Under the pieces are notes generated by a model. The model saw only the letters and a list, made by a program, of their open reading frames with translations, ran no database searches and had not been told where the DNA came from. The translations under genes and the position numbers were made by a program. A stretch of 64,000 bases of DNA from a virus: the IMG/VR virus record IMGVR_UViG_3300024344_002756, one strand, 5' to 3'. Below, piece after piece: positions 1 through 64,000 of the stretch. The first letter of the stretch is position 1. Each line of letters begins with the position of its first letter.

Positions 1-680
1 AAGGTGTTAAAAATCTTCAACTTAAAATAGACAAAGAGCATTTTCTCGGTCGTCAAGATTTGTTGAAGGGGCTTGATAGGTTACAAGATGGTTCTTCGCT
101 TCGTGACCAATCCTACAATATGCTTCTTGGTAATATTGCCAACGCTTTCGATGTAAAGAAAGAAGACCCCAAGAATTTAGAAGAGTATGGAAGTGGTATT
201 GGAGAACAACTACTCCTAGCTAGAAGACTTGCCGAAAGAGGCACTAAGTTCATTACAATTCAATATGGCGGCTGGGATATGCACTCTAATATCTCTAATG
301 CTCTAAAAAGTAGAGTTCCACCTATTGATAAAGCCCTTGCCGCATTAATAAAAGACATCCACAAAAAGGGTCTTAGTAAAGATATTATGGTGGTTGTTAC
401 TGGTGAGTTCGGTCGTACTTATAAGATCAATGCTAATTCTGGTAGAGATCATTGGCCTAAACTTTCACCACTAATGATTTCCGGTGGTGAATTTCCTATG
501 GGCTTTGCTCTTGGCGAATCTACTTCTAAAGCGGAAGAACCAAAGACAGACCCATACAATCCACAAAACGTAACAGCAACATTACTTAAACATTTTGGTA
601 TTGACCAACATACACAAAGATTAGACATGTCTGGTAGACCAAGATACTTCCTAGAGGTAGGTACAAAGTCAATACTATAA
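1..680 (+). CDS. DUF1501 family protein, C-terminal part; 5' end lies outside the window
   Basis: Frame is open from position 3 (GVKNLQLKIDKEHFLGRQDLL...). Motifs GGWDMHSN, VVTGEFGRT, GRDHWP and D/N-VTATLLKHFGID match the DUF1501 C-terminus. Confidence 0.85.
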   Translation, partial: GVKNLQLKIDKEHFLGRQDLLKGLDRLQDGSSLRDQSYNMLLGNIANAFDVKKEDPKNLEEYGSGIGEQLLLARRLAERGTKFITIQYGGWDMHSNISNALKSRVPPIDKALAALIKDIHKKGLSKDIMVVVTGEFGRTYKINANSGRDHWPKLSPLMISGGEFPMGFALGESTSKAEEPKTDPYNPQNVTATLLKHFGIDQHTQRLDMSGRPRYFLEVGTKSIL

Positions 681-691
681 GCATATTACTA

Positions 692-716
692 GAAGGGTGA
701 GTTGTTCTTGCCCTTC
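692..716 (+). terminator. Possible hairpin/terminator after the DUF1501 gene
   Basis: GAAGGGTGAG-TTGTT-CTTGCCCTTC forms a 10-bp stem with two G-U pairs; the T-tract is not immediately adjacent. Confidence 0.4.
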
Positions 717-764
717 ATGCCTGCTTCTGGTTTTTTGTCTCTAACCGAGTAAAAGAGAAAAAAC

Positions 765-1016
765 ATGAAAATCGCAAAATACATACAGCTTAATAGAAAT
801 TCTATATTTAATATTGTTACGCTTATCCTTATAGCTTGTCTTGGTTACTGCAACTACAGTCTTGAACAAGAACTAAAGAAAACCAAAAGCGCAGTCTACC
901 CAATGATGCTTGAGATAGTGGATTTAAGCATGATGATGGAATCTTTTGTTGATATGGCTCCAGAAGAAATGAGAAGAATAGCTGTAGAAGCTATAAAAGA
1001 AGAAGCAGGAAAGTAA
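765..1016 (+). CDS. Small membrane protein
   Basis: 83 aa; hydrophobic segment IFNIVTLILIACLGYC followed by a helical tail. Confidence 0.7.
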   Translation: MKIAKYIQLNRNSIFNIVTLILIACLGYCNYSLEQELKKTKSAVYPMMLEIVDLSMMMESFVDMAPEEMRRIAVEAIKEEAGK

Positions 1017-1101
1017 CGAAGGATATAGTCAGGTTATCGTAATATCGTTTTTGACAACAAGGAGGATCTAAACTAGATAGTTATCCATAGAAAGGGTAAA
1101 C

Positions 1102-1287
1102 ATGAGTTTTGAAAAAGGTAAGCCGATTAAGAATTTGGTTTATGGATTGACACACCCGTTAAAGATGGCAAGAGATAAGCCCATCATGTTTCTTTTAGCA
1201 GCGGGTACTGGCGTATACTTTATTGGTGTCGCCGCTGGGTGGTGGTCAATGGATGCTTTTAGCAAAGTGATCCCATTCATGAAGTAA
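1102..1287 (+). CDS. Small membrane protein
   Basis: 61 aa; SD-like AAGGGT; hydrophobic IMFLLAAGTGVYFIGVAAGWW. Confidence 0.7.
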   Translation: MSFEKGKPIKNLVYGLTHPLKMARDKPIMFLLAAGTGVYFIGVAAGWWSMDAFSKVIPFMK

Positions 1288-1347
1288 TTGTTTATCTTAG
1301 AACTCCCAAAGGAGTGGGAGTTCTATAATTTTGAAAGGGGTGTAAGC

Positions 1348-1989
1348 ATGAATAATAGAAGAGAATTCTTATATAACTGTGCAATATCATCTTTTCTTGG
1401 AATAACCTTTTCAGCACAAACTTCTGCTGGTATTTTTGATAGAAAAGTTTGTCCATTTTGCACCATTCCAGATACCAATCCCAACGCATTATTGGGTCAG
1501 GTAAAATGGGATAGAAAAGATTTTAGATATTTTATAGCTGGTAGAGATACCTATGATATGGAACAAGAAGTGTGGGACAATGAATTTAAGTTAGCTTTTG
1601 ACTCATGGTCTAAAGTAACCCCACTTACATTTCGCCAAGTTACATCTGAAGAAGAATATGATATAATCATTTCTGTCGGTAATAGAAAAAAACAAAGTTT
1701 TGGTAAATCTGGCGGCGTATTAGCTTGGGCGCAACTACCAACAACTAAAAATTTTGACGGTGTTCTTCTGTCAAAGTTTGATTTAGCCGAAAACTGGATA
1801 ACCCCAAAGGAATTGATAACGGAACACGGCACGGTTCTGCGTTCAGTAGCGGCTCATGAAATAGGACATCTTTTAGGTCTTAGTCATTCTAATAATCCAG
1901 ACGCATTGATGTATCCTTATATAAACAATGCTCTTGAGCCTAGATCAGATGACATTAAAAAGATACAAAAGCTATACGGAAAACCATAA
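1348..1989 (+). CDS. Matrixin-like (M10, metzincin) zinc metalloprotease with twin-arginine signal
   Basis: HEIGHLLGLSH zinc motif, ALMYP Met-turn, GGVLAWA strand; N-terminus MNNRREFLYNCAISSFLG; SD AAGGGG before ATG 1348. Confidence 0.9.
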   Translation: MNNRREFLYNCAISSFLGITFSAQTSAGIFDRKVCPFCTIPDTNPNALLGQVKWDRKDFRYFIAGRDTYDMEQEVWDNEFKLAFDSWSKVTPLTFRQVTSEEEYDIIISVGNRKKQSFGKSGGVLAWAQLPTTKNFDGVLLSKFDLAENWITPKELITEHGTVLRSVAAHEIGHLLGLSHSNNPDALMYPYINNALEPRSDDIKKIQKLYGKP

Positions 1990-2027
1990 CCCTTACACAA
2001 GACTCTTGGAGGGAATACTCAAATTAC

Positions 2028-2056
2028 TTGGATATGAACATCAATCCTAGTATAAT
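2028..2056 (+). promoter_or_regulatory. Sigma70-type promoter
   Basis: TTGGAT (2028-2033), 17-bp spacer, TATAAT (2051-2056) in an intergenic region. Confidence 0.6.
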
Positions 2057-2071
2057 GAAGAGAGAAGCGTG

Positions 2072-2182
2072 ATGTGGTATGTTTGCAAGTGCTACTTCAG
2101 ATTAATGGCAATGGCTTTCTTTTTTTTCTTGCCGTTAATAATACTAAATATGTTAATTTTAGCTGCGATTACTGACGGATGA
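2072..2182 (+). CDS. Small hydrophobic peptide (36 aa), absent from the ORF track
   Basis: MWYVCKCYFRLMAMAFFFFLPLIILNMLILAAITDG*; its TGA overlaps the ATG at 2179 (ATGA coupling); purine-rich SD. Confidence 0.5.
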   Translation: MWYVCKCYFRLMAMAFFFFLPLIILNMLILAAITDG

Positions 2183-3141
2183 TACAACAGGACGAAATTA
2201 TCAGCGTAAAACGCTGGATGTCTCTCGGAGACTGCAACTACGAAATAGACCACGACGATGATTCAATTCCAGAATCCGGCGTGGTCTATTGCAATATAGA
2301 GCATATACACAAATTCTTTGCCAAGTGCGACTACACAGACAACAAATATGTAGTGGTTAGTGCTTTTAGCGATTATGGCGTAGCCATACAAAAAGAAAAT
2401 CCAGTAGCGCATGATATGCTCAAATGGATACCCTTTATAAAGCAAGATATTCTAAACTTAGACTACTCACCGTTGCTAATAGCAGCAAGATGCGAAGTAG
2501 ACAAATGCAAGCTAAATGACAAATACTCAGTCAAATGCTACTCTAATACATACTCTACATTTAACACAATCCCCAAGAACGTAGTTAAATGGTTTGCCGT
2601 TAACCCTATGACTAGAGACGATAGAATTACTACAATACCCCTCGGTGTAGGAAAAGATGCCGCAAGAGACATCTGTTTCACCGCAACCAACCCGCTTTTG
2701 TTGAATGGCTCTGACCGAGTGAATTGGGTGTATGCTAATTGGCAGCTAAACACTTTAGAGAGAAGTGATTTAATGGCGGCTCTTGCTCACCAAAAGCCAC
2801 CTTGGGCTACCATTATCCTAGAACCTAAGAGCTACCTAGAATATCTTTCAGACTTATCTAAACATTCCTTCGCTATGTGTCCTAGAGGCAATGGTGTAGA
2901 TTGCTATAGAGTTCTGGAGTGTTTATACTGTGGTTGTATCCCAATCGTAAAAGATGAAATAGCTTATGACTATTTAGAAGATCTTCCTCATGTCAAAGTT
3001 GATAACTGGCAACAAATAAATATAGATTTTCTTAAAGAAGAACAAAAAAGAATAAACAAAACATCTTTCAATATGGATAAAATAAAACTTGAGTTTTGGA
3101 AAAATAAAATAGAGGAAGCAAGAGGCTTGTTAAACGGATGA
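2179..3141 (+). CDS. Exostosin-like (GT47-related) glycosyltransferase-domain protein
   Basis: C-terminal SFAMCPRGNGVDCYRVLECLYCGCIPIV...LPHVKVDNW motif. Confidence 0.7.
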   Translation: MIQQDEIISVKRWMSLGDCNYEIDHDDDSIPESGVVYCNIEHIHKFFAKCDYTDNKYVVVSAFSDYGVAIQKENPVAHDMLKWIPFIKQDILNLDYSPLLIAARCEVDKCKLNDKYSVKCYSNTYSTFNTIPKNVVKWFAVNPMTRDDRITTIPLGVGKDAARDICFTATNPLLLNGSDRVNWVYANWQLNTLERSDLMAALAHQKPPWATIILEPKSYLEYLSDLSKHSFAMCPRGNGVDCYRVLECLYCGCIPIVKDEIAYDYLEDLPHVKVDNWQQINIDFLKEEQKRINKTSFNMDKIKLEFWKNKIEEARGLLNG

Positions 3142-3257
3142 AAGCGGTTTTTGCTGGAATGATGGCTTGGGCAATAGAAGTGTCCATAGCGGCTCTTTTA
3201 CTATTTATATTAAAGCATGAAGAAAAGAAAGTAATTTCAAGAAGGAAAAAGAATTAA
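3138..3257 (+). CDS. Small membrane peptide (39 aa), absent from the ORF track
   Basis: MKAVFAGMMAWAIEVSIAALLLFILKHEEKKVISRRKKN*; ATGA overlap upstream and TAATG overlap downstream. Confidence 0.6.
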   Translation: MKAVFAGMMAWAIEVSIAALLLFILKHEEKKVISRRKKN

Positions 3258-4381
3258 TGGCTTTTTTGGATACAACTCGTAACATCAACCTGTCATCTCC
3301 GATCAATCAGTTGGGTTATGGCGTAGCTGGGCTTAATATTGCAAAAGCCCTTCACGAATTAAATCATAGCGTTGCCTTGTTTGTCATTGGAAACCTTGAA
3401 GCACCAGAGCAGTATCATGAAGACTTAAAGCAAATGATTGCTAATAGCAGGATGCCTGACTGGACTGCCCCTTCTATAAGACTATGGCATCAGCATGACA
3501 TGTCTCAATTTGTTGGTAGCGGAGCTAAGTACGCCTTTCCAATTTTTGAGCTTGATAAGTTTGCCGATTTAGAAATTCATCATTTATCTCATGTAGACCA
3601 TTGGTTTGTTACATCCGAATGGGCTAAAACCATAATGGTTGACCAACTCAAGGGTATTAGAGGTGAAGATTATGTAAAAGAGAATACTTTTGTTATTCCC
3701 CTTGGTGTAGATAGGTCGATATTCAAAGAAGGGGTCGGCAGCAGAAAAGAAACCGTTTTCTATAATTGCGGAAAATGGGAGATCAGAAAAGGTCACGACA
3801 TCCTAATTACAGCTTTCAATGAGGCTTTTAATGAGGATGATGATGTAGAGCTTTGGATGATGTGCGATAACCCATTCTATAGCGAGGAAGAAAATTTCCA
3901 GTGGGAGAGGCTTTATCGTTCATCCAGACTGGGCAACAAGGTTAGGGTTATACCCCGACAAAAAACACAGGAAGATGTGTATAATATTATGTCACAAACC
4001 GATTGTGGCGTTTTTCCTTCTAAAGCAGAGGGTTGGAATTTAGAACTCTTGGAAATGATGAGCTGTGGCAAAAACGTCATTGCAACGGATTATTCTTCAC
4101 ACACAGAATTTTGCAACAAAGATAATTGCAAATTAATAGAAATTAAAGAAACAGAAGAAGCCCATGACGGTAAATGGTTTAGAGGTCAGGGTAACTGGGC
4201 AAAGATTGACAAAGAGCAAATTTCTCAAATGGCAAATGCTATGAGAGAAGTTCATGAACTGAAGAAAAAAGACGAACTAAATATCAATCAAAATGCTGTA
4301 GATACGGCCAAAAGCTTTAGCTGGGAAAGCTCCGCTAGAAAAATATTAGAGGCGATTGATAAAAATGATTCACATACTTAA
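3257..4381 (+). CDS. GT4 (GT-B) glycosyltransferase
   Basis: GYGVAG N-terminal loop, GKWEIRKG, and VFPSKAEGWNLELLEMMSCGKNVIATDYS (ExxxxxxxE motif). Confidence 0.85.
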   Translation: MAFLDTTRNINLSSPINQLGYGVAGLNIAKALHELNHSVALFVIGNLEAPEQYHEDLKQMIANSRMPDWTAPSIRLWHQHDMSQFVGSGAKYAFPIFELDKFADLEIHHLSHVDHWFVTSEWAKTIMVDQLKGIRGEDYVKENTFVIPLGVDRSIFKEGVGSRKETVFYNCGKWEIRKGHDILITAFNEAFNEDDDVELWMMCDNPFYSEEENFQWERLYRSSRLGNKVRVIPRQKTQEDVYNIMSQTDCGVFPSKAEGWNLELLEMMSCGKNVIATDYSSHTEFCNKDNCKLIEIKETEEAHDGKWFRGQGNWAKIDKEQISQMANAMREVHELKKKDELNINQNAVDTAKSFSWESSARKILEAIDKNDSHT

Positions 4382-5054
4382 TGCTACTGGTGGTTCGGAT
4401 GATATAAATAAAATCCAATACGAAGGTAAGCCAAGCTCTAAAGAAGAGAAGTGGATAAAGAGAGAGCATCCACTTATAGACATAGACTGGAAAGAAATAC
4501 TACCTCCTCCACCAGAGAACACAAGCGATGTAACGAAAATAGATCTTCAGCAAGTTGAAAGAGCAACAAGAAATCTTTCAAAAGAAGATTATGACCTAGT
4601 GATGCTTGTGGATGATGATCCAAAGAATGTGTTTATACCATACTTAAAAAAACACAGACTGTTTTACCCCGCAGATTTAGTAGATTTGGCTCTAGACAAT
4701 ATTTATCCCGTTTGGCTTAAATTAAAATATCACTACAAGAGGCCACGACCTTTTCAAATAGCTCCACATCTTGGGTATATTATTTCTGTAATACAAACTT
4801 CTACACATCAAACCCCCTCTTATCCCAGTGGACATCTAGCAGAAGGAGCTTTGATCGCAGAAATTCTCTCGGATATTTATCCTGAACACAAAACTGCGTT
4901 TTATGAAGCTGCTGGATTAGTAGGAAAAGGTAGAGTCTTACAAGGGGTTCATTACCCCAGTGACAATGAAGCATCAATGATTCTCGCAAGAGTCGGATGG
5001 GAAAACATTAAAGGAAATCTAGATGATAAATGGACTGATCTTATCAAAGAATAG
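4365..5054 (+). CDS. PAP2-superfamily phosphatase (acid phosphatase / vanadium haloperoxidase-like)
   Basis: Three PAP2 motifs: KYHYKRPRP, PSYPSGH, GRVLQGVHYPSD. Confidence 0.85.
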   Translation: MIHILNATGGSDDINKIQYEGKPSSKEEKWIKREHPLIDIDWKEILPPPPENTSDVTKIDLQQVERATRNLSKEDYDLVMLVDDDPKNVFIPYLKKHRLFYPADLVDLALDNIYPVWLKLKYHYKRPRPFQIAPHLGYIISVIQTSTHQTPSYPSGHLAEGALIAEILSDIYPEHKTAFYEAAGLVGKGRVLQGVHYPSDNEASMILARVGWENIKGNLDDKWTDLIKE

Positions 5055-5880
5055 AGCGTCTCAGCTTCGCTTTCTACTGGAAAGTATTTCCATAAATGCG
5101 CCTCAACTTTTTAATGAGATAAAAGTAATCTATACATCTACTGATGATGATTTCTCTAAGGGGTATGAAAAGCTAAAAGGGGAAAAAATTCTTCCTAATA
5201 TAGTCTGGGAAGAAGAGAAAGATTTTGTTCCAGACTTTTTAAATGCGCTCAAAACCTGTGAGTCTGAATATATATGCGGAATAGTTGACGATTGTGTCAT
5301 CTATAAACCATTGCCAACAACAAGCCAAATGATCGAAGAGATGTTTTCTGATGATGTGTTTTGCTTTTCGCTTCGGTTAGGGCTTAATACGATTGTTCAA
5401 AATTACATGAGGATGGAGGAACAGTATCAACTTGAGCAATACCAACAAAATCCATACTGCATTAGGTGGGAGTGGAAAAATTGGGACTCAAGGCTCAATT
5501 ATGGATACCCAATATCTTTAGATGGTCATATATTTAGAACAAAAGAATTATCTGACCTATCCCATAAGTTTGAATTTGAATATCTTAGACAATGGGAGGG
5601 TGTCATAGCTGGGAAATGTAGAGAAGAAACAGATAGAAATATAATGGTTTCTTACAAACAAAATGTTTTGTTTAGTATACCGTCAAATTGTGTTCAAGAC
5701 CCACCTCTTGTTGCAGGTCAGGTTTACGCTTTTTCTGAAAAAGAACTCAATGATAAATATATTAATGATGACGAGGTTATATATTTTGACGGTATGCAAT
5801 ACGCATTTCAAAACGTAGCTTGGGCGCACAATGAGTTTCCGTTAGTGTTTAAGAAAATAGGAGAGAAAAATGGTTCATAA
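5023..5880 (+). CDS. Putative GT-A-like glycosyltransferase; paralog of 17015..17896
   Basis: ILSKNRASQLRFLLESI start, VDDC DxD-like motif, SLRLGLN, YGYPISLDGHIF. Confidence 0.55.
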   Translation: MINGLILSKNRASQLRFLLESISINAPQLFNEIKVIYTSTDDDFSKGYEKLKGEKILPNIVWEEEKDFVPDFLNALKTCESEYICGIVDDCVIYKPLPTTSQMIEEMFSDDVFCFSLRLGLNTIVQNYMRMEEQYQLEQYQQNPYCIRWEWKNWDSRLNYGYPISLDGHIFRTKELSDLSHKFEFEYLRQWEGVIAGKCREETDRNIMVSYKQNVLFSIPSNCVQDPPLVAGQVYAFSEKELNDKYINDDEVIYFDGMQYAFQNVAWAHNEFPLVFKKIGEKNGS

Positions 5881-6100
5881 AGAAAATGCTATAAACTACC
5901 TTTGGCATAAAGCAAAATCAGATCAAGATAAAGCTCTTATGTCTCTTGGACTTTTAATGGATCATCCGGCTGGAATTGGAGATCACTCAACTGAGGATTT
6001 CTATACCAACCTAGATGATGCTTTGAATCTCTTGGTTGATGCTGATGATAGACTTCATGCGCTTAAAAAGTACTTTCCAGAAGAAGGATCTGATGTTTAA
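5870..6100 (+). CDS. Hypothetical protein
   Basis: 76 aa; SD GGAG; overlaps neighbours in the coupled manner typical of this genome. Confidence 0.7.
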   Translation: MVHKENAINYLWHKAKSDQDKALMSLGLLMDHPAGIGDHSTEDFYTNLDDALNLLVDADDRLHALKKYFPEEGSDV

Positions 6101-6527
6101 TTGGTTTAAAAAGAAGAAGAAGAAGAATGAGCAAGAGATAAAACCATCAGACCATCAAAAAGAGTTTAATGGTCTTGCTGTTGCTTCAATGCGTTACGTT
6201 GTCGGAGTAGACAGCGTGATCTATCTAGAATTTTATTGGGATGAAGATGCAGACGATGATGCCATTCATGTCTTTACTGACCTTTTTTCTCAAATAAACA
6301 ACGGAGAATTGCTGGACTCATCAGTCGAGTTTATTAAGGAAACTCTTGATTCTGACGGTGAAGGCCACAAATTTAATACGTTTTATCTACCTCTTATTGA
6401 ACTCCAAAAGGCTAAAATTGAACCCCTTTTAGAAGCCATAGGTAGCCAAAATATAACAATAAAAGACGAAGTCGTAGTTAAACCAACTGATCTAACGCGC
6501 GAGACCTTTGGGGGGAATCAAAGTTAA
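6093..6527 (+). CDS. Hypothetical protein (N-terminal MFNWFKKKKKK)
   Basis: ATG at 6093 after SD AAGGA; open frame to 6527. Confidence 0.7.
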   Translation: MFNWFKKKKKKNEQEIKPSDHQKEFNGLAVASMRYVVGVDSVIYLEFYWDEDADDDAIHVFTDLFSQINNGELLDSSVEFIKETLDSDGEGHKFNTFYLPLIELQKAKIEPLLEAIGSQNITIKDEVVVKPTDLTRETFGGNQS

Positions 6528-6530
6528 AAA

Positions 6531-6539
6531 GTGTATAAT
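6531..6539 (+). promoter_or_regulatory. GTGTATAAT motif, candidate phage promoter
   Basis: Intergenic, directly after a stop codon; identical 9-mer also at 8988, 19544 and 61393 (- strand). Confidence 0.6.
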
Positions 6540-6571
6540 TAATAGTTACTATTTCCCTTCGGAGATGTGCT

Positions 6572-7162
6572 ATGTTAGATAAAAAAATCGCGTGGGAACG
6601 TTGGGACGAGGATGTAATTCAACAAGAGATTGTAGAAGAATTTTACGACGACGAAGAGAGCGATGAAGAAGTTCTCGAAGATGCTTTAAATTTTCTAGAA
6701 AAAATTCCATCTCTTGTTACTACCCCAATGGGTATGTTTCAGCTTCACGACAAAATGAGTATCCTAAATCAATTTGATTGTTGGATGGGTTATACTAATT
6801 TTGATATAACCAATTCTGTAAAAGACACTCTAGAAAAAGTAGAGGGAGTTGAACTTCTTAATATAATGACCCGCTATAGGTTCTTCCTTGGTGTGGGAAA
6901 AATGTTTAACTTTTCTGAAGTTAGAAGAGCTATAGAGTCTTTGTTATGTGAATCTGAAATTGATGAATACAGCAAAGAGTCTGTTAGTATTATAAGAGAC
7001 AATATTTCGTCTGATAAATACTGGGCGATATTCGTCACAAAAAGTGGCGAGATACTATACGCAAGCACCAACGAAGAGAGTGACGAAGACTACCTTAAAA
7101 AGCTTAAACACTACCAAAAACGGAAGCATAAAAATGGTGGACTGCTTTTGCAGAACGACTAG
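6572..7162 (+). CDS. Hypothetical acidic phage protein
   Basis: 196-aa ORF with SD GGAG. Confidence 0.75.
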   Translation: MLDKKIAWERWDEDVIQQEIVEEFYDDEESDEEVLEDALNFLEKIPSLVTTPMGMFQLHDKMSILNQFDCWMGYTNFDITNSVKDTLEKVEGVELLNIMTRYRFFLGVGKMFNFSEVRRAIESLLCESEIDEYSKESVSIIRDNISSDKYWAIFVTKSGEILYASTNEESDEDYLKKLKHYQKRKHKNGGLLLQND

Positions 7163-7179
7163 AGAAGAGGATTTAAAAA

Positions 7180-7857
7180 ATGGCGAGACCAAAAAACCCC
7201 TCGGAATCTATTGTTTCGCAAGCACATGAGTACGACATCATCACCAGTAGGAGAGAAATATTCTTACACTCCTACTTTGACGGTGAAGAGGAAAGTGGAG
7301 TAGATTACAGGGTAGCCAATAGATTTCTAAAAAATATAAAGATACTTGAAAGCATTAGCGACGATCCCATAGTTATTCACCAACATAGTGTTGGTGGAGA
7401 TTGGGAATGTGGAATGTTGATATACGACAGCTTAGTCGCAACTCCCTGTCCTATTATTTTTATATGTCATGGTACAGCAGCTTCAATGGGAAGCATCATA
7501 CCTCAAGCTGTTTACAAAAAGGGTGTTCGTCTTGCTACACCTAATTGCTGTTGGTTAATTCATGAAGGTTACGAAGAAGCCTCTGGAACTGTAAAGCAGT
7601 TCAATTCATATCATGAGTTTTCAAAAATTGCTATGGTTCAAATGTATGACATGTACTGCGATAGATGTAAAAACAGCGGTATATTTTTTAAAGATAAGAC
7701 CGAAAAGGAAACAAAAGCCTACCTTAAACGAAAGCTAAAAGCTAAAGAAGACTGGTGGTTTAATTCGATGGATGCCTTGTCCTATGGATTTATAGATGGA
7801 ATTTTTGGGAGCAAAGAATATAATACAATAGACAAGATAAAAGAAAATTTGGGATAA
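7180..7857 (+). CDS. clpP: ClpP-family protease subunit
   Basis: SVGGDWECGMLIYD, GTAASMGS (Ser), LIHE (His), EDWWFNSMDALSYGFID (Asp). Confidence 0.85.
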   Translation: MARPKNPSESIVSQAHEYDIITSRREIFLHSYFDGEEESGVDYRVANRFLKNIKILESISDDPIVIHQHSVGGDWECGMLIYDSLVATPCPIIFICHGTAASMGSIIPQAVYKKGVRLATPNCCWLIHEGYEEASGTVKQFNSYHEFSKIAMVQMYDMYCDRCKNSGIFFKDKTEKETKAYLKRKLKAKEDWWFNSMDALSYGFIDGIFGSKEYNTIDKIKENLG

Positions 7858-7861
7858 GGAA

Positions 7862-8368
7862 ATGAAGAAAGTAACAGATGAAGAGCTAAGGAAAGCTCTT
7901 AAAAACGAAGATAATATAAATGTAATGAATAAGATCTGCATGAAGTATGTCGGTGTTATTCCTTATGAAGAGCTAGAAAGATGTAAGTTAGTGGCTGTTT
8001 GGCAAGCCATTGAACGATACGATCCAACTAGAGGTAAGTGTAAATTTACTTCTTTCTTATGCAATAGGGTTTTTTGGGAATGTCAAAAACAATTATATGA
8101 TATTAAGAAAACAAAAAAGATACCAAAAAGCGATTCAGCATCTTGTTTAATTTCAGAAATATGTGGATATGAAAACAAGTTTGACCCAATTGAAATATCA
8201 GAAATGATAGAAAAATTAGACGATGAGTCTAAAGGTATCATACATCAAAGATTTTTTGAATCTAAGACAGCAAAAGAAATAGGACAGGAAAACGGATATG
8301 GAAGAGAAACGGCAAGAAGAAGAATAATATCTGCAATAGAGAAACTAAAACAATGCTTACAGAACTAG
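7862..8368 (+). CDS. RNA polymerase sigma factor (sigma70 family, regions 2 and 4)
   Basis: VWQAIERYDPTRGKCKFTSFLCNRV (region 2); HQRFFESKTAKEIGQENGYGRETARRRI (region 4 HTH). Confidence 0.8.
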   Translation: MKKVTDEELRKALKNEDNINVMNKICMKYVGVIPYEELERCKLVAVWQAIERYDPTRGKCKFTSFLCNRVFWECQKQLYDIKKTKKIPKSDSASCLISEICGYENKFDPIEISEMIEKLDDESKGIIHQRFFESKTAKEIGQENGYGRETARRRIISAIEKLKQCLQN

Positions 8369-8985
8369 CCTGTTACAATCAAGATTCAACTTACAATGAA
8401 ATACTTGAAACTATCTTCATAGCCTCTGAAAAAGAATTAAATTCTGTCGCTATTCCTTCTGGTTTTATGAGTCGTGTTAACGACTTTCTTCATGACCAAA
8501 AATTTTCAGCAGCCATAGATTTTCCTTATGGTCTAAGCAGTACATCAGTAAGAGTTCATGAAATTATCATGGCTATCAGACAAGGGGCTTCTTTTATAGA
8601 TCTTGTCATTCATAATGGATATATTAAAGAAGAGAATTGGAGAAAAATACGGGAAGATCTAAAAGCTTGCATGAGCATATGCAAACAAAACAATGTTACT
8701 ATCAGGGCTATTGTAGAGTATAGATTATTTCCGGTTAAAACTGTTCTTTTAATATGTGATCTCTTAAACACAATAGGTGTCTACAATGTAGTCAACTCAA
8801 CTGGATTTGTTGCTGATGATATATCTGATAACGCCATCATTTCACATGAAATACAAGATAAAACAGGTATTTTTGTTACGTCTTGCGTTAGAGCGTTTAA
8901 TGAACAGCATATAGAAATATTTAAGGAATTAGATGTACATGCTTTAAGATTAATGTCTTCCAAAGTCGCAGAACACCTTCTTTAA
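8353..8985 (+). CDS. DeoC-like TIM-barrel protein lacking the Schiff-base lysines
   Basis: AAIDFPYG, AIRQGASFIDLVI, IRAIVE and VVNSTGF align with DeoC TVVNFPHG, GADEVDVV, KVIIE and FIKTSTGK. Confidence 0.7.
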   Translation: MLTELACYNQDSTYNEILETIFIASEKELNSVAIPSGFMSRVNDFLHDQKFSAAIDFPYGLSSTSVRVHEIIMAIRQGASFIDLVIHNGYIKEENWRKIREDLKACMSICKQNNVTIRAIVEYRLFPVKTVLLICDLLNTIGVYNVVNSTGFVADDISDNAIISHEIQDKTGIFVTSCVRAFNEQHIEIFKELDVHALRLMSSKVAEHLL

Positions 8986-8987
8986 TG

Positions 8988-8996
8988 GTGTATAAT
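8988..8996 (+). promoter_or_regulatory. GTGTATAAT motif upstream of paralogous structural-type genes
   Basis: TAATGGTGTATAAT right after the stop codon; GAAAGG SD before ATG 9072. Confidence 0.65.
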
Positions 8997-9071
8997 ATAT
9001 ATGTAGGATTGGACTCTTATTATAGGAACTTTCGGACTCTGTGCAGAATAGTCATATGAAAGGTAATTATC

Positions 9072-10196
9072 ATGACTGTAAGCACACACAAAGCTAATGT
9101 GGCTACTGAATCAGCCGCAACTGCAACCATAACGGTTATAGATGGTGACTTAGCTACCACCAATCAGTTTACAGAAGGAACTCATGTTATCATGAGGTCA
9201 CATGACGGAACAACAAAAGTGTATATTCTTTGTGACGCTTCGGAATCTGGCGCGTCTGCCGCTGGTACAGTGTTAACAGCAGGTGATGACACTGGTGCTA
9301 GTACGCTTTCAACTGATGCCGCAGCTCTTGGTACATGCGTTGCTTTTAACGCTAATTTAAATACGGCAACACAAGCCGCTGTATTAAATGCACTTAAAGC
9401 AGCAGTTGTACACGCTAATGGACACAATGGCAAGATCACGGCAAGTGCTGATCTAACCGCCGCCGATGGCAATCAATCAATTACTTTCACCCAAGCCACT
9501 AAAGGCGAAGCGGGTGATACTCAAGTTATTACCAATATTGACACGGCACTGATGACAACCACGAACTTTTCTGGTGGACATGCAGAAGGCGATAAAAAAG
9601 ATAAGCACACCATTCTTAATGGTGGTACTACTAGCGGGTTCAATCGCAAGACCAATACCAAAAGTATCGTTGATATAGTTGGTGGTCGAAAGCTTCATGG
9701 GGCGTTCTTAGGAACTAGCTCTGGAACCACACATAAAGTTGGTTTATCCAAGGCAACTTCAGGTGGAACTTTTGCATACAATCCTTCGGAGAGTATCGCA
9801 AAGCGAGGCACGAACTTTGCCGCTTCTACACCTGATTCTGGTTTTCTTATTAGAGGTGGTGTTGTAAACAAAATCTCTGGTACTTCTCTTAATCCAATCA
9901 TCAGTGGTTCTGATACTACTAGTCGTCGGGCTGGAAATATCCATCCTAAAGAAAAGTATTATCAAAAAGGTGCTTGGTCTGATACCATATTCGACATATT
10001 TAGCGGAACACGCTCAGATGTCGATACAAACGCCAAGACTACCATTAGCGGTTACGGTTCTGCTGTAACTTTAGCTACTGACCATGCCGCGCATGTTGGA
10101 CGTGGAGCTGCACCTCGCAATGGTGAAATAATCATTCTGTTTGACTTCACTACGTTCACTAATAACTATAAAGATTACAGTGCTATCACTGGCTAA
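9072..10196 (+). CDS. Thr/Ala/Gly-rich probable virion protein (paralog A)
   Basis: Low-complexity small-residue composition; shares multiple blocks and the C-terminal FDFxTFTNNYKDYSAxxG with the next gene. Confidence 0.6.
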   Translation: MTVSTHKANVATESAATATITVIDGDLATTNQFTEGTHVIMRSHDGTTKVYILCDASESGASAAGTVLTAGDDTGASTLSTDAAALGTCVAFNANLNTATQAAVLNALKAAVVHANGHNGKITASADLTAADGNQSITFTQATKGEAGDTQVITNIDTALMTTTNFSGGHAEGDKKDKHTILNGGTTSGFNRKTNTKSIVDIVGGRKLHGAFLGTSSGTTHKVGLSKATSGGTFAYNPSESIAKRGTNFAASTPDSGFLIRGGVVNKISGTSLNPIISGSDTTSRRAGNIHPKEKYYQKGAWSDTIFDIFSGTRSDVDTNAKTTISGYGSAVTLATDHAAHVGRGAAPRNGEIIILFDFTTFTNNYKDYSAITG

Positions 10197-10214
10197 TATG
10201 AAAGGTAAATAATT

Positions 10215-11243
10215 ATGACTTTAAGTTCACATACTCAGCCACTTGATGATGGCACTACCGTAACAGGTACTATTGTTTTCGGTGGCGCTTGTGCTGTTGA
10301 CGATACTATTACTATTACTGATGCTGCTGGTACTTCTAAAGTATTTACAGCAAAGGGATCAACGACCGCAGGAAGTCGTGAGTTTATTAATACTGATGCT
10401 GCTGCTGCCGCAACAGCTTTAAAGACTTGCATCGACAACGCTGCTGGTTTTGAAACAACATCCATTACTGTAGCTGATGATAGCTCTGGTACTTTAACCC
10501 TTACTCTTGTTGCAAATGCAACATATCGGTTTAAGAACAAGGCTTCTATTCAGCTTGCTTCAGACATTACTAATGTCACTAGCGTAGACTTTGGTGGCAA
10601 TGCTGCCGCAGAAGACGTTGATGGACACACCATTGTTGGTGGTGGTACTGTTGGTGGATTCAATAGCAAGGGCAATGTTAAAAGTAATCTTGACACGGTT
10701 AAAGGTGTAAAGAGTTCTGGTTCAAAGCTTTATGCTCAAGGCGCTACTATTGCAGGAACTACACGAGCAAGCGCAAGCGCTCATGTGCCGGGAATTAAAC
10801 TAGTAAGATCTGGTGGTACTTTAGCGTACAACCCAATGTCAAGAGCTGTTACCTTGTCTTCTGATGATCCTGATGGATATTCATCAACTGCCAACACTGG
10901 CTTTTTGATAAGAGGCGGTTCTTCAACATTGATTAGTGGAATTGCTTCTACTGATGATGTTCTTGCAATTCCGGGTGAAAACACGGCTGCATCAAGAGAT
11001 AGAGAGCGTCTTTATCACCGAAAGGGTACTTGGGCTACTCAGATATTCGATATATTTGGTAGCAACCTTCTGCAAAGTGATGGTACAGCCAAGGCCGGTA
11101 TTACTGGTCGTGGTACTACAGTAACTTTGGATGCTGACCATACTGTTCTTAGCTCTAGAGGTGTTCCGGGTGAGCTGATAATGCTGTTTGACTTTGCTAC
11201 GTTTACTAATAACTACAAAGACTACAGCGCTCTTAACGGCTAA
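10215..11243 (+). CDS. Thr/Ala/Gly-rich probable virion protein (paralog B)
   Basis: Same GAAAGGTAA SD; blocks SGGTLAYNP, GFLIRGG, IFDIFG and FTNNYKDYSA shared with 9072..10196. Confidence 0.6.
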   Translation: MTLSSHTQPLDDGTTVTGTIVFGGACAVDDTITITDAAGTSKVFTAKGSTTAGSREFINTDAAAAATALKTCIDNAAGFETTSITVADDSSGTLTLTLVANATYRFKNKASIQLASDITNVTSVDFGGNAAAEDVDGHTIVGGGTVGGFNSKGNVKSNLDTVKGVKSSGSKLYAQGATIAGTTRASASAHVPGIKLVRSGGTLAYNPMSRAVTLSSDDPDGYSSTANTGFLIRGGSSTLISGIASTDDVLAIPGENTAASRDRERLYHRKGTWATQIFDIFGSNLLQSDGTAKAGITGRGTTVTLDADHTVLSSRGVPGELIMLFDFATFTNNYKDYSALNG

Positions 11244-11267
11244 TCTTGTTTTTTCTAGAGGTGTATC

Positions 11268-11576
11268 ATGAATACTGAAATGCCAGCACTAGTTGCTGTA
11301 ATAGCCATTACTATGGGATTGATCAAGGTAATTGAAATGTTGATTTCTAAAACGTCGAGTAAAAACTCGATTTTGACAAGTGAAGAAAGAGGTTGGTTAC
11401 AAGGACTTCATGAACTGCACGAAAAGTGTGATACCGATGGAACACCTTTGGTTTATGTTCCTCGCAGTTGGGCTGAAATTCAGCGTAACATGCAGCATAT
11501 AATGACAAAGATTGTTAATGACCAAAGGAGGATCGCTGATATCCTTGAGAGGATAGATAAAAAACTAGATAAGTAA
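11268..11576 (+). CDS. Single-TM membrane protein with coiled-coil C-terminus (holin-like architecture)
   Basis: N-terminal LVAVIAITMGLIKVI; helical RRIADILERIDKKLDK; SD GAGGTG. Confidence 0.6.
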   Translation: MNTEMPALVAVIAITMGLIKVIEMLISKTSSKNSILTSEERGWLQGLHELHEKCDTDGTPLVYVPRSWAEIQRNMQHIMTKIVNDQRRIADILERIDKKLDK

Positions 11577-11583
11577 ACCTTTG

Positions 11584-11618
11584 GGGGGTGAGGTTATCCT
11601 CGCCCCCTATTTTTTTTT
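11584..11618 (+). terminator. Rho-independent terminator
   Basis: GGGGGTGAGG-TTAT-CCTCGCCCCC stem followed by TATTTTTTTTT. Confidence 0.85.
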
Positions 11619-11629
11619 GGAGTAATAAA

Positions 11630-11869
11630 ATGAAAGAAGCACTTAAAAGTAAAAAATCAATTATGGCAATTGTTACATTAGTAATTGCACTAGTTCTTGC
11701 TGTTATTCAAAATGGTGGACTAGACGGAATTATTATAGATGTACCCGGATCTGATCCAATTGAAGTAAACATTCCAGAAAGCTGCGAGTGCAATGATGAA
11801 TGTAAATGCGACACCGATGATGGCTCTTGCGATTGTGGTGACGACTGCGATTGTCCTATTTGCGTCTGA
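11630..11869 (+). CDS. Small exported/membrane-anchored protein with a metallothionein-like Cys/acid-rich tail
   Basis: SD GGAG, ATG 11630; IMAIVTLVIALVLAVI TM segment; tail CECNDECKCDTDDGSCDCGDDCDCPIC (9 Cys). Confidence 0.6.
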   Translation: MKEALKSKKSIMAIVTLVIALVLAVIQNGGLDGIIIDVPGSDPIEVNIPESCECNDECKCDTDDGSCDCGDDCDCPICV

Positions 11870-12308
11870 TAACAAACAAAGAATTGTTTTCTCAGATTCT
11901 TGCGATTATGTTGAAATAAACAATGTATACAATACAAACGAAGAAACTGGAGAACACACTTTAAGAATGACTCAATACATTTGGTGGGAATGGAGAGACA
12001 GGGTTCTTCTTCCCGTCTTAGACCCAATCACCAAACAAGAGACAGGAGATTGGAAAAGTGGGTCTGACTTTGTTGTTAGAGAGTTTCTTGTAATTTTCAG
12101 CAATTCATCAAGCCCTAATGACACAAATGGTGTTTTGTTAGACAAGAGGAAAGATCACTGGATTTGCATTTTTTGGGATAAAAACGACAAGGTTATGAGG
12201 AAAATTCGTTGTAAGTGGTTGGTCACAACCCATACTACATACGATGTGGAAATAAAAAACAGAGACATAGTTAAACAAGAAAGAAGAAAACATTTTCAAA
12301 AAAGGTAG
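11817..12308 (+). CDS. Secreted hypothetical protein whose signal peptide overlaps the upstream Cys-rich gene
   Basis: MMALAIVVTTAIVLFASD signal-like start; body (DYVEINNVY, QYIWWEW, TTYDVE...RR) resembles planctomycete secreted hypotheticals, from memory only. Start could also be 11793. Confidence 0.65.
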   Translation: MMALAIVVTTAIVLFASDNKQRIVFSDSCDYVEINNVYNTNEETGEHTLRMTQYIWWEWRDRVLLPVLDPITKQETGDWKSGSDFVVREFLVIFSNSSSPNDTNGVLLDKRKDHWICIFWDKNDKVMRKIRCKWLVTTHTTYDVEIKNRDIVKQERRKHFQKR

Positions 12309-12310
12309 TC

Positions 12311-12775
12311 ATGAAATATCTAACATTAATAATTACTTCTTTGCTTTTAGGATTAACCTATGTTGGTGAAGCCAGCGGTGATGAGCTAAAGACTCCATCC
12401 CGAAAGGTTATTAAACCCCCAACTACGGCGAGGCCGCAATCTTCCCAACAGCGAAGGGTCGTTACACCTCCAACTACTACGAGGCCACCAACCGCCGTGA
12501 AGCCACAATTACCTCAAGGCTTTGGAAGACCTATACAAAGACCTGCGGGGTTTGGAAAACAAGAGTGGCAAAAACCTCAACAGCAACAGGTCAGACCTAG
12601 CCACAACTACAGACATGGAAGCATAATAATCGGTAGACCATATGTTCATCCGTTTAATTACCCTTCCGTAGAAACTAGGTATCATCCAATACATGGATTT
12701 TACAGAGTATATCACCCTCCTGTGATTATACAACCACAACCCTTTCATGGTTTCTTTTTTCAGTTTAGATGGTAA
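12311..12775 (+). CDS. Secreted Pro/Gln-rich low-complexity protein
   Basis: Signal peptide MKYLTLIITSLLLGLTYVGEASG; duplicated PPTTARPQ / PPTTTRPP; aromatic C-terminus FHGFFFQFRW. Confidence 0.7.
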   Translation: MKYLTLIITSLLLGLTYVGEASGDELKTPSRKVIKPPTTARPQSSQQRRVVTPPTTTRPPTAVKPQLPQGFGRPIQRPAGFGKQEWQKPQQQQVRPSHNYRHGSIIIGRPYVHPFNYPSVETRYHPIHGFYRVYHPPVIIQPQPFHGFFFQFRW

Positions 12776-12786
12776 GGAAAAATAAA

Positions 12787-13191
12787 ATGAAGTATCCAAA
12801 AATTAGAGCTGAGTGGCAACCAATACATAATCCTGAGATTGATATAAAAAGCCAAGAGTTGAAAATATATAAAAACTCCGAGCTTGTTCAAGAACATTCA
12901 TTAAATCGTTGGGATACGTCATTAGAGTTCTTTGTTCCCGCTTGGGACAATAATGGACGTTTAATAGAAGAGCCAACCAGAATATACTATACTATAGAAG
13001 CTACTACAGATAATTTTTCGTCTGAAACTGTAACGTCAAATGTTATAGAATTACAAAGCGTTGCTATTGATGAAACGCCAACGGACTTGAAGGTGTCCGT
13101 AATGCCCTTTCCAGATTTTCATCAAGAGTATAATCCATCAAATACAAACATTAGCGGAAGCAGTTCTATCATGGGTAGTGGGGTTATTTAA
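12787..13191 (+). CDS. Hypothetical protein (possible beta-sandwich)
   Basis: 135-aa ORF, beta-rich pattern; SD AAGGA. Confidence 0.6.
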   Translation: MKYPKIRAEWQPIHNPEIDIKSQELKIYKNSELVQEHSLNRWDTSLEFFVPAWDNNGRLIEEPTRIYYTIEATTDNFSSETVTSNVIELQSVAIDETPTDLKVSVMPFPDFHQEYNPSNTNISGSSSIMGSGVI

Positions 13192-14415
13192 ATGAATTGG
13201 CAAGATATACACGATCAAGCAATCATATTTGACTGGCATAATCACGGGTGTCTCAAAAACTTTTTATTTGAAAGAAGTCTTGACGGAAACAGCGCAAAGT
13301 TTCTATCTAAACTATTCAAAAGATCTTTCTGGCCTTTTAGCGAAAGAAACACCCTGCCTAAAATGGAACAAGGAGGATTAGATGTAGTTCTTTCTACGGC
13401 TTTTATTCCTGAAATAGAATGGGTAGACGATCAAAAACTAATTAAGATTCTCAAGTGGTTATTTAAGTCTGTGAATAAGAGGGTGTTTGAGCCTAGCTAT
13501 TTTGACGCTGTTAATGCACAGATGGACGCAATGGAAAAAGAAGTAGAAAATTACGGAGGAAGATTTCAGTTTGTATATGGTGTTAAAGAACTAGAAAACG
13601 CCCTTATTGACAACAAGATAGCGGTTCTTCATGCGGTTGAGGGTTGCCATCATCTAAATGGAGAGTTGGGCAAAAAACGACCAGAAGATGTTACTGCCCT
13701 ACCACCCCTAGTGGAAAATGAATTGTTGTCAAACTTAGAACACTTCTACAACAGAGGTGTGGCCTATATGACTCTCACTCATTTTTATCAAAATCTAGTT
13801 GCCGCCCCAGTTTTTCCTTATCCAGAATATGGAATCAGTAGAAGCAATTGGAAAGAGTTAATGTCTGGTTGGGATATGAACAAAGGCTTAACGCCTATTG
13901 GTAAGAAGGTAGTGCAAACCATGAAAGACATGGGTATGATTATAGACATAAGCCACTGCACGCCAAAAGCAAGAGCAGAAGTGTATGACATAGTTGGTAA
14001 TGACATGTCTAAAGTGATAGCAAGTCATGTTGGCGCTTTTAGTGTAAATCCAGACCCTTACAACTTAGAAGACTGGGAAATAAAATGGCTTGCCGACCAC
14101 AACTGTCTAGTTGCTTTAATATTTATGAACTATTGGATCAGCCCAATTGATTCTGGACTTGGCTTGAAGCACCTAGAAAGAACAATAGATCATATAATAA
14201 ACATAGCTGGCGATAAAGTACTGGCTTTAGGAACAGACTTCGATGGATTCACAGATCCACCAGATGAGATAACGGATATTTCCGAACTACCTAGACTTAC
14301 TAGGTATTTATCTTCACTAAAGGGCGGTATTGACAAGGATAAATATCCAACAGAAACTATAACCAATATTCTCGGTAGAAATTCATTAAGGTTTATCCTA
14401 GAAGGGTGGAAATGA
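13192..14415 (+). CDS. Peptidase M19 (membrane/renal dipeptidase family)
   Basis: DWHNH, HAVEG, YMTLTH, GLTPIGKKVV..MKDMGMIIDISH, IASH, LGTDFDG. Confidence 0.88.
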   Translation: MNWQDIHDQAIIFDWHNHGCLKNFLFERSLDGNSAKFLSKLFKRSFWPFSERNTLPKMEQGGLDVVLSTAFIPEIEWVDDQKLIKILKWLFKSVNKRVFEPSYFDAVNAQMDAMEKEVENYGGRFQFVYGVKELENALIDNKIAVLHAVEGCHHLNGELGKKRPEDVTALPPLVENELLSNLEHFYNRGVAYMTLTHFYQNLVAAPVFPYPEYGISRSNWKELMSGWDMNKGLTPIGKKVVQTMKDMGMIIDISHCTPKARAEVYDIVGNDMSKVIASHVGAFSVNPDPYNLEDWEIKWLADHNCLVALIFMNYWISPIDSGLGLKHLERTIDHIINIAGDKVLALGTDFDGFTDPPDEITDISELPRLTRYLSSLKGGIDKDKYPTETITNILGRNSLRFILEGWK

Positions 14416-14416
14416 A

Positions 14417-14929
14417 ATGAAGAAATATATAGACGCACTAAAACAATACGCACAAGATGCTACAACTAGTGATGCAAAAACAGGAGCTTGCTGGGATGGC
14501 TATGAAAGAGTCCCTAATACCAAAAAGGGAGAACCCGGAAGCTGTCGTAAAATTGGATCAAGTCAAGCAGACTATAAATATGAAAACCCTAAAACAGGAG
14601 AAGTGTTTACATACACAAGAAAAGGTGCATATAAAAAAGACGGTGTATACTTAGTGTATAAAGGTGTTGCAGAAGAAACAGAAGCGGCTGAGTACCAAGG
14701 GAGAAAGGTAACTCTTAATAAGCCATTCTTAACTCCAGACGGGCCAAAGAAACGTTCTGTGTATGTAAAAAACGAGAAGGGTAATGTAGTTAAAGTGAAC
14801 TTCGGAGACCCTAATATGAAAATTAAGAAAAATGATCCAGCTAGACGCAAGAGTTTTAGGGCAAGACATAATTGCGATAATCCCGGCCCTAAATGGAAGG
14901 CAAGATATTGGTCTTGTAAAGCGTGGTAA
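14417..14929 (+). CDS. Conserved basic phage protein, modular
   Basis: CWDGYERV module plus C-terminal KVNFGDPNM...RRKSFRARHNC...ARYWSCKAW, a motif set familiar from large aquatic phages. Confidence 0.7.
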   Translation: MKKYIDALKQYAQDATTSDAKTGACWDGYERVPNTKKGEPGSCRKIGSSQADYKYENPKTGEVFTYTRKGAYKKDGVYLVYKGVAEETEAAEYQGRKVTLNKPFLTPDGPKKRSVYVKNEKGNVVKVNFGDPNMKIKKNDPARRKSFRARHNCDNPGPKWKARYWSCKAW

Positions 14930-14930
14930 T

Positions 14931-15218
14931 ATGCCTAATAATAGATTACAATCTATAATAGAGAGACGGCGTCAACGCTCTCAGATTAAAGATGACAAAA
15001 GAGACGATAAACAAGAAAAAAAAGAAACTAAAAGAGACTACAGGCTTGAGAAGATCAATGCTGTAAAAGAGAAAATTTACGCTGTTGCAGCTAAAAGGAA
15101 GTGGCTGTTTTTTATTATAGCAGCAGTAATCGTTGCCTACCTAGTCATCTTCAAAGGCGGTTTTAGCTTTGGGGGTGAAGGAGGAGGTTTTTTAGAGAAG
15201 ATTAAATCTTTCTTTTAA
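14931..15218 (+). CDS. Membrane protein with charged N-terminus
   Basis: ATG 14931 after the upstream stop; TM WLFFIIAAVIVAYLVIF. Confidence 0.65.
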   Translation: MPNNRLQSIIERRRQRSQIKDDKRDDKQEKKETKRDYRLEKINAVKEKIYAVAAKRKWLFFIIAAVIVAYLVIFKGGFSFGGEGGGFLEKIKSFF

Positions 15219-15234
15219 TTGACAGGAGTGAAAA

Positions 15235-15420
15235 ATGGAAAAGATTAAAGCTTTACTTAAGAGTAGAAGATTCTGGACTGCCATTGGTGGTGTTGTTGTG
15301 GTTGCCGCTCAGGAAACCCTTGGGCTTGACCCAGATACAACAAACAGAATTGTCGCAATTGCTGTAGCTTGGATTCTTGGTGACTCTTTGAGAGTTACTT
15401 CCACAACCACTACAGAATAA
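15235..15420 (+). CDS. Small two-TM holin-like protein
   Basis: KSRRFWTAIGGVVVV and IVAIAVAWILG hydrophobic segments; SD AGGAG. Confidence 0.55.
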   Translation: MEKIKALLKSRRFWTAIGGVVVVAAQETLGLDPDTTNRIVAIAVAWILGDSLRVTSTTTTE

Positions 15421-15427
15421 TTTTATG

Positions 15428-15466
15428 GGAGACGGCTCACTTAGAGTGGGTCGTCTCCTTTTTTTT
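15428..15466 (+). terminator. Rho-independent terminator
   Basis: GGAGACGGCTCAC-TTAGA-GTGGGTCGTCTCC 13-bp stem followed by a T8 tract. Confidence 0.9.
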
Positions 15467-15477
15467 AGGATATAATA

Positions 15478-15762
15478 ATGGAAGAGAAGCACTTATTAGT
15501 TTTTTCAGCTAAGTGGTGTGGGCCATGCAGGATGATGAAGTCTCTTGTATGGGATGACCAAACCGTAAAAGAAAAACTAGGAGCATTTGACTCTGTTCAA
15601 TTTTTGGATATTGATGATCCAAACAACAGAGCAATGGCGATAAAATACAGGGTTGCTGCCGTACCTATGATTTATATAGTGGACGAGTTAGGCAAGCCTA
15701 TTAAATTAGCAAGCACTATGGATGCAAGGCAAGCAGTTAGTTTTTTGAGTGTCAATGAATAA
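15478..15762 (+). CDS. trxA: Thioredoxin
   Basis: FSAKWCGPC active site; cis-Pro motif AVP. Confidence 0.85.
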   Translation: MEEKHLLVFSAKWCGPCRMMKSLVWDDQTVKEKLGAFDSVQFLDIDDPNNRAMAIKYRVAAVPMIYIVDELGKPIKLASTMDARQAVSFLSVNE

Positions 15763-16054
15763 ACAAAAACATCAAGTCGTAGTTTTCATGACAGAGTGGT
15801 GTCCACACTGTAAAACAATGAAACAATTAACATGGCAAGACGACAAAGTAATTAGTTCAGTGAAGCCATATCACAATAGCAAACCAGCTTACATAATGTG
15901 TAATAAGCCCCAAAACAGGCATCTTGTTGATGAGTTTGATATTGAGAGATATCCAACCGTAGTAATTATGGATGAAGACCATAATATCAAAAAGAGGGCA
16001 AACAATATGTCTCCAGAAGATCTGGTAGACTTTCTAGAAAATTTTAATGGATAA
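15755..16054 (+). CDS. Thioredoxin-fold protein with CPHC motif
   Basis: FMTEWCPHC; YPT cis-Pro motif. Confidence 0.8.
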   Translation: MNKQKHQVVVFMTEWCPHCKTMKQLTWQDDKVISSVKPYHNSKPAYIMCNKPQNRHLVDEFDIERYPTVVIMDEDHNIKKRANNMSPEDLVDFLENFNG

Positions 16055-17018
16055 AAATTCAAAGATACTAATAACTGGTGGACAGGGGTGGATAGGTAAA
16101 AAACTTGGAGCATATCTATCTCAAGAAGGCTTTCAAGAAGTCTATGCTCTTGCAGGAACCAGAAGCGGTTTAGATTTAGGCGATGACTCCACTCTAGGCT
16201 GGGCTTTCAATATTAACCCAGAAGTCGTTGTTCATCTAGCAACTCGCCCTCCAACTAAAGAAAACTGTTTAGATTATCCAGCAGGGATGATGTACGAAAA
16301 TATTTTTGTGACTTCAAAGATACTTGAAGAAGCAAGGATGAGCGGTTGCAAAAAGTTCATAATGGTGTGGCATTCGTGTTGTTACCCAGAACGACAAATA
16401 CTACCGCATAAAGAACAAGACTTATGGGAAGGCACTCCGCATTGGTCTAGAAGATATTATGGAAATACAGCAAAAGTTATGATGGAACTTAATGCTGCTT
16501 TTAGTACACAATTTCCAGACTTCGTTGGTATTAACCTTATATTCCCAGAGGTTTATGGCCCAAACAGTAGGTTCAACCCAAAGAGAAATAACATAATTGA
16601 ATCTATCATTACTAATATTTCGGCAGCTAAGCAATACGACATGGATCTTAATGCCGAAGGAAATTCAAAATCCACCAGAGACTTTCTGTATGTAGATGAC
16701 GCTGTTCGTGCGATCTATAGCGTTATTCAGTTTGCCGATAAATGTGAAACCTACAATGTGTCACAGGGGCATGAAATCAATATAAAAAATCTACATCAAA
16801 CAATTGCTAAAATTGCAGGATTTGAAAAACAAATAAACTGGAAAGAACAACATATAGACGCTAAGGAAAAATCTTTCTTAGATATCTCAAGGATAAAAAA
16901 AGACTTAGGATGGACACCCATAACTAATATGGAAAAGGGACTTGCCGAAACAATAAAATGGCATGATGAAAATTTAAGCATTGGAGTCGTTAACCCAGAT
17001 TCTATTCTAGTCAGATGA
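16047..17018 (+). CDS. Extended SDR, divergent GDP-fucose-synthase-like epimerase/reductase
   Basis: ITGGQGWIG, SCCYP, EVYGPN, RDFLYVDDA, LGWTP; canonical YxxxK not cleanly present. Confidence 0.75.
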   Translation: MDKNSKILITGGQGWIGKKLGAYLSQEGFQEVYALAGTRSGLDLGDDSTLGWAFNINPEVVVHLATRPPTKENCLDYPAGMMYENIFVTSKILEEARMSGCKKFIMVWHSCCYPERQILPHKEQDLWEGTPHWSRRYYGNTAKVMMELNAAFSTQFPDFVGINLIFPEVYGPNSRFNPKRNNIIESIITNISAAKQYDMDLNAEGNSKSTRDFLYVDDAVRAIYSVIQFADKCETYNVSQGHEINIKNLHQTIAKIAGFEKQINWKEQHIDAKEKSFLDISRIKKDLGWTPITNMEKGLAETIKWHDENLSIGVVNPDSILVR

Positions 17019-17896
17019 TAACAGCAATAATTCTATCCAAAGACAGAGCTTCTCAGCTACACCTGTTACTTGAAAGCATTCAAAGAAACAGCGGTAATCT
17101 ATTCGATATACGTGTTATATACGAAGCTTCAAACGCTGTGTTTGAACGTGGCTATCAAAAAACAAAAGAAGAATTCTATTACAAAGATAGGTATGGAGTT
17201 GAATTCCCTATCAAATGGTATAAGAGAGAAAGCGAAAATCTAAGCACAGATATAATTAAGAGACTAGGTAGTAGAGATTTAACCTGTATTTTTAGCGATG
17301 AAAACATAGTCTTTGAAAGACCTCCCTCCTATAAAAAAATCATGGAGCTTTTCAGGGATGAAGCTATATCTGCTCTATCTTTAAGGATTGGAAACAACAC
17401 GGTTATACAAAATCCATATAAAATAAATGATTACTTTATAGACAAGCCAAAAAAGGGCGAGTTCATACTAGACAAGTTTATGATATGGAATGCTTCTGAT
17501 GTTAAACCGTTCACCAATTTTGCCATGCCGTTTTCTCATAATGGCCATATATACACCACCAAGCTAATAAAATTTATATTAGAAAGAACTGATATACCTA
17601 CCAAGGAAGACTTTGAAAAGAATCTACAAGATAATCTCTACATGGGTCTTTTTGATGGTTTCATTCCTCCCTATATGACTTGCTTGGAATATAGTGTGGT
17701 GATAACAAACATAGCAAAGAAGATAAATGATGAGAGACAGTCTGACTTTGGAACCTCGGAGTTCGGTCTAAACGATAGGTATCTTTCGCACTCAAGAATC
17801 GACTACGATTTTTTTGATTTTAGATATGTGTCAAAACCATACCAAGAATTTATCACGAGATTTAAAATTGAAGATTATATGCAGTACGGTCGTTAG
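17015..17896 (+). CDS. Putative glycosyltransferase-like protein; paralog of 5023..5880
   Basis: ILSKDRASQLHLLLESI, SLRIGNN, FAMPFSHNGHIY. Confidence 0.55.
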   Translation: MITAIILSKDRASQLHLLLESIQRNSGNLFDIRVIYEASNAVFERGYQKTKEEFYYKDRYGVEFPIKWYKRESENLSTDIIKRLGSRDLTCIFSDENIVFERPPSYKKIMELFRDEAISALSLRIGNNTVIQNPYKINDYFIDKPKKGEFILDKFMIWNASDVKPFTNFAMPFSHNGHIYTTKLIKFILERTDIPTKEDFEKNLQDNLYMGLFDGFIPPYMTCLEYSVVITNIAKKINDERQSDFGTSEFGLNDRYLSHSRIDYDFFDFRYVSKPYQEFITRFKIEDYMQYGR

Positions 17897-18815
17897 AGCC
17901 GCTAAGCAAGGAGACATACATGGAGGTTTGTATGTTGTAGATATAGATTCAGAGGAAGTGCTTTATTATGCGCCGTATGAAATGGATTTTGTTAACGATA
18001 ATGAGCGTGGAGGAGAAAGAGGTCTTCGTGGCATTTGCGTTCTTTCTGATCGCATTATCGTTTCTGATTCTGCTGGCTTTACAGAGCTAGACAGAGAAAC
18101 TTACCAGATAAAGAGAACGTTTCAAGACAGAGATCACCTTAAAAGCGTACACGAGATAGTTGTTCATGACAACCATATATGGGCTACGTCAACGGCTTAT
18201 GATGCCATAGCGAAGTACGATCTTGACTTTAACCTAAAAGGCTTCTGGCAAATTCTTGGTAAAAATGTAGATGACTACAAGGTGTTGACCGGCAAGAAAG
18301 AAATTACCTCGGAAGAAAAAACAGAAGATGACAATTTTCATATCAATTCAATTTTTGTCAGCGATGGAAGAATTACATTTTCCGGTTTGATTACACCGCT
18401 ATACGACTTTGAAACAATGGAAGAGGTGTGTGATATACCTGCTTTTGGAAGAAACAATTCCAAAAGCTTTGTTCACAACTTTTACAAACTAAAAAATATG
18501 ACTGTAGCAAACCTAACAACTTATAATAGCATTGGCATTTCTTATACAGAAAGACCACAGGGTGTTAATGGGTCTGTAGATTTTCATTCATATCCAATAC
18601 CAAGAGCAAAAAATGCAAAGTTTGTTGTAGATGATATCGCTTCCAACAATTGGAATCGTGGTCTTGCTATATCAGAAAACAAATTTGTTATTGGTTCTTC
18701 TCCTGCGAGGCTATTAGTTTTTGATGCTTACACGCAGAAGTTTGAAAAGGAAATTGTATTGGAATCAGATATAAGACATGCTATTCATGGACTGGAGATT
18801 ATAGATGAACTTTAA
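17868..18815 (+). CDS. Probable beta-propeller protein
   Basis: TTG start at 17868; repeated strand motifs RGLRGICV, SVHEIVV, HINSIFV, NRGLAI, HGLEI. Confidence 0.55.
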   Translation: MKIICSTVVRAAKQGDIHGGLYVVDIDSEEVLYYAPYEMDFVNDNERGGERGLRGICVLSDRIIVSDSAGFTELDRETYQIKRTFQDRDHLKSVHEIVVHDNHIWATSTAYDAIAKYDLDFNLKGFWQILGKNVDDYKVLTGKKEITSEEKTEDDNFHINSIFVSDGRITFSGLITPLYDFETMEEVCDIPAFGRNNSKSFVHNFYKLKNMTVANLTTYNSIGISYTERPQGVNGSVDFHSYPIPRAKNAKFVVDDIASNNWNRGLAISENKFVIGSSPARLLVFDAYTQKFEKEIVLESDIRHAIHGLEIIDEL

Positions 18816-19002
18816 TCAGGAACTTGCCAAAAAAAACTTGGCTGAAAAACTGGAGATTTCCGACAATAGGTGGGCATGGGTATTGCCGGAATCCGAAAAC
18901 TACCGTAAAATGATCGCCTATGCCCTTGGCAAAAAATTTGTCTGGATTCATCCAGAATACCAAAATGGGCAAAACAATAAGAAAGAAAAGCAAAAGAGAT
19001 AA
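18805..19002 (+). CDS. Hypothetical protein
   Basis: 65-aa ORF overlapping the previous stop. Confidence 0.45.
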   Translation: MNFNQELAKKNLAEKLEISDNRWAWVLPESENYRKMIAYALGKKFVWIHPEYQNGQNNKKEKQKR

Positions 19003-19072
19003 AAAACGTCTCAAACGAGAACGAAGAATTCGAGCAAGGAAGCGCGATTATGGAACGGCCAACGTGGGATGA
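18965..19072 (+). CDS. Very basic 35-aa peptide, absent from the ORF track
   Basis: MGKTIRKKSKRDKKRLKRERRIRARKRDYGTANVG*; fills the gap before dCMP deaminase. Confidence 0.45.
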   Translation: MGKTIRKKSKRDKKRLKRERRIRARKRDYGTANVG

Positions 19073-19544
19073 ATATTTTATAAATTTCGCCGTTCTGACT
19101 TCAACTAGAAGTCCTGATTCTCAAACTAAAGTTGGTTGTGTATTAGTACATGAAAACAGAGTTATTAGCGCTGGCTACAATGGGTTTTGTTCAGGCGTAA
19201 ATGATTCTTCTTTACCAACTCGTAGGCCAGACAAGTATCCCTTTATGGTACATGCTGAGCAAAATGCTATAAGTAATATGCTTATTAAACCTAAAAAAGA
19301 TATTATTGCTTACGTAACGCATATGCCGTGCTACAGGTGTGCAAAACTTTTATGGCAAAACAATATTACCACATGGAAGATAGCGAATGGTAATAAAGTC
19401 AGTAGCTATTCTGATCAAGACACAATGATACATAATCATTTGATTGAATTTGGACTACAAATAGAGTGGGTTAGCCCAAGTAGGTCTTACTCAAACGAAC
19501 TGATAGACAGCGATCAAAATGAAAAGCAAGGTACATTGTTCTAG
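19050..19544 (+). CDS. dCMP deaminase
   Basis: RSPDSQTKVGCV, HAEQNAI and PCYRC zinc motifs. Confidence 0.92.
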   Translation: MERPTWDEYFINFAVLTSTRSPDSQTKVGCVLVHENRVISAGYNGFCSGVNDSSLPTRRPDKYPFMVHAEQNAISNMLIKPKKDIIAYVTHMPCYRCAKLLWQNNITTWKIANGNKVSSYSDQDTMIHNHLIEFGLQIEWVSPSRSYSNELIDSDQNEKQGTLF

Positions 19545-19552
19545 TGTATAAT
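19544..19552 (+). promoter_or_regulatory. GTGTATAAT motif upstream of nrdJ
   Basis: Begins at the last base of the dCMP deaminase stop codon. Confidence 0.6.
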
Positions 19553-19554
19553 AA

Positions 19555-19722
19555 GGTGTCGGAAATTAAATAAGCTTTTACGAAGAGCTAGAGCGGCACT
19601 TTTTCGACACGCCATTGTTGCACCAAGTCAGTAGTTTAAACTTTACTTTACATAAAATTAACCCTAACAAATTTCTTGGTAAAGCAGTGTCGCTCTTTTT
19701 TTACCAACCAAGAGGAAAATAG
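19555..19722 (+). promoter_or_regulatory. Structured 5' leader of nrdJ with alternative stems
   Basis: 19556-65 pairs with 19601-10; 19590-600 with 19686-96; 19674-80 with 19707-13 (covers the SD). Confidence 0.45.
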
Positions 19723-21924
19723 ATGTCGGTTAGAGAGCTTCAGGATTATACTTTCGTAGCAAAATACGCAAGATGGATACCAGAAAAAAAGAGAAGAGAA
19801 ACTTGGAACGAAGCTGTTAACCGTGTAAAAGAAATGATGCTCAATAAGTACTTCGATAATCCTGAAGTACATGAAGACATTGAATGGGCTTACGAGATGA
19901 TGCGCAAAAAGCGTGTTCTCGGTTCTCAAAGAGCTTTGCAGTTTGGCGGTAAGCCAATCTTTAAGCATAACGCTCGAATCTATAATTGCATTACCTCTTT
20001 TTGTGATCGCTTACGTTTTTTTCAAGAGTGTATGTATCTTTTACTTTGTGGTTGTGGTACTGGGTTTTCTGTACAGAAACACCACATAGAAAAATTACCA
20101 ACGCTAGTAAGAAACAAAAGCGGAACAAAAAAATATGTTATACCAGACACCATAGAAGGGTGGTCTGATGCAGTAGGTATATTAGTAAGTAGTTACTTTG
20201 ATCAGGAAGAGTTGTTTCCTGAATACAGAGGCAAGAACGTTAACTTTGATTACTCTGATATTAGACCTGCTGGTGCTTACTTAAATTCTAGTGGCGGCAA
20301 AGCTCCCGGCCCAGAACCACTAAAGAATGCTCTATCTAATATTAGAAAGATATTAGACAAGGCATTAAAAGAGCTAGACTTTTGCGATAAATCAATAAGA
20401 CACCTTACACCCATTCAAGCATACGATATAGTGATGCATAGTGCGGATGCTGTTATTTCAGGTGGAGTTCGTAGAAGTGCTACGATATGTCTATTTAGCC
20501 CAGACGATGAAGAGATGGCTAAAGCGAAGACAGGCTCTTGGTTTGTAGAGAACCCTCAAAGAGGTAGATCTAATAACTCTGCTATTCTATTAAGAGATAA
20601 AACAACAGCAAAGCAATTCTCAGAACTAATGAAGTCTGTCAAAGAATTTGGAGAACCCGGATTTGTATGGTCTGACTCTACAGAGTTAATAGTAAATCCT
20701 TGTGTTGAAATTGGAATGTGGCCTGTAGATGAAACCACGGGACAAAGTGGGTGGCAGGCTTGCAATCTAAGTACAATTAATTGTGCAAAGATAAAGTCAA
20801 AAGAAGATTTTCTTGAAGCGTGTAAAGCGGCTTCTATCATCGGGTCTCTTCAAGCTGGTTTTTCTTCCTTTCCCTACCTAGGAAAAACTAGCGAAAACAT
20901 AGTATCAAGAGAAGCATTACTTGGTGTTTCCATGACAGGTATCATGGAACAACACGAAATATGCTTAAGTCCAGAAGTTCAAAAAGCTGGAGCCAAGGCG
21001 GTTAAAGATGAAAATAAAAGAATCACTAAACTCATTGGAATCAACCAAGCTGCTAGAACTACTTGCATCAAACCTGAAGGCACTAGTAGTTGCGTTCTTG
21101 GGACTAGTTCTGGTATCCATCCTCATCATGCCAAGCGTTATATTAGACGTGTTCAAGCTAATAAAATGGAACCGATCTACAACTACTTCAGAGAAGTGAA
21201 TCCAAGAGCTTGCGAAGAGTCCGTATGGTCAAACAATGATAGCGATGATGTAGTAGCTTTCTGTATTGAAGTACCCGCTGGAGCAAAAACCAAAAATCAA
21301 GTTGGGGCGATTGACCTTCTTAGCCATGTAAAAAGCACACAACAAAGTTGGGTAATTCCCGGCACTAATAAATCTCTGTGTACTAAGCCTTGGCTTGTAC
21401 ATAACGTGTCCAATACTATTAATGTAAAACCAGACGAATGGGAAGAAGTAGAAAAGTTTATCTACAAGAATAGAAAATACTTTTGTGGAATTTCTTTACT
21501 TCCAATTACTGGAGATAAAGATTATCCACAGGCTCCATTCACAGCGATATACTTACCAACAGAACAAGTGCGTCATTACGGAGACGCATCTTTATTTGTT
21601 AGCGGCCTAATAGAAGTCGCTCTCAACCTATGGGAAGATAATCTGTGGGCGGCGTGCGATTCACTTCTTGGTGTTGGAGCTAAAATAAAAGGCAACGGCA
21701 AAAAAGAATGGTCAGACAGATGTAAGAAATTTGCAGAAAGATACTTTGAGGGAGACCTCAGAAAACTGACGTACTGCATGAAAGATGTATACAACTGGAA
21801 AGAGTGGGTAGACTTAAGCAGGGAATACACCTCTGTGGACTATACAGAAGTCATAGAAGAAGAAAACAATGTTAAGCCTGAACAGGAATGGGCTTGTGCG
21901 GGCGGTAAATGCGACATTATTTAA
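19723..21924 (+). CDS. nrdJ: Class II adenosylcobalamin-dependent ribonucleotide reductase (monomeric RTPR type)
   Basis: RIYNC, GGVRRSATI, NPCVEI (thiyl Cys), CNL, TTCIKPEGT, C-terminal CAGGKC redox pair. Confidence 0.92.
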   Translation: MSVRELQDYTFVAKYARWIPEKKRRETWNEAVNRVKEMMLNKYFDNPEVHEDIEWAYEMMRKKRVLGSQRALQFGGKPIFKHNARIYNCITSFCDRLRFFQECMYLLLCGCGTGFSVQKHHIEKLPTLVRNKSGTKKYVIPDTIEGWSDAVGILVSSYFDQEELFPEYRGKNVNFDYSDIRPAGAYLNSSGGKAPGPEPLKNALSNIRKILDKALKELDFCDKSIRHLTPIQAYDIVMHSADAVISGGVRRSATICLFSPDDEEMAKAKTGSWFVENPQRGRSNNSAILLRDKTTAKQFSELMKSVKEFGEPGFVWSDSTELIVNPCVEIGMWPVDETTGQSGWQACNLSTINCAKIKSKEDFLEACKAASIIGSLQAGFSSFPYLGKTSENIVSREALLGVSMTGIMEQHEICLSPEVQKAGAKAVKDENKRITKLIGINQAARTTCIKPEGTSSCVLGTSSGIHPHHAKRYIRRVQANKMEPIYNYFREVNPRACEESVWSNNDSDDVVAFCIEVPAGAKTKNQVGAIDLLSHVKSTQQSWVIPGTNKSLCTKPWLVHNVSNTINVKPDEWEEVEKFIYKNRKYFCGISLLPITGDKDYPQAPFTAIYLPTEQVRHYGDASLFVSGLIEVALNLWEDNLWAACDSLLGVGAKIKGNGKKEWSDRCKKFAERYFEGDLRKLTYCMKDVYNWKEWVDLSREYTSVDYTEVIEEENNVKPEQEWACAGGKCDII

Positions 21925-21934
21925 GGAGATCATA

Positions 21935-22405
21935 ATGGCGATCATCACGGGACACGCAAGTGCTACAGCTACTATTTATGGATACAAACGTCTTGATGTT
22001 AAAAAGCTTTCTGAAACTGCTGAAATCCCAACTAAAGGTCACGCGAATGACGCTGGTTGGGATCTATATGCTGATGAAGACGTTACATTGTGGCCAGAAG
22101 AAACTAATCTGGTATCCACTGGCATAGCAATAGCCCTCCCTGAAAACTATGCTGGCTTAATTTGGGATAGATCTTCTATGGGCGTAAAGGGTATACACAG
22201 ACACGCAGGGGTTATCGACTGTAATTATCGTGGAGAAGTTAAGGTTTGTTTACATAACACAACATCTGAAATGTATAAAATTAAGCGCGGAGACAGGATT
22301 GCGCAATTATTAATTCAGGAAATCCCAAAATTTAAACTAAATGAGGTAGAAGAGCTTAACTCAACAGATAGAGATTCTGGTGGTTTCGGCTCTACAGGTA
22401 AATAA
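21935..22405 (+). CDS. dut: Trimeric dUTPase
   Basis: AGWDL, RSS, GVIDCNYRGE, RIAQL, RDSGGFGSTG; SD AAGGAG. Confidence 0.95.
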   Translation: MAIITGHASATATIYGYKRLDVKKLSETAEIPTKGHANDAGWDLYADEDVTLWPEETNLVSTGIAIALPENYAGLIWDRSSMGVKGIHRHAGVIDCNYRGEVKVCLHNTTSEMYKIKRGDRIAQLLIQEIPKFKLNEVEELNSTDRDSGGFGSTGK

Positions 22406-22408
22406 TAT

Positions 22409-23098
22409 ATGTCCAGAAGAAAACACACTGATAAAGACTATCAGACAAAAGGACAAACAAAGAGAAGAAAAGCCTTAAAACCAAAAACTAAAAATCAAGA
22501 AAACTACATTAGGTTAATGTCAGAAAATGATGTTACCTTTTGCACTGGCCCTGCTGGAACAGGGAAAACAGCAGTAGCAGTGGGTCTTGCTTGTGATTAT
22601 CTATTAGACAAAAGAGTTGAAAAGATAATTGTTACTAGACCTGTAATTGAATCTGGTCGAGGTTTAGGCTTTCTACCCGGAACTTTTGAAGAAAAAATAC
22701 ATCCGTATTTAGTACCCGTAATAGAAGAGATGGAGTATAGACTAAATACTAATAGGGTTCAGGCTTACAGAGATGAAGGCAAGATAGAAGTTTGTCCCCT
22801 AGAATATATGAGAGGGCGAAATTTCCATAACTGCTTTATGATATTAGATGAAGCCCAAAATGCCACGTTTGAACAATTGAAAATGTTTATTACCAGAATT
22901 GGCTGGGACTCAAAAGCTGTTATTAATGGCGACATCGACCAAACGGATTTGCTAAAAAAAGAACAGGGTGGTTTAGAGGAATTTCTAGATCGTCTAGATG
23001 GTGTGCATGGTGTTGGTCTTGCCGAATTAACTGAAGATGATATAATAAGAAATAAAATTATTTCAAAAATCTTGAATGCTCTTTACGACGATCATTAA
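22409..23098 (+). CDS. phoH: PhoH-like ATPase
   Basis: GPAGTGKT, LGFLPG, YMRGR, ILDEAQN, GDIDQTD. Confidence 0.95.
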   Translation: MSRRKHTDKDYQTKGQTKRRKALKPKTKNQENYIRLMSENDVTFCTGPAGTGKTAVAVGLACDYLLDKRVEKIIVTRPVIESGRGLGFLPGTFEEKIHPYLVPVIEEMEYRLNTNRVQAYRDEGKIEVCPLEYMRGRNFHNCFMILDEAQNATFEQLKMFITRIGWDSKAVINGDIDQTDLLKKEQGGLEEFLDRLDGVHGVGLAELTEDDIIRNKIISKILNALYDDH

Positions 23099-23458
23099 AT
23101 GCCAACATACGATTATCTATGTAACGAATGTGGTTGTGAGTTTGAACAATTTCACGGCTTCAATAAAACTCCTGAACCCTGCAAGTGCGGAAGTTCAGAC
23201 ATTAAGATAGTTATTAATCAAGTTCCTATGGGTTTCGTGAAGGGTGAGCCAACCACTCTTGGTCAGCTTGCCGAATCAAACACAAAAAACATGGGTAGCT
23301 ATGAACGTAGTGAAAAAAGAGCCAAGCAGCAAGAAGGAAATCTCAAAAAACAAAAGCCTAAAAACTGGGTAGAAAAATCTGGAAGTGCTACACAATCAGA
23401 AATAAACAAAATGACAAAATCGCAGAAGGCTAAGTACATCCAAGAAGGCAAGAAATGA
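23099..23458 (+). CDS. FmdB-family zinc-ribbon protein
   Basis: MPTYDYLCNECGCEFE...CKCGS. Confidence 0.8.
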   Translation: MPTYDYLCNECGCEFEQFHGFNKTPEPCKCGSSDIKIVINQVPMGFVKGEPTTLGQLAESNTKNMGSYERSEKRAKQQEGNLKKQKPKNWVEKSGSATQSEINKMTKSQKAKYIQEGKK

Positions 23459-23748
23459 ATTTGCCGCACAAGTCATCAGAAGAAGTCATAAAATACAAAG
23501 ACCTTGAAGAAGTCAATATACAATGCGCAGATTGCCAAGAGGAAATATTTAAACTTCTCAGAGTTGCACCAAGCAAAAAAGAAAACAAACTAATTGTTGA
23601 ATGCCCATTTTGCGATGGAAGAAGTTGGCTTATTGATGTTGAGGGAGACTATTTTCAAGCACCACCCGAAGATTTAATAGTCGATGATATGTACGAAAAA
23701 GACGGTGTTATTATAATAGAGCTGGAAGGAAAAGAAGATGGAAGCTGA
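23455..23748 (+). CDS. Hypothetical zinc-binding protein
   Basis: CADC...CPFC. Confidence 0.7.
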   Translation: MNLPHKSSEEVIKYKDLEEVNIQCADCQEEIFKLLRVAPSKKENKLIVECPFCDGRSWLIDVEGDYFQAPPEDLIVDDMYEKDGVIIIELEGKEDGS

Positions 23749-24061
23749 GGATTTCATTAAGTCTGAGAATGTATCTTATACATACTACGATAAAAACGGA
23801 AATGTATTAGATGATGTCTCTAGCTCTTGTGCATACATAGAGAAAAAAGGAACTGGAGATAGCTATAGAGAAAAATACTATCTCAAGACGCTTCGTGGTG
23901 GTCTATATGATCCCCAAGGAATAGATGGTAGAAAAGCAAACGCATTGAATACCAAGTTCTCAAAGGTGTCATCAGAAACATTTGATCACTACATTAAATA
24001 CTTAAGAACTAAACAGAGGAACCATCTTACTTGGGCCGATAGGAGTAATATTGATGTCTAA
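23738..24061 (+). CDS. Hypothetical protein
   Basis: 107-aa coupled ORF. Confidence 0.7.
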   Translation: MEAEDFIKSENVSYTYYDKNGNVLDDVSSSCAYIEKKGTGDSYREKYYLKTLRGGLYDPQGIDGRKANALNTKFSKVSSETFDHYIKYLRTKQRNHLTWADRSNIDV

Positions 24062-24377
24062 AAAAACAGGCAAGCTTAACAAAGTCGAGAAGTTTTACAT
24101 AGAAAACAACGAAGACAAAGAAGTTGGCGAAATAGCGAAAGACCTAAACAGAACTGAAGCGTCAGTTGAAAAGCATATTAAGAATTCCAGAATGAGCCAT
24201 GTGGACGAAGTTCAGGATAAAAAATCCGATATAAGCGAACTTTTCGGACACAAGGAAGATCGAGGTGTTACAATTATGACTCCTGCCGCTTCGGAAATTG
24301 CTGACGAGACAAGATCAAAAAGAATCAACGTATCATCAAAACACAGAGACGCTATCCATATTATTAAGAAAAAATGA
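24054..24377 (+). CDS. Hypothetical protein with possible N-terminal HTH
   Basis: EVGEIAKDLNRTEASVEKHI; SD AGGAG. Confidence 0.65.
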   Translation: MSKKTGKLNKVEKFYIENNEDKEVGEIAKDLNRTEASVEKHIKNSRMSHVDEVQDKKSDISELFGHKEDRGVTIMTPAASEIADETRSKRINVSSKHRDAIHIIKKK

Positions 24378-24856
24378 GTATCTTCTTATCTAAAGAATTC
24401 GACGATTACATTAATATCTATGCCGACCAAAATCCTCTTTGGATAGCAACCCTGTCCAACGGCGAGGAAATCTATCAGGACGATGGAAGAGAAGGCGCAA
24501 AGCCATCTAGCGCTTGGACTAGATTAAAGCAATATTGCGACATTAATGACTTACATATTGAATCCATTAAATTGAGAAATAAGTCCCATATAGAAGAACT
24601 AGGTTCTGGGCATGATGGGTATTTCTTTTGTAAGTCTGCTGGAGCTTTATTGTTTGGCGATATGACCCAACACTCTTTTATATTTGGTGCTTTGAGTGGG
24701 GAGAAGCTTTCCGTAAGGAAATGGAGACTTCCTGAGTTGATACCGGAATCCGTAGAGGAGAGAGATCCCTATGCGAATCCAGAATTTATTATTGCGAAAA
24801 AAGGAATATTGGATGAACAAAGGCTACAAGCACAAGACGACAGGTCAAGAATGTAA
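24374..24856 (+). CDS. Hypothetical protein
   Basis: 160-aa ORF with ATGA overlap. Confidence 0.7.
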   Translation: MSIFLSKEFDDYINIYADQNPLWIATLSNGEEIYQDDGREGAKPSSAWTRLKQYCDINDLHIESIKLRNKSHIEELGSGHDGYFFCKSAGALLFGDMTQHSFIFGALSGEKLSVRKWRLPELIPESVEERDPYANPEFIIAKKGILDEQRLQAQDDRSRM

Positions 24857-25238
24857 TGCAGCCCAGTACATTGCTGAAATGGTATGTCTGAGAAAAGCCG
24901 AAAGAGAAAACGTAGGTAGACCAGCATATGCCCTTTGGAACACGCAGAAGTGGAAGAAGGAGTTCCAAAGCCAAGTAACAAAAGGTTACAAGCTTCTTAA
25001 AAAATACCACGAAAAGGCTATCATCAATGCCTTAAATTCTTACAAGGGAAAGGGCATATATTCTCTTAGAGTGGGTTGGCTTGAAGATATTATTAAAAAA
25101 GAACAATTCAAGCTAGACAAAATTAACGATAGAGAAATTCAAGAAGTTGAGTACGAAGACAATAGCCTTTCTACTCCCAAACAGCCATACGGAAAACAGA
25201 GCAAGATTTCAAGACTCAAGGATTTAGAAAATGAATGA
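24813..25238 (+). CDS. Hypothetical protein
   Basis: ATG 24813 after SD AAGGA; overlaps the recA start. Confidence 0.7.
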   Translation: MNKGYKHKTTGQECNAAQYIAEMVCLRKAERENVGRPAYALWNTQKWKKEFQSQVTKGYKLLKKYHEKAIINALNSYKGKGIYSLRVGWLEDIIKKEQFKLDKINDREIQEVEYEDNSLSTPKQPYGKQSKISRLKDLENE

Positions 25239-26301
25239 TGCAGCAGCACTAAAGACCATTACTAAAAAGTATGGAAATATATTAGTAAATGGTGCTGAAG
25301 TTTTTCAGGACTTAAAAGATATGCAGGTCATTCCGGTTAGCCCTGCTTTAGACTATGCTCTTGGTGGTGGCTTTAGAGAAGGCACTTGGATTCAAATGAT
25401 TGGCGATCCAAAGTCTGGTAAAACAACCACAGCCTTGCAGTTTGCCGCTAATTGCCAAAAGAAGGAATATGGTGAACGTCCTATATTCTATGTCAATGTT
25501 GAAGGCAGGTTGAGTACTAAAAACTTTGAAGGAGTGCATGGTCTTGAAGCTGACAAAATTACTGTTGTCCAATCTGAAGGAGAGACCCTTAGTGCAGAAA
25601 AGTATCTAGGCGCTGTGGAAAAACTAGTAAAATCTCATCCCAACTGCGTAGTCATTATTGATTCAATATCTAGTTTTATAGCACAGAAGGATTTAGACGA
25701 AGAAGTAAGGGGTGATTATAGACCGGGAGTTCCTAAGATACTATCTAACTTCTGCAAGAAGATGAGTAGCGTAGTCCCTAAACAAAAAGCTATTATCATA
25801 ATGATTACTCACTTTATAGCCAACACTGGTGGTATGGGTAAAAAGAAAGTGGCAGATGGTGGAGTAAAGGTGCGTTACCAAGCAGACACAATTCTTGAGA
25901 TAGCATGGATTCAAGCTTGGAAAGATAAAAACGAAGGAAACCAAATAGGTCAAGCCCTGCACTGGAAAGTTATAACTTCTGCTCTTGGCGGTTTTGTTGG
26001 TGGCGAAGCCATTGGCTGGCTAAGGTATGGGGTTGGAATTGACTACAAGCAGGAGATGTTTGAGCAAGCTAATGACTTTGATTTAATTTCTGCTGCCGGA
26101 GCTTGGTATACTTGTGATTTCTTAGTTGAAAACCCAAAGCCGATTAAGAAGCTTCTTGAAGCGGAAGGCATTAAAGAAGACGAGGAAGAAAAAATTATAA
26201 AGTTCGTCAAGTTTCAAGGACAAAATAAACTTAAAGAGTTCCTCGACACAAACGATCTTTGGACTTCTTTGCAAAATTCATTAAAGGAAATGCTGTTTTG
26301 A
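25231..26301 (+). CDS. recA: RecA/UvsX recombinase
   Basis: SPALDYALGGG, GDPKSGKT, IIDSIS, GGVKVRYQA, AGAWY. Confidence 0.92.
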   Translation: MNDAAALKTITKKYGNILVNGAEVFQDLKDMQVIPVSPALDYALGGGFREGTWIQMIGDPKSGKTTTALQFAANCQKKEYGERPIFYVNVEGRLSTKNFEGVHGLEADKITVVQSEGETLSAEKYLGAVEKLVKSHPNCVVIIDSISSFIAQKDLDEEVRGDYRPGVPKILSNFCKKMSSVVPKQKAIIIMITHFIANTGGMGKKKVADGGVKVRYQADTILEIAWIQAWKDKNEGNQIGQALHWKVITSALGGFVGGEAIGWLRYGVGIDYKQEMFEQANDFDLISAAGAWYTCDFLVENPKPIKKLLEAEGIKEDEEEKIIKFVKFQGQNKLKEFLDTNDLWTSLQNSLKEMLF

Positions 26302-26726
26302 GGGCGATAGGGTTTGATGGAAGGGATCGCAGATGGAATATCTCTAAGCATGTTGTTCATGGGGACGATAAAAGACCTCGTTCTAAATTGCATATTTCTG
26401 CGAGAAAACTCTTGCGCGATTCATTCCCGTATGATACAATCCTTGAGGAAGTTCCACTTCCCGGTTCACATAAGCCATCAAGAAAATCTACCCTGTTCGT
26501 TGATTTCTTGATACCGTCAGAATCTCTGGCGGTCGAAGTTCACGGGCGACAACACTTTGAGTTTGTCGCCCATTTTCATGGAAACAAGGCGGGTTTTAGA
26601 AAATCAAAAGCGAGAGATAGAGACAAGGCAAACTGGCTTGAAGCCAATTCTATAACTCTTGTTGTGTTAAGTTATTCGGAATCAGAGGATGAGTGGAAAA
26701 GAAGAATTATCAATCGACAAGCTTGA
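26298..26726 (+). CDS. DUF559/Vsr-like endonuclease
   Basis: VDFLIP...LAVEVHGRQHF...ARDRDK..W. Confidence 0.75.
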   Translation: MRAIGFDGRDRRWNISKHVVHGDDKRPRSKLHISARKLLRDSFPYDTILEEVPLPGSHKPSRKSTLFVDFLIPSESLAVEVHGRQHFEFVAHFHGNKAGFRKSKARDRDKANWLEANSITLVVLSYSESEDEWKRRIINRQA

Positions 26727-27186
26727 AGAGTTTATAGAGGGCTTAGAAAGCTATATAAACGCTGAAGGTGTTATAAACGTAGAGCATAATCCTGAAGTTA
26801 AAGGTATAATAAATCTAAGTTCTTTTGAGCTAAAATCTTTGACAGCAGAAGAGTGCTGCGAGAAAGCCTTCGTTGTTCAGGGTTACTGCAATTACCTACA
26901 AAAAATATACAACAAGCATCTAGCTAGATTTAAATGGTGTGAAGAATTGATCAACCACACTGTTGCTAGTAGGGCTAACAATTTTGATAAGTACACAAAG
27001 TGGGAAGTAAAAGTAAACTCGGTTATAAGAGAAGATGAATTCATACAAAAAGTATGGAGAGTCAAAAGAGTTGCCGAAGGAAGAATAACCATTTTAGCCG
27101 ATACAGTAAGAGATGTTAGAAGACAAGCAGACACTCTTCTAGAACTTGGACGGAGAAGAAGAAATGAATCCTATAGACACAATTAA
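26689..27186 (+). CDS. Helical hypothetical protein, possibly a UvsY-like recombination mediator
   Basis: Coiled-coil character and position after recA; no diagnostic motif for the function. Confidence 0.55.
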   Translation: MSGKEELSIDKLEEFIEGLESYINAEGVINVEHNPEVKGIINLSSFELKSLTAEECCEKAFVVQGYCNYLQKIYNKHLARFKWCEELINHTVASRANNFDKYTKWEVKVNSVIREDEFIQKVWRVKRVAEGRITILADTVRDVRRQADTLLELGRRRRNESYRHN

Positions 27187-27616
27187 AAAGGGAATACTTG
27201 ATAATGATATGGAGCAAGTTATTAAGGGCTTTACAGCCCTCACAGGAGAAGAGGTCAGACCAGCAGGAGGAGAGCAAGAAAAAAACCCAGAGCCAAAAAC
27301 AACCAGAAGTGAATCACACGCCGAAACCGTGCAACCATCAGTGCAGGTGCGGTCGAAAGACTTAGACTTCTCTACAGAACCTAGAGAGGTTGACACAAAG
27401 TTTGGTAGAAAAGAACCTATTCAAGTTGGATCAAACCAATTTACAGACGATGGTATTGAAGCCAAGGATGTTACAACACCAGACGTTCCTAGAACAAAGA
27501 GACGACCTCCTGTTGAATTAGTTGAAGTTACATGCCACGCTTGCGGTTCTACAGAGAAAATTAACCCAGCATACAAAAGCGGTAGCTATCATCGTTGCGG
27601 TAGGTGCGTTGGTTAA
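27164..27616 (+). CDS. Hypothetical protein with C-terminal zinc ribbon
   Basis: CHACG...CGRC. Confidence 0.7.
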   Translation: MNPIDTIKKGILDNDMEQVIKGFTALTGEEVRPAGGEQEKNPEPKTTRSESHAETVQPSVQVRSKDLDFSTEPREVDTKFGRKEPIQVGSNQFTDDGIEAKDVTTPDVPRTKRRPPVELVEVTCHACGSTEKINPAYKSGSYHRCGRCVG

Positions 27617-29106
27617 TGACAGAAGAACTTCGCAATCCCGTTGCAGAAAGAGCCGTTCTTGCTGGACTTATTCAGCATGGAAGCGATGCGTTTATTGATA
27701 TCAATGGAACAATAGACGAAAAGTCTTTCACTGTAGAAGAAAACCAAATAGTTTGGTCGTGCCTAAAAAAACTATTTGAAAATTCAGACACGGTTGATTT
27801 GCCAACCCTGTATGGAGCCGCTAAAGCTATCAACCTAGACTCCGTATTTATGGAGAGGGTTCCTAAAGATTATTACAAACGTCTTTCAGCAATAAACGTA
27901 GAACTAAGCAACGTTAAGCACCAAGCATTAACGCTTTGCAAGTTTGATATAGCTAGAGATGTTGATGCTACAGCATCCCAGATACAAAGAAATATCAGAG
28001 GGATCACTGGTGACGAAACAATAAGTCAGATAATAAGCATCGGTGAAACTCCATTCTTTGACTTCTCTGCCAACCTCAACAATCAAATTGAAAACGCCCC
28101 TGTTCACATCGGGGATGATATTGATGAATACATCCAACATTTAATAGACAACCCTTGCGAAATGATGGGTATTAGCACAGGCTTCCCACGTTTCGATAAA
28201 GCTATTGGTGGTGGTTTAAGAAGGGGTAATGTGGATTTGATTGCGGCAAGAGCTAAGGCTGGTAAGAGTCTATTTGCTGATAGCGTTGCGCTGCACGTTG
28301 CTGGAAAGCTGGACATTCCTGTTTTGATGCTCGACACCGAAATGTCCAAAGAGGATCATATTCATCGCTTGCTTGGAAACATAACCGACATTCCAATTAA
28401 TGACATATCTACAGGAAAATTTGGTAAGTCTCAAGGATTGCAAGAAAGAGTCCGTCAAGGCGTAGAGACGTTAAAGAATATACCCTACAAGTACGTTACA
28501 ATTGCTGGTATGGATTTTGATGAGACACTAGCGGTCATGCGACGATGGAAAGAAAGGGAAGTCGGCAGAGACGAGAATGGAAAAACCAAACCATGTTTGA
28601 TTATTTATGACTATCTCAAACTGACCAGTTCCTCTCAGATGAATGATATGAAAGAGTTTCAAGCTCTTGGTTATCAAATGCAAAGCTTGGTTAACTTTAC
28701 AATTAAAGAAAACGTACCATGTCTATCTTTTGTTCAGCTAAACAGGGATGGTTTAACTCGTGAGTCAGAAGATGTAATTAGTGGATCAGATAGGCTTTCT
28801 TGGTTTTGTAGTAGCCTGACTATATTCAAAAAGAAGTCAGACGAAGAGTTAGCAGAAGATGCTGGAGCTAGTGGTAATAGAAAGTTAGTTCCATTGATTG
28901 CTCGTCACGGTGGTGGATTACCCGATGACTTTGATTATATTAATATGAATCTAAATGGCGACTTCGGGAGAATAGACGAGGGCTTTACAAAGTCTGAATA
29001 TGTTTTAGCAAATAAGAAAAAGAAAGAAGGGTTTGATAATAACGTACATAGCGGAGAAGAGGGCTTTACTATAGAGGAAGAGATTGACCCGGAGAAACCA
29101 TTTTGA
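27616..29106 (+). CDS. dnaB: Replicative DNA helicase DnaB
   Basis: AERAVLAG N-domain, STGFPRFD, AARAKAGKS, IIYDYLKL, QLNR, SGSD. Confidence 0.93.
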   Translation: MTEELRNPVAERAVLAGLIQHGSDAFIDINGTIDEKSFTVEENQIVWSCLKKLFENSDTVDLPTLYGAAKAINLDSVFMERVPKDYYKRLSAINVELSNVKHQALTLCKFDIARDVDATASQIQRNIRGITGDETISQIISIGETPFFDFSANLNNQIENAPVHIGDDIDEYIQHLIDNPCEMMGISTGFPRFDKAIGGGLRRGNVDLIAARAKAGKSLFADSVALHVAGKLDIPVLMLDTEMSKEDHIHRLLGNITDIPINDISTGKFGKSQGLQERVRQGVETLKNIPYKYVTIAGMDFDETLAVMRRWKEREVGRDENGKTKPCLIIYDYLKLTSSSQMNDMKEFQALGYQMQSLVNFTIKENVPCLSFVQLNRDGLTRESEDVISGSDRLSWFCSSLTIFKKKSDEELAEDAGASGNRKLVPLIARHGGGLPDDFDYINMNLNGDFGRIDEGFTKSEYVLANKKKKEGFDNNVHSGEEGFTIEEEIDPEKPF

Positions 29107-30167
29107 GAAAGCTTTCAACAAAAGAACTGAAAAAGCTTTCAGACTTGATTGCAGCTAATATAGTACCGATACTTGCTACAAAGTTTAATATAGAAGTTAA
29201 CAACTTTGATGACTATATTTCTTGTGCTTGCCCAGTACATGAAGGAGACAACCCAAACGCTTTCACAATGAACATCGAGGTTGACCATCCTTATTTCGGA
29301 TTGTGGAAATGTTGGACTCAAGACTGTCACGAGGAACATATAAATACACCAGTCGGATTAATTCGTGTCTTGCTTTCTAGAGACCTAGACAAGAACGTGT
29401 CGTTTGACGAGACTGTTGAATACTGCATGAATTTAGTTGAGACTAACTTTGAAGACCTTAATAAAGAATCTGGATCTGTTAGCTTTAGCAATAAATCCTC
29501 CAGTATCCAGAGAGCTTTAGAAAAAAGAGAAAAAAACAAGGCTAAGGGTATATCAAGAAACTTAGTGAGAAACTCTTTAAAAAGACCTGCTGAGTATTAT
29601 TTAAAGAGAGGTTATTCCAGAGAAGTTTTAGATCAGTTTGATGTTGGTGTTTGTGCAGACCCTAACAAGCAAATGCGCAACAGGGTTGTGGCTCCCGTGT
29701 ATGATGATGATTTTAAATGCATGGTTGGTTGTGTAGGAAGAGTAATGCACGAAAACTACAATGGAAGAAAGTGGATTAACTCAAAAGACTTTTATGCTGG
29801 AGCTTGGCTTTACGGCTATTGGTTATCAAGGGATAATATACGTAAAACACAAACTGCAATTCTTGTCGAAGGACAAGGGGATGTTTGGAGACTATGGGAG
29901 GCTGGTATAACAAATGTTGTAGGCATGTTTGGCTCTAGCTTAACAGACACACAAGCAAGAATACTTGAAACATCTGGCGCTTTTACATTAGTATTATTAA
30001 CAGACAATGATAACGCAGGACAAAAAGCTAAGAAGGCTATCAAAAAGAAATGCGAGAGAAGCTTTAATATAGTAGAAATTGACGTTCCAACTAAAGATGT
30101 TGGAGAAATGACCGTAGACCAAATCGTAAAACAAATCAAACCTAAACTACAGGAAACTACAGAATGA
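29103..30167 (+). CDS. dnaG: DNA primase DnaG-like
   Basis: Zn-finger CPVH...CWTQDC; Toprim VEGQGD and LTDNDNAG. Confidence 0.9.
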   Translation: MRKLSTKELKKLSDLIAANIVPILATKFNIEVNNFDDYISCACPVHEGDNPNAFTMNIEVDHPYFGLWKCWTQDCHEEHINTPVGLIRVLLSRDLDKNVSFDETVEYCMNLVETNFEDLNKESGSVSFSNKSSSIQRALEKREKNKAKGISRNLVRNSLKRPAEYYLKRGYSREVLDQFDVGVCADPNKQMRNRVVAPVYDDDFKCMVGCVGRVMHENYNGRKWINSKDFYAGAWLYGYWLSRDNIRKTQTAILVEGQGDVWRLWEAGITNVVGMFGSSLTDTQARILETSGAFTLVLLTDNDNAGQKAKKAIKKKCERSFNIVEIDVPTKDVGEMTVDQIVKQIKPKLQETTE

Positions 30168-30925
30168 CAAATATCTTGGGTATCTCTGGAAGAAAACAAA
30201 GCGGCAAAACCACCTGCTCTACATTTCTACATGGCTATCAACTTAGATTTAATGACATTGTTGAAAAATTCATAATGGATGAGGATGGCAACCTAATCGT
30301 TAATGCGACACAAGTTAACGAGAAGGGCGAAGAGGTAGATGGTATGGGTTTTCTGGACATCGAAAGAAAAGACCCAGAGTTCATAGAATACGCAAGCAGG
30401 ACAGTATGGCCTTACGTGAAATCCTTCAGTTTTGCAGATCCACTTAAAGTGATTGCTATTGAACTTTTTGGATTGACTATGGAGCAGTGTTATGGAACAG
30501 ACGAAAATAAAAACACGCCCATAAATATAAAATGGGAAAACATGCCTAGCTCTGAAGACAAAACTGGATTCATGACAGCTAGAGAATTCTTGCAGTCTTT
30601 TGGCACAGACGTTTGTAGAAAAATTAAAGATAACATTTGGGTTGAAAGCTGTATCTCCAGAATGTTAACCAGTGGGACAGAATTAGCTATAGTTCCAGAC
30701 ATCCGATTTCCAAACGAAGTAGAGGCAATACAAAAAGCTGGCGGTAAAGTTATACGCCTAACTAGATCTCCACACGAAGACTCACATCCAAGCGAAACAT
30801 CATTAGACAACTACGAGGAGTTTGACCATGTGATAGATAATCAAAACATGAATATAGATGAGACAAATATGGAATTAATGAAAAGACTCAGGGAATGGGG
30901 ATGGCTAAAAACCAAAAGCTCATAA
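30164..30925 (+). CDS. Deoxynucleoside monophosphate kinase (T4 gp1-like)
   Basis: GISGRKQSGKTT, FADPLK, REFLQSFGTD, VPDIRFPNE. Confidence 0.88.
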   Translation: MTNILGISGRKQSGKTTCSTFLHGYQLRFNDIVEKFIMDEDGNLIVNATQVNEKGEEVDGMGFLDIERKDPEFIEYASRTVWPYVKSFSFADPLKVIAIELFGLTMEQCYGTDENKNTPINIKWENMPSSEDKTGFMTAREFLQSFGTDVCRKIKDNIWVESCISRMLTSGTELAIVPDIRFPNEVEAIQKAGGKVIRLTRSPHEDSHPSETSLDNYEEFDHVIDNQNMNIDETNMELMKRLREWGWLKTKSS

Positions 30926-31473
30926 GTATACCGTGGGATGCACGGATGGTAGAACAAGCGCAAACAAAAGCAAAGAAACTAGGAAGGATAAACAATTCAA
31001 TATTAAGAGGTGGAGGCAATGCTGCCGGATACCTTGGAGAAGAAGCGGTTGCCGCTTATATCGAAGCGAAAATAACAAGTTGTAATAAAGGTAATGAAAA
31101 ATACGATTATGACATTATCGCTAAAGATGGCCGCAAGATAGAAGTAAAAACAAAAAGAAGAACAGTTGATCCTTTGGATTACTATGACGTTTCCGTTGCA
31201 AAAACAAGCGTTCATCAAAGGCCAGACTTATATATTTTTGTAAGTATTAGTTTTGAAAATATGGCGATGCAGGCAGGAAAACGTGTGTATCGTGGTATTA
31301 AAAATATTTGGATAGTAGGGCAGGCAGAGCCTGAAGATTACTTTGCTAGAGCAAAGATTTGGAAAAGCGGCGAAATTGATAAGAGAAACGGTTTTAAAAC
31401 TCATGTAGATATGTATAACTTGCCCATATCGGAAATTGACCCATTAGATGATAGTTTGTTACCACAGGAGTAG
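30895..31473 (+). CDS. PD-(D/E)xK-like nuclease-fold protein
   Basis: YDYDII...IEVKTK. Confidence 0.55.
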   Translation: MGMAKNQKLISIPWDARMVEQAQTKAKKLGRINNSILRGGGNAAGYLGEEAVAAYIEAKITSCNKGNEKYDYDIIAKDGRKIEVKTKRRTVDPLDYYDVSVAKTSVHQRPDLYIFVSISFENMAMQAGKRVYRGIKNIWIVGQAEPEDYFARAKIWKSGEIDKRNGFKTHVDMYNLPISEIDPLDDSLLPQE

Positions 31474-32461
31474 TAGTCTTGGTACGTTAGAATTTTGTCA
31501 GCAGAAATACTTTTTGCAATACAACCTTTCTTTCAAAGACAAGACCAATAAAAAAGCTTTGATGGGTACTATTACCCATAAGGTTATGCAAACTCTTGGA
31601 GACAAGAAAATTGCAATGAACAAAGGTCTTGATGTAGTAGAAGACGACGAGACCGGCAAAACGCTAACGCTTGAAGAGTGTGACAATCTAGAGTTATTAA
31701 ATGACCTAGCCTTTGATTACTACTCGTCTAGCTTCCCAGAAGTAAACATAACGCAAGCAGACAAACGAACCTGTCTGAAGTGGGCAGAAAAAGCGGTAGC
31801 ATACGAAGGGGGATCTTTAGACCCAAGAAACCAAGAAGTATTTGCGACCGAACTATTCTTTGACTTTGAAATAAAAGAACCTTGGGCGAAATACTCTTAC
31901 GATCTTGGTGGCAAAACAATTGAAGGGTATCTATCAATCAAAGGAACGGTAGACCTAATATTAAAACAGTCCGAAGATTACTATGAGATTCTAGATTACA
32001 AAACAGGAAAAAGAATAGACTGGGCAACTGGAGAAGAGAAGACCTATGAGAAGTTACAAAAGGATACGCAGCTTCTCTTGTATTACTATGCTTTGAAAAA
32101 TATGTATCCAGAGCGTGAGTTTTCAATCAGTATTTACTACATAAATTCTGGCGGTTTATTCTCGATGGCTTTTGACGAAGAAGACTACCAGAAAGCCGAA
32201 GACATACTAAGGAAGAAGTTTGAGCAAATAAGAAATACCCAACACCCCAAACTCCTATCTAATAAAAATGCTCATTGGAAATGCCAAAAGCTTTGTAAGT
32301 TCAGCGAGCCTTATAAAGATACAGGAAAAAGCCTATGCCAACACATACGAGATGAAGTCATAGAGAAGGGTGTAAATCAGGTTGTTGAAGAGTACGGAAA
32401 TATTGAAAAAATTACCACCTACGGTGACGGCGGTGGTAGACTAGCGGATAAGAAAAAATGA
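31448..32461 (+). CDS. Cas4/RecB-like PD-(D/E)xK exonuclease with four conserved-pattern cysteines
   Basis: KGTVDLIL...ILDYKTG, QLLLY; one N-terminal Cys (FCQQ) and three C-terminal Cys (KCQKLC...LC). Confidence 0.82.
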   Translation: MIVCYHRSSSLGTLEFCQQKYFLQYNLSFKDKTNKKALMGTITHKVMQTLGDKKIAMNKGLDVVEDDETGKTLTLEECDNLELLNDLAFDYYSSSFPEVNITQADKRTCLKWAEKAVAYEGGSLDPRNQEVFATELFFDFEIKEPWAKYSYDLGGKTIEGYLSIKGTVDLILKQSEDYYEILDYKTGKRIDWATGEEKTYEKLQKDTQLLLYYYALKNMYPEREFSISIYYINSGGLFSMAFDEEDYQKAEDILRKKFEQIRNTQHPKLLSNKNAHWKCQKLCKFSEPYKDTGKSLCQHIRDEVIEKGVNQVVEEYGNIEKITTYGDGGGRLADKKK

Positions 32462-34371
32462 ATTGGACACCCCTACATTTGCATACACACTACAGTCTCC
32501 TAGATGGCCTCTCAAAGCCCTCACAGGTTGCCTCACGGTGTGAAAAGCTTGGCTTTGAATCCTGTGCCTTAACTGATCACGGCACTATATCGGGCGCTGT
32601 GGCCTTCACACAGGCATGTAGATCTAAAAACATTAAACCAATACTCGGATGCGAGTTCTACCTAAGCCAGCAAGATTGCACAATTAAGTCCGACAAAAAT
32701 AGAAGCCTGAGTCATTTATGCGTATTAGCTAAAAACAGGCAGGGTTGGGACAGCTTAATCCAAGCTGTATCCAAAAGTAACGATGAGGAAAACTTTTATT
32801 ACAGACCTCGTTTAGATTTACAAACTCTGGGACAGTTCGCAAACGATAATCTCATAGCTTTTAGCGGTCATCTTGGAAGCGACTTGGCAAACGCCATATT
32901 TGCCGACCCTAAATCAGCCTATAGCGCACCGACAGAAGACGAAGCCAAAAGATATGTACATCCCGATTGGGTTGATAACGTACTACTGTTAGCAAACAAG
33001 TACAGGGATATTTTTGGTAAAGACAACTTCTTTCTTGAAATTCAAGCTATAGATCAGGAGAACTCGCCTGCTGCAAGTTTGGTTGTTCAGGGTTTAAGAT
33101 ACATAGCCAAGAAATATAAATTCCAAACCGTTGCTACAGCAGACTCGCATTATCCAGAAAAACAAGACGCTGGAGATCAATTACTTCTTCTTTGCTCTGC
33201 AATGAAAACAACCTTGCGAGGAATCAGAAAGAAGCTCAAAGAAAACGGAGATGTTGCCTTTGGTGGGTTCATGAAGTCTAACAACTTCCACATTCCCTCG
33301 CTAGAAGAAATCCAAGCGGTGAATCAACCACATGAAATAGCCAACACAATGCAAATCGCAGATATGTGTGATAGCTATGACATACTTGGAAAACCAATGC
33401 TTCCTAAGTTTAGTTGCCCTCAAGACAAATCAGAAGAAGAACATTTACGACAGCTTTGTAGAGATGGTTGGTTGTCTAGACTAGCCCCAACTGGAAAAGT
33501 AAGTAACCAACAAGCAAAAGATATATACACAGAAAGAATCAAAGCAGAACTAGATGTTATTAGTGATGCAAATCTTGCTGGATATTTTTTAATAGTAAGA
33601 GATATTGTAAACAGCGTTCACGAGAAGAACCATATTCCGGGGCCGGGAAGAGGTTCTGCTGCTGGCTGTTTAGTATCATATCTAGTAGGGATAACGCAAG
33701 TAGACCCAATAGAGTATGGATTAATCTTTGAGAGGTTTTACAACGCAGGTAGAAATACTGATAACCATATCTCTTTGCCAGATATTGATATTGATGTTCC
33801 CGCATCCAAGCGTGATGAAACAATTGATTACATACGAAATAAATACGGCCAAAAAAGAGTTGGCCAAATGGTTACATTCGGAAGACTTCAAGGAAGAAGC
33901 GCTCTTAAAGAAGTTTTAAGAATGAACGAGGCTTGCGGTTTTGATGAAATGAACGCAATAACAAAAAGTCTACCGCATGAACACGAAGTTTCCGACCAGT
34001 TGGCTGAGATGGATGACCCATCAGTAATTAAATGGACTTTAATGAACCAGCCAGAGGTTTTAAGAGGTTATTGCAGGCTTAATGACAAAGGTGAGCTAGA
34101 GGGAGACTATTCAAAGCTCTTTGCTCAGGCCATGCGAATAGAAGGAACTTTTAAATCTCAGGGCAAACACGCAGCGGGTGTTGTTATATCTTCACACAGT
34201 CTGAATGAAGTTTGCCCAATGGTAAGAGACAAGAAGGGTGCAGAAAAGATAGCTGGAATGGAAATGAATGACTTAGAGGCTATGGGGCATGTCAAATTTG
34301 ACATACTTGGTATTTCATTATTAGATAAAATTATGGGAGTTAGGGATCAACTCGAAGATAGCAATGTTTAA
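32458..34371 (+). CDS. dnaE: DNA polymerase III alpha subunit, N-terminal half (PHP domain plus catalytic palm)
   Basis: HLHTHYSLLDG, LTDHG, GCE, ADSHY, GPGRGSAAG, FERF, PDIDID, KHAAGVVI, VKFDILG. Confidence 0.93.
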   Translation: MNWTPLHLHTHYSLLDGLSKPSQVASRCEKLGFESCALTDHGTISGAVAFTQACRSKNIKPILGCEFYLSQQDCTIKSDKNRSLSHLCVLAKNRQGWDSLIQAVSKSNDEENFYYRPRLDLQTLGQFANDNLIAFSGHLGSDLANAIFADPKSAYSAPTEDEAKRYVHPDWVDNVLLLANKYRDIFGKDNFFLEIQAIDQENSPAASLVVQGLRYIAKKYKFQTVATADSHYPEKQDAGDQLLLLCSAMKTTLRGIRKKLKENGDVAFGGFMKSNNFHIPSLEEIQAVNQPHEIANTMQIADMCDSYDILGKPMLPKFSCPQDKSEEEHLRQLCRDGWLSRLAPTGKVSNQQAKDIYTERIKAELDVISDANLAGYFLIVRDIVNSVHEKNHIPGPGRGSAAGCLVSYLVGITQVDPIEYGLIFERFYNAGRNTDNHISLPDIDIDVPASKRDETIDYIRNKYGQKRVGQMVTFGRLQGRSALKEVLRMNEACGFDEMNAITKSLPHEHEVSDQLAEMDDPSVIKWTLMNQPEVLRGYCRLNDKGELEGDYSKLFAQAMRIEGTFKSQGKHAAGVVISSHSLNEVCPMVRDKKGAEKIAGMEMNDLEAMGHVKFDILGISLLDKIMGVRDQLEDSNV

Positions 34372-34594
34372 AAAAGAAGCAAAAAAAGGTTACCGACAAA
34401 GAGTAAAGAACAAGATCGAAAACGGAAGGTACGAGGAGTACAAGGGTCTTTCGATTTGTAAGATAAACGACTATTACCCGCTAATGCACGGTAAAACAAA
34501 ATACCAAGTACATTCGCACTTTTTTAGTAAACTGTATGATGATATTGATATGGCATTAGACAAATTTTTTGAGATTAGAAGGAAAATAAGATGA
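34364..34594 (+). CDS. Hypothetical basic protein between the dnaE halves
   Basis: 76-aa ORF overlapping both neighbours. Confidence 0.65.
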   Translation: MFKKEAKKGYRQRVKNKIENGRYEEYKGLSICKINDYYPLMHGKTKYQVHSHFFSKLYDDIDMALDKFFEIRRKIR

Positions 34595-35274
34595 ATTACA
34601 AGGATATTATTGTCTTTGATTTTGAAACTGGATCACGCAATCCTGATAAAACACAACCCGTGCAAATTGCGGCAGTTGCTATTCACGGCAGGAAGTTGAC
34701 GGTTCAACCAGAGGGCTACTTTGAGAGTCTTATAAGGCCGATATTTGATGACGAAGAGGCTATTGAGCAGGGTCTAGATCCGATTGAAGATGAAGCTTTG
34801 GCTGTTAATGGTAAAACCAGAAAAGAATTAGCAAAAGCTCCATCGGCCAAGACAGTCTGGAAGAAGTTTACCAATTTTGTTAACAGGTATAACTTCAAAG
34901 GGACTCCTTACTATGCACCTATTGCGGCGGGTTATAACATAGTCGGGTTTGATATGCCGATTGTGCAACGTATGTGTGATATGTATGGGCCGGTAGACAA
35001 GAAGACAGGCAAGCAAACACTGTTCAACAAAATCCACAGAATTGATGTAATGGATAGTGTCTGGATGTGGATGGAAAATAATGCCGATGTTAAATCTCTT
35101 AGCATGGATTCAATGCGAGACCTGTTTGGTATGAGTAAAGAAAATGCTCATGATGCTCTACAAGATGTTAAAGATACGGCCAACTTGATGATTGGCTTTA
35201 TGAAATTGCATAGAAGAATTGCGCCAAAAATTAAATTTGAAAAGGCTTTTGCAGATGGAAACCTCCACATTTGA
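34591..35274 (+). CDS. dnaQ: DEDDh 3'-5' exonuclease (DnaQ/epsilon-like)
   Basis: FDFETG (Exo I), GYNIVGFD (Exo II), HDALQD (Exo III). Confidence 0.88.
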   Translation: MNYKDIIVFDFETGSRNPDKTQPVQIAAVAIHGRKLTVQPEGYFESLIRPIFDDEEAIEQGLDPIEDEALAVNGKTRKELAKAPSAKTVWKKFTNFVNRYNFKGTPYYAPIAAGYNIVGFDMPIVQRMCDMYGPVDKKTGKQTLFNKIHRIDVMDSVWMWMENNADVKSLSMDSMRDLFGMSKENAHDALQDVKDTANLMIGFMKLHRRIAPKIKFEKAFADGNLHI

Positions 35275-36847
35275 CATTCTTGAACTTGAGTTTCAAGATA
35301 AAAAAGCTTGGGATTTGATATGCTCAGGAAAGACTAAGGGTGTTTTTCAGCTAGAAAGCAACTTGGGTAAGTCTTGGGCTAAAAGAGTCAAACCAAGAAA
35401 CATAGAAGAGCTTGCTGCTTTAATATCAATTATCAGACCGGGAACATTAAAAGCTATCCAAGATGGCAAATCAATGACCCAGAGATTTGTTGATCGTAAA
35501 AACCTCAAAGAAGATATAACCTATCTTCACCCCTCTCTGAAACCCATACTAAAAGGAACTCAGGGAGTTCTTGTCTATCAAGAACAGTCTATGCAAATCG
35601 CTCAACAGCTTGCTGGCTTCAGTCTTCAAGAAGCCGACAACTTACGTAAAGCGATTGGTAAGAAGAAAGCTGACTTGATGGCAAAGGTTAAAAAGCAATT
35701 TTTAAAAGGGTCGATTGAACAAGGCGTTTTAACTAAAGAAGAAGCAGAAGAGATTTTTAGTTGGATTGAAAAATCTAGTAGATACGCCTTCAACAAATCC
35801 CATGCTGTTTCTTATGCCATATGTGCTTACTGGAGTGCATATGCTAAGGCTCATTATCCATTACAGTTTTACTGCAATTATCTTCTTCATTCTTCTGGAA
35901 AGCCTGATCCACAGCAAGAAGTAAAAGATCTTGTAAATGACGCAAAGAATAATGAGATCTATATAAGCCCACCTTCTATAAAATCTATCAACGCTAGTAC
36001 TGATATTATTGATGGTCATATACACTTCGGTCTTATGGATGTCAAATCTGTTGGCATGAAACAAATAGATAAATTTAAAACCGTTGTTGTTGATATAGAA
36101 GAATCCTTGGATAAGCCCTTGTGTGACTGGTCTTGGCATGAGTTTCTTGTTTTAGTTTCCCCCAATATGAATTCAAGAATGCTCATAGCATTAATATCTG
36201 TTGGGTTCTTTGCTCATCTACCAGAATCAAGACAGCGAATGCTTGACGAGTTTGATACTTGGAGTGGGTTAACAAAAAAAGAACAGGAATGGGCAGTAAC
36301 ACACTATCTTAAATATAATAATCTTATAGAACTCTTGACAGCAATGGCTCCAACAAAAAAAGAAGGAGGAGCTACATTTAACTCAAAAAGATCAGAGATA
36401 ATCAAAGACTTGCTAATTCAGTGTAAAAATCCTTCTTACTCATTAAAAGATGATCCAGAGTGGGTTATAAGAACTGAAGAAAACTATCTTGGCGTTGCTT
36501 TGACTTATTCAAGAATTGAGACTTACGAAACCAATTTAGCGAACACTACAATAAAAGAGTTTTATGATGGCAAGAGAGGTGATGTAAAGATGGCCGTAAC
36601 CATCTCAGATGTAAAAAAATATATCACCAAGAAAGGAAAAATGCAGGGGACAGAAATGGCCTTTTTGTGTGTCGAAGATCATACTGGAACTTTGGATACA
36701 GTAACTGCATTTGCGGAAAAATGGAAAGAGTACAAAAACGTTTTGTACGAAGGTAACAATATTATACTAGTGGGTCAAAACTCTAAAAAGAAAAGATACC
36801 AGCTTGATGACGGCTTTATTATTGAAAGCGTGATAGAACTCAATTGA
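35255..36847 (+). CDS. dnaE: DNA polymerase III alpha subunit, C-terminal half (fingers, HhH, OB fold)
   Basis: TKGVFQLES, IIRPG, GVLVYQEQ, ADNLRKAIGKKK, YAFNKSHAVSYA, MAFLCVED. Confidence 0.93.
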   Translation: METSTFDILELEFQDKKAWDLICSGKTKGVFQLESNLGKSWAKRVKPRNIEELAALISIIRPGTLKAIQDGKSMTQRFVDRKNLKEDITYLHPSLKPILKGTQGVLVYQEQSMQIAQQLAGFSLQEADNLRKAIGKKKADLMAKVKKQFLKGSIEQGVLTKEEAEEIFSWIEKSSRYAFNKSHAVSYAICAYWSAYAKAHYPLQFYCNYLLHSSGKPDPQQEVKDLVNDAKNNEIYISPPSIKSINASTDIIDGHIHFGLMDVKSVGMKQIDKFKTVVVDIEESLDKPLCDWSWHEFLVLVSPNMNSRMLIALISVGFFAHLPESRQRMLDEFDTWSGLTKKEQEWAVTHYLKYNNLIELLTAMAPTKKEGGATFNSKRSEIIKDLLIQCKNPSYSLKDDPEWVIRTEENYLGVALTYSRIETYETNLANTTIKEFYDGKRGDVKMAVTISDVKKYITKKGKMQGTEMAFLCVEDHTGTLDTVTAFAEKWKEYKNVLYEGNNIILVGQNSKKKRYQLDDGFIIESVIELN

Positions 36848-36872
36848 CTCATGCGTACATAACACATATCAT
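36844..36872 (+). promoter_or_regulatory. Sigma70-type promoter upstream of ssb
   Basis: TTGACT (36844-49), 17-bp spacer, TATCAT (36867-72). Confidence 0.6.
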
Positions 36873-36908
36873 TAATTAACGATTGATCCTTTAATAGCAA
36901 GGAAAGCC

Positions 36909-37277
36909 ATGAACACTATCTCAAATTATTGTCGCTTCATTGGCAGGCTAACCGCCGACCCAAAAGTTGTAGAATTCGACAATACATCACTATGTACTTT
37001 TACATTAGCAATTAGTGAATACAGAAAAGAAAAAAACGGTGAGAAAAAGAAAAGCGTTAACTTCTTCGACTTTGAGGCGTGGGACTCAGGTGGAGAAACG
37101 ATAGAAAAGTATTGTGTTAAGGGTGACATTATTGATTTAGTTGCCTCTGCAAGAAATAATTCTTGGACGGATAAAAATGGCAACAAAAGGTTTTCAACAA
37201 AATTCAGAGTCAAAGAATTCAAGCTCTTTAACTCCCCTAGAGAAAAAGAAGTGTTTAAACAAGAACAGTCTAGTTAA
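36909..37277 (+). CDS. ssb: Single-stranded DNA-binding protein
   Basis: GRLTADP, FTLAISE, FFDFEAW, YCVKGD, SWTDKNG; lacks the acidic DDIPF tail. Confidence 0.9.
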   Translation: MNTISNYCRFIGRLTADPKVVEFDNTSLCTFTLAISEYRKEKNGEKKKSVNFFDFEAWDSGGETIEKYCVKGDIIDLVASARNNSWTDKNGNKRFSTKFRVKEFKLFNSPREKEVFKQEQSS

Positions 37278-37752
37278 CTCAAATAAGTTAGATCAAAAAG
37301 AGCTTGAAGAAAAGCTAGTTCATTCTCATTATGGATTGGTTGTTTCTCAAGCTCTTTATTTTTTAGATGATCCTAATTTTGAGGACTATATTCAAGCAGG
37401 TCTTATTGGACTGCTTAAAGCAATTAGAAAATACGATAAAAACAAATCTAAGTTTAGCACGTATGCTTCTGTTTGTATAAGAAACGAAATTAGTAACTTA
37501 AACAAAAAAGCAACAAAGCATGCAGTAAAAAATTCTAGATCTGTCACAGAACAAGATAAGCAGTATAATAAACAAGAGGTTTTGGATGAATGTATTCCAG
37601 AGTTTCTATCGGAGGAAAACAAGTTTATAATTAAACTAAGGATTCAGGGATATACAAATTTAGAAATATCTAATTTTATGTCATGCTCTAAGGCCGAAGT
37701 AAAAGAAAAGATAGAGTTAATTATAAAGCTGTTGAAAGACTATAACGAATGA
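37177..37752 (+). CDS. Second sigma70-family sigma factor; start codon uncertain
   Basis: LVHSHYGLV, EDYIQAGLIGLLKAIRKYD, KFSTYASVCIRNEI, GYTNLEISNFM; the only in-frame ATG before region 2 is 37177, inside ssb. Confidence 0.85.
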   Translation: MATKGFQQNSESKNSSSLTPLEKKKCLNKNSLVNSNKLDQKELEEKLVHSHYGLVVSQALYFLDDPNFEDYIQAGLIGLLKAIRKYDKNKSKFSTYASVCIRNEISNLNKKATKHAVKNSRSVTEQDKQYNKQEVLDECIPEFLSEENKFIIKLRIQGYTNLEISNFMSCSKAEVKEKIELIIKLLKDYNE

Positions 37753-39380
37753 GAAAAAAAAGAATACTCTTTTGTGGCGAAGCAACATATCTTAACACTG
37801 GGTACGCAACATACCTTCGTGAAGTCATGAAGCGACTTCATGCAACAGAAAAGTATGACCTAGCTGAGTTTGCAAGTTATGGAGAATTAAAAGATCCTAG
37901 AGCAAAAACTGTACCTTGGAAATTCTACGGCAATTTACCAGACGACGAAAGCCAACAAGAAAGATACGATTCATTACCAACTAATCAGTTTGGTGAATGG
38001 AAATTTGAATCTGTGCTTTTAGATTTTCAGCCGGATATAGTATGTGATATACGAGACTTTTGGATGTTTGAGCATCAAGAAAGATCTCCGTATAGACCGT
38101 ATTTTCACTGGGTTGTCATGCCCACTGTTGATGCTGCGCCTCAAAATGAACAATGGTTGTCAACCTTTGAAAGTGCTGATGCTGTATTTAGTTATTCAGA
38201 CTGGGGACATGAAGTCCTTGAGAAAGAATCAAATGGTAGCATTAAATGTTTAGGATCTGCTCCACCATCTGCTGATGCAGCTTATATTCCGGTAGAAGAT
38301 AAAGCCAAGCATAAAGAAAGTATGGGCTTTGAGGAAAACATTAAGTTTATTGGCACTGTGATGAGAAACCAAAGAAGGAAGCTATTCCCAGACCTCTTTG
38401 AGTCTTTTAGAAAGTTTCTCGATCTAAGCGGTAGAAATGATGTTTGGCTTTACTGCCACACCAGCTTCCCAGACTTAGGATGGGACATACCAAAACTATT
38501 ACTAAGATATAATTTGTCGAGCAAGGTTGTTTTCACTTATATCTGCAATAAGTGCGGTCATACTTTCCCAGCTTTCTTTTCTGACGCCAGAAGAAAATGT
38601 CAAGCTTGTGGTTCTTTTTCGGCAGGTCTAGCAAGCGTACAAAAAGGAGCGTCTTATGACTACCTTGCTAGTATTATGAACCTCTTTGATCTTTATATAC
38701 AGTACGCCAATAGCGAGGGCTTTGGTCTTCCCCAAGTAGAAGCCGCTGGCTGCGGAGTTCCTGTCATGAGTGTTGATTACTCAGCCATGTCTAGCGTTGT
38801 TAGAAAGCTTGGTGGAACACCACTAAAACCCAAGGCACTTTACAATGAACTAGAGACGGGTTGCAATAGAGCGGTTCCTGATAATGACTATACAGCTCAG
38901 AAGATAGAAGAATTTTTTAAACTAAGCGACGAAGACAGAAAAAGCTTGGGTAAAAACTCAAGACTTAACTTTGAAAAATATTACCAGTGGGACAAAACAG
39001 CCAAAAAGTGGGAAGACCACTTCGATTCAGTTGAAATAAAACCAGACGAAGAAACTTGGAAGTCTCCACCTCGAATACACCAACCAGTTAACAATGTTCC
39101 AGCAGGGTTATCAGCGTCTCAATACGCAAGATGGTTAATCGTTAATGTTCTGGGAGAGCCTGAAAAACTGAACACATTTTTTGAGTCAAGACTGATAAGA
39201 GACTTGAATTATGGAATGTTTGTCATGGGTACAGGAGATTCTTACCTTAACGAAGATTCCTATAAGTTTGTAAGACCTCAATTTGAAAAGTTTGAAAAAG
39301 AGGATGCTCACAAAATGATGGTCAACATGTGCAATAAACGCAATCAATGGGAAGCCATAAGAAAAGAAAATATCAAATGA
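37749..39380 (+). CDS. GT4 glycosyltransferase with an internal zinc ribbon
   Basis: TGYATY, RNQRRK, CNKC...CQAC insert, SEGFGLPQVEAAGCGVPV. Confidence 0.85.
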   Translation: MRKKRILFCGEATYLNTGYATYLREVMKRLHATEKYDLAEFASYGELKDPRAKTVPWKFYGNLPDDESQQERYDSLPTNQFGEWKFESVLLDFQPDIVCDIRDFWMFEHQERSPYRPYFHWVVMPTVDAAPQNEQWLSTFESADAVFSYSDWGHEVLEKESNGSIKCLGSAPPSADAAYIPVEDKAKHKESMGFEENIKFIGTVMRNQRRKLFPDLFESFRKFLDLSGRNDVWLYCHTSFPDLGWDIPKLLLRYNLSSKVVFTYICNKCGHTFPAFFSDARRKCQACGSFSAGLASVQKGASYDYLASIMNLFDLYIQYANSEGFGLPQVEAAGCGVPVMSVDYSAMSSVVRKLGGTPLKPKALYNELETGCNRAVPDNDYTAQKIEEFFKLSDEDRKSLGKNSRLNFEKYYQWDKTAKKWEDHFDSVEIKPDEETWKSPPRIHQPVNNVPAGLSASQYARWLIVNVLGEPEKLNTFFESRLIRDLNYGMFVMGTGDSYLNEDSYKFVRPQFEKFEKEDAHKMMVNMCNKRNQWEAIRKENIK

Positions 39381-40495
39381 AAGTTTTATACATAGGTTGC
39401 TATAGAGACGGTACTGGCTGGGGACAAGCCGCTACGGATTACATACTGGCGATGGATACTGCTGGAATTGATGTAGTTCCAAGGCCAATCAAGCTCAATT
39501 CTAATCAGATAAAAGTACCAGACAGAATTATAGAGTTAGAGAAGAAAGATAGCTCTGGCTGTAATATTTGCATACAACACATTCTCCCACATTTAATGGA
39601 ATACACCAATAAGTTTGATAAGAACATAGCCCTCTACGCCACAGAGACCAGCAATTTTATTGATTCTGGATGGTCTAGAAACATAAATCTTATGGATGAA
39701 GCGTGGGTCATAAACAACCAAATGGTTAAAGCCTCGCAAGATAGTGGTGTAGACATACCAATAAAGGTAGTTCCTCACGCCTGTGACTTTAACAAGTTTA
39801 CCAGAAGCTACAAACCATTCGAGCTATCCTCGACAGATAACACCTTCACTTTTTACACAATAGCTGACTTTAATAAAAGAAAAAACCTAGAAGCCTTCGT
39901 TAAAGCATTTCATGCTGAGTTTGATCCTTCGGAGCCGGTCTCCATAATGATTAAATCAAGCAAGTATGGACTGACTGATGAAGAGACTGCAATAAAGATT
40001 AGAGACCTCTGCAATCAAGTTAAGACAGGTCTTAAAAAATTCAAGAATCTGAGTGACTATAAAGAAGACTTGATAATCACAAGTTTTATTAGTAATGAAG
40101 ATATTTGCAGGCTACACAGCTTTGGAGATTGCTTTGTGATGCCTAGCTATGGGGAAGCTTGGTGTATACCCGCTTTTGATGCTATGGCTTTCGGTAAGAC
40201 CCCTATCTGTACGAACATTGGTGGTATGGCAGATTTTGTTGGGGATGGAGGATTTCTTGTAGAGGGTGTCATGGAACCTGTTTGCGATATGCTTGATACT
40301 TTTCCAGCCCTGTTTACGGGAAATGAAGACTGGTGTTCAGTTAGCATACAAGGATTAAGGGAGTGCATGCGACACGCTTATGAAGAAAGCTCTTCTCTTA
40401 AAAAGATGAAGGAGACAGGATTAAAGCGAGCATATGAATACTCCCATGAGAATATTGGTAACTTAATAAAGGATCTGTTAAATGGCGTTAGTTAG
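39377..40495 (+). CDS. GT4 glycosyltransferase
   Basis: GTGWGQA, NKRKN, MPSYGEAWCIPAFDAMAFGKTPI. Confidence 0.85.
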   Translation: MKVLYIGCYRDGTGWGQAATDYILAMDTAGIDVVPRPIKLNSNQIKVPDRIIELEKKDSSGCNICIQHILPHLMEYTNKFDKNIALYATETSNFIDSGWSRNINLMDEAWVINNQMVKASQDSGVDIPIKVVPHACDFNKFTRSYKPFELSSTDNTFTFYTIADFNKRKNLEAFVKAFHAEFDPSEPVSIMIKSSKYGLTDEETAIKIRDLCNQVKTGLKKFKNLSDYKEDLIITSFISNEDICRLHSFGDCFVMPSYGEAWCIPAFDAMAFGKTPICTNIGGMADFVGDGGFLVEGVMEPVCDMLDTFPALFTGNEDWCSVSIQGLRECMRHAYEESSSLKKMKETGLKRAYEYSHENIGNLIKDLLNGVS

Positions 40496-41519
40496 TCCGA
40501 TATCTCAAATTATTAGAGCCTCCACAAGGAAGCCAGATGAGAAGTTAAATATTCTCACCTTCCCTACGCACGAACGATATGAAACCATGCTTTCAAAGAC
40601 TGGTCATAATTTCTATGCGTATCGTGCAGAAGGTATCAAAGATTGGAACGAAACCTATGCTAAAACACCAGATAATTATGTGTTGCTAGATCCATCACTG
40701 GGCGATAGTCAAGTTCCAGAATACGTAGATTTTGATTTGGTTCTCTCGCAAAACAAATTTGGTCAATACCAAAAAGCTAAACAGCTCGCGCATCAACTTC
40801 ACCTACCATTGGTCAGTTTGGAACATACGCTTCCAATGCCGGAATGGGATGAAAACATCATGGGTCAAGTAAGAGAGATGAGGGGAGATGTCAATGTATT
40901 CATTTCAGAATATAGTATTAACGCTTGGGGGTGGGAGAATAGACTTCAAAGCTTTCTAAACAATGACACGTTTGTTATTACTCATGGTGTAGATACTGAA
41001 CTATTTTGCTCAAAAGAAGACGAAAGAAGCGACGAGATACTGTCGGTAGTTAACGACTGGATAAACAGAGACTGGTGCTGTGGCTTTAGTGTTTGGCAAG
41101 AAGTAATAAAAGGACTACCTTACAAGGTGGTTGGCGATACTCCGGGTTTGTCTGAACCAGCCGCTTCAACCGAAGGGCTTGTCGCCACCTACCAAAACAG
41201 CAGGATATTTTTGAATACATCAACTATATCCCCAGTTCCGACAGCTTTAATGGAAGCGATGTCTTGTGGTTGTGCGGTTGTATCAACCGCAACCTGCATG
41301 ATCCCAGAAGTTATAGAAAATGGAGTTAATGGTTTTATAACAAATAATGTTGGAGAAATGAAACAGTATCTTGTAGATCTATTAAATGATGAAGATATGG
41401 CAAAAGAAATTGGTGAAAACGCCAGAAAGACAATCTTAGAAAGATACTCTACAGAACGGTTTGTTGAAAACTGGGACAGGCTACTAACAAATTCAGCTAA
41501 AATAGTATTTAAGGGATAA
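40482..41519 (+). CDS. GT4 glycosyltransferase
   Basis: ITHGVDTELF, SPVPTALMEAMSCGCAVVS, ENGVNGF. Confidence 0.85.
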   Translation: MALVSPISQIIRASTRKPDEKLNILTFPTHERYETMLSKTGHNFYAYRAEGIKDWNETYAKTPDNYVLLDPSLGDSQVPEYVDFDLVLSQNKFGQYQKAKQLAHQLHLPLVSLEHTLPMPEWDENIMGQVREMRGDVNVFISEYSINAWGWENRLQSFLNNDTFVITHGVDTELFCSKEDERSDEILSVVNDWINRDWCCGFSVWQEVIKGLPYKVVGDTPGLSEPAASTEGLVATYQNSRIFLNTSTISPVPTALMEAMSCGCAVVSTATCMIPEVIENGVNGFITNNVGEMKQYLVDLLNDEDMAKEIGENARKTILERYSTERFVENWDRLLTNSAKIVFKG

Positions 41520-41520
41520 T

Positions 41521-41985
41521 ATGAAAATTAGAATTACGGTTGGTGACGACCAAAAGCTTAGTGGTTATCTAAATATAGACCCTATATCCAAATTTGACGA
41601 TTTATCAGTGGATATACGCAATCTTGATGAAGTCGCCTCAGACGCAGAATGTATGGAAATTCTTTCTGATGACGTAATAGATTACCTAGAAAAGGAAGAG
41701 TCTATGCGGGTTGTGTCTCACTGGGCTAAAAAGTTGAGGCATGGCGGCAAAATAATAGTAACATCAATAGACGCACATGAAGTTGCCAGATCGTTCTACA
41801 GAAAAGAAATAGACGTACAAACGTTTAACAAGGCTATTCATGGCAATTTTACTCAACCTTGGGATGTAAGACTTAGCCAAACAACACTAGAGGAGCTATC
41901 TAGCTTTCTTGAGTCTGTTGGTTTACAGGTCACTAAAAAAAGAATCAATGGCATTAAATTAGTAGTGGAGGCAGAAAGACCATGA
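41521..41985 (+). CDS. Class I SAM-dependent methyltransferase-like protein (short)
   Basis: GYLNID, DIRNL, VIDYL, LRHGGKI. Confidence 0.65.
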   Translation: MKIRITVGDDQKLSGYLNIDPISKFDDLSVDIRNLDEVASDAECMEILSDDVIDYLEKEESMRVVSHWAKKLRHGGKIIVTSIDAHEVARSFYRKEIDVQTFNKAIHGNFTQPWDVRLSQTTLEELSSFLESVGLQVTKKRINGIKLVVEAERP

Positions 41986-42794
41986 ATAACGAATTAGATA
42001 CAAATTTTGAGCAAGTAGAGCCTCAAAGACAAACTCTAACGACTTCTTGTAAAGATTGTATATTTGCTATTAAAGAAGATAAGTTACAAACAGGATGTTC
42101 ATTTGGAAGAATAGAAGCGTATTCTAATAGGGGTATCAATATTATAGAAGCAGAAGACTTAGAAGAAAACGAGTTTTTTGTACTTGAAACTTGGTGCAAT
42201 GCCTACAGGGAAGAGATTTGGAAAACAGCTAATGAGAAAGAGGGTGTAGAAAAAGCTCTCAGAAAAGAATTAGATCCCAAAGTTCAATTTATTATTATAA
42301 TTCAGGATAGCTTAGACGGTATAGAAAAGACCATAGAATCAGCCCTTAATCAAGAAGAATTTGCTGCTAAAAGATTAATATTTGTTAACAACAGCGAGTT
42401 ATCTTATTTTGAAGTGATAACAAAAATTAACGAAGTTGTTCCAGAGGGAACGGATTACAGAATTCAAGATATCAGAGGAGAACTCAGTGATCTTGAAGTG
42501 ATCGACGAAGCTTTTAATAATGTCTCAAATGGATACTATACGGTAATAGAATCTGGAAAAGAACTCCCATCAGATGTCATTAAAAAAATATACGCTGCAA
42601 TAAGTATAAAAATTCAAAAGGTAGGATATATAGAACCTACAGATGGTATTAACTTAATGACAGTACAAGCGGTTCTTCATAAGTTTTTATACGGAAACAG
42701 AGGTGCTTCCTTAAAAACAAAGTTAGAAGACGGGGAAGTTGCAGATAAAGTTAAAGAGGGAAACTCTCTAATTAGAAACTGGAATGAAATTTAA
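41982..42794 (+). CDS. Hypothetical protein with a degenerate GT-A-like domain
   Basis: CKDC N-terminal motif; IIIIQD...IEKTIESALNQ resembles a GT2 N-terminus. Confidence 0.5.
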   Translation: MNNELDTNFEQVEPQRQTLTTSCKDCIFAIKEDKLQTGCSFGRIEAYSNRGINIIEAEDLEENEFFVLETWCNAYREEIWKTANEKEGVEKALRKELDPKVQFIIIIQDSLDGIEKTIESALNQEEFAAKRLIFVNNSELSYFEVITKINEVVPEGTDYRIQDIRGELSDLEVIDEAFNNVSNGYYTVIESGKELPSDVIKKIYAAISIKIQKVGYIEPTDGINLMTVQAVLHKFLYGNRGASLKTKLEDGEVADKVKEGNSLIRNWNEI

Positions 42795-43588
42795 TGACAT
42801 TACCAACAGTTACTGTACTAATAGCGAACTATAACGATGAAGACTACTTAGACATTGCTATAGAAAGCGCTATTAACCAAGACTATCCCGGCCCATTAAA
42901 CATATGTATTGTAGACGATGGTTCTACAGATGGATCTTGGGGTATCATCGAAACCTACATTAAAAATCCTGCAAAAGATACCACCGAAAATGATTTAGAC
43001 ATAACCTTTTCTCAATACTCCGGTGGAAGATTTGGCAACACAAAAGTATACGCTATTAAAAATGAGAATAGTGGCCCAAGTGAAGCTAGAAATGTAGGCA
43101 TTAGATACATGATGGATAAAACAGAAATATTTGCCATCTTAGATTCTGATGATGAAATGTATGAAAATAAAATAACTGAATGCCTTCCAGTCTTTGAAAG
43201 AGGTGAAGGTATGGTTGGTGTAGTTTATGCAGACTACGACACATTGCATATGGACACAGGAAAAGTTATTAGAGAATATAAAGAGCCATTTAGCAGAAAT
43301 AGACTCACACAAGAATGTATAGTTCATAGCGGATCTTTAATTTCCAAAGAAGCCCTAGAAGAAATTTTGGAAGAAACTGGCTATTACGATAACACAATGA
43401 GAACTTGTGAAGATTATGATCTTTGGATGCGAATAAGTGAAAAGTTTATTATAGCCCATGTTCCCAAGGCGCTTACCAGAGTAAGGGTTACTGGAGACAA
43501 CTCTTCTTTTATTGTCAATCAAGAAACTTGGCAAAAAAATTGGAGAAGGGTCATGGAAAAAATGCAAGCAAGAATAAATGCCAAATAG
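42794..43588 (+). CDS. GT2 glycosyltransferase
   Basis: VTVLIANYN, IVDDGSTD, ARNVG, LDSDD, EDYDLWMR. Confidence 0.92.
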   Translation: MTLPTVTVLIANYNDEDYLDIAIESAINQDYPGPLNICIVDDGSTDGSWGIIETYIKNPAKDTTENDLDITFSQYSGGRFGNTKVYAIKNENSGPSEARNVGIRYMMDKTEIFAILDSDDEMYENKITECLPVFERGEGMVGVVYADYDTLHMDTGKVIREYKEPFSRNRLTQECIVHSGSLISKEALEEILEETGYYDNTMRTCEDYDLWMRISEKFIIAHVPKALTRVRVTGDNSSFIVNQETWQKNWRRVMEKMQARINAK

Positions 43589-44285
43589 GTTTACGACAAC
43601 AGTAAAGAAAATAGGCGCTGGAACAGCTCCAGAAAAACCGCTGACAGTAATAATACCTGTTGCGGGCATGGGTCATAGAATGAAATCTTATGGCCCAAAG
43701 TGCTTACTGCCTGCAAATAAAAAAGAAACTATACTAGAGAAAACAATCTCTAATATAGAAAGGGAATATCCCTATTCTGATATTATTGTTGTAGCTGGGT
43801 TTGAATCAGAAAAAGTAATCAAAACCCTACCACAAAGCGTAAGGGTTGTTGAAAACTATCAGTATGAATCAACCAATATTGCCGAAAGCATAAGAATTGG
43901 CATTAATGCCGCAGCGAATAAGCACCTTCTTATTGTTTATGGAGACTTGGTTTTTAATGTCTACTCTATTAGAGATATAACATCAGACGGCCCATGTGCA
44001 GTTGTAGACTCTAAAGAAAGATTTAAAGAAGATGAAGTAGGGGTTACAGTAGTCGATGAAAACATAACTAATTTTGCTTACGGGCTTCCTAAAAAATGGT
44101 CGCAAATAGCTTACTTTGAAAATAAGTCTTTTGACATTTTAAAAGAATTATGTTCAGACAAAAGAAAAAGTAAACTGTATCCTTTCGAGCTGTTTAACAT
44201 AATTATTAATAGCGGCATATCAATGAAGGCAAAGGAGCCATCCGGTATGCTAATAAAAGAAATTGATTCACTAAAGGATCTATGA
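43578..44285 (+). CDS. Nucleotidyltransferase (LicC/sugar-phosphate NTP-transferase-like)
   Basis: IPVAGMGHRMKSYGPKCLL, VYGDLVF, EID. Confidence 0.82.
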   Translation: MPNRFTTTVKKIGAGTAPEKPLTVIIPVAGMGHRMKSYGPKCLLPANKKETILEKTISNIEREYPYSDIIVVAGFESEKVIKTLPQSVRVVENYQYESTNIAESIRIGINAAANKHLLIVYGDLVFNVYSIRDITSDGPCAVVDSKERFKEDEVGVTVVDENITNFAYGLPKKWSQIAYFENKSFDILKELCSDKRKSKLYPFELFNIIINSGISMKAKEPSGMLIKEIDSLKDL

Positions 44286-44434
44286 TGGGTACTCTTTGGG
44301 CGTATGTAAATAACAATTACAAGTGGTATGCATGGTATTATCTTGAAGGCGAAATTCAGGTTAAACTAGGGCCGTTTTGCAAACAAGAAGAAGCTATGGA
44401 AGCAGCGAAAAATTATGAAAATTCTAATAAGTAG
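44282..44434 (+). CDS. Small hypothetical protein (50 aa), absent from the ORF track
   Basis: MMGTLWAYVNNNYKWYAWYY...LGPFCKQEEAMEAAK; ATGA overlap with the upstream gene. Confidence 0.55.
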   Translation: MMGTLWAYVNNNYKWYAWYYLEGEIQVKLGPFCKQEEAMEAAKNYENSNK

Positions 44435-45464
44435 CGATGGGTTTCACGCTCACTATCACATAAGAATGTCTTGGCTTAAGGTATTCTCAGCAATGGGTCA
44501 TCAGGTGCAATTATGGCACAAAGATGAGAAACCCGCTTTTGATGCTTTCGATGAATTTGAGCCAGATCTGTTCATGGGGCAAACCTACAATATTACAGAA
44601 GCTCTGTGTAAATGTATCAAACAAAGACCTCACATGAAGGTTGTCATGCGGGCTTCTGATTGGGGTCATATGCAAACAGGTATTGACTTAGAAAAATACC
44701 CAATCCTAGTGGCCCAAGAAGAAGAAAAGAAGTTACTTGAAAAACTTAAGAAAGAGACAGGAAGACCAGACTTTGTCCACAACCACTATCACGATAATTG
44801 GATTAGAGTAACGCATAATAAGTGGCAGGACATTGGTATTAAGCCCGTTTCCTTAATACATGGAGCCGATATATTCGACTTCTACGTTCAACCACCAGTG
44901 GAGTCTCTCAAATGCGACATTGGATTTGTTGGTGGGTACTGGCCTTACAAGGCAATCAATCTCGATAAATACTTGATTAGTTTGTGTCACCCAGTAGGCG
45001 ATTATAACATAAAAATATTTGGTGGTTCAGACTGGCCTGTTGTGCAATACATGGGTCGTATAGCTTCTGAAAATGTTGGGGCGTTATTTTCGTCTGCTAC
45101 TATTTCACCAAACATCAGCGAACCACACTCCCAACACTTTGGGTATGATATCATCGAAAGACCGTTCAAAATTCTAATGAGCGGCGGCTTTTGTATTTCT
45201 GATTACGTTGAATCAATGGCTAACGATGTATTTACAAACAATGAAATTGTTTTTGCCAAAACCCCAGAAGAATTCAAGCAGCTTATAGACTACTACCTTA
45301 AAAACCCAGAAAAAAGAATTGAGCATATCCAAGCCGGATACAATTCTGTTGTTCAGCGTCATACTTATTTTCATAGGGTTGCCAAAATCTTTTCTGAATT
45401 AGGGATGCAGTCAGAAGCTGATAAGTGCATGGAAACTATGAAACAGTTTTTCGTTGAGGAATAA
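44415..45464 (+). CDS. CgeB-like (Glyco_trans_1_2) glycosyltransferase
   Basis: CDIGFVGG, ERPFKILMSGGFCISD, AGYNSVVQRHTYFHR. Confidence 0.75.
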   Translation: MKILISSDGFHAHYHIRMSWLKVFSAMGHQVQLWHKDEKPAFDAFDEFEPDLFMGQTYNITEALCKCIKQRPHMKVVMRASDWGHMQTGIDLEKYPILVAQEEEKKLLEKLKKETGRPDFVHNHYHDNWIRVTHNKWQDIGIKPVSLIHGADIFDFYVQPPVESLKCDIGFVGGYWPYKAINLDKYLISLCHPVGDYNIKIFGGSDWPVVQYMGRIASENVGALFSSATISPNISEPHSQHFGYDIIERPFKILMSGGFCISDYVESMANDVFTNNEIVFAKTPEEFKQLIDYYLKNPEKRIEHIQAGYNSVVQRHTYFHRVAKIFSELGMQSEADKCMETMKQFFVEE

Positions 45465-45465
45465 A

Positions 45466-46425
45466 ATGACCGTACTTGTAACAGGTGCTAATGGCTTTGT
45501 AGGAAGAAACCTTATACAATCCCTTCACACCAATAGAAGAACCTTTGGCAATATTATCAATATCAGCAGAAGGCCATTTACTTCTCCCTTTGTTCACAAA
45601 TCCTATAAATGTGATTTAGGGTTCTCTGATCAGGAAGATAATCGTTTCTATGCGCTTAGAAACGTTATGAAAAAACATAAACCTGAGTACATATTTCATC
45701 TTGCTAGTAAAGCTACAGTTAAGATGACAGGTAATGAACCTTTTCAGATTCTGCAAGATAACATATTAAGTACTCAAAAAATCTGTCAATGGGCGCCGAA
45801 AGGCGCAAGAGTAGTTCTAGCATCTACAGTCATTGTTTATGGAGACTGGATTTTTGAACAAGGGTCTTCTGACTTTCCCGGTAGGGAAGCAAGACCATAT
45901 ACGGAAGAGGATCGAACAGAACCAACTTCTATCTATGGAATGACAAAGCGGGCTTCCGAAGGAATTCTTAATTACTACACCAGTACGGGACAGATAAAAG
46001 GGGTCTCGGCTCGTATGTGTGCAACTGTTGGGCGTGGGTTAACCCACGGGGTTGTTTATGATTTTATTAAGAAGATATTATACAACCCCACTTTAGAAGC
46101 GTTGGGAAGCAAACCGGGATCTACTAAACCTTATTGCCACATAGATGATTTAAAGAACGCTTTAATACTTTTAGCGATGAAGGGTTCTGCTGAAGGAGCG
46201 TACAACATAGTTCCAGATGACGCAATAAATATTGAACAAGTAGCCAAAGCTGTTATGAATGGACTTGAAGTCTACAGAAATATAGATTGGCTTGGTGACG
46301 GAGCAAACTGGAAGGGTGATAACAAGTTAATAAGCGTATCAAACGATAAGCTAAAAAGCATTGGCTGGACACCTAAATATAGCTCTAAAGAAGCAATATT
46401 TGAAGCTGTGAGAAATATGTCATGA
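45466..46425 (+). CDS. NDP-sugar epimerase/dehydratase (extended SDR)
   Basis: TGANGFVG, HLAS, ASTVIVYG, YGMTK. Confidence 0.88.
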   Translation: MTVLVTGANGFVGRNLIQSLHTNRRTFGNIINISRRPFTSPFVHKSYKCDLGFSDQEDNRFYALRNVMKKHKPEYIFHLASKATVKMTGNEPFQILQDNILSTQKICQWAPKGARVVLASTVIVYGDWIFEQGSSDFPGREARPYTEEDRTEPTSIYGMTKRASEGILNYYTSTGQIKGVSARMCATVGRGLTHGVVYDFIKKILYNPTLEALGSKPGSTKPYCHIDDLKNALILLAMKGSAEGAYNIVPDDAINIEQVAKAVMNGLEVYRNIDWLGDGANWKGDNKLISVSNDKLKSIGWTPKYSSKEAIFEAVRNMS

Positions 46426-47438
46426 AAATACTTTTTCATCCAATAATGCCTTTAGACCTAAAAGACCCGTCACATGTCTCAGACTATCAGTCGGATATGG
46501 TCTTTCATGGACTAGTTAAAAATCTAGGACAAAATGTTCACACCTATCACAATCTTTGGTGGCATCATAAAAAAGCCAAAGAAGGAAACGAACGCGACTT
46601 TTCTAAAATCTGGGGCAAAGGTTTTACCATGTACGGACTCCTCGAAGAAGAGGAGTATCAAACCTTAGAGATGAACGAAAGGCACTCCAATTATGATGCG
46701 ATTGTATTGCCAATACATTGGAGTCATACAAGTCAGCACCGATACATCATCACACTTTTAAAAAATCTCCTGTCAAATGGCTATGAAAAAAAGCAATTAA
46801 TTGTAGTGGATGGTTGGGATAGAGATTATATAAATCCTGAAATTGCTGAAAAATGTACATACTACAAAAGAGAAATAAAAGATGGGCAAGAAGAATTCGC
46901 TAAGCCTGTTTCGTTTGCATTTCCAGAAGAAAAGATCAGGCCAGTAGACGACTCAAAAAGAAAAGTCCCCTTTGCTCCATTAATACCAGTTAATCAATCA
47001 ATTGATTCCTCGTATATGTCTACCTATCAATACGACACAGAGCAAAGTTATTACGATATGTATCAAACTGCTTACTTCTCGTATACATCTAAAAAGGGTG
47101 GTTGGGATACTTTGCGTCATTATGAAATAATAGCAAATGGTTCTATCCCATTTTTTGTTGATATTGAAAACTGTCCTAAAAACATATTATGGAATTTCCC
47201 AAAAGAAAGATTACTTCAGGCTAGAAATAGTTTGGGTGGAATACCAAACTTAAAAGAGGGTGATTGGAACGGACAGTCATTGCCACATTGTGGCGTAATA
47301 GTCAAAAACTCTCCCGGCAGTATGGGAGAGTCTTTCAATTTGAAGCTTTGGGAACACTACAGAGATAGCTTGTATTCTTGGCTTAAAAGAGAGGGAACTA
47401 CAACCGCTTTAGCTGAATACATACTAAAGGAAATTTAA
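46422..47438 (+). CDS. Glycosyltransferase-like protein (exostosin/GT-B-like C-terminus)
   Basis: KKGGWDTLRHYEIIANGSIPFF. Confidence 0.55.
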   Translation: MKILFHPIMPLDLKDPSHVSDYQSDMVFHGLVKNLGQNVHTYHNLWWHHKKAKEGNERDFSKIWGKGFTMYGLLEEEEYQTLEMNERHSNYDAIVLPIHWSHTSQHRYIITLLKNLLSNGYEKKQLIVVDGWDRDYINPEIAEKCTYYKREIKDGQEEFAKPVSFAFPEEKIRPVDDSKRKVPFAPLIPVNQSIDSSYMSTYQYDTEQSYYDMYQTAYFSYTSKKGGWDTLRHYEIIANGSIPFFVDIENCPKNILWNFPKERLLQARNSLGGIPNLKEGDWNGQSLPHCGVIVKNSPGSMGESFNLKLWEHYRDSLYSWLKREGTTTALAEYILKEI

Positions 47439-48151
47439 TGCTTGGAATAAAAAAAGCTTATTGTCTTTGTTTAGATAAAAGAGAAGAACACTGGCTTGAT
47501 CTAAAGCGACAATGTGAATCTAAGGGTTTAGAATTCAATCGGTTTCTTGTAGGAAAAGGCGAGGTTTTTAACCCAGAGGATTACGATAGACTGGACACAG
47601 CAATGCCAGAAGGTTTGCAATGGGGATATGGTGGTCACGAAAAAGACACTCCTGAAGAAGTTAGTAGAAAAAAAGCCCACCATTACAACGCTTTTGTTTC
47701 TCATCAAGCAATGGCAAAAAAAGCCCTAGAAGATGGCGACGAAAAGGTTTTGTTTCTAGAAGACGATGCTTATTTTACCGAAAGGTTTGACGAGGTAATT
47801 GAGAAATCTAAAGAGAAAATAGAAAACCTAGATTATGACATATTGTATTTAGGTTGGTGGATTGGGGATGAAGGAGATGATTTTAACAACACGGTAGAAA
47901 ACACTTGGAAAGAAGAGAAACTACCAGCAATTGGAAAAGCATTCAGAATTGCGGGACTGCACGGCATTATATTCTCAAGAAAGATGTTGGATATAATTAC
48001 ACGACTTACCCCTATTAATCCTGTAGACTCTCAACTAGCTAAATTTTTTCATGACAAAATAAACTCTTATTTTATAGCTCCAAAAATCATACACGACAAA
48101 GGTATTTTTAGTGAGTGCGAACAAAGTGTAACTACGAGGCATAAGCTGTGA
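47438..48151 (+). CDS. GT25 glycosyltransferase
   Basis: YCLCLDKR, SHQAMAKKAL, FLEDDA. Confidence 0.78.
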   Translation: MLGIKKAYCLCLDKREEHWLDLKRQCESKGLEFNRFLVGKGEVFNPEDYDRLDTAMPEGLQWGYGGHEKDTPEEVSRKKAHHYNAFVSHQAMAKKALEDGDEKVLFLEDDAYFTERFDEVIEKSKEKIENLDYDILYLGWWIGDEGDDFNNTVENTWKEEKLPAIGKAFRIAGLHGIIFSRKMLDIITRLTPINPVDSQLAKFFHDKINSYFIAPKIIHDKGIFSECEQSVTTRHKL

Positions 48152-49524
48152 TTAAGTTAATCGTTTTTGATCTTGATGGAGTTTTAGTAGAAGCCAGAGA
48201 TATACATTATCTAGCCCTTAATGATGCTCTAGCTAATATGGACGAAAGCTATGTAATAAGTAGAGAAGAGCATTTGTCCAGTTACGATGGTTTACCAACC
48301 TCTAAGAAGCTAATGAAGCTTTCTAAGGAAAAAGGTCTCCCAGTTTCATTTCATAAACATGTCTGGAAAGAAAAACAAAAAGCTACAGAGAGAGTAATCT
48401 CAAGCAAAATTAAACCGCAAGATCATGTGGGTATTGCAATGACCCTAAGAAGATTAAAATCGGAAGGTTACAAAATATACTGTGCTTCAAACTCTATAAG
48501 ATCTAGTGTTAAGCTGATGCTTCTTAAAGCTGGTTATTTAGAATACATTGACGAATACCTATCTAATGAAGACGTAAAGCACCCAAAGCCACACTCTGAA
48601 ATTTATCTAAAGTGCATGATTCATGCTGGAGTTAATCCTCAAGAATGTTTGATAGTAGAAGATTCGCATATAGGAAGAGAAGCTGCTGCAAAATCCGGTG
48701 CTTTTGTAATGGGTGTTAGAAATTTAAAAGATGTAATCCCTATAAAAGTACTGGACGCAATTGATGAAGCAAACAAAAAGCAAAAACCGATTGCACCTAA
48801 ATGGCAGGGCGGTAAAATGAAAGTTTTGATACCAATGGCTGGAGCTGGGTCTAGGTTTGAAAAAGCTGGATACACATTTCCAAAACCCCTAATTGAGGTT
48901 AATGGAAAGCCAATGATTCAAGTTGTTGTTGAAAACCTAAATATAGAAGCAGAACACATATTCATAGTCCAAAAAGAACATTATGAAAAATACAATTTAC
49001 GATATTTACTAAACCTCATATCTCCAGACTGTAAAATAGTTCAAGTAGATGGAATGACAGAAGGTGCTGCCTGCACGACCCTTCTTGCCGAGCAGTATAT
49101 TAATAATGATGAGCCTTTGTTGGTTGCCAATTCTGATCAATTTGTGGACTGGAATAGTAATGAATTTTTATATTCCATGCAGGCAGACGAAGTAGACGCT
49201 GGAATACTTACGTTTGAATCTATTCATCCTAAATGGAGCTTTGCCAAACTTGGTGAGGATGGGTTTGTATCTGAAGTAGCAGAAAAGAAACCAATTAGCA
49301 ATAAAGCTACTGTTGGTATTTACTACTGGTCTAAAGGCAGTGACTATGTAAGATACGCTAACCAAATGATATATAAAAACAAGAGAGTCAATAATGAATT
49401 TTACGTATGTCCAATTTTTAATGAAGCTATAGAAGATGGTAAAAAAATCAAAACATTTGATATAGACAAAATGTGGGGACTTGGCACACCAGAAGACTTG
49501 GAGGTATTTTTAAATGGCACTTAA
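48148..49524 (+). CDS. HAD phosphatase fused to a nucleotidyltransferase
   Basis: N-terminal FDLDGVL, ASNS, KPHSEIY, VEDS; C-terminal IPMAGAGSRF...PKPLI, NSDQ, GLGTPEDL. Confidence 0.88.
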   Translation: MIKLIVFDLDGVLVEARDIHYLALNDALANMDESYVISREEHLSSYDGLPTSKKLMKLSKEKGLPVSFHKHVWKEKQKATERVISSKIKPQDHVGIAMTLRRLKSEGYKIYCASNSIRSSVKLMLLKAGYLEYIDEYLSNEDVKHPKPHSEIYLKCMIHAGVNPQECLIVEDSHIGREAAAKSGAFVMGVRNLKDVIPIKVLDAIDEANKKQKPIAPKWQGGKMKVLIPMAGAGSRFEKAGYTFPKPLIEVNGKPMIQVVVENLNIEAEHIFIVQKEHYEKYNLRYLLNLISPDCKIVQVDGMTEGAACTTLLAEQYINNDEPLLVANSDQFVDWNSNEFLYSMQADEVDAGILTFESIHPKWSFAKLGEDGFVSEVAEKKPISNKATVGIYYWSKGSDYVRYANQMIYKNKRVNNEFYVCPIFNEAIEDGKKIKTFDIDKMWGLGTPEDLEVFLNGT

Positions 49525-50197
49525 AATTTTCATTGGCTGGGATTCTAGAGAGGTAAATGCCTACAAAGTTTGCGTAGAATCTTTACTAAAGCACTCTTCA
49601 GAAGAGCTTGATATTACGCCTATCGTAAGAGAAAACCTCATGGATACGGGTGAGTATTTTAGAGAGCAGCCAGAGGCAGGTTCTGTAGAATTTACCTATA
49701 CTCGATTTTTAACGCCTTACTTGGCTGAATACAAAGATTGGGCATTATTTATAGATTGTGATTTTTTGTTTACGCAAGATGTAGCTAAATTGTTCAGTTT
49801 TGCAAACGATAAATACGCATTAATGTGTGCTAAACATGATTATGTTCCTAAAAACTCAGTCAAAATGGACGGGCAAAAGCAAGTTGCTTACCCTAGAAAA
49901 AATTGGTCTAGCTGCATTTTGTGGAATTGTGGACATCCAATGAATAGTCTTTTAACCCCAAAAACCACAAGTGAATGGACAGGTGCTTATCTTCATCGCT
50001 TTATGTTTCTAAAAGATAATATGATTGGTGAAATTCCAATAGAGTGGAACTGGCTAGAAGGTGAGTATAATAAAGAAGAATTTGAAGACACATACAAAAG
50101 ACCACCTTCTGCTATCCACTTTACAAATGGAGGGCCGTGGTTTGATAATTGGCAAGATGTAGACTATGCAGATTTGTGGAGAAGCTATTCATCATGA
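49514..50197 (+). CDS. GT8-related glycosyltransferase
   Basis: IFIGWDSRE, FTYTRFL, FIDCDFL, YPRKNWSS, HFTNGGPW. Confidence 0.8.
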   Translation: MALKIFIGWDSREVNAYKVCVESLLKHSSEELDITPIVRENLMDTGEYFREQPEAGSVEFTYTRFLTPYLAEYKDWALFIDCDFLFTQDVAKLFSFANDKYALMCAKHDYVPKNSVKMDGQKQVAYPRKNWSSCILWNCGHPMNSLLTPKTTSEWTGAYLHRFMFLKDNMIGEIPIEWNWLEGEYNKEEFEDTYKRPPSAIHFTNGGPWFDNWQDVDYADLWRSYSS

Positions 50198-50976
50198 TAC
50201 TATACGTTACCTCGTTTAATGAAAATCTTTTTAACGCTACCGGCAAAAAAATGCTAGAGTCTTTTGTTTATGTAAAAACAGAAGGTCACATGCTTGCAAC
50301 TTACGAAGGTAACGTTGATTTACCAAAACACAGAAAAATTACCCCATGCTCATTAGATGACAACTCGTTTTTGCATGACTGGCTGGAAGACAACGCCGAT
50401 GTAATACCAAAAGAACTTGGTGGTGAGTTTTCTGGAGAAATGGATAAATACAATTTTAGAGCAAGTCAATGGTTTAGAAAAATAGTAGCGCTCAAGGAAG
50501 CGTTAAAATATAAGGATGATTACGAAGCGGTTGTATTTGTAGACTCCGATGTTAGATTCAAACGCAAGCTTACAGAAGAGTTTATGCTATCTATGTTTGG
50601 TGATACCGCAATGTTTTATCACCTTGGGCCTTTTAGAGAAGAAGCAGACGCAGGAATAGAGTCTGGGTTTATAGGATTTCACATGAAGAATGGCGGTGTT
50701 GATTTTCTAGAAACTGTATTTTCTAAGTTTAAAGACAAGAGCTATAGAGAATATAGACGTTGGGATGATAGTTATGTGTTCCACAATACCGTCAAAGAAA
50801 GATCAGATCTAAAATATACGGACGTAGTTCCTGTTTTTAGTAGAGAAGAAATGATGAAGCCCGGAGCTGGTGGTTGTGGTCATGTAATTCACCGTGGGCC
50901 TTTTGCTCCATATCTAAAACATCTCAAGGGTGTTCACTGGCAAAAACATGGGGTCGAATTTAAAGATGAAGCCTAG
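50194..50976 (+). CDS. Putative GT-A glycosyltransferase
   Basis: WFRKIVAL, FVDSD DxD motif, ESGFIGF, WDD, HLKG. Confidence 0.6.
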   Translation: MILYVTSFNENLFNATGKKMLESFVYVKTEGHMLATYEGNVDLPKHRKITPCSLDDNSFLHDWLEDNADVIPKELGGEFSGEMDKYNFRASQWFRKIVALKEALKYKDDYEAVVFVDSDVRFKRKLTEEFMLSMFGDTAMFYHLGPFREEADAGIESGFIGFHMKNGGVDFLETVFSKFKDKSYREYRRWDDSYVFHNTVKERSDLKYTDVVPVFSREEMMKPGAGGCGHVIHRGPFAPYLKHLKGVHWQKHGVEFKDEA

Positions 50977-51748
50977 AGTAACCTTTTTAGTTGCAGATAC
51001 TAAACTTAAATCTCATAAAGCCGCCCACATTTTTAAAAAAGGCTATGGGCGCTGCAACATAATGCTTTCTGACGAATGGGTAAAATATTCAAAACAAGGA
51101 ATATATCCAAAAGACTTAGCTACTTATGGAATACTAATTGGTCAATATAACGACAAAGGAGAGTTTATAAAAAGAGCCAGAAAGAAATCCAAAAACTTTT
51201 GGCATATTGATCATGGATATTTCCTTAGATCCTCATCGACAACTTCTTTTGATGGTTATTTTAGAATAGTCAGAAATAATTTGTGGAACGATGTATCCGA
51301 AAAAGACCATTCTTGGGATAGGTTCAATTCCTTCAATATAAAAATGAAAGACTTAAGAAAAAATGGAAATCACATAGTAATAATAAAACCGTCTGTTTAT
51401 ATGACAAAATACTTTCCTATTCTAGATGACTGGCTTGGCACAACAATCAACAATCTTAAACAGCACACAGATAGGAAAATAGTAGTGTCAACAAAGAATG
51501 ACAATCCTTTATCTGAGTGCCTGAAAGATGCTTGGTGTGTCGTAACGGATCATTCAAACGCAGGTATTGAATCTATGATTAATGGAATACCTGCAATATT
51601 CACAAATGAAACTAGAAAAAATGGAGAGCTGTCTCAGGTAGAAGACCCACCTTTTGACAGAAGTTTTTTTAAAGATTTAGCTCATTGTCAATGGAACACA
51701 GAAGAAATTATGGGAGGTGACCCTTGGGAAGATACAACAAGTTACTAG
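50966..51748 (+). CDS. Capsule-polysaccharide-synthesis-like (GT-B) protein
   Basis: IDHGYF, LKDAWCVVTDHSNAGIESMINGIPAI. Confidence 0.55.
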   Translation: MKPRVTFLVADTKLKSHKAAHIFKKGYGRCNIMLSDEWVKYSKQGIYPKDLATYGILIGQYNDKGEFIKRARKKSKNFWHIDHGYFLRSSSTTSFDGYFRIVRNNLWNDVSEKDHSWDRFNSFNIKMKDLRKNGNHIVIIKPSVYMTKYFPILDDWLGTTINNLKQHTDRKIVVSTKNDNPLSECLKDAWCVVTDHSNAGIESMINGIPAIFTNETRKNGELSQVEDPPFDRSFFKDLAHCQWNTEEIMGGDPWEDTTSY

Positions 51749-52287
51749 AAGAAGTAGCAAAGCGACAACCAAAAACAATAGTAGAAGTAGGCACTCATAT
51801 GGGAATGAGTGCTGTTCGCATGATTGAGGAAGCTCAAAAATTCAATGATGATGTCTTCTATTATGGATTTGATCTTTTTGAATACATGACTGAAGAATAT
51901 AAAAAATACGAATTTCATGGCAAAAGCAATTGTAATTTCGCAGAACCCACCAAGAAACTTAAAAAGACAGGATGTGAATATAAATTAAAGGGTGGTAATA
52001 CGAGGAAAACCCTTAAGAAGTTCGATCCAGACAGACAAATCGACTTTGTTTTTATTGATGGTGGCCATTCGGTAGAAACCATACAAAGCGACTGGGATAA
52101 TATTAAGAGACTGATGGACGACGAAACTGTAGTTATATTTGATGACTACTATGAAAACAGAGATGATGTGGGTTGTAAAAAAGTCATAGAAGAAATGTCT
52201 GAAGATTACAACGTGACCTTATTAGATCCAGTAGATTATATCGAGAAGAATGATCTATACATAAGGTTTGTAAAGGTAACCAAATGA
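51724..52287 (+). CDS. Class I SAM methyltransferase (Methyltransf_24-like)
   Basis: VEVGTHMG, YGFDLF, FIDGGHS, IFDDY. Confidence 0.85.
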   Translation: MGRYNKLLEEVAKRQPKTIVEVGTHMGMSAVRMIEEAQKFNDDVFYYGFDLFEYMTEEYKKYEFHGKSNCNFAEPTKKLKKTGCEYKLKGGNTRKTLKKFDPDRQIDFVFIDGGHSVETIQSDWDNIKRLMDDETVVIFDDYYENRDDVGCKKVIEEMSEDYNVTLLDPVDYIEKNDLYIRFVKVTK

Positions 52288-53324
52288 AAAAGGGAGTCAT
52301 GTGGATTGGTAGAAAGGGAAGGTCTGTAGAGTCAATAGGCTTTGCTGACAAGCAGTTCATTCAGTGGATATACAAAGAAACTCCCTTTAACGTTCTTGCA
52401 GACACAGTTTATGACAGCACTCAATTTAGCATAAAACAAAATCGTTTGTACTTCAGGGATTCTTTGTTAAGAATGTCTGATTACGACACAGCCATATTTT
52501 CCTTTAATGCAGAATGGATAACTAAAGAAAACTATAAAAAAATAGAAGAGGTTTATTACTGGATAAAAGAAAATACCGAATGTGAAATAATCAATAAGCT
52601 ACCAGACTTTAAAAGAGATGCACAGAAAGAAAAATACTTTAGCCAACTTAAAATAAACAATATACAAGTTCCAAACTACAGCATAATAAACAAAAAAGAA
52701 GACCTGCTAGGGGTAAAGTTTCCCTATATAATAAAGTTCAATAATATTCACCAATGGAAAAAGGTTCACAATATTGAAGAGGCTGAAAAATATTATAAGT
52801 TATTATCTGAATCCTTAAGGAAAGATCAGTTACAGGAAGGATTAAAATATTATGAGAAATTTTCAGACATAAAATTTTCTTCCTTGCGGTATGACACAAA
52901 GATAATTGCTGTGGAATTTATTGATAATTTTAATGGCAAGTATTGCTCTGCTTCATCCGTGTCTTTTATTAAAGGGGAAATGTTTTATCAGTACAGTCTT
53001 TGCTGCCCTGAAAGAGGAGTGGACGCTATTCATATAGCAGACGTAACTAACTTTGATTTTTTTAGAGCTGGCCAGTTAGAGCTAGAGGAAGTTATCAATT
53101 CCAATAAAGAGGCTTTCAAAAGAGTTGCGAGATTGTCTTTAGACACCGCAAAAATAGACTTCTTGATTGTTGATGGAAAACCTGTGTTCTTAGAACAAGG
53201 GTTAAAATTTGGAACATCGTTTAATGCAATCAGGTCTCTAGAGTCACATTACCCTAAGATGAAAGAAAAACGTTCGCATCAAAATATGTTAAATATGATA
53301 TCAAGGAGATCTCATGGGTCATAA
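52284..53324 (+). CDS. ATP-grasp-fold ligase-like protein
   Basis: FPYIIK, AVEFID, AKIDFLIVDGKPVFLE. Confidence 0.6.
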   Translation: MKKGVMWIGRKGRSVESIGFADKQFIQWIYKETPFNVLADTVYDSTQFSIKQNRLYFRDSLLRMSDYDTAIFSFNAEWITKENYKKIEEVYYWIKENTECEIINKLPDFKRDAQKEKYFSQLKINNIQVPNYSIINKKEDLLGVKFPYIIKFNNIHQWKKVHNIEEAEKYYKLLSESLRKDQLQEGLKYYEKFSDIKFSSLRYDTKIIAVEFIDNFNGKYCSASSVSFIKGEMFYQYSLCCPERGVDAIHIADVTNFDFFRAGQLELEEVINSNKEAFKRVARLSLDTAKIDFLIVDGKPVFLEQGLKFGTSFNAIRSLESHYPKMKEKRSHQNMLNMISRRSHGS

Positions 53325-53691
53325 AACACTAACTGGCGCTATTCAAGGAAAGTTTTGGGGAACAACAAGATGCTTCTTTGAAAATTGCTCATCTGAAGTT
53401 CATTACATAGAAGCAAATAAAGGCGGTTTCTGCTCTAGGCATCATCATGCAAATAAATGGAACAGATTTATTGTGCTAGAAGGAGCTTTGAAGGTTATAA
53501 TATATAAGCAGGATAGTGAAGATGAGACAATATTAACTGATGGTATGTTTTCAGATGTTCCTCCCGGTGTAGATCATCGCTTTGAAGCCTTGGAAAACAC
53601 TAAGGCTTTGGAAGTTTATTGGGTTGATGGACTTGATCCTTCTGACATAGTGAGAAAAGACTCCGGTGGACTTAAAGCTGAAAATAAATAA
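53314..53691 (+). CDS. Cupin-fold protein (possible sugar isomerase/epimerase)
   Basis: KFWG, CSRHHH..KWNRFIVLEG, VPPGVDHRF. Confidence 0.78.
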   Translation: MGHKTLTGAIQGKFWGTTRCFFENCSSEVHYIEANKGGFCSRHHHANKWNRFIVLEGALKVIIYKQDSEDETILTDGMFSDVPPGVDHRFEALENTKALEVYWVDGLDPSDIVRKDSGGLKAENK

Positions 53692-54325
53692 ACCAATTTT
53701 AGTCGTTGGTTCTGGATTTTCAGGAAAGGTAAACACAGAAGATTTTTTTGTTTTGTGTAGCGGAAAATCCCTATACTCTTTGGATTATGCAGATGTTGTT
53801 ATCTCATTGGATTTAATTAGGATCATTCATAATATATCTAACTTTAGAAAGAGATGGGGAATTCACCTAGTACCACACAGAATAACAAACGAACAATGGT
53901 TTGGTAGATCAAGTGGAATAATGCAAAGAGAGTCTGGAGAAGTTGTTTATTTGAAAAGTCCAGTTCACTCCCTGATGTTTTGGAGACCGGATGAGTTTGT
54001 CTACCTTAATGAAACAAAGGGGCGATTTGATAAACTGAATATCTGTTGTGATTCACTTTCATATGAAGATGCAAATAAAATAATAAACTTCCCAAGGTTT
54101 AAAGTTAAAAAATTTTTACGAGAAGATACGGTTAGCTACAGTGATTTTGGAAATAAGGATGGTGTCTTAAGAAATAACTCTAGTAGTATACATTTAATAT
54201 TAAATTTACTATGGTTAAATAAAGTTAATAAGATATATACTTTGGGGGTAACAGAAGATCACTATAGCTGGAATGTAACAAAGCGTCTTATGGATATGTA
54301 CAACATTAGTTATGAGAGGTTATAA
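53666..54325 (+). CDS. Hypothetical protein (possible glycosyltransferase-like Rossmann domain)
   Basis: ILVVGSGFS N-terminus; SSSIHLIL...IYTLG C-terminus. Confidence 0.5.
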   Translation: MDLKLKINKPILVVGSGFSGKVNTEDFFVLCSGKSLYSLDYADVVISLDLIRIIHNISNFRKRWGIHLVPHRITNEQWFGRSSGIMQRESGEVVYLKSPVHSLMFWRPDEFVYLNETKGRFDKLNICCDSLSYEDANKIINFPRFKVKKFLREDTVSYSDFGNKDGVLRNNSSSIHLILNLLWLNKVNKIYTLGVTEDHYSWNVTKRLMDMYNISYERL

Positions 54326-54326
54326 A

Positions 54327-54800
54327 ATGTTATTTATCTCACACCGAGGAAACACGAATGGCCCAAAGTCATCGTTGGAGAATACCGAGGGATACATTAA
54401 AGCGGCTCTGAATAAGCGTTACTTTGTTGAAGTAGATGTCTGGAAAATTAAAGACAATTGGTTCTTAGGACATGACGGGCCACAATATGCAACGACCGAA
54501 GAATTCATTTCTCAGCCATTTTTGCTTCTTCATGCAAAGAACCTAGAAGCTTTTAAGTCAATGCTTAGCTTAGAATTACATTGCTTTTGGCATCAAGAGG
54601 ACTTTTACACACTAACAAGTCGTGGGATTATTATAAGTTATCCGGGTTATGCTTCAGGCGAAGATACAATTTGTATGCAACCTGAGTTACTATCTATGGA
54701 CACGGTCTCTAATGCGTATGCAATATGCTCTGACTATGTTGATTTATTTAAAAATATAAAAAAAGAAGAAAGATCAATTGGCTTTAATGAAACACGATGA
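54327..54800 (+). CDS. Small GDPD/PLC-like phosphodiesterase-fold protein
   Basis: ISHRGN, ENT, VEVDVW, LGHD, HAKN, ICSDY. Confidence 0.65.
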   Translation: MLFISHRGNTNGPKSSLENTEGYIKAALNKRYFVEVDVWKIKDNWFLGHDGPQYATTEEFISQPFLLLHAKNLEAFKSMLSLELHCFWHQEDFYTLTSRGIIISYPGYASGEDTICMQPELLSMDTVSNAYAICSDYVDLFKNIKKEERSIGFNETR

Positions 54801-55590
54801 TGTAACTCTTGTTTTGCAAGGGCCAATAGAAAAAGGAAAGCTAGGAACCTACCTAGTTGCTGGAATGAAGAATTTAAAATATTATTCTGAAACAGCCAAA
54901 ACCATTATATCCACTTGGAAAGGAGCTGAACTAAAACCATCAAAAAGATTTCTAGCTAAATACAATATTGATATTATAGAAGCAAGCGAAGATCTTTATA
55001 AAAACATGTATCGTGATGCCAACATGAACTTTCAAGTAGCATCCACTCTAAATGGGCTAAAAAAAGTAAAAACTAAATATGTGATCAAGCTTAGATGCGA
55101 TGAATCTTTCAGTGACTTATCGAAATTTATACAAAAAATAAAAGACAATCCAGAAAAAATAGTTACAACAAACATATTCTTTAGCAAGAACAGTTATGAT
55201 CCGTTTCATCCATCGGATCATGTTATTGGCGGCACAACAGAAAATATGAAAAGCATGTTTGGTTATGCTTTTAAGGTTTGTCAAAAGGAAAACACAAACA
55301 AACGACTAAACGCAGATTATTTTGGAGTTCCAAATTTAATTAATCGTGATGGAGACAATGGGCTTTCTCCAGAAACATTTTTATGTTTTTGTTATTTGAT
55401 ATCTAAAGGTATTGCACTTGATCTCAATAAGAGTGTAGAAATAATGAAAGAAAACTATGAGATTGTACCCCTAGAAGACATGGGAAAATTTCATTGCAAA
55501 TATGACATATCAGTAATCGACAATACAAATTATGACTTTTATCTAAACAACCTGCCACAAAATTTCTTACGATCTATGAATGATCTATAA
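54787..55590 (+). CDS. wavE: WavE-like LPS synthesis protein
   Basis: LVLQGPI, IISTW, NFQVASTLNGL, YVIKLRCD, FHPSDH. Confidence 0.7.
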   Translation: MKHDDVTLVLQGPIEKGKLGTYLVAGMKNLKYYSETAKTIISTWKGAELKPSKRFLAKYNIDIIEASEDLYKNMYRDANMNFQVASTLNGLKKVKTKYVIKLRCDESFSDLSKFIQKIKDNPEKIVTTNIFFSKNSYDPFHPSDHVIGGTTENMKSMFGYAFKVCQKENTNKRLNADYFGVPNLINRDGDNGLSPETFLCFCYLISKGIALDLNKSVEIMKENYEIVPLEDMGKFHCKYDISVIDNTNYDFYLNNLPQNFLRSMNDL

Positions 55591-55607
55591 TTTATAAGGA
55601 CACAAGA

Positions 55608-56543
55608 ATGACAAAAATCTTAGTGACGGGAGGTGGCGGTTATGTTGGTAACGTTCTATGCCGACACCTTCTCGATAAAGGCTACAGAGTAAAGTGCGTT
55701 GACAACTTTCATAAGGGTCAATGCGATGCCATAATCCCATTAGCTACAAATCCTAACTTTGAATTTGAGTATGGGGATGTTACCGTTCTAGAACAAATGA
55801 AGGAGGCTGTTCTTGGGTGTGACGCTATTATTCATCTCGCTGCTATTGTTGGCTTTCCGGCTTGCAAATCCCAACCTGCGCTGGCTACGGCAGTAAATGT
55901 AGAAGGTACTAGAAACATGCTCTTCGCAAGAGCAGCTTATAACCCAGATATGCCTTTCGTTTACGCCTCCACAGGCAGCGTCTATGGCAAAGTAGAGGGT
56001 ATTTGCACAGAAGAGTCCCCACTGAACGCCGTGTCTCTGTACGGGCTAAATAAGCGCGTTGCAGAGGAGATGGTAGCCAGTCAAAACAACACTGTTTCTT
56101 TTAGGTTCGCTACTGGATTTGGTGTTAGCCCATGTATGCGGGTGAACTTGCTCGTAAACGACTTTGTTTATCAGTCCTTGACGAATGGTATTCTTACTAT
56201 TTTTCAAGCAGATTTTCGTAGAACATTTATCCATGTTAGAGATATGGCAAAAGCCTTTACTACGGGTGTTGAAAACATGGGAAATTGGAAACATAAGGTT
56301 TATAATTGTGGTGCTAATCACCTTAATTGGACAAAAAGAGAGCTTGCAGAATATGTAAAAAAGAAAACAAACTGCTTCGTTCATTATGAAGAAATTGGAA
56401 CAGACGCTGACCAAAGAGACTATGAAGTTAGCTATAATAAATTAGAGGATGAGGGCTTTGTATGTGATGTAGATATGAAGACAGGAATCAAAGAACTAAT
56501 CAAGGTAGCACCAATCTTACAAATAAGGCATCAGTATTCATGA
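55608..56543 (+). CDS. NDP-sugar epimerase/dehydratase (extended SDR)
   Basis: TGGGGYVG, HLAAIVG, ASTGSVYG, YGLNK, RTFIHVRD. Confidence 0.9.
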   Translation: MTKILVTGGGGYVGNVLCRHLLDKGYRVKCVDNFHKGQCDAIIPLATNPNFEFEYGDVTVLEQMKEAVLGCDAIIHLAAIVGFPACKSQPALATAVNVEGTRNMLFARAAYNPDMPFVYASTGSVYGKVEGICTEESPLNAVSLYGLNKRVAEEMVASQNNTVSFRFATGFGVSPCMRVNLLVNDFVYQSLTNGILTIFQADFRRTFIHVRDMAKAFTTGVENMGNWKHKVYNCGANHLNWTKRELAEYVKKKTNCFVHYEEIGTDADQRDYEVSYNKLEDEGFVCDVDMKTGIKELIKVAPILQIRHQYS

Positions 56544-57493
56544 TAGACATAAATGGTTCTAGAGTTTTAATTACTGGCGGTGAAGGTTTTCTTGGTTCAG
56601 CTATTGCTGCCAAAGTGAAAGAAAAGGGTGGCGAGCCAATAATCCTTAGACATAAAGAAGTTAATCTTCATGATCTAAATGCAACTATTCAGTTCTTAAC
56701 AACAGTAAAGCCTGATCTTTGTATTCATGCTGCTGGATACAATGGTGGTATAGAGTTTAATAGAATGTATCCTGCCGACATCTTTTATTCAAATACTGTG
56801 ATGGGATTGAACATTCATCATGCTTGTGAATATATTGGTGTAAAAAAAGTTCTATCAATTATGACATCATGTGCATATCCAGATACAGGAATGGATATAT
56901 TAAGCGAGGAGACGTTTTGGGATGGACTTCCCAACAAAACAATTAGAGCGCACGGTATAGCAAAAAGAACCTTGCAGATTGCAGCAGAAGCTTATAACGA
57001 TCAATATGAACTTAATGCAGCTACAGTTTGTGTTACAAATCTATACGGCCCAAATGACACATTTAACTTGGTTAGAACTAAGGTTGTTGGAGCTTTAATA
57101 AGAAAATTTGTAGAAGCTGTAATTGAGGAAGAAGATACGGTAGAGTGTTGGGGAACAGGCGCTCCGATGAGAGAATTTATGTATGTTTATGATGCAGCAG
57201 AAGCTATTATACAAGCTCTGGAAAAATACGATGATCCTTCTATACCCCTCAATATAGGAACGGGCAAAGACATCAGTATAAAAACTCTGGTAGAATATAT
57301 ATCTAAAGCCGTATCATACAAAGGCGAGGTTTTTTGGAATACGGAAAAACCTGATGGTCAAATGAAAAAACTACTTGATACAACTAGAATGAAAGACTAT
57401 GTAGAAATAGAATCCGTAGAAGTTGAAGAAGGCATAAAGCAAACTGTAGAATGGTACATAAACAATAAAGCAGAAGCAGATGCAAAAAAATAA
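56540..57493 (+). CDS. fcl: GDP-L-fucose synthase-like epimerase/reductase with altered catalytic residues
   Basis: GGIEFN..YPADI, TSCAYP, NLYGPND, WGTGAPMREFMYV, KPDGQ; HGIAK replaces YxxxK. Confidence 0.85.
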   Translation: MIDINGSRVLITGGEGFLGSAIAAKVKEKGGEPIILRHKEVNLHDLNATIQFLTTVKPDLCIHAAGYNGGIEFNRMYPADIFYSNTVMGLNIHHACEYIGVKKVLSIMTSCAYPDTGMDILSEETFWDGLPNKTIRAHGIAKRTLQIAAEAYNDQYELNAATVCVTNLYGPNDTFNLVRTKVVGALIRKFVEAVIEEEDTVECWGTGAPMREFMYVYDAAEAIIQALEKYDDPSIPLNIGTGKDISIKTLVEYISKAVSYKGEVFWNTEKPDGQMKKLLDTTRMKDYVEIESVEVEEGIKQTVEWYINNKAEADAKK

Positions 57494-57953
57494 ACAACTT
57501 GGTTTTATGATAGAAGAGTCTAGCTCTAGCCAGCTATCATTTAATCTTATAAGAAACATAAATGAGTATGTGACTGAGAATCAAGATGACTTTGTTGTGT
57601 TTTTTGAAAACTCTACAGCAAATGTCATAAATCCAGAATTCTCATTTATGTCTTTAAGTGAAATATGGAATTTTCAAGGGCATCTGTTTGCCACCACTAT
57701 TTCTACAGCGATGTCATTGAAAAAATGCTTTGCCACGGAACAAAAATACTTTTACGTTTGGGACTTAGAATGGACTAGAAGACACGGAAGAAATTTTGAA
57801 TCTACAATTCAAGCTTTCACAGACCCTACAATAAAATTAATAGCAAGAAGTAAGGAACATGCAGTTGCTATTAAGAACTATTGCAACAGAGATGTTGACG
57901 GAATAGTTAGTGACTTTAACATAGAAAAATTAATGAGGATAACAAATGAGTAG
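57480..57953 (+). CDS. Hypothetical protein (possible GT-B N-domain fragment)
   Basis: 157-aa coupled ORF. Confidence 0.6.
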   Translation: MQKNKQLGFMIEESSSSQLSFNLIRNINEYVTENQDDFVVFFENSTANVINPEFSFMSLSEIWNFQGHLFATTISTAMSLKKCFATEQKYFYVWDLEWTRRHGRNFESTIQAFTDPTIKLIARSKEHAVAIKNYCNRDVDGIVSDFNIEKLMRITNE

Positions 57954-58734
57954 TGCATTTATAAACAAGTATAAAGAGTATATTATTGAACAATATACGG
58001 TACAAAATAAGAGTACGTATGAGATTGCACAAGATCTAAAAACGTACCCAAATAAAATCCGAAGAGCTTTGAACACTCTTGGCGTTACATTGAGAGACAA
58101 GAGTAAAGCTCAAACAGTAGCTATTAAAAGCGGAAGACACGAACATCCAACCAAGGGTAAGAAAAGAACCGAGGCTGAAAAAGTTGCAATCAGCAATGGC
58201 ATGGCTAGTTATTGGGATGAAATGGAAGACAAGGAACGAGAAAGACGTTCTCAGTTATCCAAAAAACAATGGCGAGAAATGTCTGATGAAGATAAAGCTA
58301 ATCTTCGGAAATTAGCCGCCGAAGCAGTCCGAAAAGCCAGTAAAGAAGGGTCAAAGATTGAAAAATTTATTCACGAAGGCTTGACAAAAGCCGGTTACGA
58401 AGTTATCTTTCATAAACGTGGGTTAGTAGCGAATGATAAACTAGAGGTTGATCTATTCGTTCCAGCTCTCAAAACGGCTATTGAAATTGATGGGCCTGCT
58501 CATTTTTTACCAATCTGGGGAGAAGAAAGCCTTCAAAGAAATATCCGATCAGACGCTCAAAAAGCTGGCTTGCTTATCAATAGAGGGTTTGTGATTCTTC
58601 GAGTCAAGAATATAATCAGAAACCTATCCCAGAAAAACATGAGAGATACCTTGAACGGTATCATCGTAGAGCTAGAAAAAATAAAAGAGAACTTTCCACC
58701 TACAACAAAAAGACTAATTGAAATTGAATCATAA
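57946..58734 (+). CDS. Probable homing endonuclease: HTH, NUMOD3-like repeats and DUF559/Vsr-like nuclease
   Basis: STYEIAQDLKTYPNKIRRAL; KGKKRTEAEKVAIS; EVDLF...AIEIDGPAH. Confidence 0.7.
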   Translation: MSSAFINKYKEYIIEQYTVQNKSTYEIAQDLKTYPNKIRRALNTLGVTLRDKSKAQTVAIKSGRHEHPTKGKKRTEAEKVAISNGMASYWDEMEDKERERRSQLSKKQWREMSDEDKANLRKLAAEAVRKASKEGSKIEKFIHEGLTKAGYEVIFHKRGLVANDKLEVDLFVPALKTAIEIDGPAHFLPIWGEESLQRNIRSDAQKAGLLINRGFVILRVKNIIRNLSQKNMRDTLNGIIVELEKIKENFPPTTKRLIEIES

Positions 58735-59657
58735 TGCATAACAATAAAACAATTAAAGAACTTAAAGAAATATTGGAAGAACATAATTGTGCTGTTCCTA
58801 ATGGAGCAAAGAAAAAAGACCTAGTTGAACTCGTGGAGGCTATCATGGCTAAAGATGAAGATTTTGTAACAATGCAGATTCCAAACCCAGAAGAAATCTT
58901 TGATGTTTTTGATGAAAAACTAGAAGACGAAACACCAAAGGAAGCTGTTGTAGAAGAGGGGTCTAATAACGAAGAAAACAGACCATCTATGTTTAGTGAT
59001 GAATGGAATGATTTCGTTATGGCTCATTTCCATTCCAATGAGCTAATAGATGGAAACCCAATATGTGCTGGTTTAAGAAGAGTAGCAGAATTTCTATTGG
59101 GGGATATTGTTGAATCTGGCCCAGAACAAATTTTCCCTGCTTCAGATAGTAATGGCCCCGGAAGAGCTACTGTGGTATTTAAAGTAGTTTTTAATTGGAT
59201 GAATGAGGGTACAACTAGAATCTTTAGGGAAGTAGCAGATGTGTGGCATGGTAATACTGATGATTTGTTTTGCGCTCATCCTGTCGCTACGGCTAGCACA
59301 AGGGCTGAAGGGAGAGCCTTGAGAAAAGCTTTGAAGCTAAGATGTCTTGCCGCTGAAGAACTGGCAAAGAAAGATATTGTCAATATTGTTCAAGAGTCTG
59401 TTAAGAAAGCTCCAACTTCTGGAGACTATGAGTCAGACAAAAGAATCAGTGGGCAACAAGTCCAGTTTATTGATAATAGATGTAATCAATTAGATATTGA
59501 TGTCTTGGGTTTTATTAATATAGGTGAGAATACCTATGGTAGTATAAACGATGTCACCAAAGACAGTGCAAAGAAAATGATTAAAGTACTGAACACCTAT
59601 CAAAATGGAGGCCCAATTCCTGACAAGATTAAGGGCTACAACGTTAACTGGAGATAA
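58734..59657 (+). CDS. Putative ssDNA-annealing protein (Rad52/Sak-like core) with N-terminal HeH/SAP-like domain
   Basis: TIKELKEILEEH...KKKDLVEL; GLRRVA; ATASTRAEGRALRKAL...AAEEL. Confidence 0.5.
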   Translation: MHNNKTIKELKEILEEHNCAVPNGAKKKDLVELVEAIMAKDEDFVTMQIPNPEEIFDVFDEKLEDETPKEAVVEEGSNNEENRPSMFSDEWNDFVMAHFHSNELIDGNPICAGLRRVAEFLLGDIVESGPEQIFPASDSNGPGRATVVFKVVFNWMNEGTTRIFREVADVWHGNTDDLFCAHPVATASTRAEGRALRKALKLRCLAAEELAKKDIVNIVQESVKKAPTSGDYESDKRISGQQVQFIDNRCNQLDIDVLGFINIGENTYGSINDVTKDSAKKMIKVLNTYQNGGPIPDKIKGYNVNWR

Positions 59658-59658
59658 T

Positions 59659-59988
59659 ATGAAAGTAAGATATACAAAAGGCCCGATTAGTGTTGAGATC
59701 GAGGGCGATACACAGGTTGAAGTATTTCAACAGCTTGCAAACTTCCAAGAAATTTTCGCAGAGAGCATGTGCGGAAAATGTGGTAGTGAGGATATACGTT
59801 TTCAAGTAAGAAACGTAGATGATAATCTTTACTACGAAGCTAGGTGTATAAGCTGTGGTGCTAAGCTGGCCTTTGGCGTAATGAAAAAGGGTGGAAGACT
59901 ATTTCCTAAACGCAAAGATAAAGAAGGTAAATGGCTCAACAATGGTGGTTGGGTAAAATGGAATCCAGACACCCAAAAAGAAGAATGA
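59659..59988 (+). CDS. Zinc-ribbon hypothetical protein
   Basis: CGKCGS...CISCG; SD GGAG. Confidence 0.7.
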   Translation: MKVRYTKGPISVEIEGDTQVEVFQQLANFQEIFAESMCGKCGSEDIRFQVRNVDDNLYYEARCISCGAKLAFGVMKKGGRLFPKRKDKEGKWLNNGGWVKWNPDTQKEE

Positions 59989-60596
59989 TAGATAAACCAA
60001 ATCAATTCCCGCCAGCGGGAAAGCCAGATCGTCATTTTAGAGACGCTCTTTACGCCTCCTTACTTCATGTTAAACCAAAGTATTGTCTAGAAATAGGCAC
60101 GCATATTGGTCAATCTACCGCTGTCTTTCAAAAGTACTTCAATGAACATCAGCCTGATGGACTTGTCGTTACTGTTGACATTACTAAGCTGGTAAACATT
60201 GATTCGGAAAACGTTAAACAGGTAATTGTTCATCCTCACGTATCTAACTCCGAGGATTACCACAGGGTGGACAATAACCTCTTAACACACAATACAGATT
60301 CGGTAGAGAAGAACACCGCACTGATAAAAGAAGCCATTAGGAATTACTCTACTAACTTTTTTGACTTTTGTTTCCTAGATGGAGACCATCAAAAACAATC
60401 TGTAATAAATGACTTCAAAATATCCCGTAATGTATTAGGGGGAAGTCAATACATTCTTCTTGACGATACCGAAGAAGAACACCACGACTCAAAGAGAGTC
60501 TATCAGGAAATAGTCAGCTCCGAATCCCATAACGTCTATGACTTCTCAAAGGAATGGGGTTGTTACTGTGGCTGCGCCCTACTCTGGGATAAATAA
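59985..60596 (+). CDS. Class I SAM methyltransferase (Methyltransf_24-like)
   Basis: LEIGTHIGQS, VDI, FLDGDH, LDD. Confidence 0.82.
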   Translation: MIDKPNQFPPAGKPDRHFRDALYASLLHVKPKYCLEIGTHIGQSTAVFQKYFNEHQPDGLVVTVDITKLVNIDSENVKQVIVHPHVSNSEDYHRVDNNLLTHNTDSVEKNTALIKEAIRNYSTNFFDFCFLDGDHQKQSVINDFKISRNVLGGSQYILLDDTEEEHHDSKRVYQEIVSSESHNVYDFSKEWGCYCGCALLWDK

Positions 60597-60627
60597 AAAA
60601 GCCCCGCTAAAACATCACTAGCGGGGC
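60591..60627 (-). terminator. Rho-independent terminator at the convergent strand switch
   Basis: GCCCCGCTA / TAGCGGGGC 9-bp perfect stem; the A-tract at 60591-60600 is a U-tract on the - strand. Confidence 0.85.
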
Positions 60628-60646
60628 GCGTAGAGCGATAAGGGGA

Positions 60647-61357
60647 TTACAGATATTCAAGCTCTACATATAGACCGTATTGAGTTTTGCTTCCAATACT
60701 ATCTGGGGATGCTGTTATTCCAACGTACCAGTCATGTTGATGGTATTGCCCTGTGTTAGCCGACCCATTACCAGCATAGAAACCGCTTGGCCCCGGAGAT
60801 TTAGCTAAGGGAACATAAATACCACTACCACCTACGGTATTAGTTCCATCTGGAAGTCTACCGCTTGGGTTTTTAGAACCAATGAAAGTTCCTTGTGCAT
60901 CTGAGCCTGTGTGAGAAGCGCTTCCCCACCATGTATTGTCACCAGAGCCTTCTACTATGTAAGAAGAGGATGTGTGCAATAATTCAGCAACCCTAGTGAT
61001 AACACCACTAGCTGGATGATCTTTGTTTGTTCTATCAAATATTCTTAACTTAGCGTTTTGCGTTCTAACAGCGCTATCATTACTAAATCTAATATTTAGA
61101 CTGGCCTTTTCGTTAGGAATCCACAATAGACCAGTGGCTGGTACAACTCCCACAGCAAACGAGGTTGTATCAGTAGAATACTTCATGTTATTACCAGCAC
61201 CACCATTGGTAGTACCATTACCATCGGTAATAAACGTTGTATCTTGAAAGTTATTTAATTGTACAGATTGGCCGAAAGAACCACCAAAAAACCCCAAGCC
61301 AGAGCCTGATAGGTTATTGATAGCTGTACTTCCAGCATAAAAACTTATGGATGCCAT
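60647..61357 (-). CDS. Gly/Ser/Thr-rich probable virion structural protein
   Basis: Small-residue-rich and beta-rich; strong SD AAGGAG; preceded by the GTGTATAAT motif. Confidence 0.65.
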   Translation of the reverse strand: MASISFYAGSTAINNLSGSGLGFFGGSFGQSVQLNNFQDTTFITDGNGTTNGGAGNNMKYSTDTTSFAVGVVPATGLLWIPNEKASLNIRFSNDSAVRTQNAKLRIFDRTNKDHPASGVITRVAELLHTSSSYIVEGSGDNTWWGSASHTGSDAQGTFIGSKNPSGRLPDGTNTVGGSGIYVPLAKSPGPSGFYAGNGSANTGQYHQHDWYVGITASPDSIGSKTQYGLYVELEYL

Positions 61358-61392
61358 TATTCTTAATCTCCTTAGAGCTTAAATTCTATATT

Positions 61393-61401
61393 ATTATACA
61401 C
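61393..61401 (-). promoter_or_regulatory. GTGTATAAT motif on the - strand
   Basis: Reverse complement reads TAATGGTGTATAATAATATAG, matching the 14-mer TAATGGTGTATAAT at 8983-8996. Confidence 0.65.
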
Positions 61402-61403
61402 CA

Positions 61404-62024
61404 TTACTCAAAAAAGCCTTTTGTTTTCCCTTTAGGCTCTTGGCCTTTTTTATAGGGAAATAGTTTATTCAGCTTGTTTTGCCTTTCCTTGCATCCACAA
61501 TCCTTTTTTATAGCTCCAAATACTGTCTTTGTGACCTTTTTTATACCCGTAGCTTTGGTTATCTTTGCTATTGTATCCCCTAAACCTCTCGATTCTGATG
61601 GTATTTCAGGATCGCCCATAAAAAATCCTGAGCTATAATTATCAGGTTCTGTTTGAACAATCGTTTTGTTTGCAAAGAACGGATCTTCAGGCTTTTCAAG
61701 ATATTGCATTTGACTTATAGGATCTTGCATTGGGCCTTCTCCGTTCTCCCACATGTTATAGTAATCCATTCGGGTTTTACATAAATGATGAAGAGACCTA
61801 CTTTTTATACATTTATGCCTATCGCACATTATCGCGTTTGACCCATCAGCAAATGGACATTCGCAAGGAGTCTCTGCTGGTCGTGCAGGAGCTTCATAAT
61901 CCTCTTCTTTTACGTCCGATGAAAACACCCTGTGTTGTCTTCTCTTAGGGTATCTTTGCGCCAACGGATTAACGTCTTCTTCTTCTTCTTTAAAAAAACC
62001 TGTCATACTTTCCTCACTATTCAT
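61404..62024 (-). CDS. Hypothetical protein with Cys-rich and RGLGDT modules
   Basis: CECP...CDRHKC...HLC; SRGLGDTIAKITKATGIKK...DCGCKERQNKLN. Confidence 0.7.
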   Translation of the reverse strand: MNSEESMTGFFKEEEEDVNPLAQRYPKRRQHRVFSSDVKEEDYEAPARPAETPCECPFADGSNAIMCDRHKCIKSRSLHHLCKTRMDYYNMWENGEGPMQDPISQMQYLEKPEDPFFANKTIVQTEPDNYSSGFFMGDPEIPSESRGLGDTIAKITKATGIKKVTKTVFGAIKKDCGCKERQNKLNKLFPYKKGQEPKGKTKGFFE

Positions 62025-64000
62025 GGATGTTTACATGAATTACTGATTCGCCATGTATTCCTAGAGCTTCTGGTAATGGTACTAAATGCGGCCCCATATA
62101 ATGATCATAGCATTGTTCACCACATTCATGAAACATTAATGGCCCTTTTTCATTACAGCATATCTGCTGAAAGCTTAAATAAAAGTCCATATTAACTGGA
62201 TGGTCGCCATTGGCTTGTCTGCAATTATTTAACGGCGCTCGTTTTCCAACTACAATGTTGAATCCTCCACCATGCCTACTCCATACTGCCCTCCAATGAG
62301 GATCTGCATATTCATGATGATCTTTATTTTCTGGTAAGTAATTACCGTCTGTTTTTACTTGTGGGGCATATATAACACCCTTGAAGTTTTTAGGAGCTGC
62401 TCCTATCCCAACATCGCTTCCCATAGCTATAGCTGCGGGAGAAGACAATTCTGCAAGTAGGTTCATTTTTGTAACTGGATTAACTTTATCTTCATCTTTT
62501 CCGTAAGATACAACCTTGCCTTTCGGGGCAACTATTCCCATTGCAATATCAGTACATTCTTTTGGAGTTTTTGGTTCGCCGGTATAGAATTCGTTTTGTA
62601 TGTCCGCACACACAAAATCATTAACTACCGCATAGTCTAATGATTCATCCTGCAATGGTTTTGCAAGACAGCCTTCTGCGTCAGTTGTTACCACTGGGCC
62701 AATAAAGACACCACTACAATCTTTCTTTCTCGTATCATTCAATATCGGTCGGTTGTTACCATCTAACGTGATACACTCTCCAAATACGTCCGAACTCACA
62801 TCCATACAGTTCTTAAATTCTTCAACCACTTCACAGTTGTCAGACTTATTGCAAAGCTCAAATACAGCTGCCGAAGTTGAAGTGCCTGATTCTTCTCCAG
62901 AGAAAACTTCAGGAAAGTGTAAGTCCAATCTTCTTAGGCTGACACATTTAGCATCACTGCTGGTTACTGACCACGCAGCATCTCTAATTGACTCACAAGT
63001 AGCTTTAGCCTTATCTTCGTCTTCCATTCCATTTATTAAGGTAAAGTCTTGTGGGTGTTGTGACAGATCATATATCCAGTCTGGTTTGTCTTGACTTCCC
63101 ACTGGACTCATGCGCTTGTCATCTGAATTGTATCTTAACTGAGAAGCGTTATGTGTCATTATTTGCAATTCATTATGTAGGGCAAACTCGTGTCGGTAGT
63201 CTTCTATATGTCCCCACCAAGTCCAACCGTTTTCTTCACAGTCTTCTTTAGAATCGTATTTTGAGTTTTGACATCCTCTCATTCTTACGACATAGCCTCC
63301 ATCAGCAGGGCCAAGAGGACATCTCATTTGTCTTTTTTCTTTTCCGTCTTCATCTTTGCTAACGGTTTCTACGCATTCAAAACATTGTCCCTGTGGGTAA
63401 TTTTCGCTTGGTGGCTCGCAAGGGTCTTTTAGATAAAAACCATTTAGTCTACACCCAACTGGACACCCTTCTGAAAAGCCATTTTTCTTTAAATGCAAGG
63501 GCTTTGGTTTTGAGTTAGTAGGATCTTTATATGACCCATCTTTATCTCTTTCGTCGTTAACCGTGCCTATAACCCATGTTCCACCAAATACCTCTTCGCA
63601 GATAAATTCGTCTCCACCACCTGAAGTTTCTTCTCCGTCTGTAAATCCTTCAGTTACAAAGCCAGTTGACTCTGGATATACTTGTGTCCATTCACCAGTT
63701 TTCTTAAATACTAATGGTGGAATTGATACTTTATTTTCACTTACGCCATCGCCCGTAGATCCTTGTTGTTGCTTCATTGCACTGGATGTCATGCAGTCTT
63801 GTTCTGTAGTAATTAAATCTGCATTAGGATCTTGATTTTTTCTTATCCATTTAGAAGTAGGCCCAAGTTGGGTGTCAATACAAGTCCCAGTATTACATTC
63901 ATTTATATTTAAATCTCTATCACAATCACTTGTTCCATCTTTACAGTTACAAAATCCTAATCTTGCTCCCTTGCATGTTGCTGGATAAGTTACACTTCCG
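62017..64000 (-). CDS. Large Cys-rich protein, probably virion-associated; 5' end lies outside the window
   Basis: Frame stays open from 63792 to the window end (...YPATCKGARLGFCNCKDGTSDCDR...); about 31 Cys in the visible part. Confidence 0.75.
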   Translation of the reverse strand, partial: GSVTYPATCKGARLGFCNCKDGTSDCDRDLNINECNTGTCIDTQLGPTSKWIRKNQDPNADLITTEQDCMTSSAMKQQQGSTGDGVSENKVSIPPLVFKKTGEWTQVYPESTGFVTEGFTDGEETSGGGDEFICEEVFGGTWVIGTVNDERDKDGSYKDPTNSKPKPLHLKKNGFSEGCPVGCRLNGFYLKDPCEPPSENYPQGQCFECVETVSKDEDGKEKRQMRCPLGPADGGYVVRMRGCQNSKYDSKEDCEENGWTWWGHIEDYRHEFALHNELQIMTHNASQLRYNSDDKRMSPVGSQDKPDWIYDLSQHPQDFTLINGMEDEDKAKATCESIRDAAWSVTSSDAKCVSLRRLDLHFPEVFSGEESGTSTSAAVFELCNKSDNCEVVEEFKNCMDVSSDVFGECITLDGNNRPILNDTRKKDCSGVFIGPVVTTDAEGCLAKPLQDESLDYAVVNDFVCADIQNEFYTGEPKTPKECTDIAMGIVAPKGKVVSYGKDEDKVNPVTKMNLLAELSSPAAIAMGSDVGIGAAPKNFKGVIYAPQVKTDGNYLPENKDHHEYADPHWRAVWSRHGGGFNIVVGKRAPLNNCRQANGDHPVNMDFYLSFQQICCNEKGPLMFHECGEQCYDHYMGPHLVPLPEALGIHGESVIHVNIHE

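What the first reader, a model, noticed from the sequence alone, without database searches (positions are those of the whole stretch)
37749..57953. About 20-kb phage glycan-biosynthesis island with no lipid-carrier, flippase or polymerase genes: candidate virion-glycosylation system
About 25 coupled genes: three GT4, GT2, GT25, GT8-like, CgeB-like, WavE-like and several further GT-like proteins, two nucleotidyltransferases, three SDRs, a cupin, an ATP-grasp protein, a phosphodiesterase-like protein and two methyltransferases. I see no multi-TM protein (no Wzx, Wzy, ABC exporter or polyprenyl-phosphate initiating transferase) and no signal peptides, so the glycan would be built in the cytoplasm on a non-lipid acceptor. 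No base-hydroxymethylase or TET/JBP gene is visible, arguing against DNA glycosylation. Established: LPS-like gene islands occur in some cyanomyoviruses, and giant eukaryotic viruses glycosylate their own capsids and fibres. Inference: a self-contained pathway adding a complex, methylated and possibly amino-acylated glycan to Ser/Thr-rich virion proteins (9072, 10215, 60647), for shielding or adhesion to a glycan-rich planctomycete surface.
Basis: partly seen in the sequence, partly recalled or inferred. Interest (0 to 1): 0.8.

Follow-up and report, generated by a model that had tools for sequence, protein, structure and literature searches.

The report
Soluble glycan-building island in marine phage
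An uncultured, widespread marine phage spends about 20 kb on two dozen soluble sugar-building enzymes with no membrane or export parts; the block grew from a three-gene core that every checked relative keeps, and it probably sugar-coats something of the phage's own, most likely its particle, but the target is unproven.

Summary
Window 37749-57953 carries 24 co-oriented, mostly overlapping genes. At least ten are glycosyltransferase-like. The rest include two nucleotidyltransferases, three SDRs (one GDP-fucose-synthase-like), a cupin, an ATP-grasp protein, a mini-GDPD phosphodiesterase-like protein and methyltransferases. None has a transmembrane segment.

New here:
- Three relatives, 66-100% complete, also lack any Wzx/Wzy/ABC/WecA-like protein. 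They lack ThyA-type hydroxymethylases and C5-methyltransferases too, and a TET search found nothing (no positive control).
- The island is an expansion of a core triad: a zinc-ribbon GT4, a Cys4 GT-A and a nucleotidyltransferase. The GT4 is present in 29 of 29 informative loci, at a fixed site just after the replisome genes.
- An inner block is shared with cultured cyanomyoviruses at about 60% identity and holds a strain-variable cassette.
- The phage is about 150 kb, not jumbo. A PVC (Planctomycetota/Verrucomicrobiota) host is plausible.

Virion glycosylation remains the best but unproven reading (about 0.4). No mucin-like acceptor tracts exist, and host-supplied lipid carriers and exporters are not excluded (about 0.3). 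DNA glycosylation by known chemistry is unlikely.

This scan has noted similar phage glycan operons on other DNA (e1-5328649, e1-5381035, e1-5361771).

The parts
37141..37752 (+). Sigma-70 region-2 factor. It is the conserved left flank of the island and its stop overlaps the first GT gene.
   Evidence: Pfam Sigma70_r2, E 1e-14. Found upstream of the GT4 in 26 of 29 informative relatives.
37749..39380 (+). Core gene 1: a 543-aa GT4 (GT-B fold) with an invariant CxxC...CxxC zinc ribbon inserted in the C-lobe and a helical C-terminal extension.
   Evidence: Pfam Glycos_transf_1. Alignment A2 shows the invariant Cys and the EX7E region. The model has pLDDT 89. The best solved match is chlorovirus NY-2A B736L (E 9e-18). 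Present in 29 of 29 informative DnaE-lineage loci and in at least 2,533 metagenomic clusters.
39347..41519 (+). Two further GT4 glycosyltransferases (39347-40495 and 40482-41519).
   Evidence: Pfam Glycos_transf_1, E 3e-13 and 6e-17. Present in 19 of 19 near-clade loci and absent from the far clade.
41521..41985 (+). 154-aa protein, weakly SAM-methyltransferase-like.
   Evidence: Family profile A4 against PDB: 3hnr methyltransferase, E 0.014. No Pfam hit. This is a lead only.
41982..42794 (+). Core gene 2: a GT-A-fold glycosyltransferase with an N-terminal four-cysteine hairpin.
   Evidence: No Pfam hit. AlphaFold model pLDDT 90.9. Foldseek matches heparosan synthase, WrtF, TarS/TarP and SpsA at E about 1e-6. 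Present in 27 of 29 informative loci.
42794..43588 (+). GT2 glycosyltransferase.
   Evidence: Pfam Glycos_transf_2, E 4e-23.
43578..44285 (+). Core gene 3: a nucleotidyltransferase of the MobA/IspD/GlmU-N type, presumed to activate a sugar or polyol phosphate.
   Evidence: Pfam IspD at 27.1 bits, just above the cut-off of 27, and NTP_transferase. NCBIfam shows only sub-threshold hits to MocA, GlmU and IspD. Present in 26 of 29 informative loci.
44415..47438 (+). CgeB-like GT (44415), SDR (45454) and a GT-B-like 338-aa protein (46422).
   Evidence: Pfam Glyco_trans_1_2, E 2e-22, and Epimerase, E 5e-31. Atlas features place 46422 nearest to viral Glyco_trans_1_2 / RXYLT1_C clusters (a lead). All three are conserved in G001, G002 and G003.
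47438..55590 (+). Accessory block, absent from the complete relative G002. It holds GT25 (47438), a beta-PGM-type HAD + NTP-transferase fusion (48148), GT8-like (49514), the variable cassette 50149-53324 (two unknowns, Methyltransf_24, ATP-grasp), a cupin (53314), an unknown (53666), a mini-GDPD-like protein (54312) and WavE-like (54778).
   Evidence: Pfam, NCBIfam, Atlas and the A3 profile. G002 lacks the block. In G001 the cassette holds six genes instead of four, and only 50149 is clearly shared at full length. 48148 is 59-62% identical to genes of the cyanophages S-CAM9, S-PRM1 and B3/B23, and 54312 travels with it in 71 of 80 loci. GC is 0.35-0.36 here against 0.38-0.40 elsewhere.
55608..57493 (+). 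SDR pair: a GalE/4,6-dehydratase-like enzyme (55608) and a GDP-L-fucose-synthase-like enzyme (56540). Together they probably make a 6-deoxyhexose.
   Evidence: Pfam Epimerase, E 4e-37 and 8e-45. NCBIfam GDPFucSynFcl at 249 bits, below its 500-bit cut-off. Conserved in G001 and G002.
57480..59657 (+). Conserved right flank: a 157-aa unknown (57480), an HNH/homing-endonuclease-like 262-aa protein (57946) and a HeH/LEM-domain protein (58734). These are probably not glycan enzymes.
   Evidence: PHROGs and Pfam. They directly follow the mini-island in far-clade loci.
59931..60596 (+). CmcI / rhamnosyl-O-methyltransferase-like methyltransferase. It lies outside the stated range and is strain-specific.
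   Evidence: Pfam Methyltransf_24 and RMNT_CmcI; NCBIfam RhmsylMtase sub-threshold. No homologue in G001.
2179..5880 (+). Second small glycan cluster: GT47/RXYLT1-like (2179), GT4 (3257), a soluble PAP2-superfamily phosphatase (4356) and a conserved unknown (5023).
   Evidence: Pfam. No TM segment. Homologues of 2179, 3257 and 5023 occur in G002.
16047..17018 (+). Additional GDP-fucose-synthase-like SDR outside the island.
   Evidence: Pfam Epimerase; NCBIfam Fcl at 136 bits.
60647..61357 (-). 236-aa protein rich in Gly, Ser and Thr. It is the last gene of the converging virion/fibre module and a candidate acceptor, not shown to be one.
   Evidence: 22% Ser+Thr. It is 76-81% identical in G001-G003 and sits at the end of the fibre module. 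An exact GTGTATAAT lies 36-41 nt upstream in all four genomes.
9072..11243 (+). Paralogous pair (374 and 342 aa, 24% Ser+Thr) with a shared C-terminus. They lie outside the virion module.
   Evidence: Sequences. No Pfam, PHROG or cultured-phage match. The GTGTATAAT motif lies upstream of 9072 and of its homologues in G002 and G003.

Best explanation
The island is a soluble, cytoplasmic glycan assembly line that the phage expresses together with its replication genes.

Shown:
- It encodes its own sugar-activating enzymes: two nucleotidyltransferases, one of them fused to a beta-phosphoglucomutase-type HAD domain.
- It encodes sugar-tailoring enzymes: three SDRs (one GDP-fucose-synthase-like), a cupin, methyltransferases and an ATP-grasp ligase.
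- It encodes at least ten glycosyltransferase-like proteins.
- None of these proteins is a membrane protein.
- It is built on a core triad (zinc-ribbon GT4, Cys4 GT-A, nucleotidyltransferase); the GT4 is kept at the same locus in every informative member of an abundant marine phage clade.
- One lineage enlarged this core to 12-20 kb, partly with a module shared with cyanomyoviruses and with a strain-variable cassette.

Inferred:
- The triad starts a glycan on an acceptor that is the same across the clade.
- The added transferases extend the glycan into a methylated hetero-oligosaccharide containing 6-deoxyhexose, whose outer part varies between strains.
- The most likely acceptor is a protein of the phage's own particle, glycosylated in the cytoplasm before or during assembly. 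Chloroviruses, mimiviruses and some mycobacteriophages do this.
For: - All island proteins are soluble.
- No ORF with more than four hydrophobic segments exists in G000 or in relatives G001 (66% complete), G002 (100%) and G003 (90%). The few small multi-TM ORFs match no flippase or transferase family.
- Core status: the GT4 is found in 29 of 29, the GT-A in 27 of 29 and the nucleotidyltransferase in 26 of 29 DnaE-lineage loci that reach far enough, always just downstream of DnaE/SSB/sigma.
- In the far clade the GT4's acceptor-side N-lobe is as conserved (50-52% identity) as its donor-side C-lobe (48-53%), and at least as conserved as DnaE (35-49%). This argues for one acceptor across the clade rather than variable host glycans.
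- A cassette-like swap lies inside an otherwise syntenic island of 40-93% identity, which suggests diversifying selection on an exposed glycan.
- The nearest solved structure of the signature GT4 is a chlorovirus enzyme, B736L (E 9e-18). Next are phage and giant-virus GT4s in BFVD.
- CgeB-like and SpsA-like folds are families used to glycosylate spore surfaces from the mother-cell cytoplasm (their function is from established knowledge).
- Known routes to glycosylatable DNA bases are absent (one search found no TET but had no control). A normal ThyX is present in G002.
- The island abuts the end of the fibre module. The conserved 60647 family there carries the same promoter-like motif as virion genes.
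Against: - There is no direct evidence for any acceptor.
- No mucin-like Ser/Thr tracts or C-terminal tags occur on any protein of four genomes. This differs from mycobacteriophages and from other phage islands noted in this scan.
- The island sits in the replication/early transcription unit and has none of the GTGTATAAT promoter-like sites found at virion genes.
- GT25, GT8, WavE and GT4 are typical lipo-oligosaccharide core families that act on lipid-linked acceptors.
- Published readings of the homologous cyanophage and pelagiphage islands favour host-surface change (PMC12801897, PMC7029224), although neither reading has been tested.
- Structural neighbours of the GT4 also include small-molecule glycosyltransferases such as MshA, BshA and sucrose-phosphate synthase.
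Confidence: 0.4

Rival explanations
1. Host-envelope remodelling. The soluble transferases act at the inner face of the host membrane on host lipid-linked acceptors (lipid A-core or undecaprenyl-linked units). The host's own initiating enzyme and exporters (MsbA, Wzx or an ABC transporter) deliver the altered glycan. This would change the infected cell's surface, for example to block superinfection or to stop progeny from re-adsorbing.
For: - GT25, GT8, WavE, GT4 and GT2 are the families of lipo-oligosaccharide core and O-antigen assembly, and they are peripheral, TM-free enzymes in bacteria too (established knowledge).
- Placement in the replication-module transcription unit fits a need to act before lysis.
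- The HAD-NTP-transferase/GDPD module is shared with cyanomyovirus islands that the literature reads this way (PMC12801897, PMC7029224).
- The variable cassette resembles serotype cassettes.
- A PAP2-family phosphatase lies next to the second GT cluster.
Against: - The core triad is fixed across a deep phage clade, with a conserved acceptor-side domain. That is unexpected if the acceptor were a fast-evolving host glycan.
- There is no GtrA/GtrB-like, ligase-like or any other membrane partner in complete relatives.
- The PAP2 protein has no TM segment and is not conserved in G002.
- Twenty kilobases is a large investment for a lytic phage if the only return is a transient change of the host surface.
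Confidence: 0.3
2. DNA or nucleoprotein glycosylation. The zinc-ribbon GT4 triad, embedded between SSB/DnaE and DNA-binding-like genes, glycosylates phage DNA, or a DNA-bound or packaged protein, to evade host nucleases.
For: - The triad sits inside the replisome module, next to DnaE, SSB, a T4-gp1-like dNMP kinase, dUTPase and dCMP deaminase.
- Both core transferases carry Cys4 zinc modules.
- Phage DNA glycosyltransferases are known to have been recruited from LPS and teichoic-acid enzyme families (bioRxiv 10.1101/2023.12.21.572611).
- Earlier scan notes raised the same idea (e1-5361771, e1-5381035).
Against: - Every known route needs a ThyA homologue (5hmC, 5hmU or 5hoC; PMC13326640) or a C5-methyltransferase plus TET (bioRxiv 10.1101/2023.12.21.572611).
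- PF00303 and PF00145 are absent from G000-G004, including a 100%-complete relative, and both searches had working controls.
- TET_JBP was also not found, but that search had no positive control.
- G002 encodes an ordinary ThyX.
- Known DNA glycans have one to three sugars, whereas this island has ten or more transferases, methyltransferases and an ATP-grasp ligase.
Confidence: 0.08
3. A soluble cytoplasmic product. The enzymes would make a free oligo- or polysaccharide or a glycosylated small molecule, such as a compatible solute, a thiol-like cofactor or a methylated storage glycan, or would glycosylate a host protein to redirect metabolism or block a defence.
For: - Close structural neighbours of the GT4 include MshA, BshA, GlgM, sucrose-phosphate synthase and a methylmannose-polysaccharide mannosyltransferase. 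All of these act on soluble acceptors in the cytoplasm.
- There is no export machinery.
- There is a weak Pfam match to GT4-conflict.
Against: - Strain-level cassette swapping and ten or more different transferase families point to a complex, exposed hetero-glycan rather than a metabolite.
- No precedent is known to me for a phage making such a product.
Confidence: 0.1

Closest known systems
Autonomous capsid and fibril glycosylation of giant viruses (chlorovirus PBCV-1/NY-2A; Mimivirus glycan gene clusters; reviews PMC4691112, PMC9614988, PMC5408694)
   Same: - The virus encodes soluble transferases and nucleotide-sugar enzymes, including 6-deoxyhexose synthesis and sugar methylation.
- No host ER/Golgi or lipid-carrier step is needed.
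- The clusters have a similar size.
- The nearest solved structure of the signature GT4 is chlorovirus B736L.
   Different: - This is a tailed bacteriophage of about 150 kb with a bacterial host.
- No glycan has been shown on its particle.
- Sequence identity to B736L is only 16%, and B736L's own acceptor is not established.
Mycobacteriophage virion glycosylation (Che8, Corndog, Myrna; Freeman et al. 2023, cited in PMC12619734 and PMC12801897)
   Same: Phage-encoded cytoplasmic transferases are proposed to decorate the phage's own structural proteins.
   Different: - Those systems use one to a few transferases and Ser/Thr-rich C-terminal tags on capsid or tail-tube proteins.
- Here there are ten or more transferases plus sugar synthesis genes, no tag-like tracts, and a position in the replication module.
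'LPS-like' or cell-wall synthesis and modification gene islands of T4-like cyanophages and pelagiphages (S-SCSM2R, S-SCSM1, P-SSM2, S-CAM9, B23; PMC12801897, PMC7029224)
   Same: - They are clusters of GT2, GT4, GT8, GT11 and GT25 transferases and nucleotide-sugar epimerases in marine phages, without export genes.
- There is direct homology: the HAD-NTP-transferase is 59-62% identical and the GDPD-like partner 38-39% identical to S-CAM9 and B23 genes.
- Their function is likewise untested.
   Different: - The phage backbone differs: it has a split DnaE replicase, and its terminase is at most 30% identical to that of any cultured phage.
- The island is anchored on a clade-wide core triad at a fixed locus, rather than scattered in a hypervariable fibre region.
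- Gene density is higher: at least twelve transferase-like genes in 64 kb, against 13 in the whole genome of S-SCSM2R, a T4-like cyanophage that PMC12801897 groups with genomes over 200 kb.
Spore-surface glycosylation from the mother-cell cytoplasm in Bacillus (CgeB, SpsA-L; exosporium BclA)
   Same: - Soluble transferases of the same Pfam and fold families (Glyco_trans_1_2/CgeB and SpsA-like GT-A) decorate a particle assembled inside a cell.
- No lipid carrier is involved.
- The sugars are deoxy and methylated.
   Different: This is a cellular differentiation system. The link is family-level resemblance only, recalled from established knowledge and not tested here.
Phage DNA glycosylation (T-even glucosyl-5hmC; RB69/DLP3 arabinosyl-5hoC, PMC13326640; MT/TET-dependent clusters, bioRxiv 10.1101/2023.12.21.572611)
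   Same: The transferases lie among replication and nucleotide-metabolism genes, and a dNMP kinase is present.
   Different: - No ThyA homologue and no C5-methyltransferase were found, and a TET search found nothing but had no positive control.
- There are far more transferases and tailoring enzymes than any known DNA glycan needs.

Membership tests
Virus-autonomous cytoplasmic virion glycosylation (giant-virus / mycobacteriophage type) | Virus-encoded glycosyltransferases and nucleotide-sugar enzymes | tested here: met
   At least ten GT-like genes, two nucleotidyltransferases and three SDRs.
Virus-autonomous cytoplasmic virion glycosylation (giant-virus / mycobacteriophage type) | No membrane, lipid-carrier or export component | tested here: met
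   Hydropathy scan of the island and of all ORFs of G000-G003. The small multi-TM ORFs match no relevant Pfam family. The scan is crude (Kyte-Doolittle), but proteins with eight or more TM segments would not be missed.
Virus-autonomous cytoplasmic virion glycosylation (giant-virus / mycobacteriophage type) | Glycan covalently bound to virion proteins | not testable with these tools
   This needs particles or co-expression followed by mass spectrometry.
Virus-autonomous cytoplasmic virion glycosylation (giant-virus / mycobacteriophage type) | Recognisable acceptor tags (Ser/Thr-rich tails or tracts) on structural proteins, as in mycobacteriophages | tested here: not met
   No 40-residue stretch exceeds 45% Ser+Thr in any ORF of G000-G003. 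The candidates have 20-27% overall, which is usual for fibre proteins.
Cyanomyovirus / pelagimyovirus LPS-like gene islands | Cluster of GTs and sugar epimerases in a marine phage, with shared orthologues | tested here: met
   48148 is 59-62% identical, and 54312 38-39% identical, to genes inside the GT islands of S-CAM9 and B23.
Cyanomyovirus / pelagimyovirus LPS-like gene islands | T4-like (Kyanoviridae-type) phage backbone | tested here: not met
   The replicase is a split DnaE with DnaB, DnaG and RecA. DnaE is below 35% identity to any INPHARED phage, and the terminase of relative G002 at most 30%.
Wzx/Wzy- or ABC-transporter-dependent O-antigen or capsule locus | Initiating polyprenyl-phosphate transferase, flippase or permease, and polymerase or ligase | tested here: not met
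   No multi-TM protein in the island or the window, nor in three relatives.
Phage seroconversion Gtr system | GtrA (4-TM flippase), GtrB (bactoprenol glucosyltransferase) and a membrane serotype-specific GT | tested here: not met
   The only 4-TM ORF in the lineage (G001 983-1510) has no GtrA match. No membrane GT exists.
Phage DNA glycosylation | Enzyme that creates a hydroxyl handle on a base (ThyA homologue, or C5-methyltransferase plus TET/5mYOX) | tested here: not met
   PF00303 has 0 of 6 matches and PF00145 0 of 5, both with working controls. PF12851 has 0 of 5 but no positive control.
Phage DNA glycosylation | Transferase genes embedded in the nucleotide-metabolism and replication module | tested here: met
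   The triad lies directly after DnaE, SSB and sigma, and a DNMK gene is nearby.

The most novel reading that the evidence does not exclude
The clade-wide triad (zinc-ribbon GT4, Cys4 GT-A and nucleotidyltransferase), fixed inside the replisome module, may write sugars onto phage DNA or onto a DNA-bound or packaged protein. The chemistry would need neither a thymidylate-synthase-type hydroxylase nor a methyltransferase/TET pair. That would be a new class of nucleic-acid or nucleoprotein glycosylation, which one lineage then elaborated into a complex glycan.
Probability: 0.06. Interest if true: 0.9.

Novelty: new variant of a known kind. Interest (0 to 1): 0.55.

Why it matters
Glycan gene islands in marine phages have been noted for twenty years, yet their target has never been determined.

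This case gives a cleaner handle than the cyanophage islands. Every informative member of an abundant, globally sampled phage clade keeps the zinc-ribbon GT4 at one locus (at least 2,533 protein clusters; found in Tara, JGI and ENA data), and nearly all keep its two core partners. The acceptor-side domain of the lead enzyme is as conserved as the replicase. One enzyme family and a few candidate acceptors could therefore be tested in E. coli without culturing the phage.

If the target is the particle, complex virion glycosylation would extend from mycobacteriophages and giant viruses to common ocean phages. That would bear on adsorption, on particle stickiness and carbon export, and on recognition by grazers. 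If the target is the host envelope or DNA, the same experiments would reveal that instead.

Tried and rejected
- Megablast of the island against cultured phages found no match.
- PHROGs on ten unassigned island proteins gave only phrog_34507 for 54312 and HNH-like hits for 57946.
- Single-sequence PDB searches for 46422, 52284 and 54312 gave nothing useful.
- hhalign of 50149, 50930 and 53666 against the GT-A profile showed no relation, so these three stay unassigned.
- tblastn of the candidate acceptors 60647 and 9072 against cultured phages found no match. PHROGs and Pfam gave nothing either.
- A viral-contig scan with 60647 found only close relatives, so its presence in the far clade could not be tested.
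- Sigma-70 promoter and terminator scans inside the island gave 52 promoter-like sites (62 expected) and 17 terminator-like sites (11 expected, about two sd above the shuffles); none was followed up.
- Sequencing-run search: no RNA holder was listed, so expression timing could not be examined.
- I first read 22409 as ThyX from a tblastn hit in cyanophage B23. Pfam shows it is PhoH.
- The TET_JBP search found nothing but had no positive control.
- The papers by Freeman 2023 and Pyle 2024 were not held under the ids I tried. I used the Pyle preprint instead.
- No complex prediction was run, because no specific binding claim is made.

Full report
**What is there**

The stretch 37749-57953 holds 24 ORFs, all on the + strand. 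Of the 24 gene junctions, 22 overlap or abut. The only gaps are 44285-44415 and 55590-55608.

Pfam assigns the following:
- three GT4 (37749, 39347, 40482)
- GT2 (42794)
- a CgeB-like Glyco_trans_1_2 (44415)
- GT25 (47438)
- GT8 (49514)
- WavE (54778)
- two nucleotidyltransferases (43578; and 48148, which is fused to a beta-phosphoglucomutase-type HAD domain)
- three SDRs (45454, 55608, 56540)
- a cupin (53314)
- a Methyltransf_24 enzyme (51724)

NCBIfam adds that 56540 is GDP-L-fucose-synthase-like, at 249 bits against a 500-bit cut-off. With 55608 it probably makes a 6-deoxyhexose.

Several proteins without Pfam hits were resolved in other ways:
- 52284 is an ATP-grasp (RimK-like) protein by the Atlas model (TM about 0.7).
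- The 54312 family has the GDPD catalytic motif and hits a solved GDPD at E 7e-4.
- 41982 folds with pLDDT 90.9 into a GT-A transferase with an N-terminal four-cysteine hairpin.
- 46422 is GT-B-like by Atlas features only.
- 41521 is weakly methyltransferase-like.
- 50149, 50930 and 53666 remain unassigned.

No island protein has a hydrophobic segment of transmembrane strength.

More glycan genes lie outside the stated range: GT47/RXYLT1-like (2179), GT4 (3257), a TM-free PAP2 phosphatase (4356), an Fcl-like SDR (16047) and a CmcI-like methyltransferase (59931).

**The genome around it**

The window comes from a 71-kb viral record that CheckV rates 47% complete.

Upstream of the island is a replication and nucleotide module: class II RNR, dCMP deaminase, dUTPase, PhoH, RecA, DnaB, DnaG, dNMP kinase, a PD-(D/E)XK nuclease, a split DnaE with an exonuclease gene between the halves, SSB and a sigma factor. 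Downstream, on the other strand, the end of the virion/fibre module converges on it.

No cultured phage is close. DnaE is below 35% identity to any, and the terminase of a relative is at most 30% identical. Related IMG/VR contigs reach 136 and 161 kb at 90-100% estimated completeness, so the phage is large but not jumbo.

Its DUF1501 gene is most similar (43-47%) to genes of marine Planctomycetota and Verrucomicrobiota. This makes a PVC host plausible but not shown.

The island sequence recurs almost unchanged in marine plankton metagenomes from other studies.

**Export genes and DNA-modification genes in whole relatives**

I fetched three relatives in full (G001 at 99.9 kb, G002 at 161 kb, G003 at 136 kb) and scanned every ORF. 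Nothing has more than four hydrophobic segments, and the few small multi-TM ORFs match no flippase, permease or transferase family.

Families that give DNA a glycosylatable handle are absent from five records:
- ThyA homologues
- C5-methyltransferases
- TET/JBP (which had no positive control)

G002 has an ordinary ThyX. All described DNA glycosylation routes start from one of these enzymes (PMC13326640; bioRxiv 10.1101/2023.12.21.572611).

**Anatomy by comparison**

Close relatives keep the whole island in the same order at 40-93% amino-acid identity.

The complete relative G002 keeps only 37749-47438 and 55608-57953, and lacks the inner block 47438-55590. That inner block has lower GC.

It also contains a module shared with cultured Synechococcus myoviruses:
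- The HAD-nucleotidyltransferase is 59-62% identical to genes of S-CAM9, S-PRM1, B3/B23 and others, where it also sits among transferases.
- It has 543 relatives in IMG/VR.
- The GDPD-like gene accompanies it in 71 of 80 loci.

Between the GT8-like gene and the cupin lies a cassette that differs between strains. The window has four genes there, including the methyltransferase and the ATP-grasp ligase. G001 has six, and only one is clearly shared at full length.

In a more distant clade (DnaE 35-49% identical) the same locus holds only about 4.5 kb. The order there is sigma factor, zinc-ribbon GT4, GT-A, nucleotidyltransferase, sometimes the GDPD-like gene, and then the same right-flank genes.

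Of 29 DnaE-lineage loci that extend far enough:
- 29 have the GT4, 27 the GT-A and 26 the nucleotidyltransferase.
- All 19 near-clade loci have the first seven island genes.

The GT4 family has at least 2,533 clusters in public metagenomes. The top-ranked hits are all about 545 residues long, and the largest contigs holding them reach 177 kb.

Its acceptor-side N-lobe is as conserved as its donor-side C-lobe across the far clade (50-52% against 48-53% identity), and at least as conserved as DnaE.

**Transcription hints**

The 9-mer GTGTATAAT occurs 11 times in G002, against 1.5 expected. Eight copies lie 36-90 nt upstream of genes on the same strand. Five of these are in the virion module, one is before the 60647 homologue and one before the 9072 homologue. 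The same pattern holds in G000, G001 and G003.

None lies inside the island in any genome. The island therefore appears to be transcribed with the replication genes, while the two moderately Ser/Thr-rich protein families share a promoter class with virion genes.

**Interpretation**

What is shown is a soluble, phage-encoded line for nucleotide-sugar synthesis and stepwise glycan assembly. It has a clade-wide initiating core, lineage-specific extension and a strain-variable cassette.

The acceptor is inferred. I favour a phage-encoded acceptor, most likely a virion protein (0.4), for these reasons:
- The core is fixed across a deep clade and has a conserved acceptor domain.
- The outer part varies like an exposed structure.
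- No membrane partner exists in complete relatives.
- Known DNA routes are absent.
- The lead enzyme's closest solved relative is a chlorovirus transferase.

Against this:
- There are no tag-like Ser/Thr tracts.
- The island is not in the virion operon.
- The transferase families present are the ones bacteria use on lipid-linked core oligosaccharides.

Remodelling of the host envelope with host initiation and export therefore stays a strong rival (0.3). It is also the reading favoured, without tests, for the homologous cyanophage and pelagiphage islands (PMC12801897, PMC7029224). DNA or nucleoprotein glycosylation (0.08) and a soluble cytoplasmic product (0.1) are less likely.

**Novelty**

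Phage glycan islands without export genes are known in marine myoviruses. Virion glycosylation is proven in mycobacteriophages and giant viruses. This scan has already noted related operons on other DNA (e1-5328649, e1-5381035, e1-5361771).

New here are the different, uncultured and abundant phage backbone, the core-plus-expansion-plus-cassette architecture at a fixed locus in the replisome module, and the direct gene sharing with cyanophages. I class it as a new variant of a known kind, of moderate interest. Its main value is that it reduces an old open question to a three-gene experiment.

Noticed in passing
window 6531, 8988, 19544, 3977 (+) and 61393 (-); G002 (L146-L154): The exact 9-mer GTGTATAAT is about seven-fold enriched in the complete relative G002 (11 copies against 1.5 expected). 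It mostly lies 36-90 nt upstream of virion-module genes and of the 60647 and 9072 families. This fits a promoter for one of the phage's own sigma factors (7862 or 37141).
   Followed up: partly
window 32458-36847: DnaE is encoded as two genes (PHP+NTPase half and finger+HhH half) with an RNase T-type exonuclease gene between them. The arrangement is conserved in 46-63 related loci.
   Followed up: partly
window 4356-5054: A PAP2-superfamily phosphatase (E 3e-14) without any transmembrane segment sits directly after a GT47/RXYLT1-like gene and a GT4 gene. Enzymes of this family that act on undecaprenyl pyrophosphate or lipid A are normally membrane proteins. It is not conserved in G002.
   Followed up: partly
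window 3-680 (full gene G000 6917-8155, L167): A phage-borne DUF1501 gene whose best genomic homologues (43-47% identity) are almost all marine Planctomycetota and Verrucomicrobiota. This hints at the host.
   Followed up: partly
window 1288-1989, 7180-7857, 13192-14415: Three protease genes in the early region: a matrixin (M10) metalloprotease, a ClpP-like protease and an M19 dipeptidase.
   Followed up: no
window 9072-11243: Two adjacent paralogues (374 and 342 aa) share a conserved C-terminus (...FDF.TFTNNYKDYSA..G). They match nothing in Pfam or in cultured phages, and 9072 has no PHROG hit. Shorter homologues occur in G001-G003.
   Followed up: partly
This is unusual for a glycosyltransferase and fits the view that the gene is essential to these phages.
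   Followed up: no
G002 (L146) 11191-11739: The complete relative encodes a MotA/ExbB/TolQ-like proton-channel protein (E 8e-8) near its left end.
   Followed up: no
window 57946-59657: An HNH/homing-endonuclease-like protein and a HeH/LEM-domain protein keep their position across both clades at 36-82% identity, so the HNH-like gene is not a mobile insertion.
   Followed up: partly
window 63545-64000: The window runs 456 bases beyond the end of the 71,019-bp record held as its genome.
   Followed up: no
G000 6379-6948 (L167); window 19050-19544, 21869-22405, 30164-30925: The nucleotide-salvage set comprises a nucleoside 2-deoxyribosyltransferase-like protein (weak match), dCMP deaminase, dUTPase and a T4-gp1-like dNMP kinase. 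No thymidylate synthase was seen in this record.
   Followed up: partly
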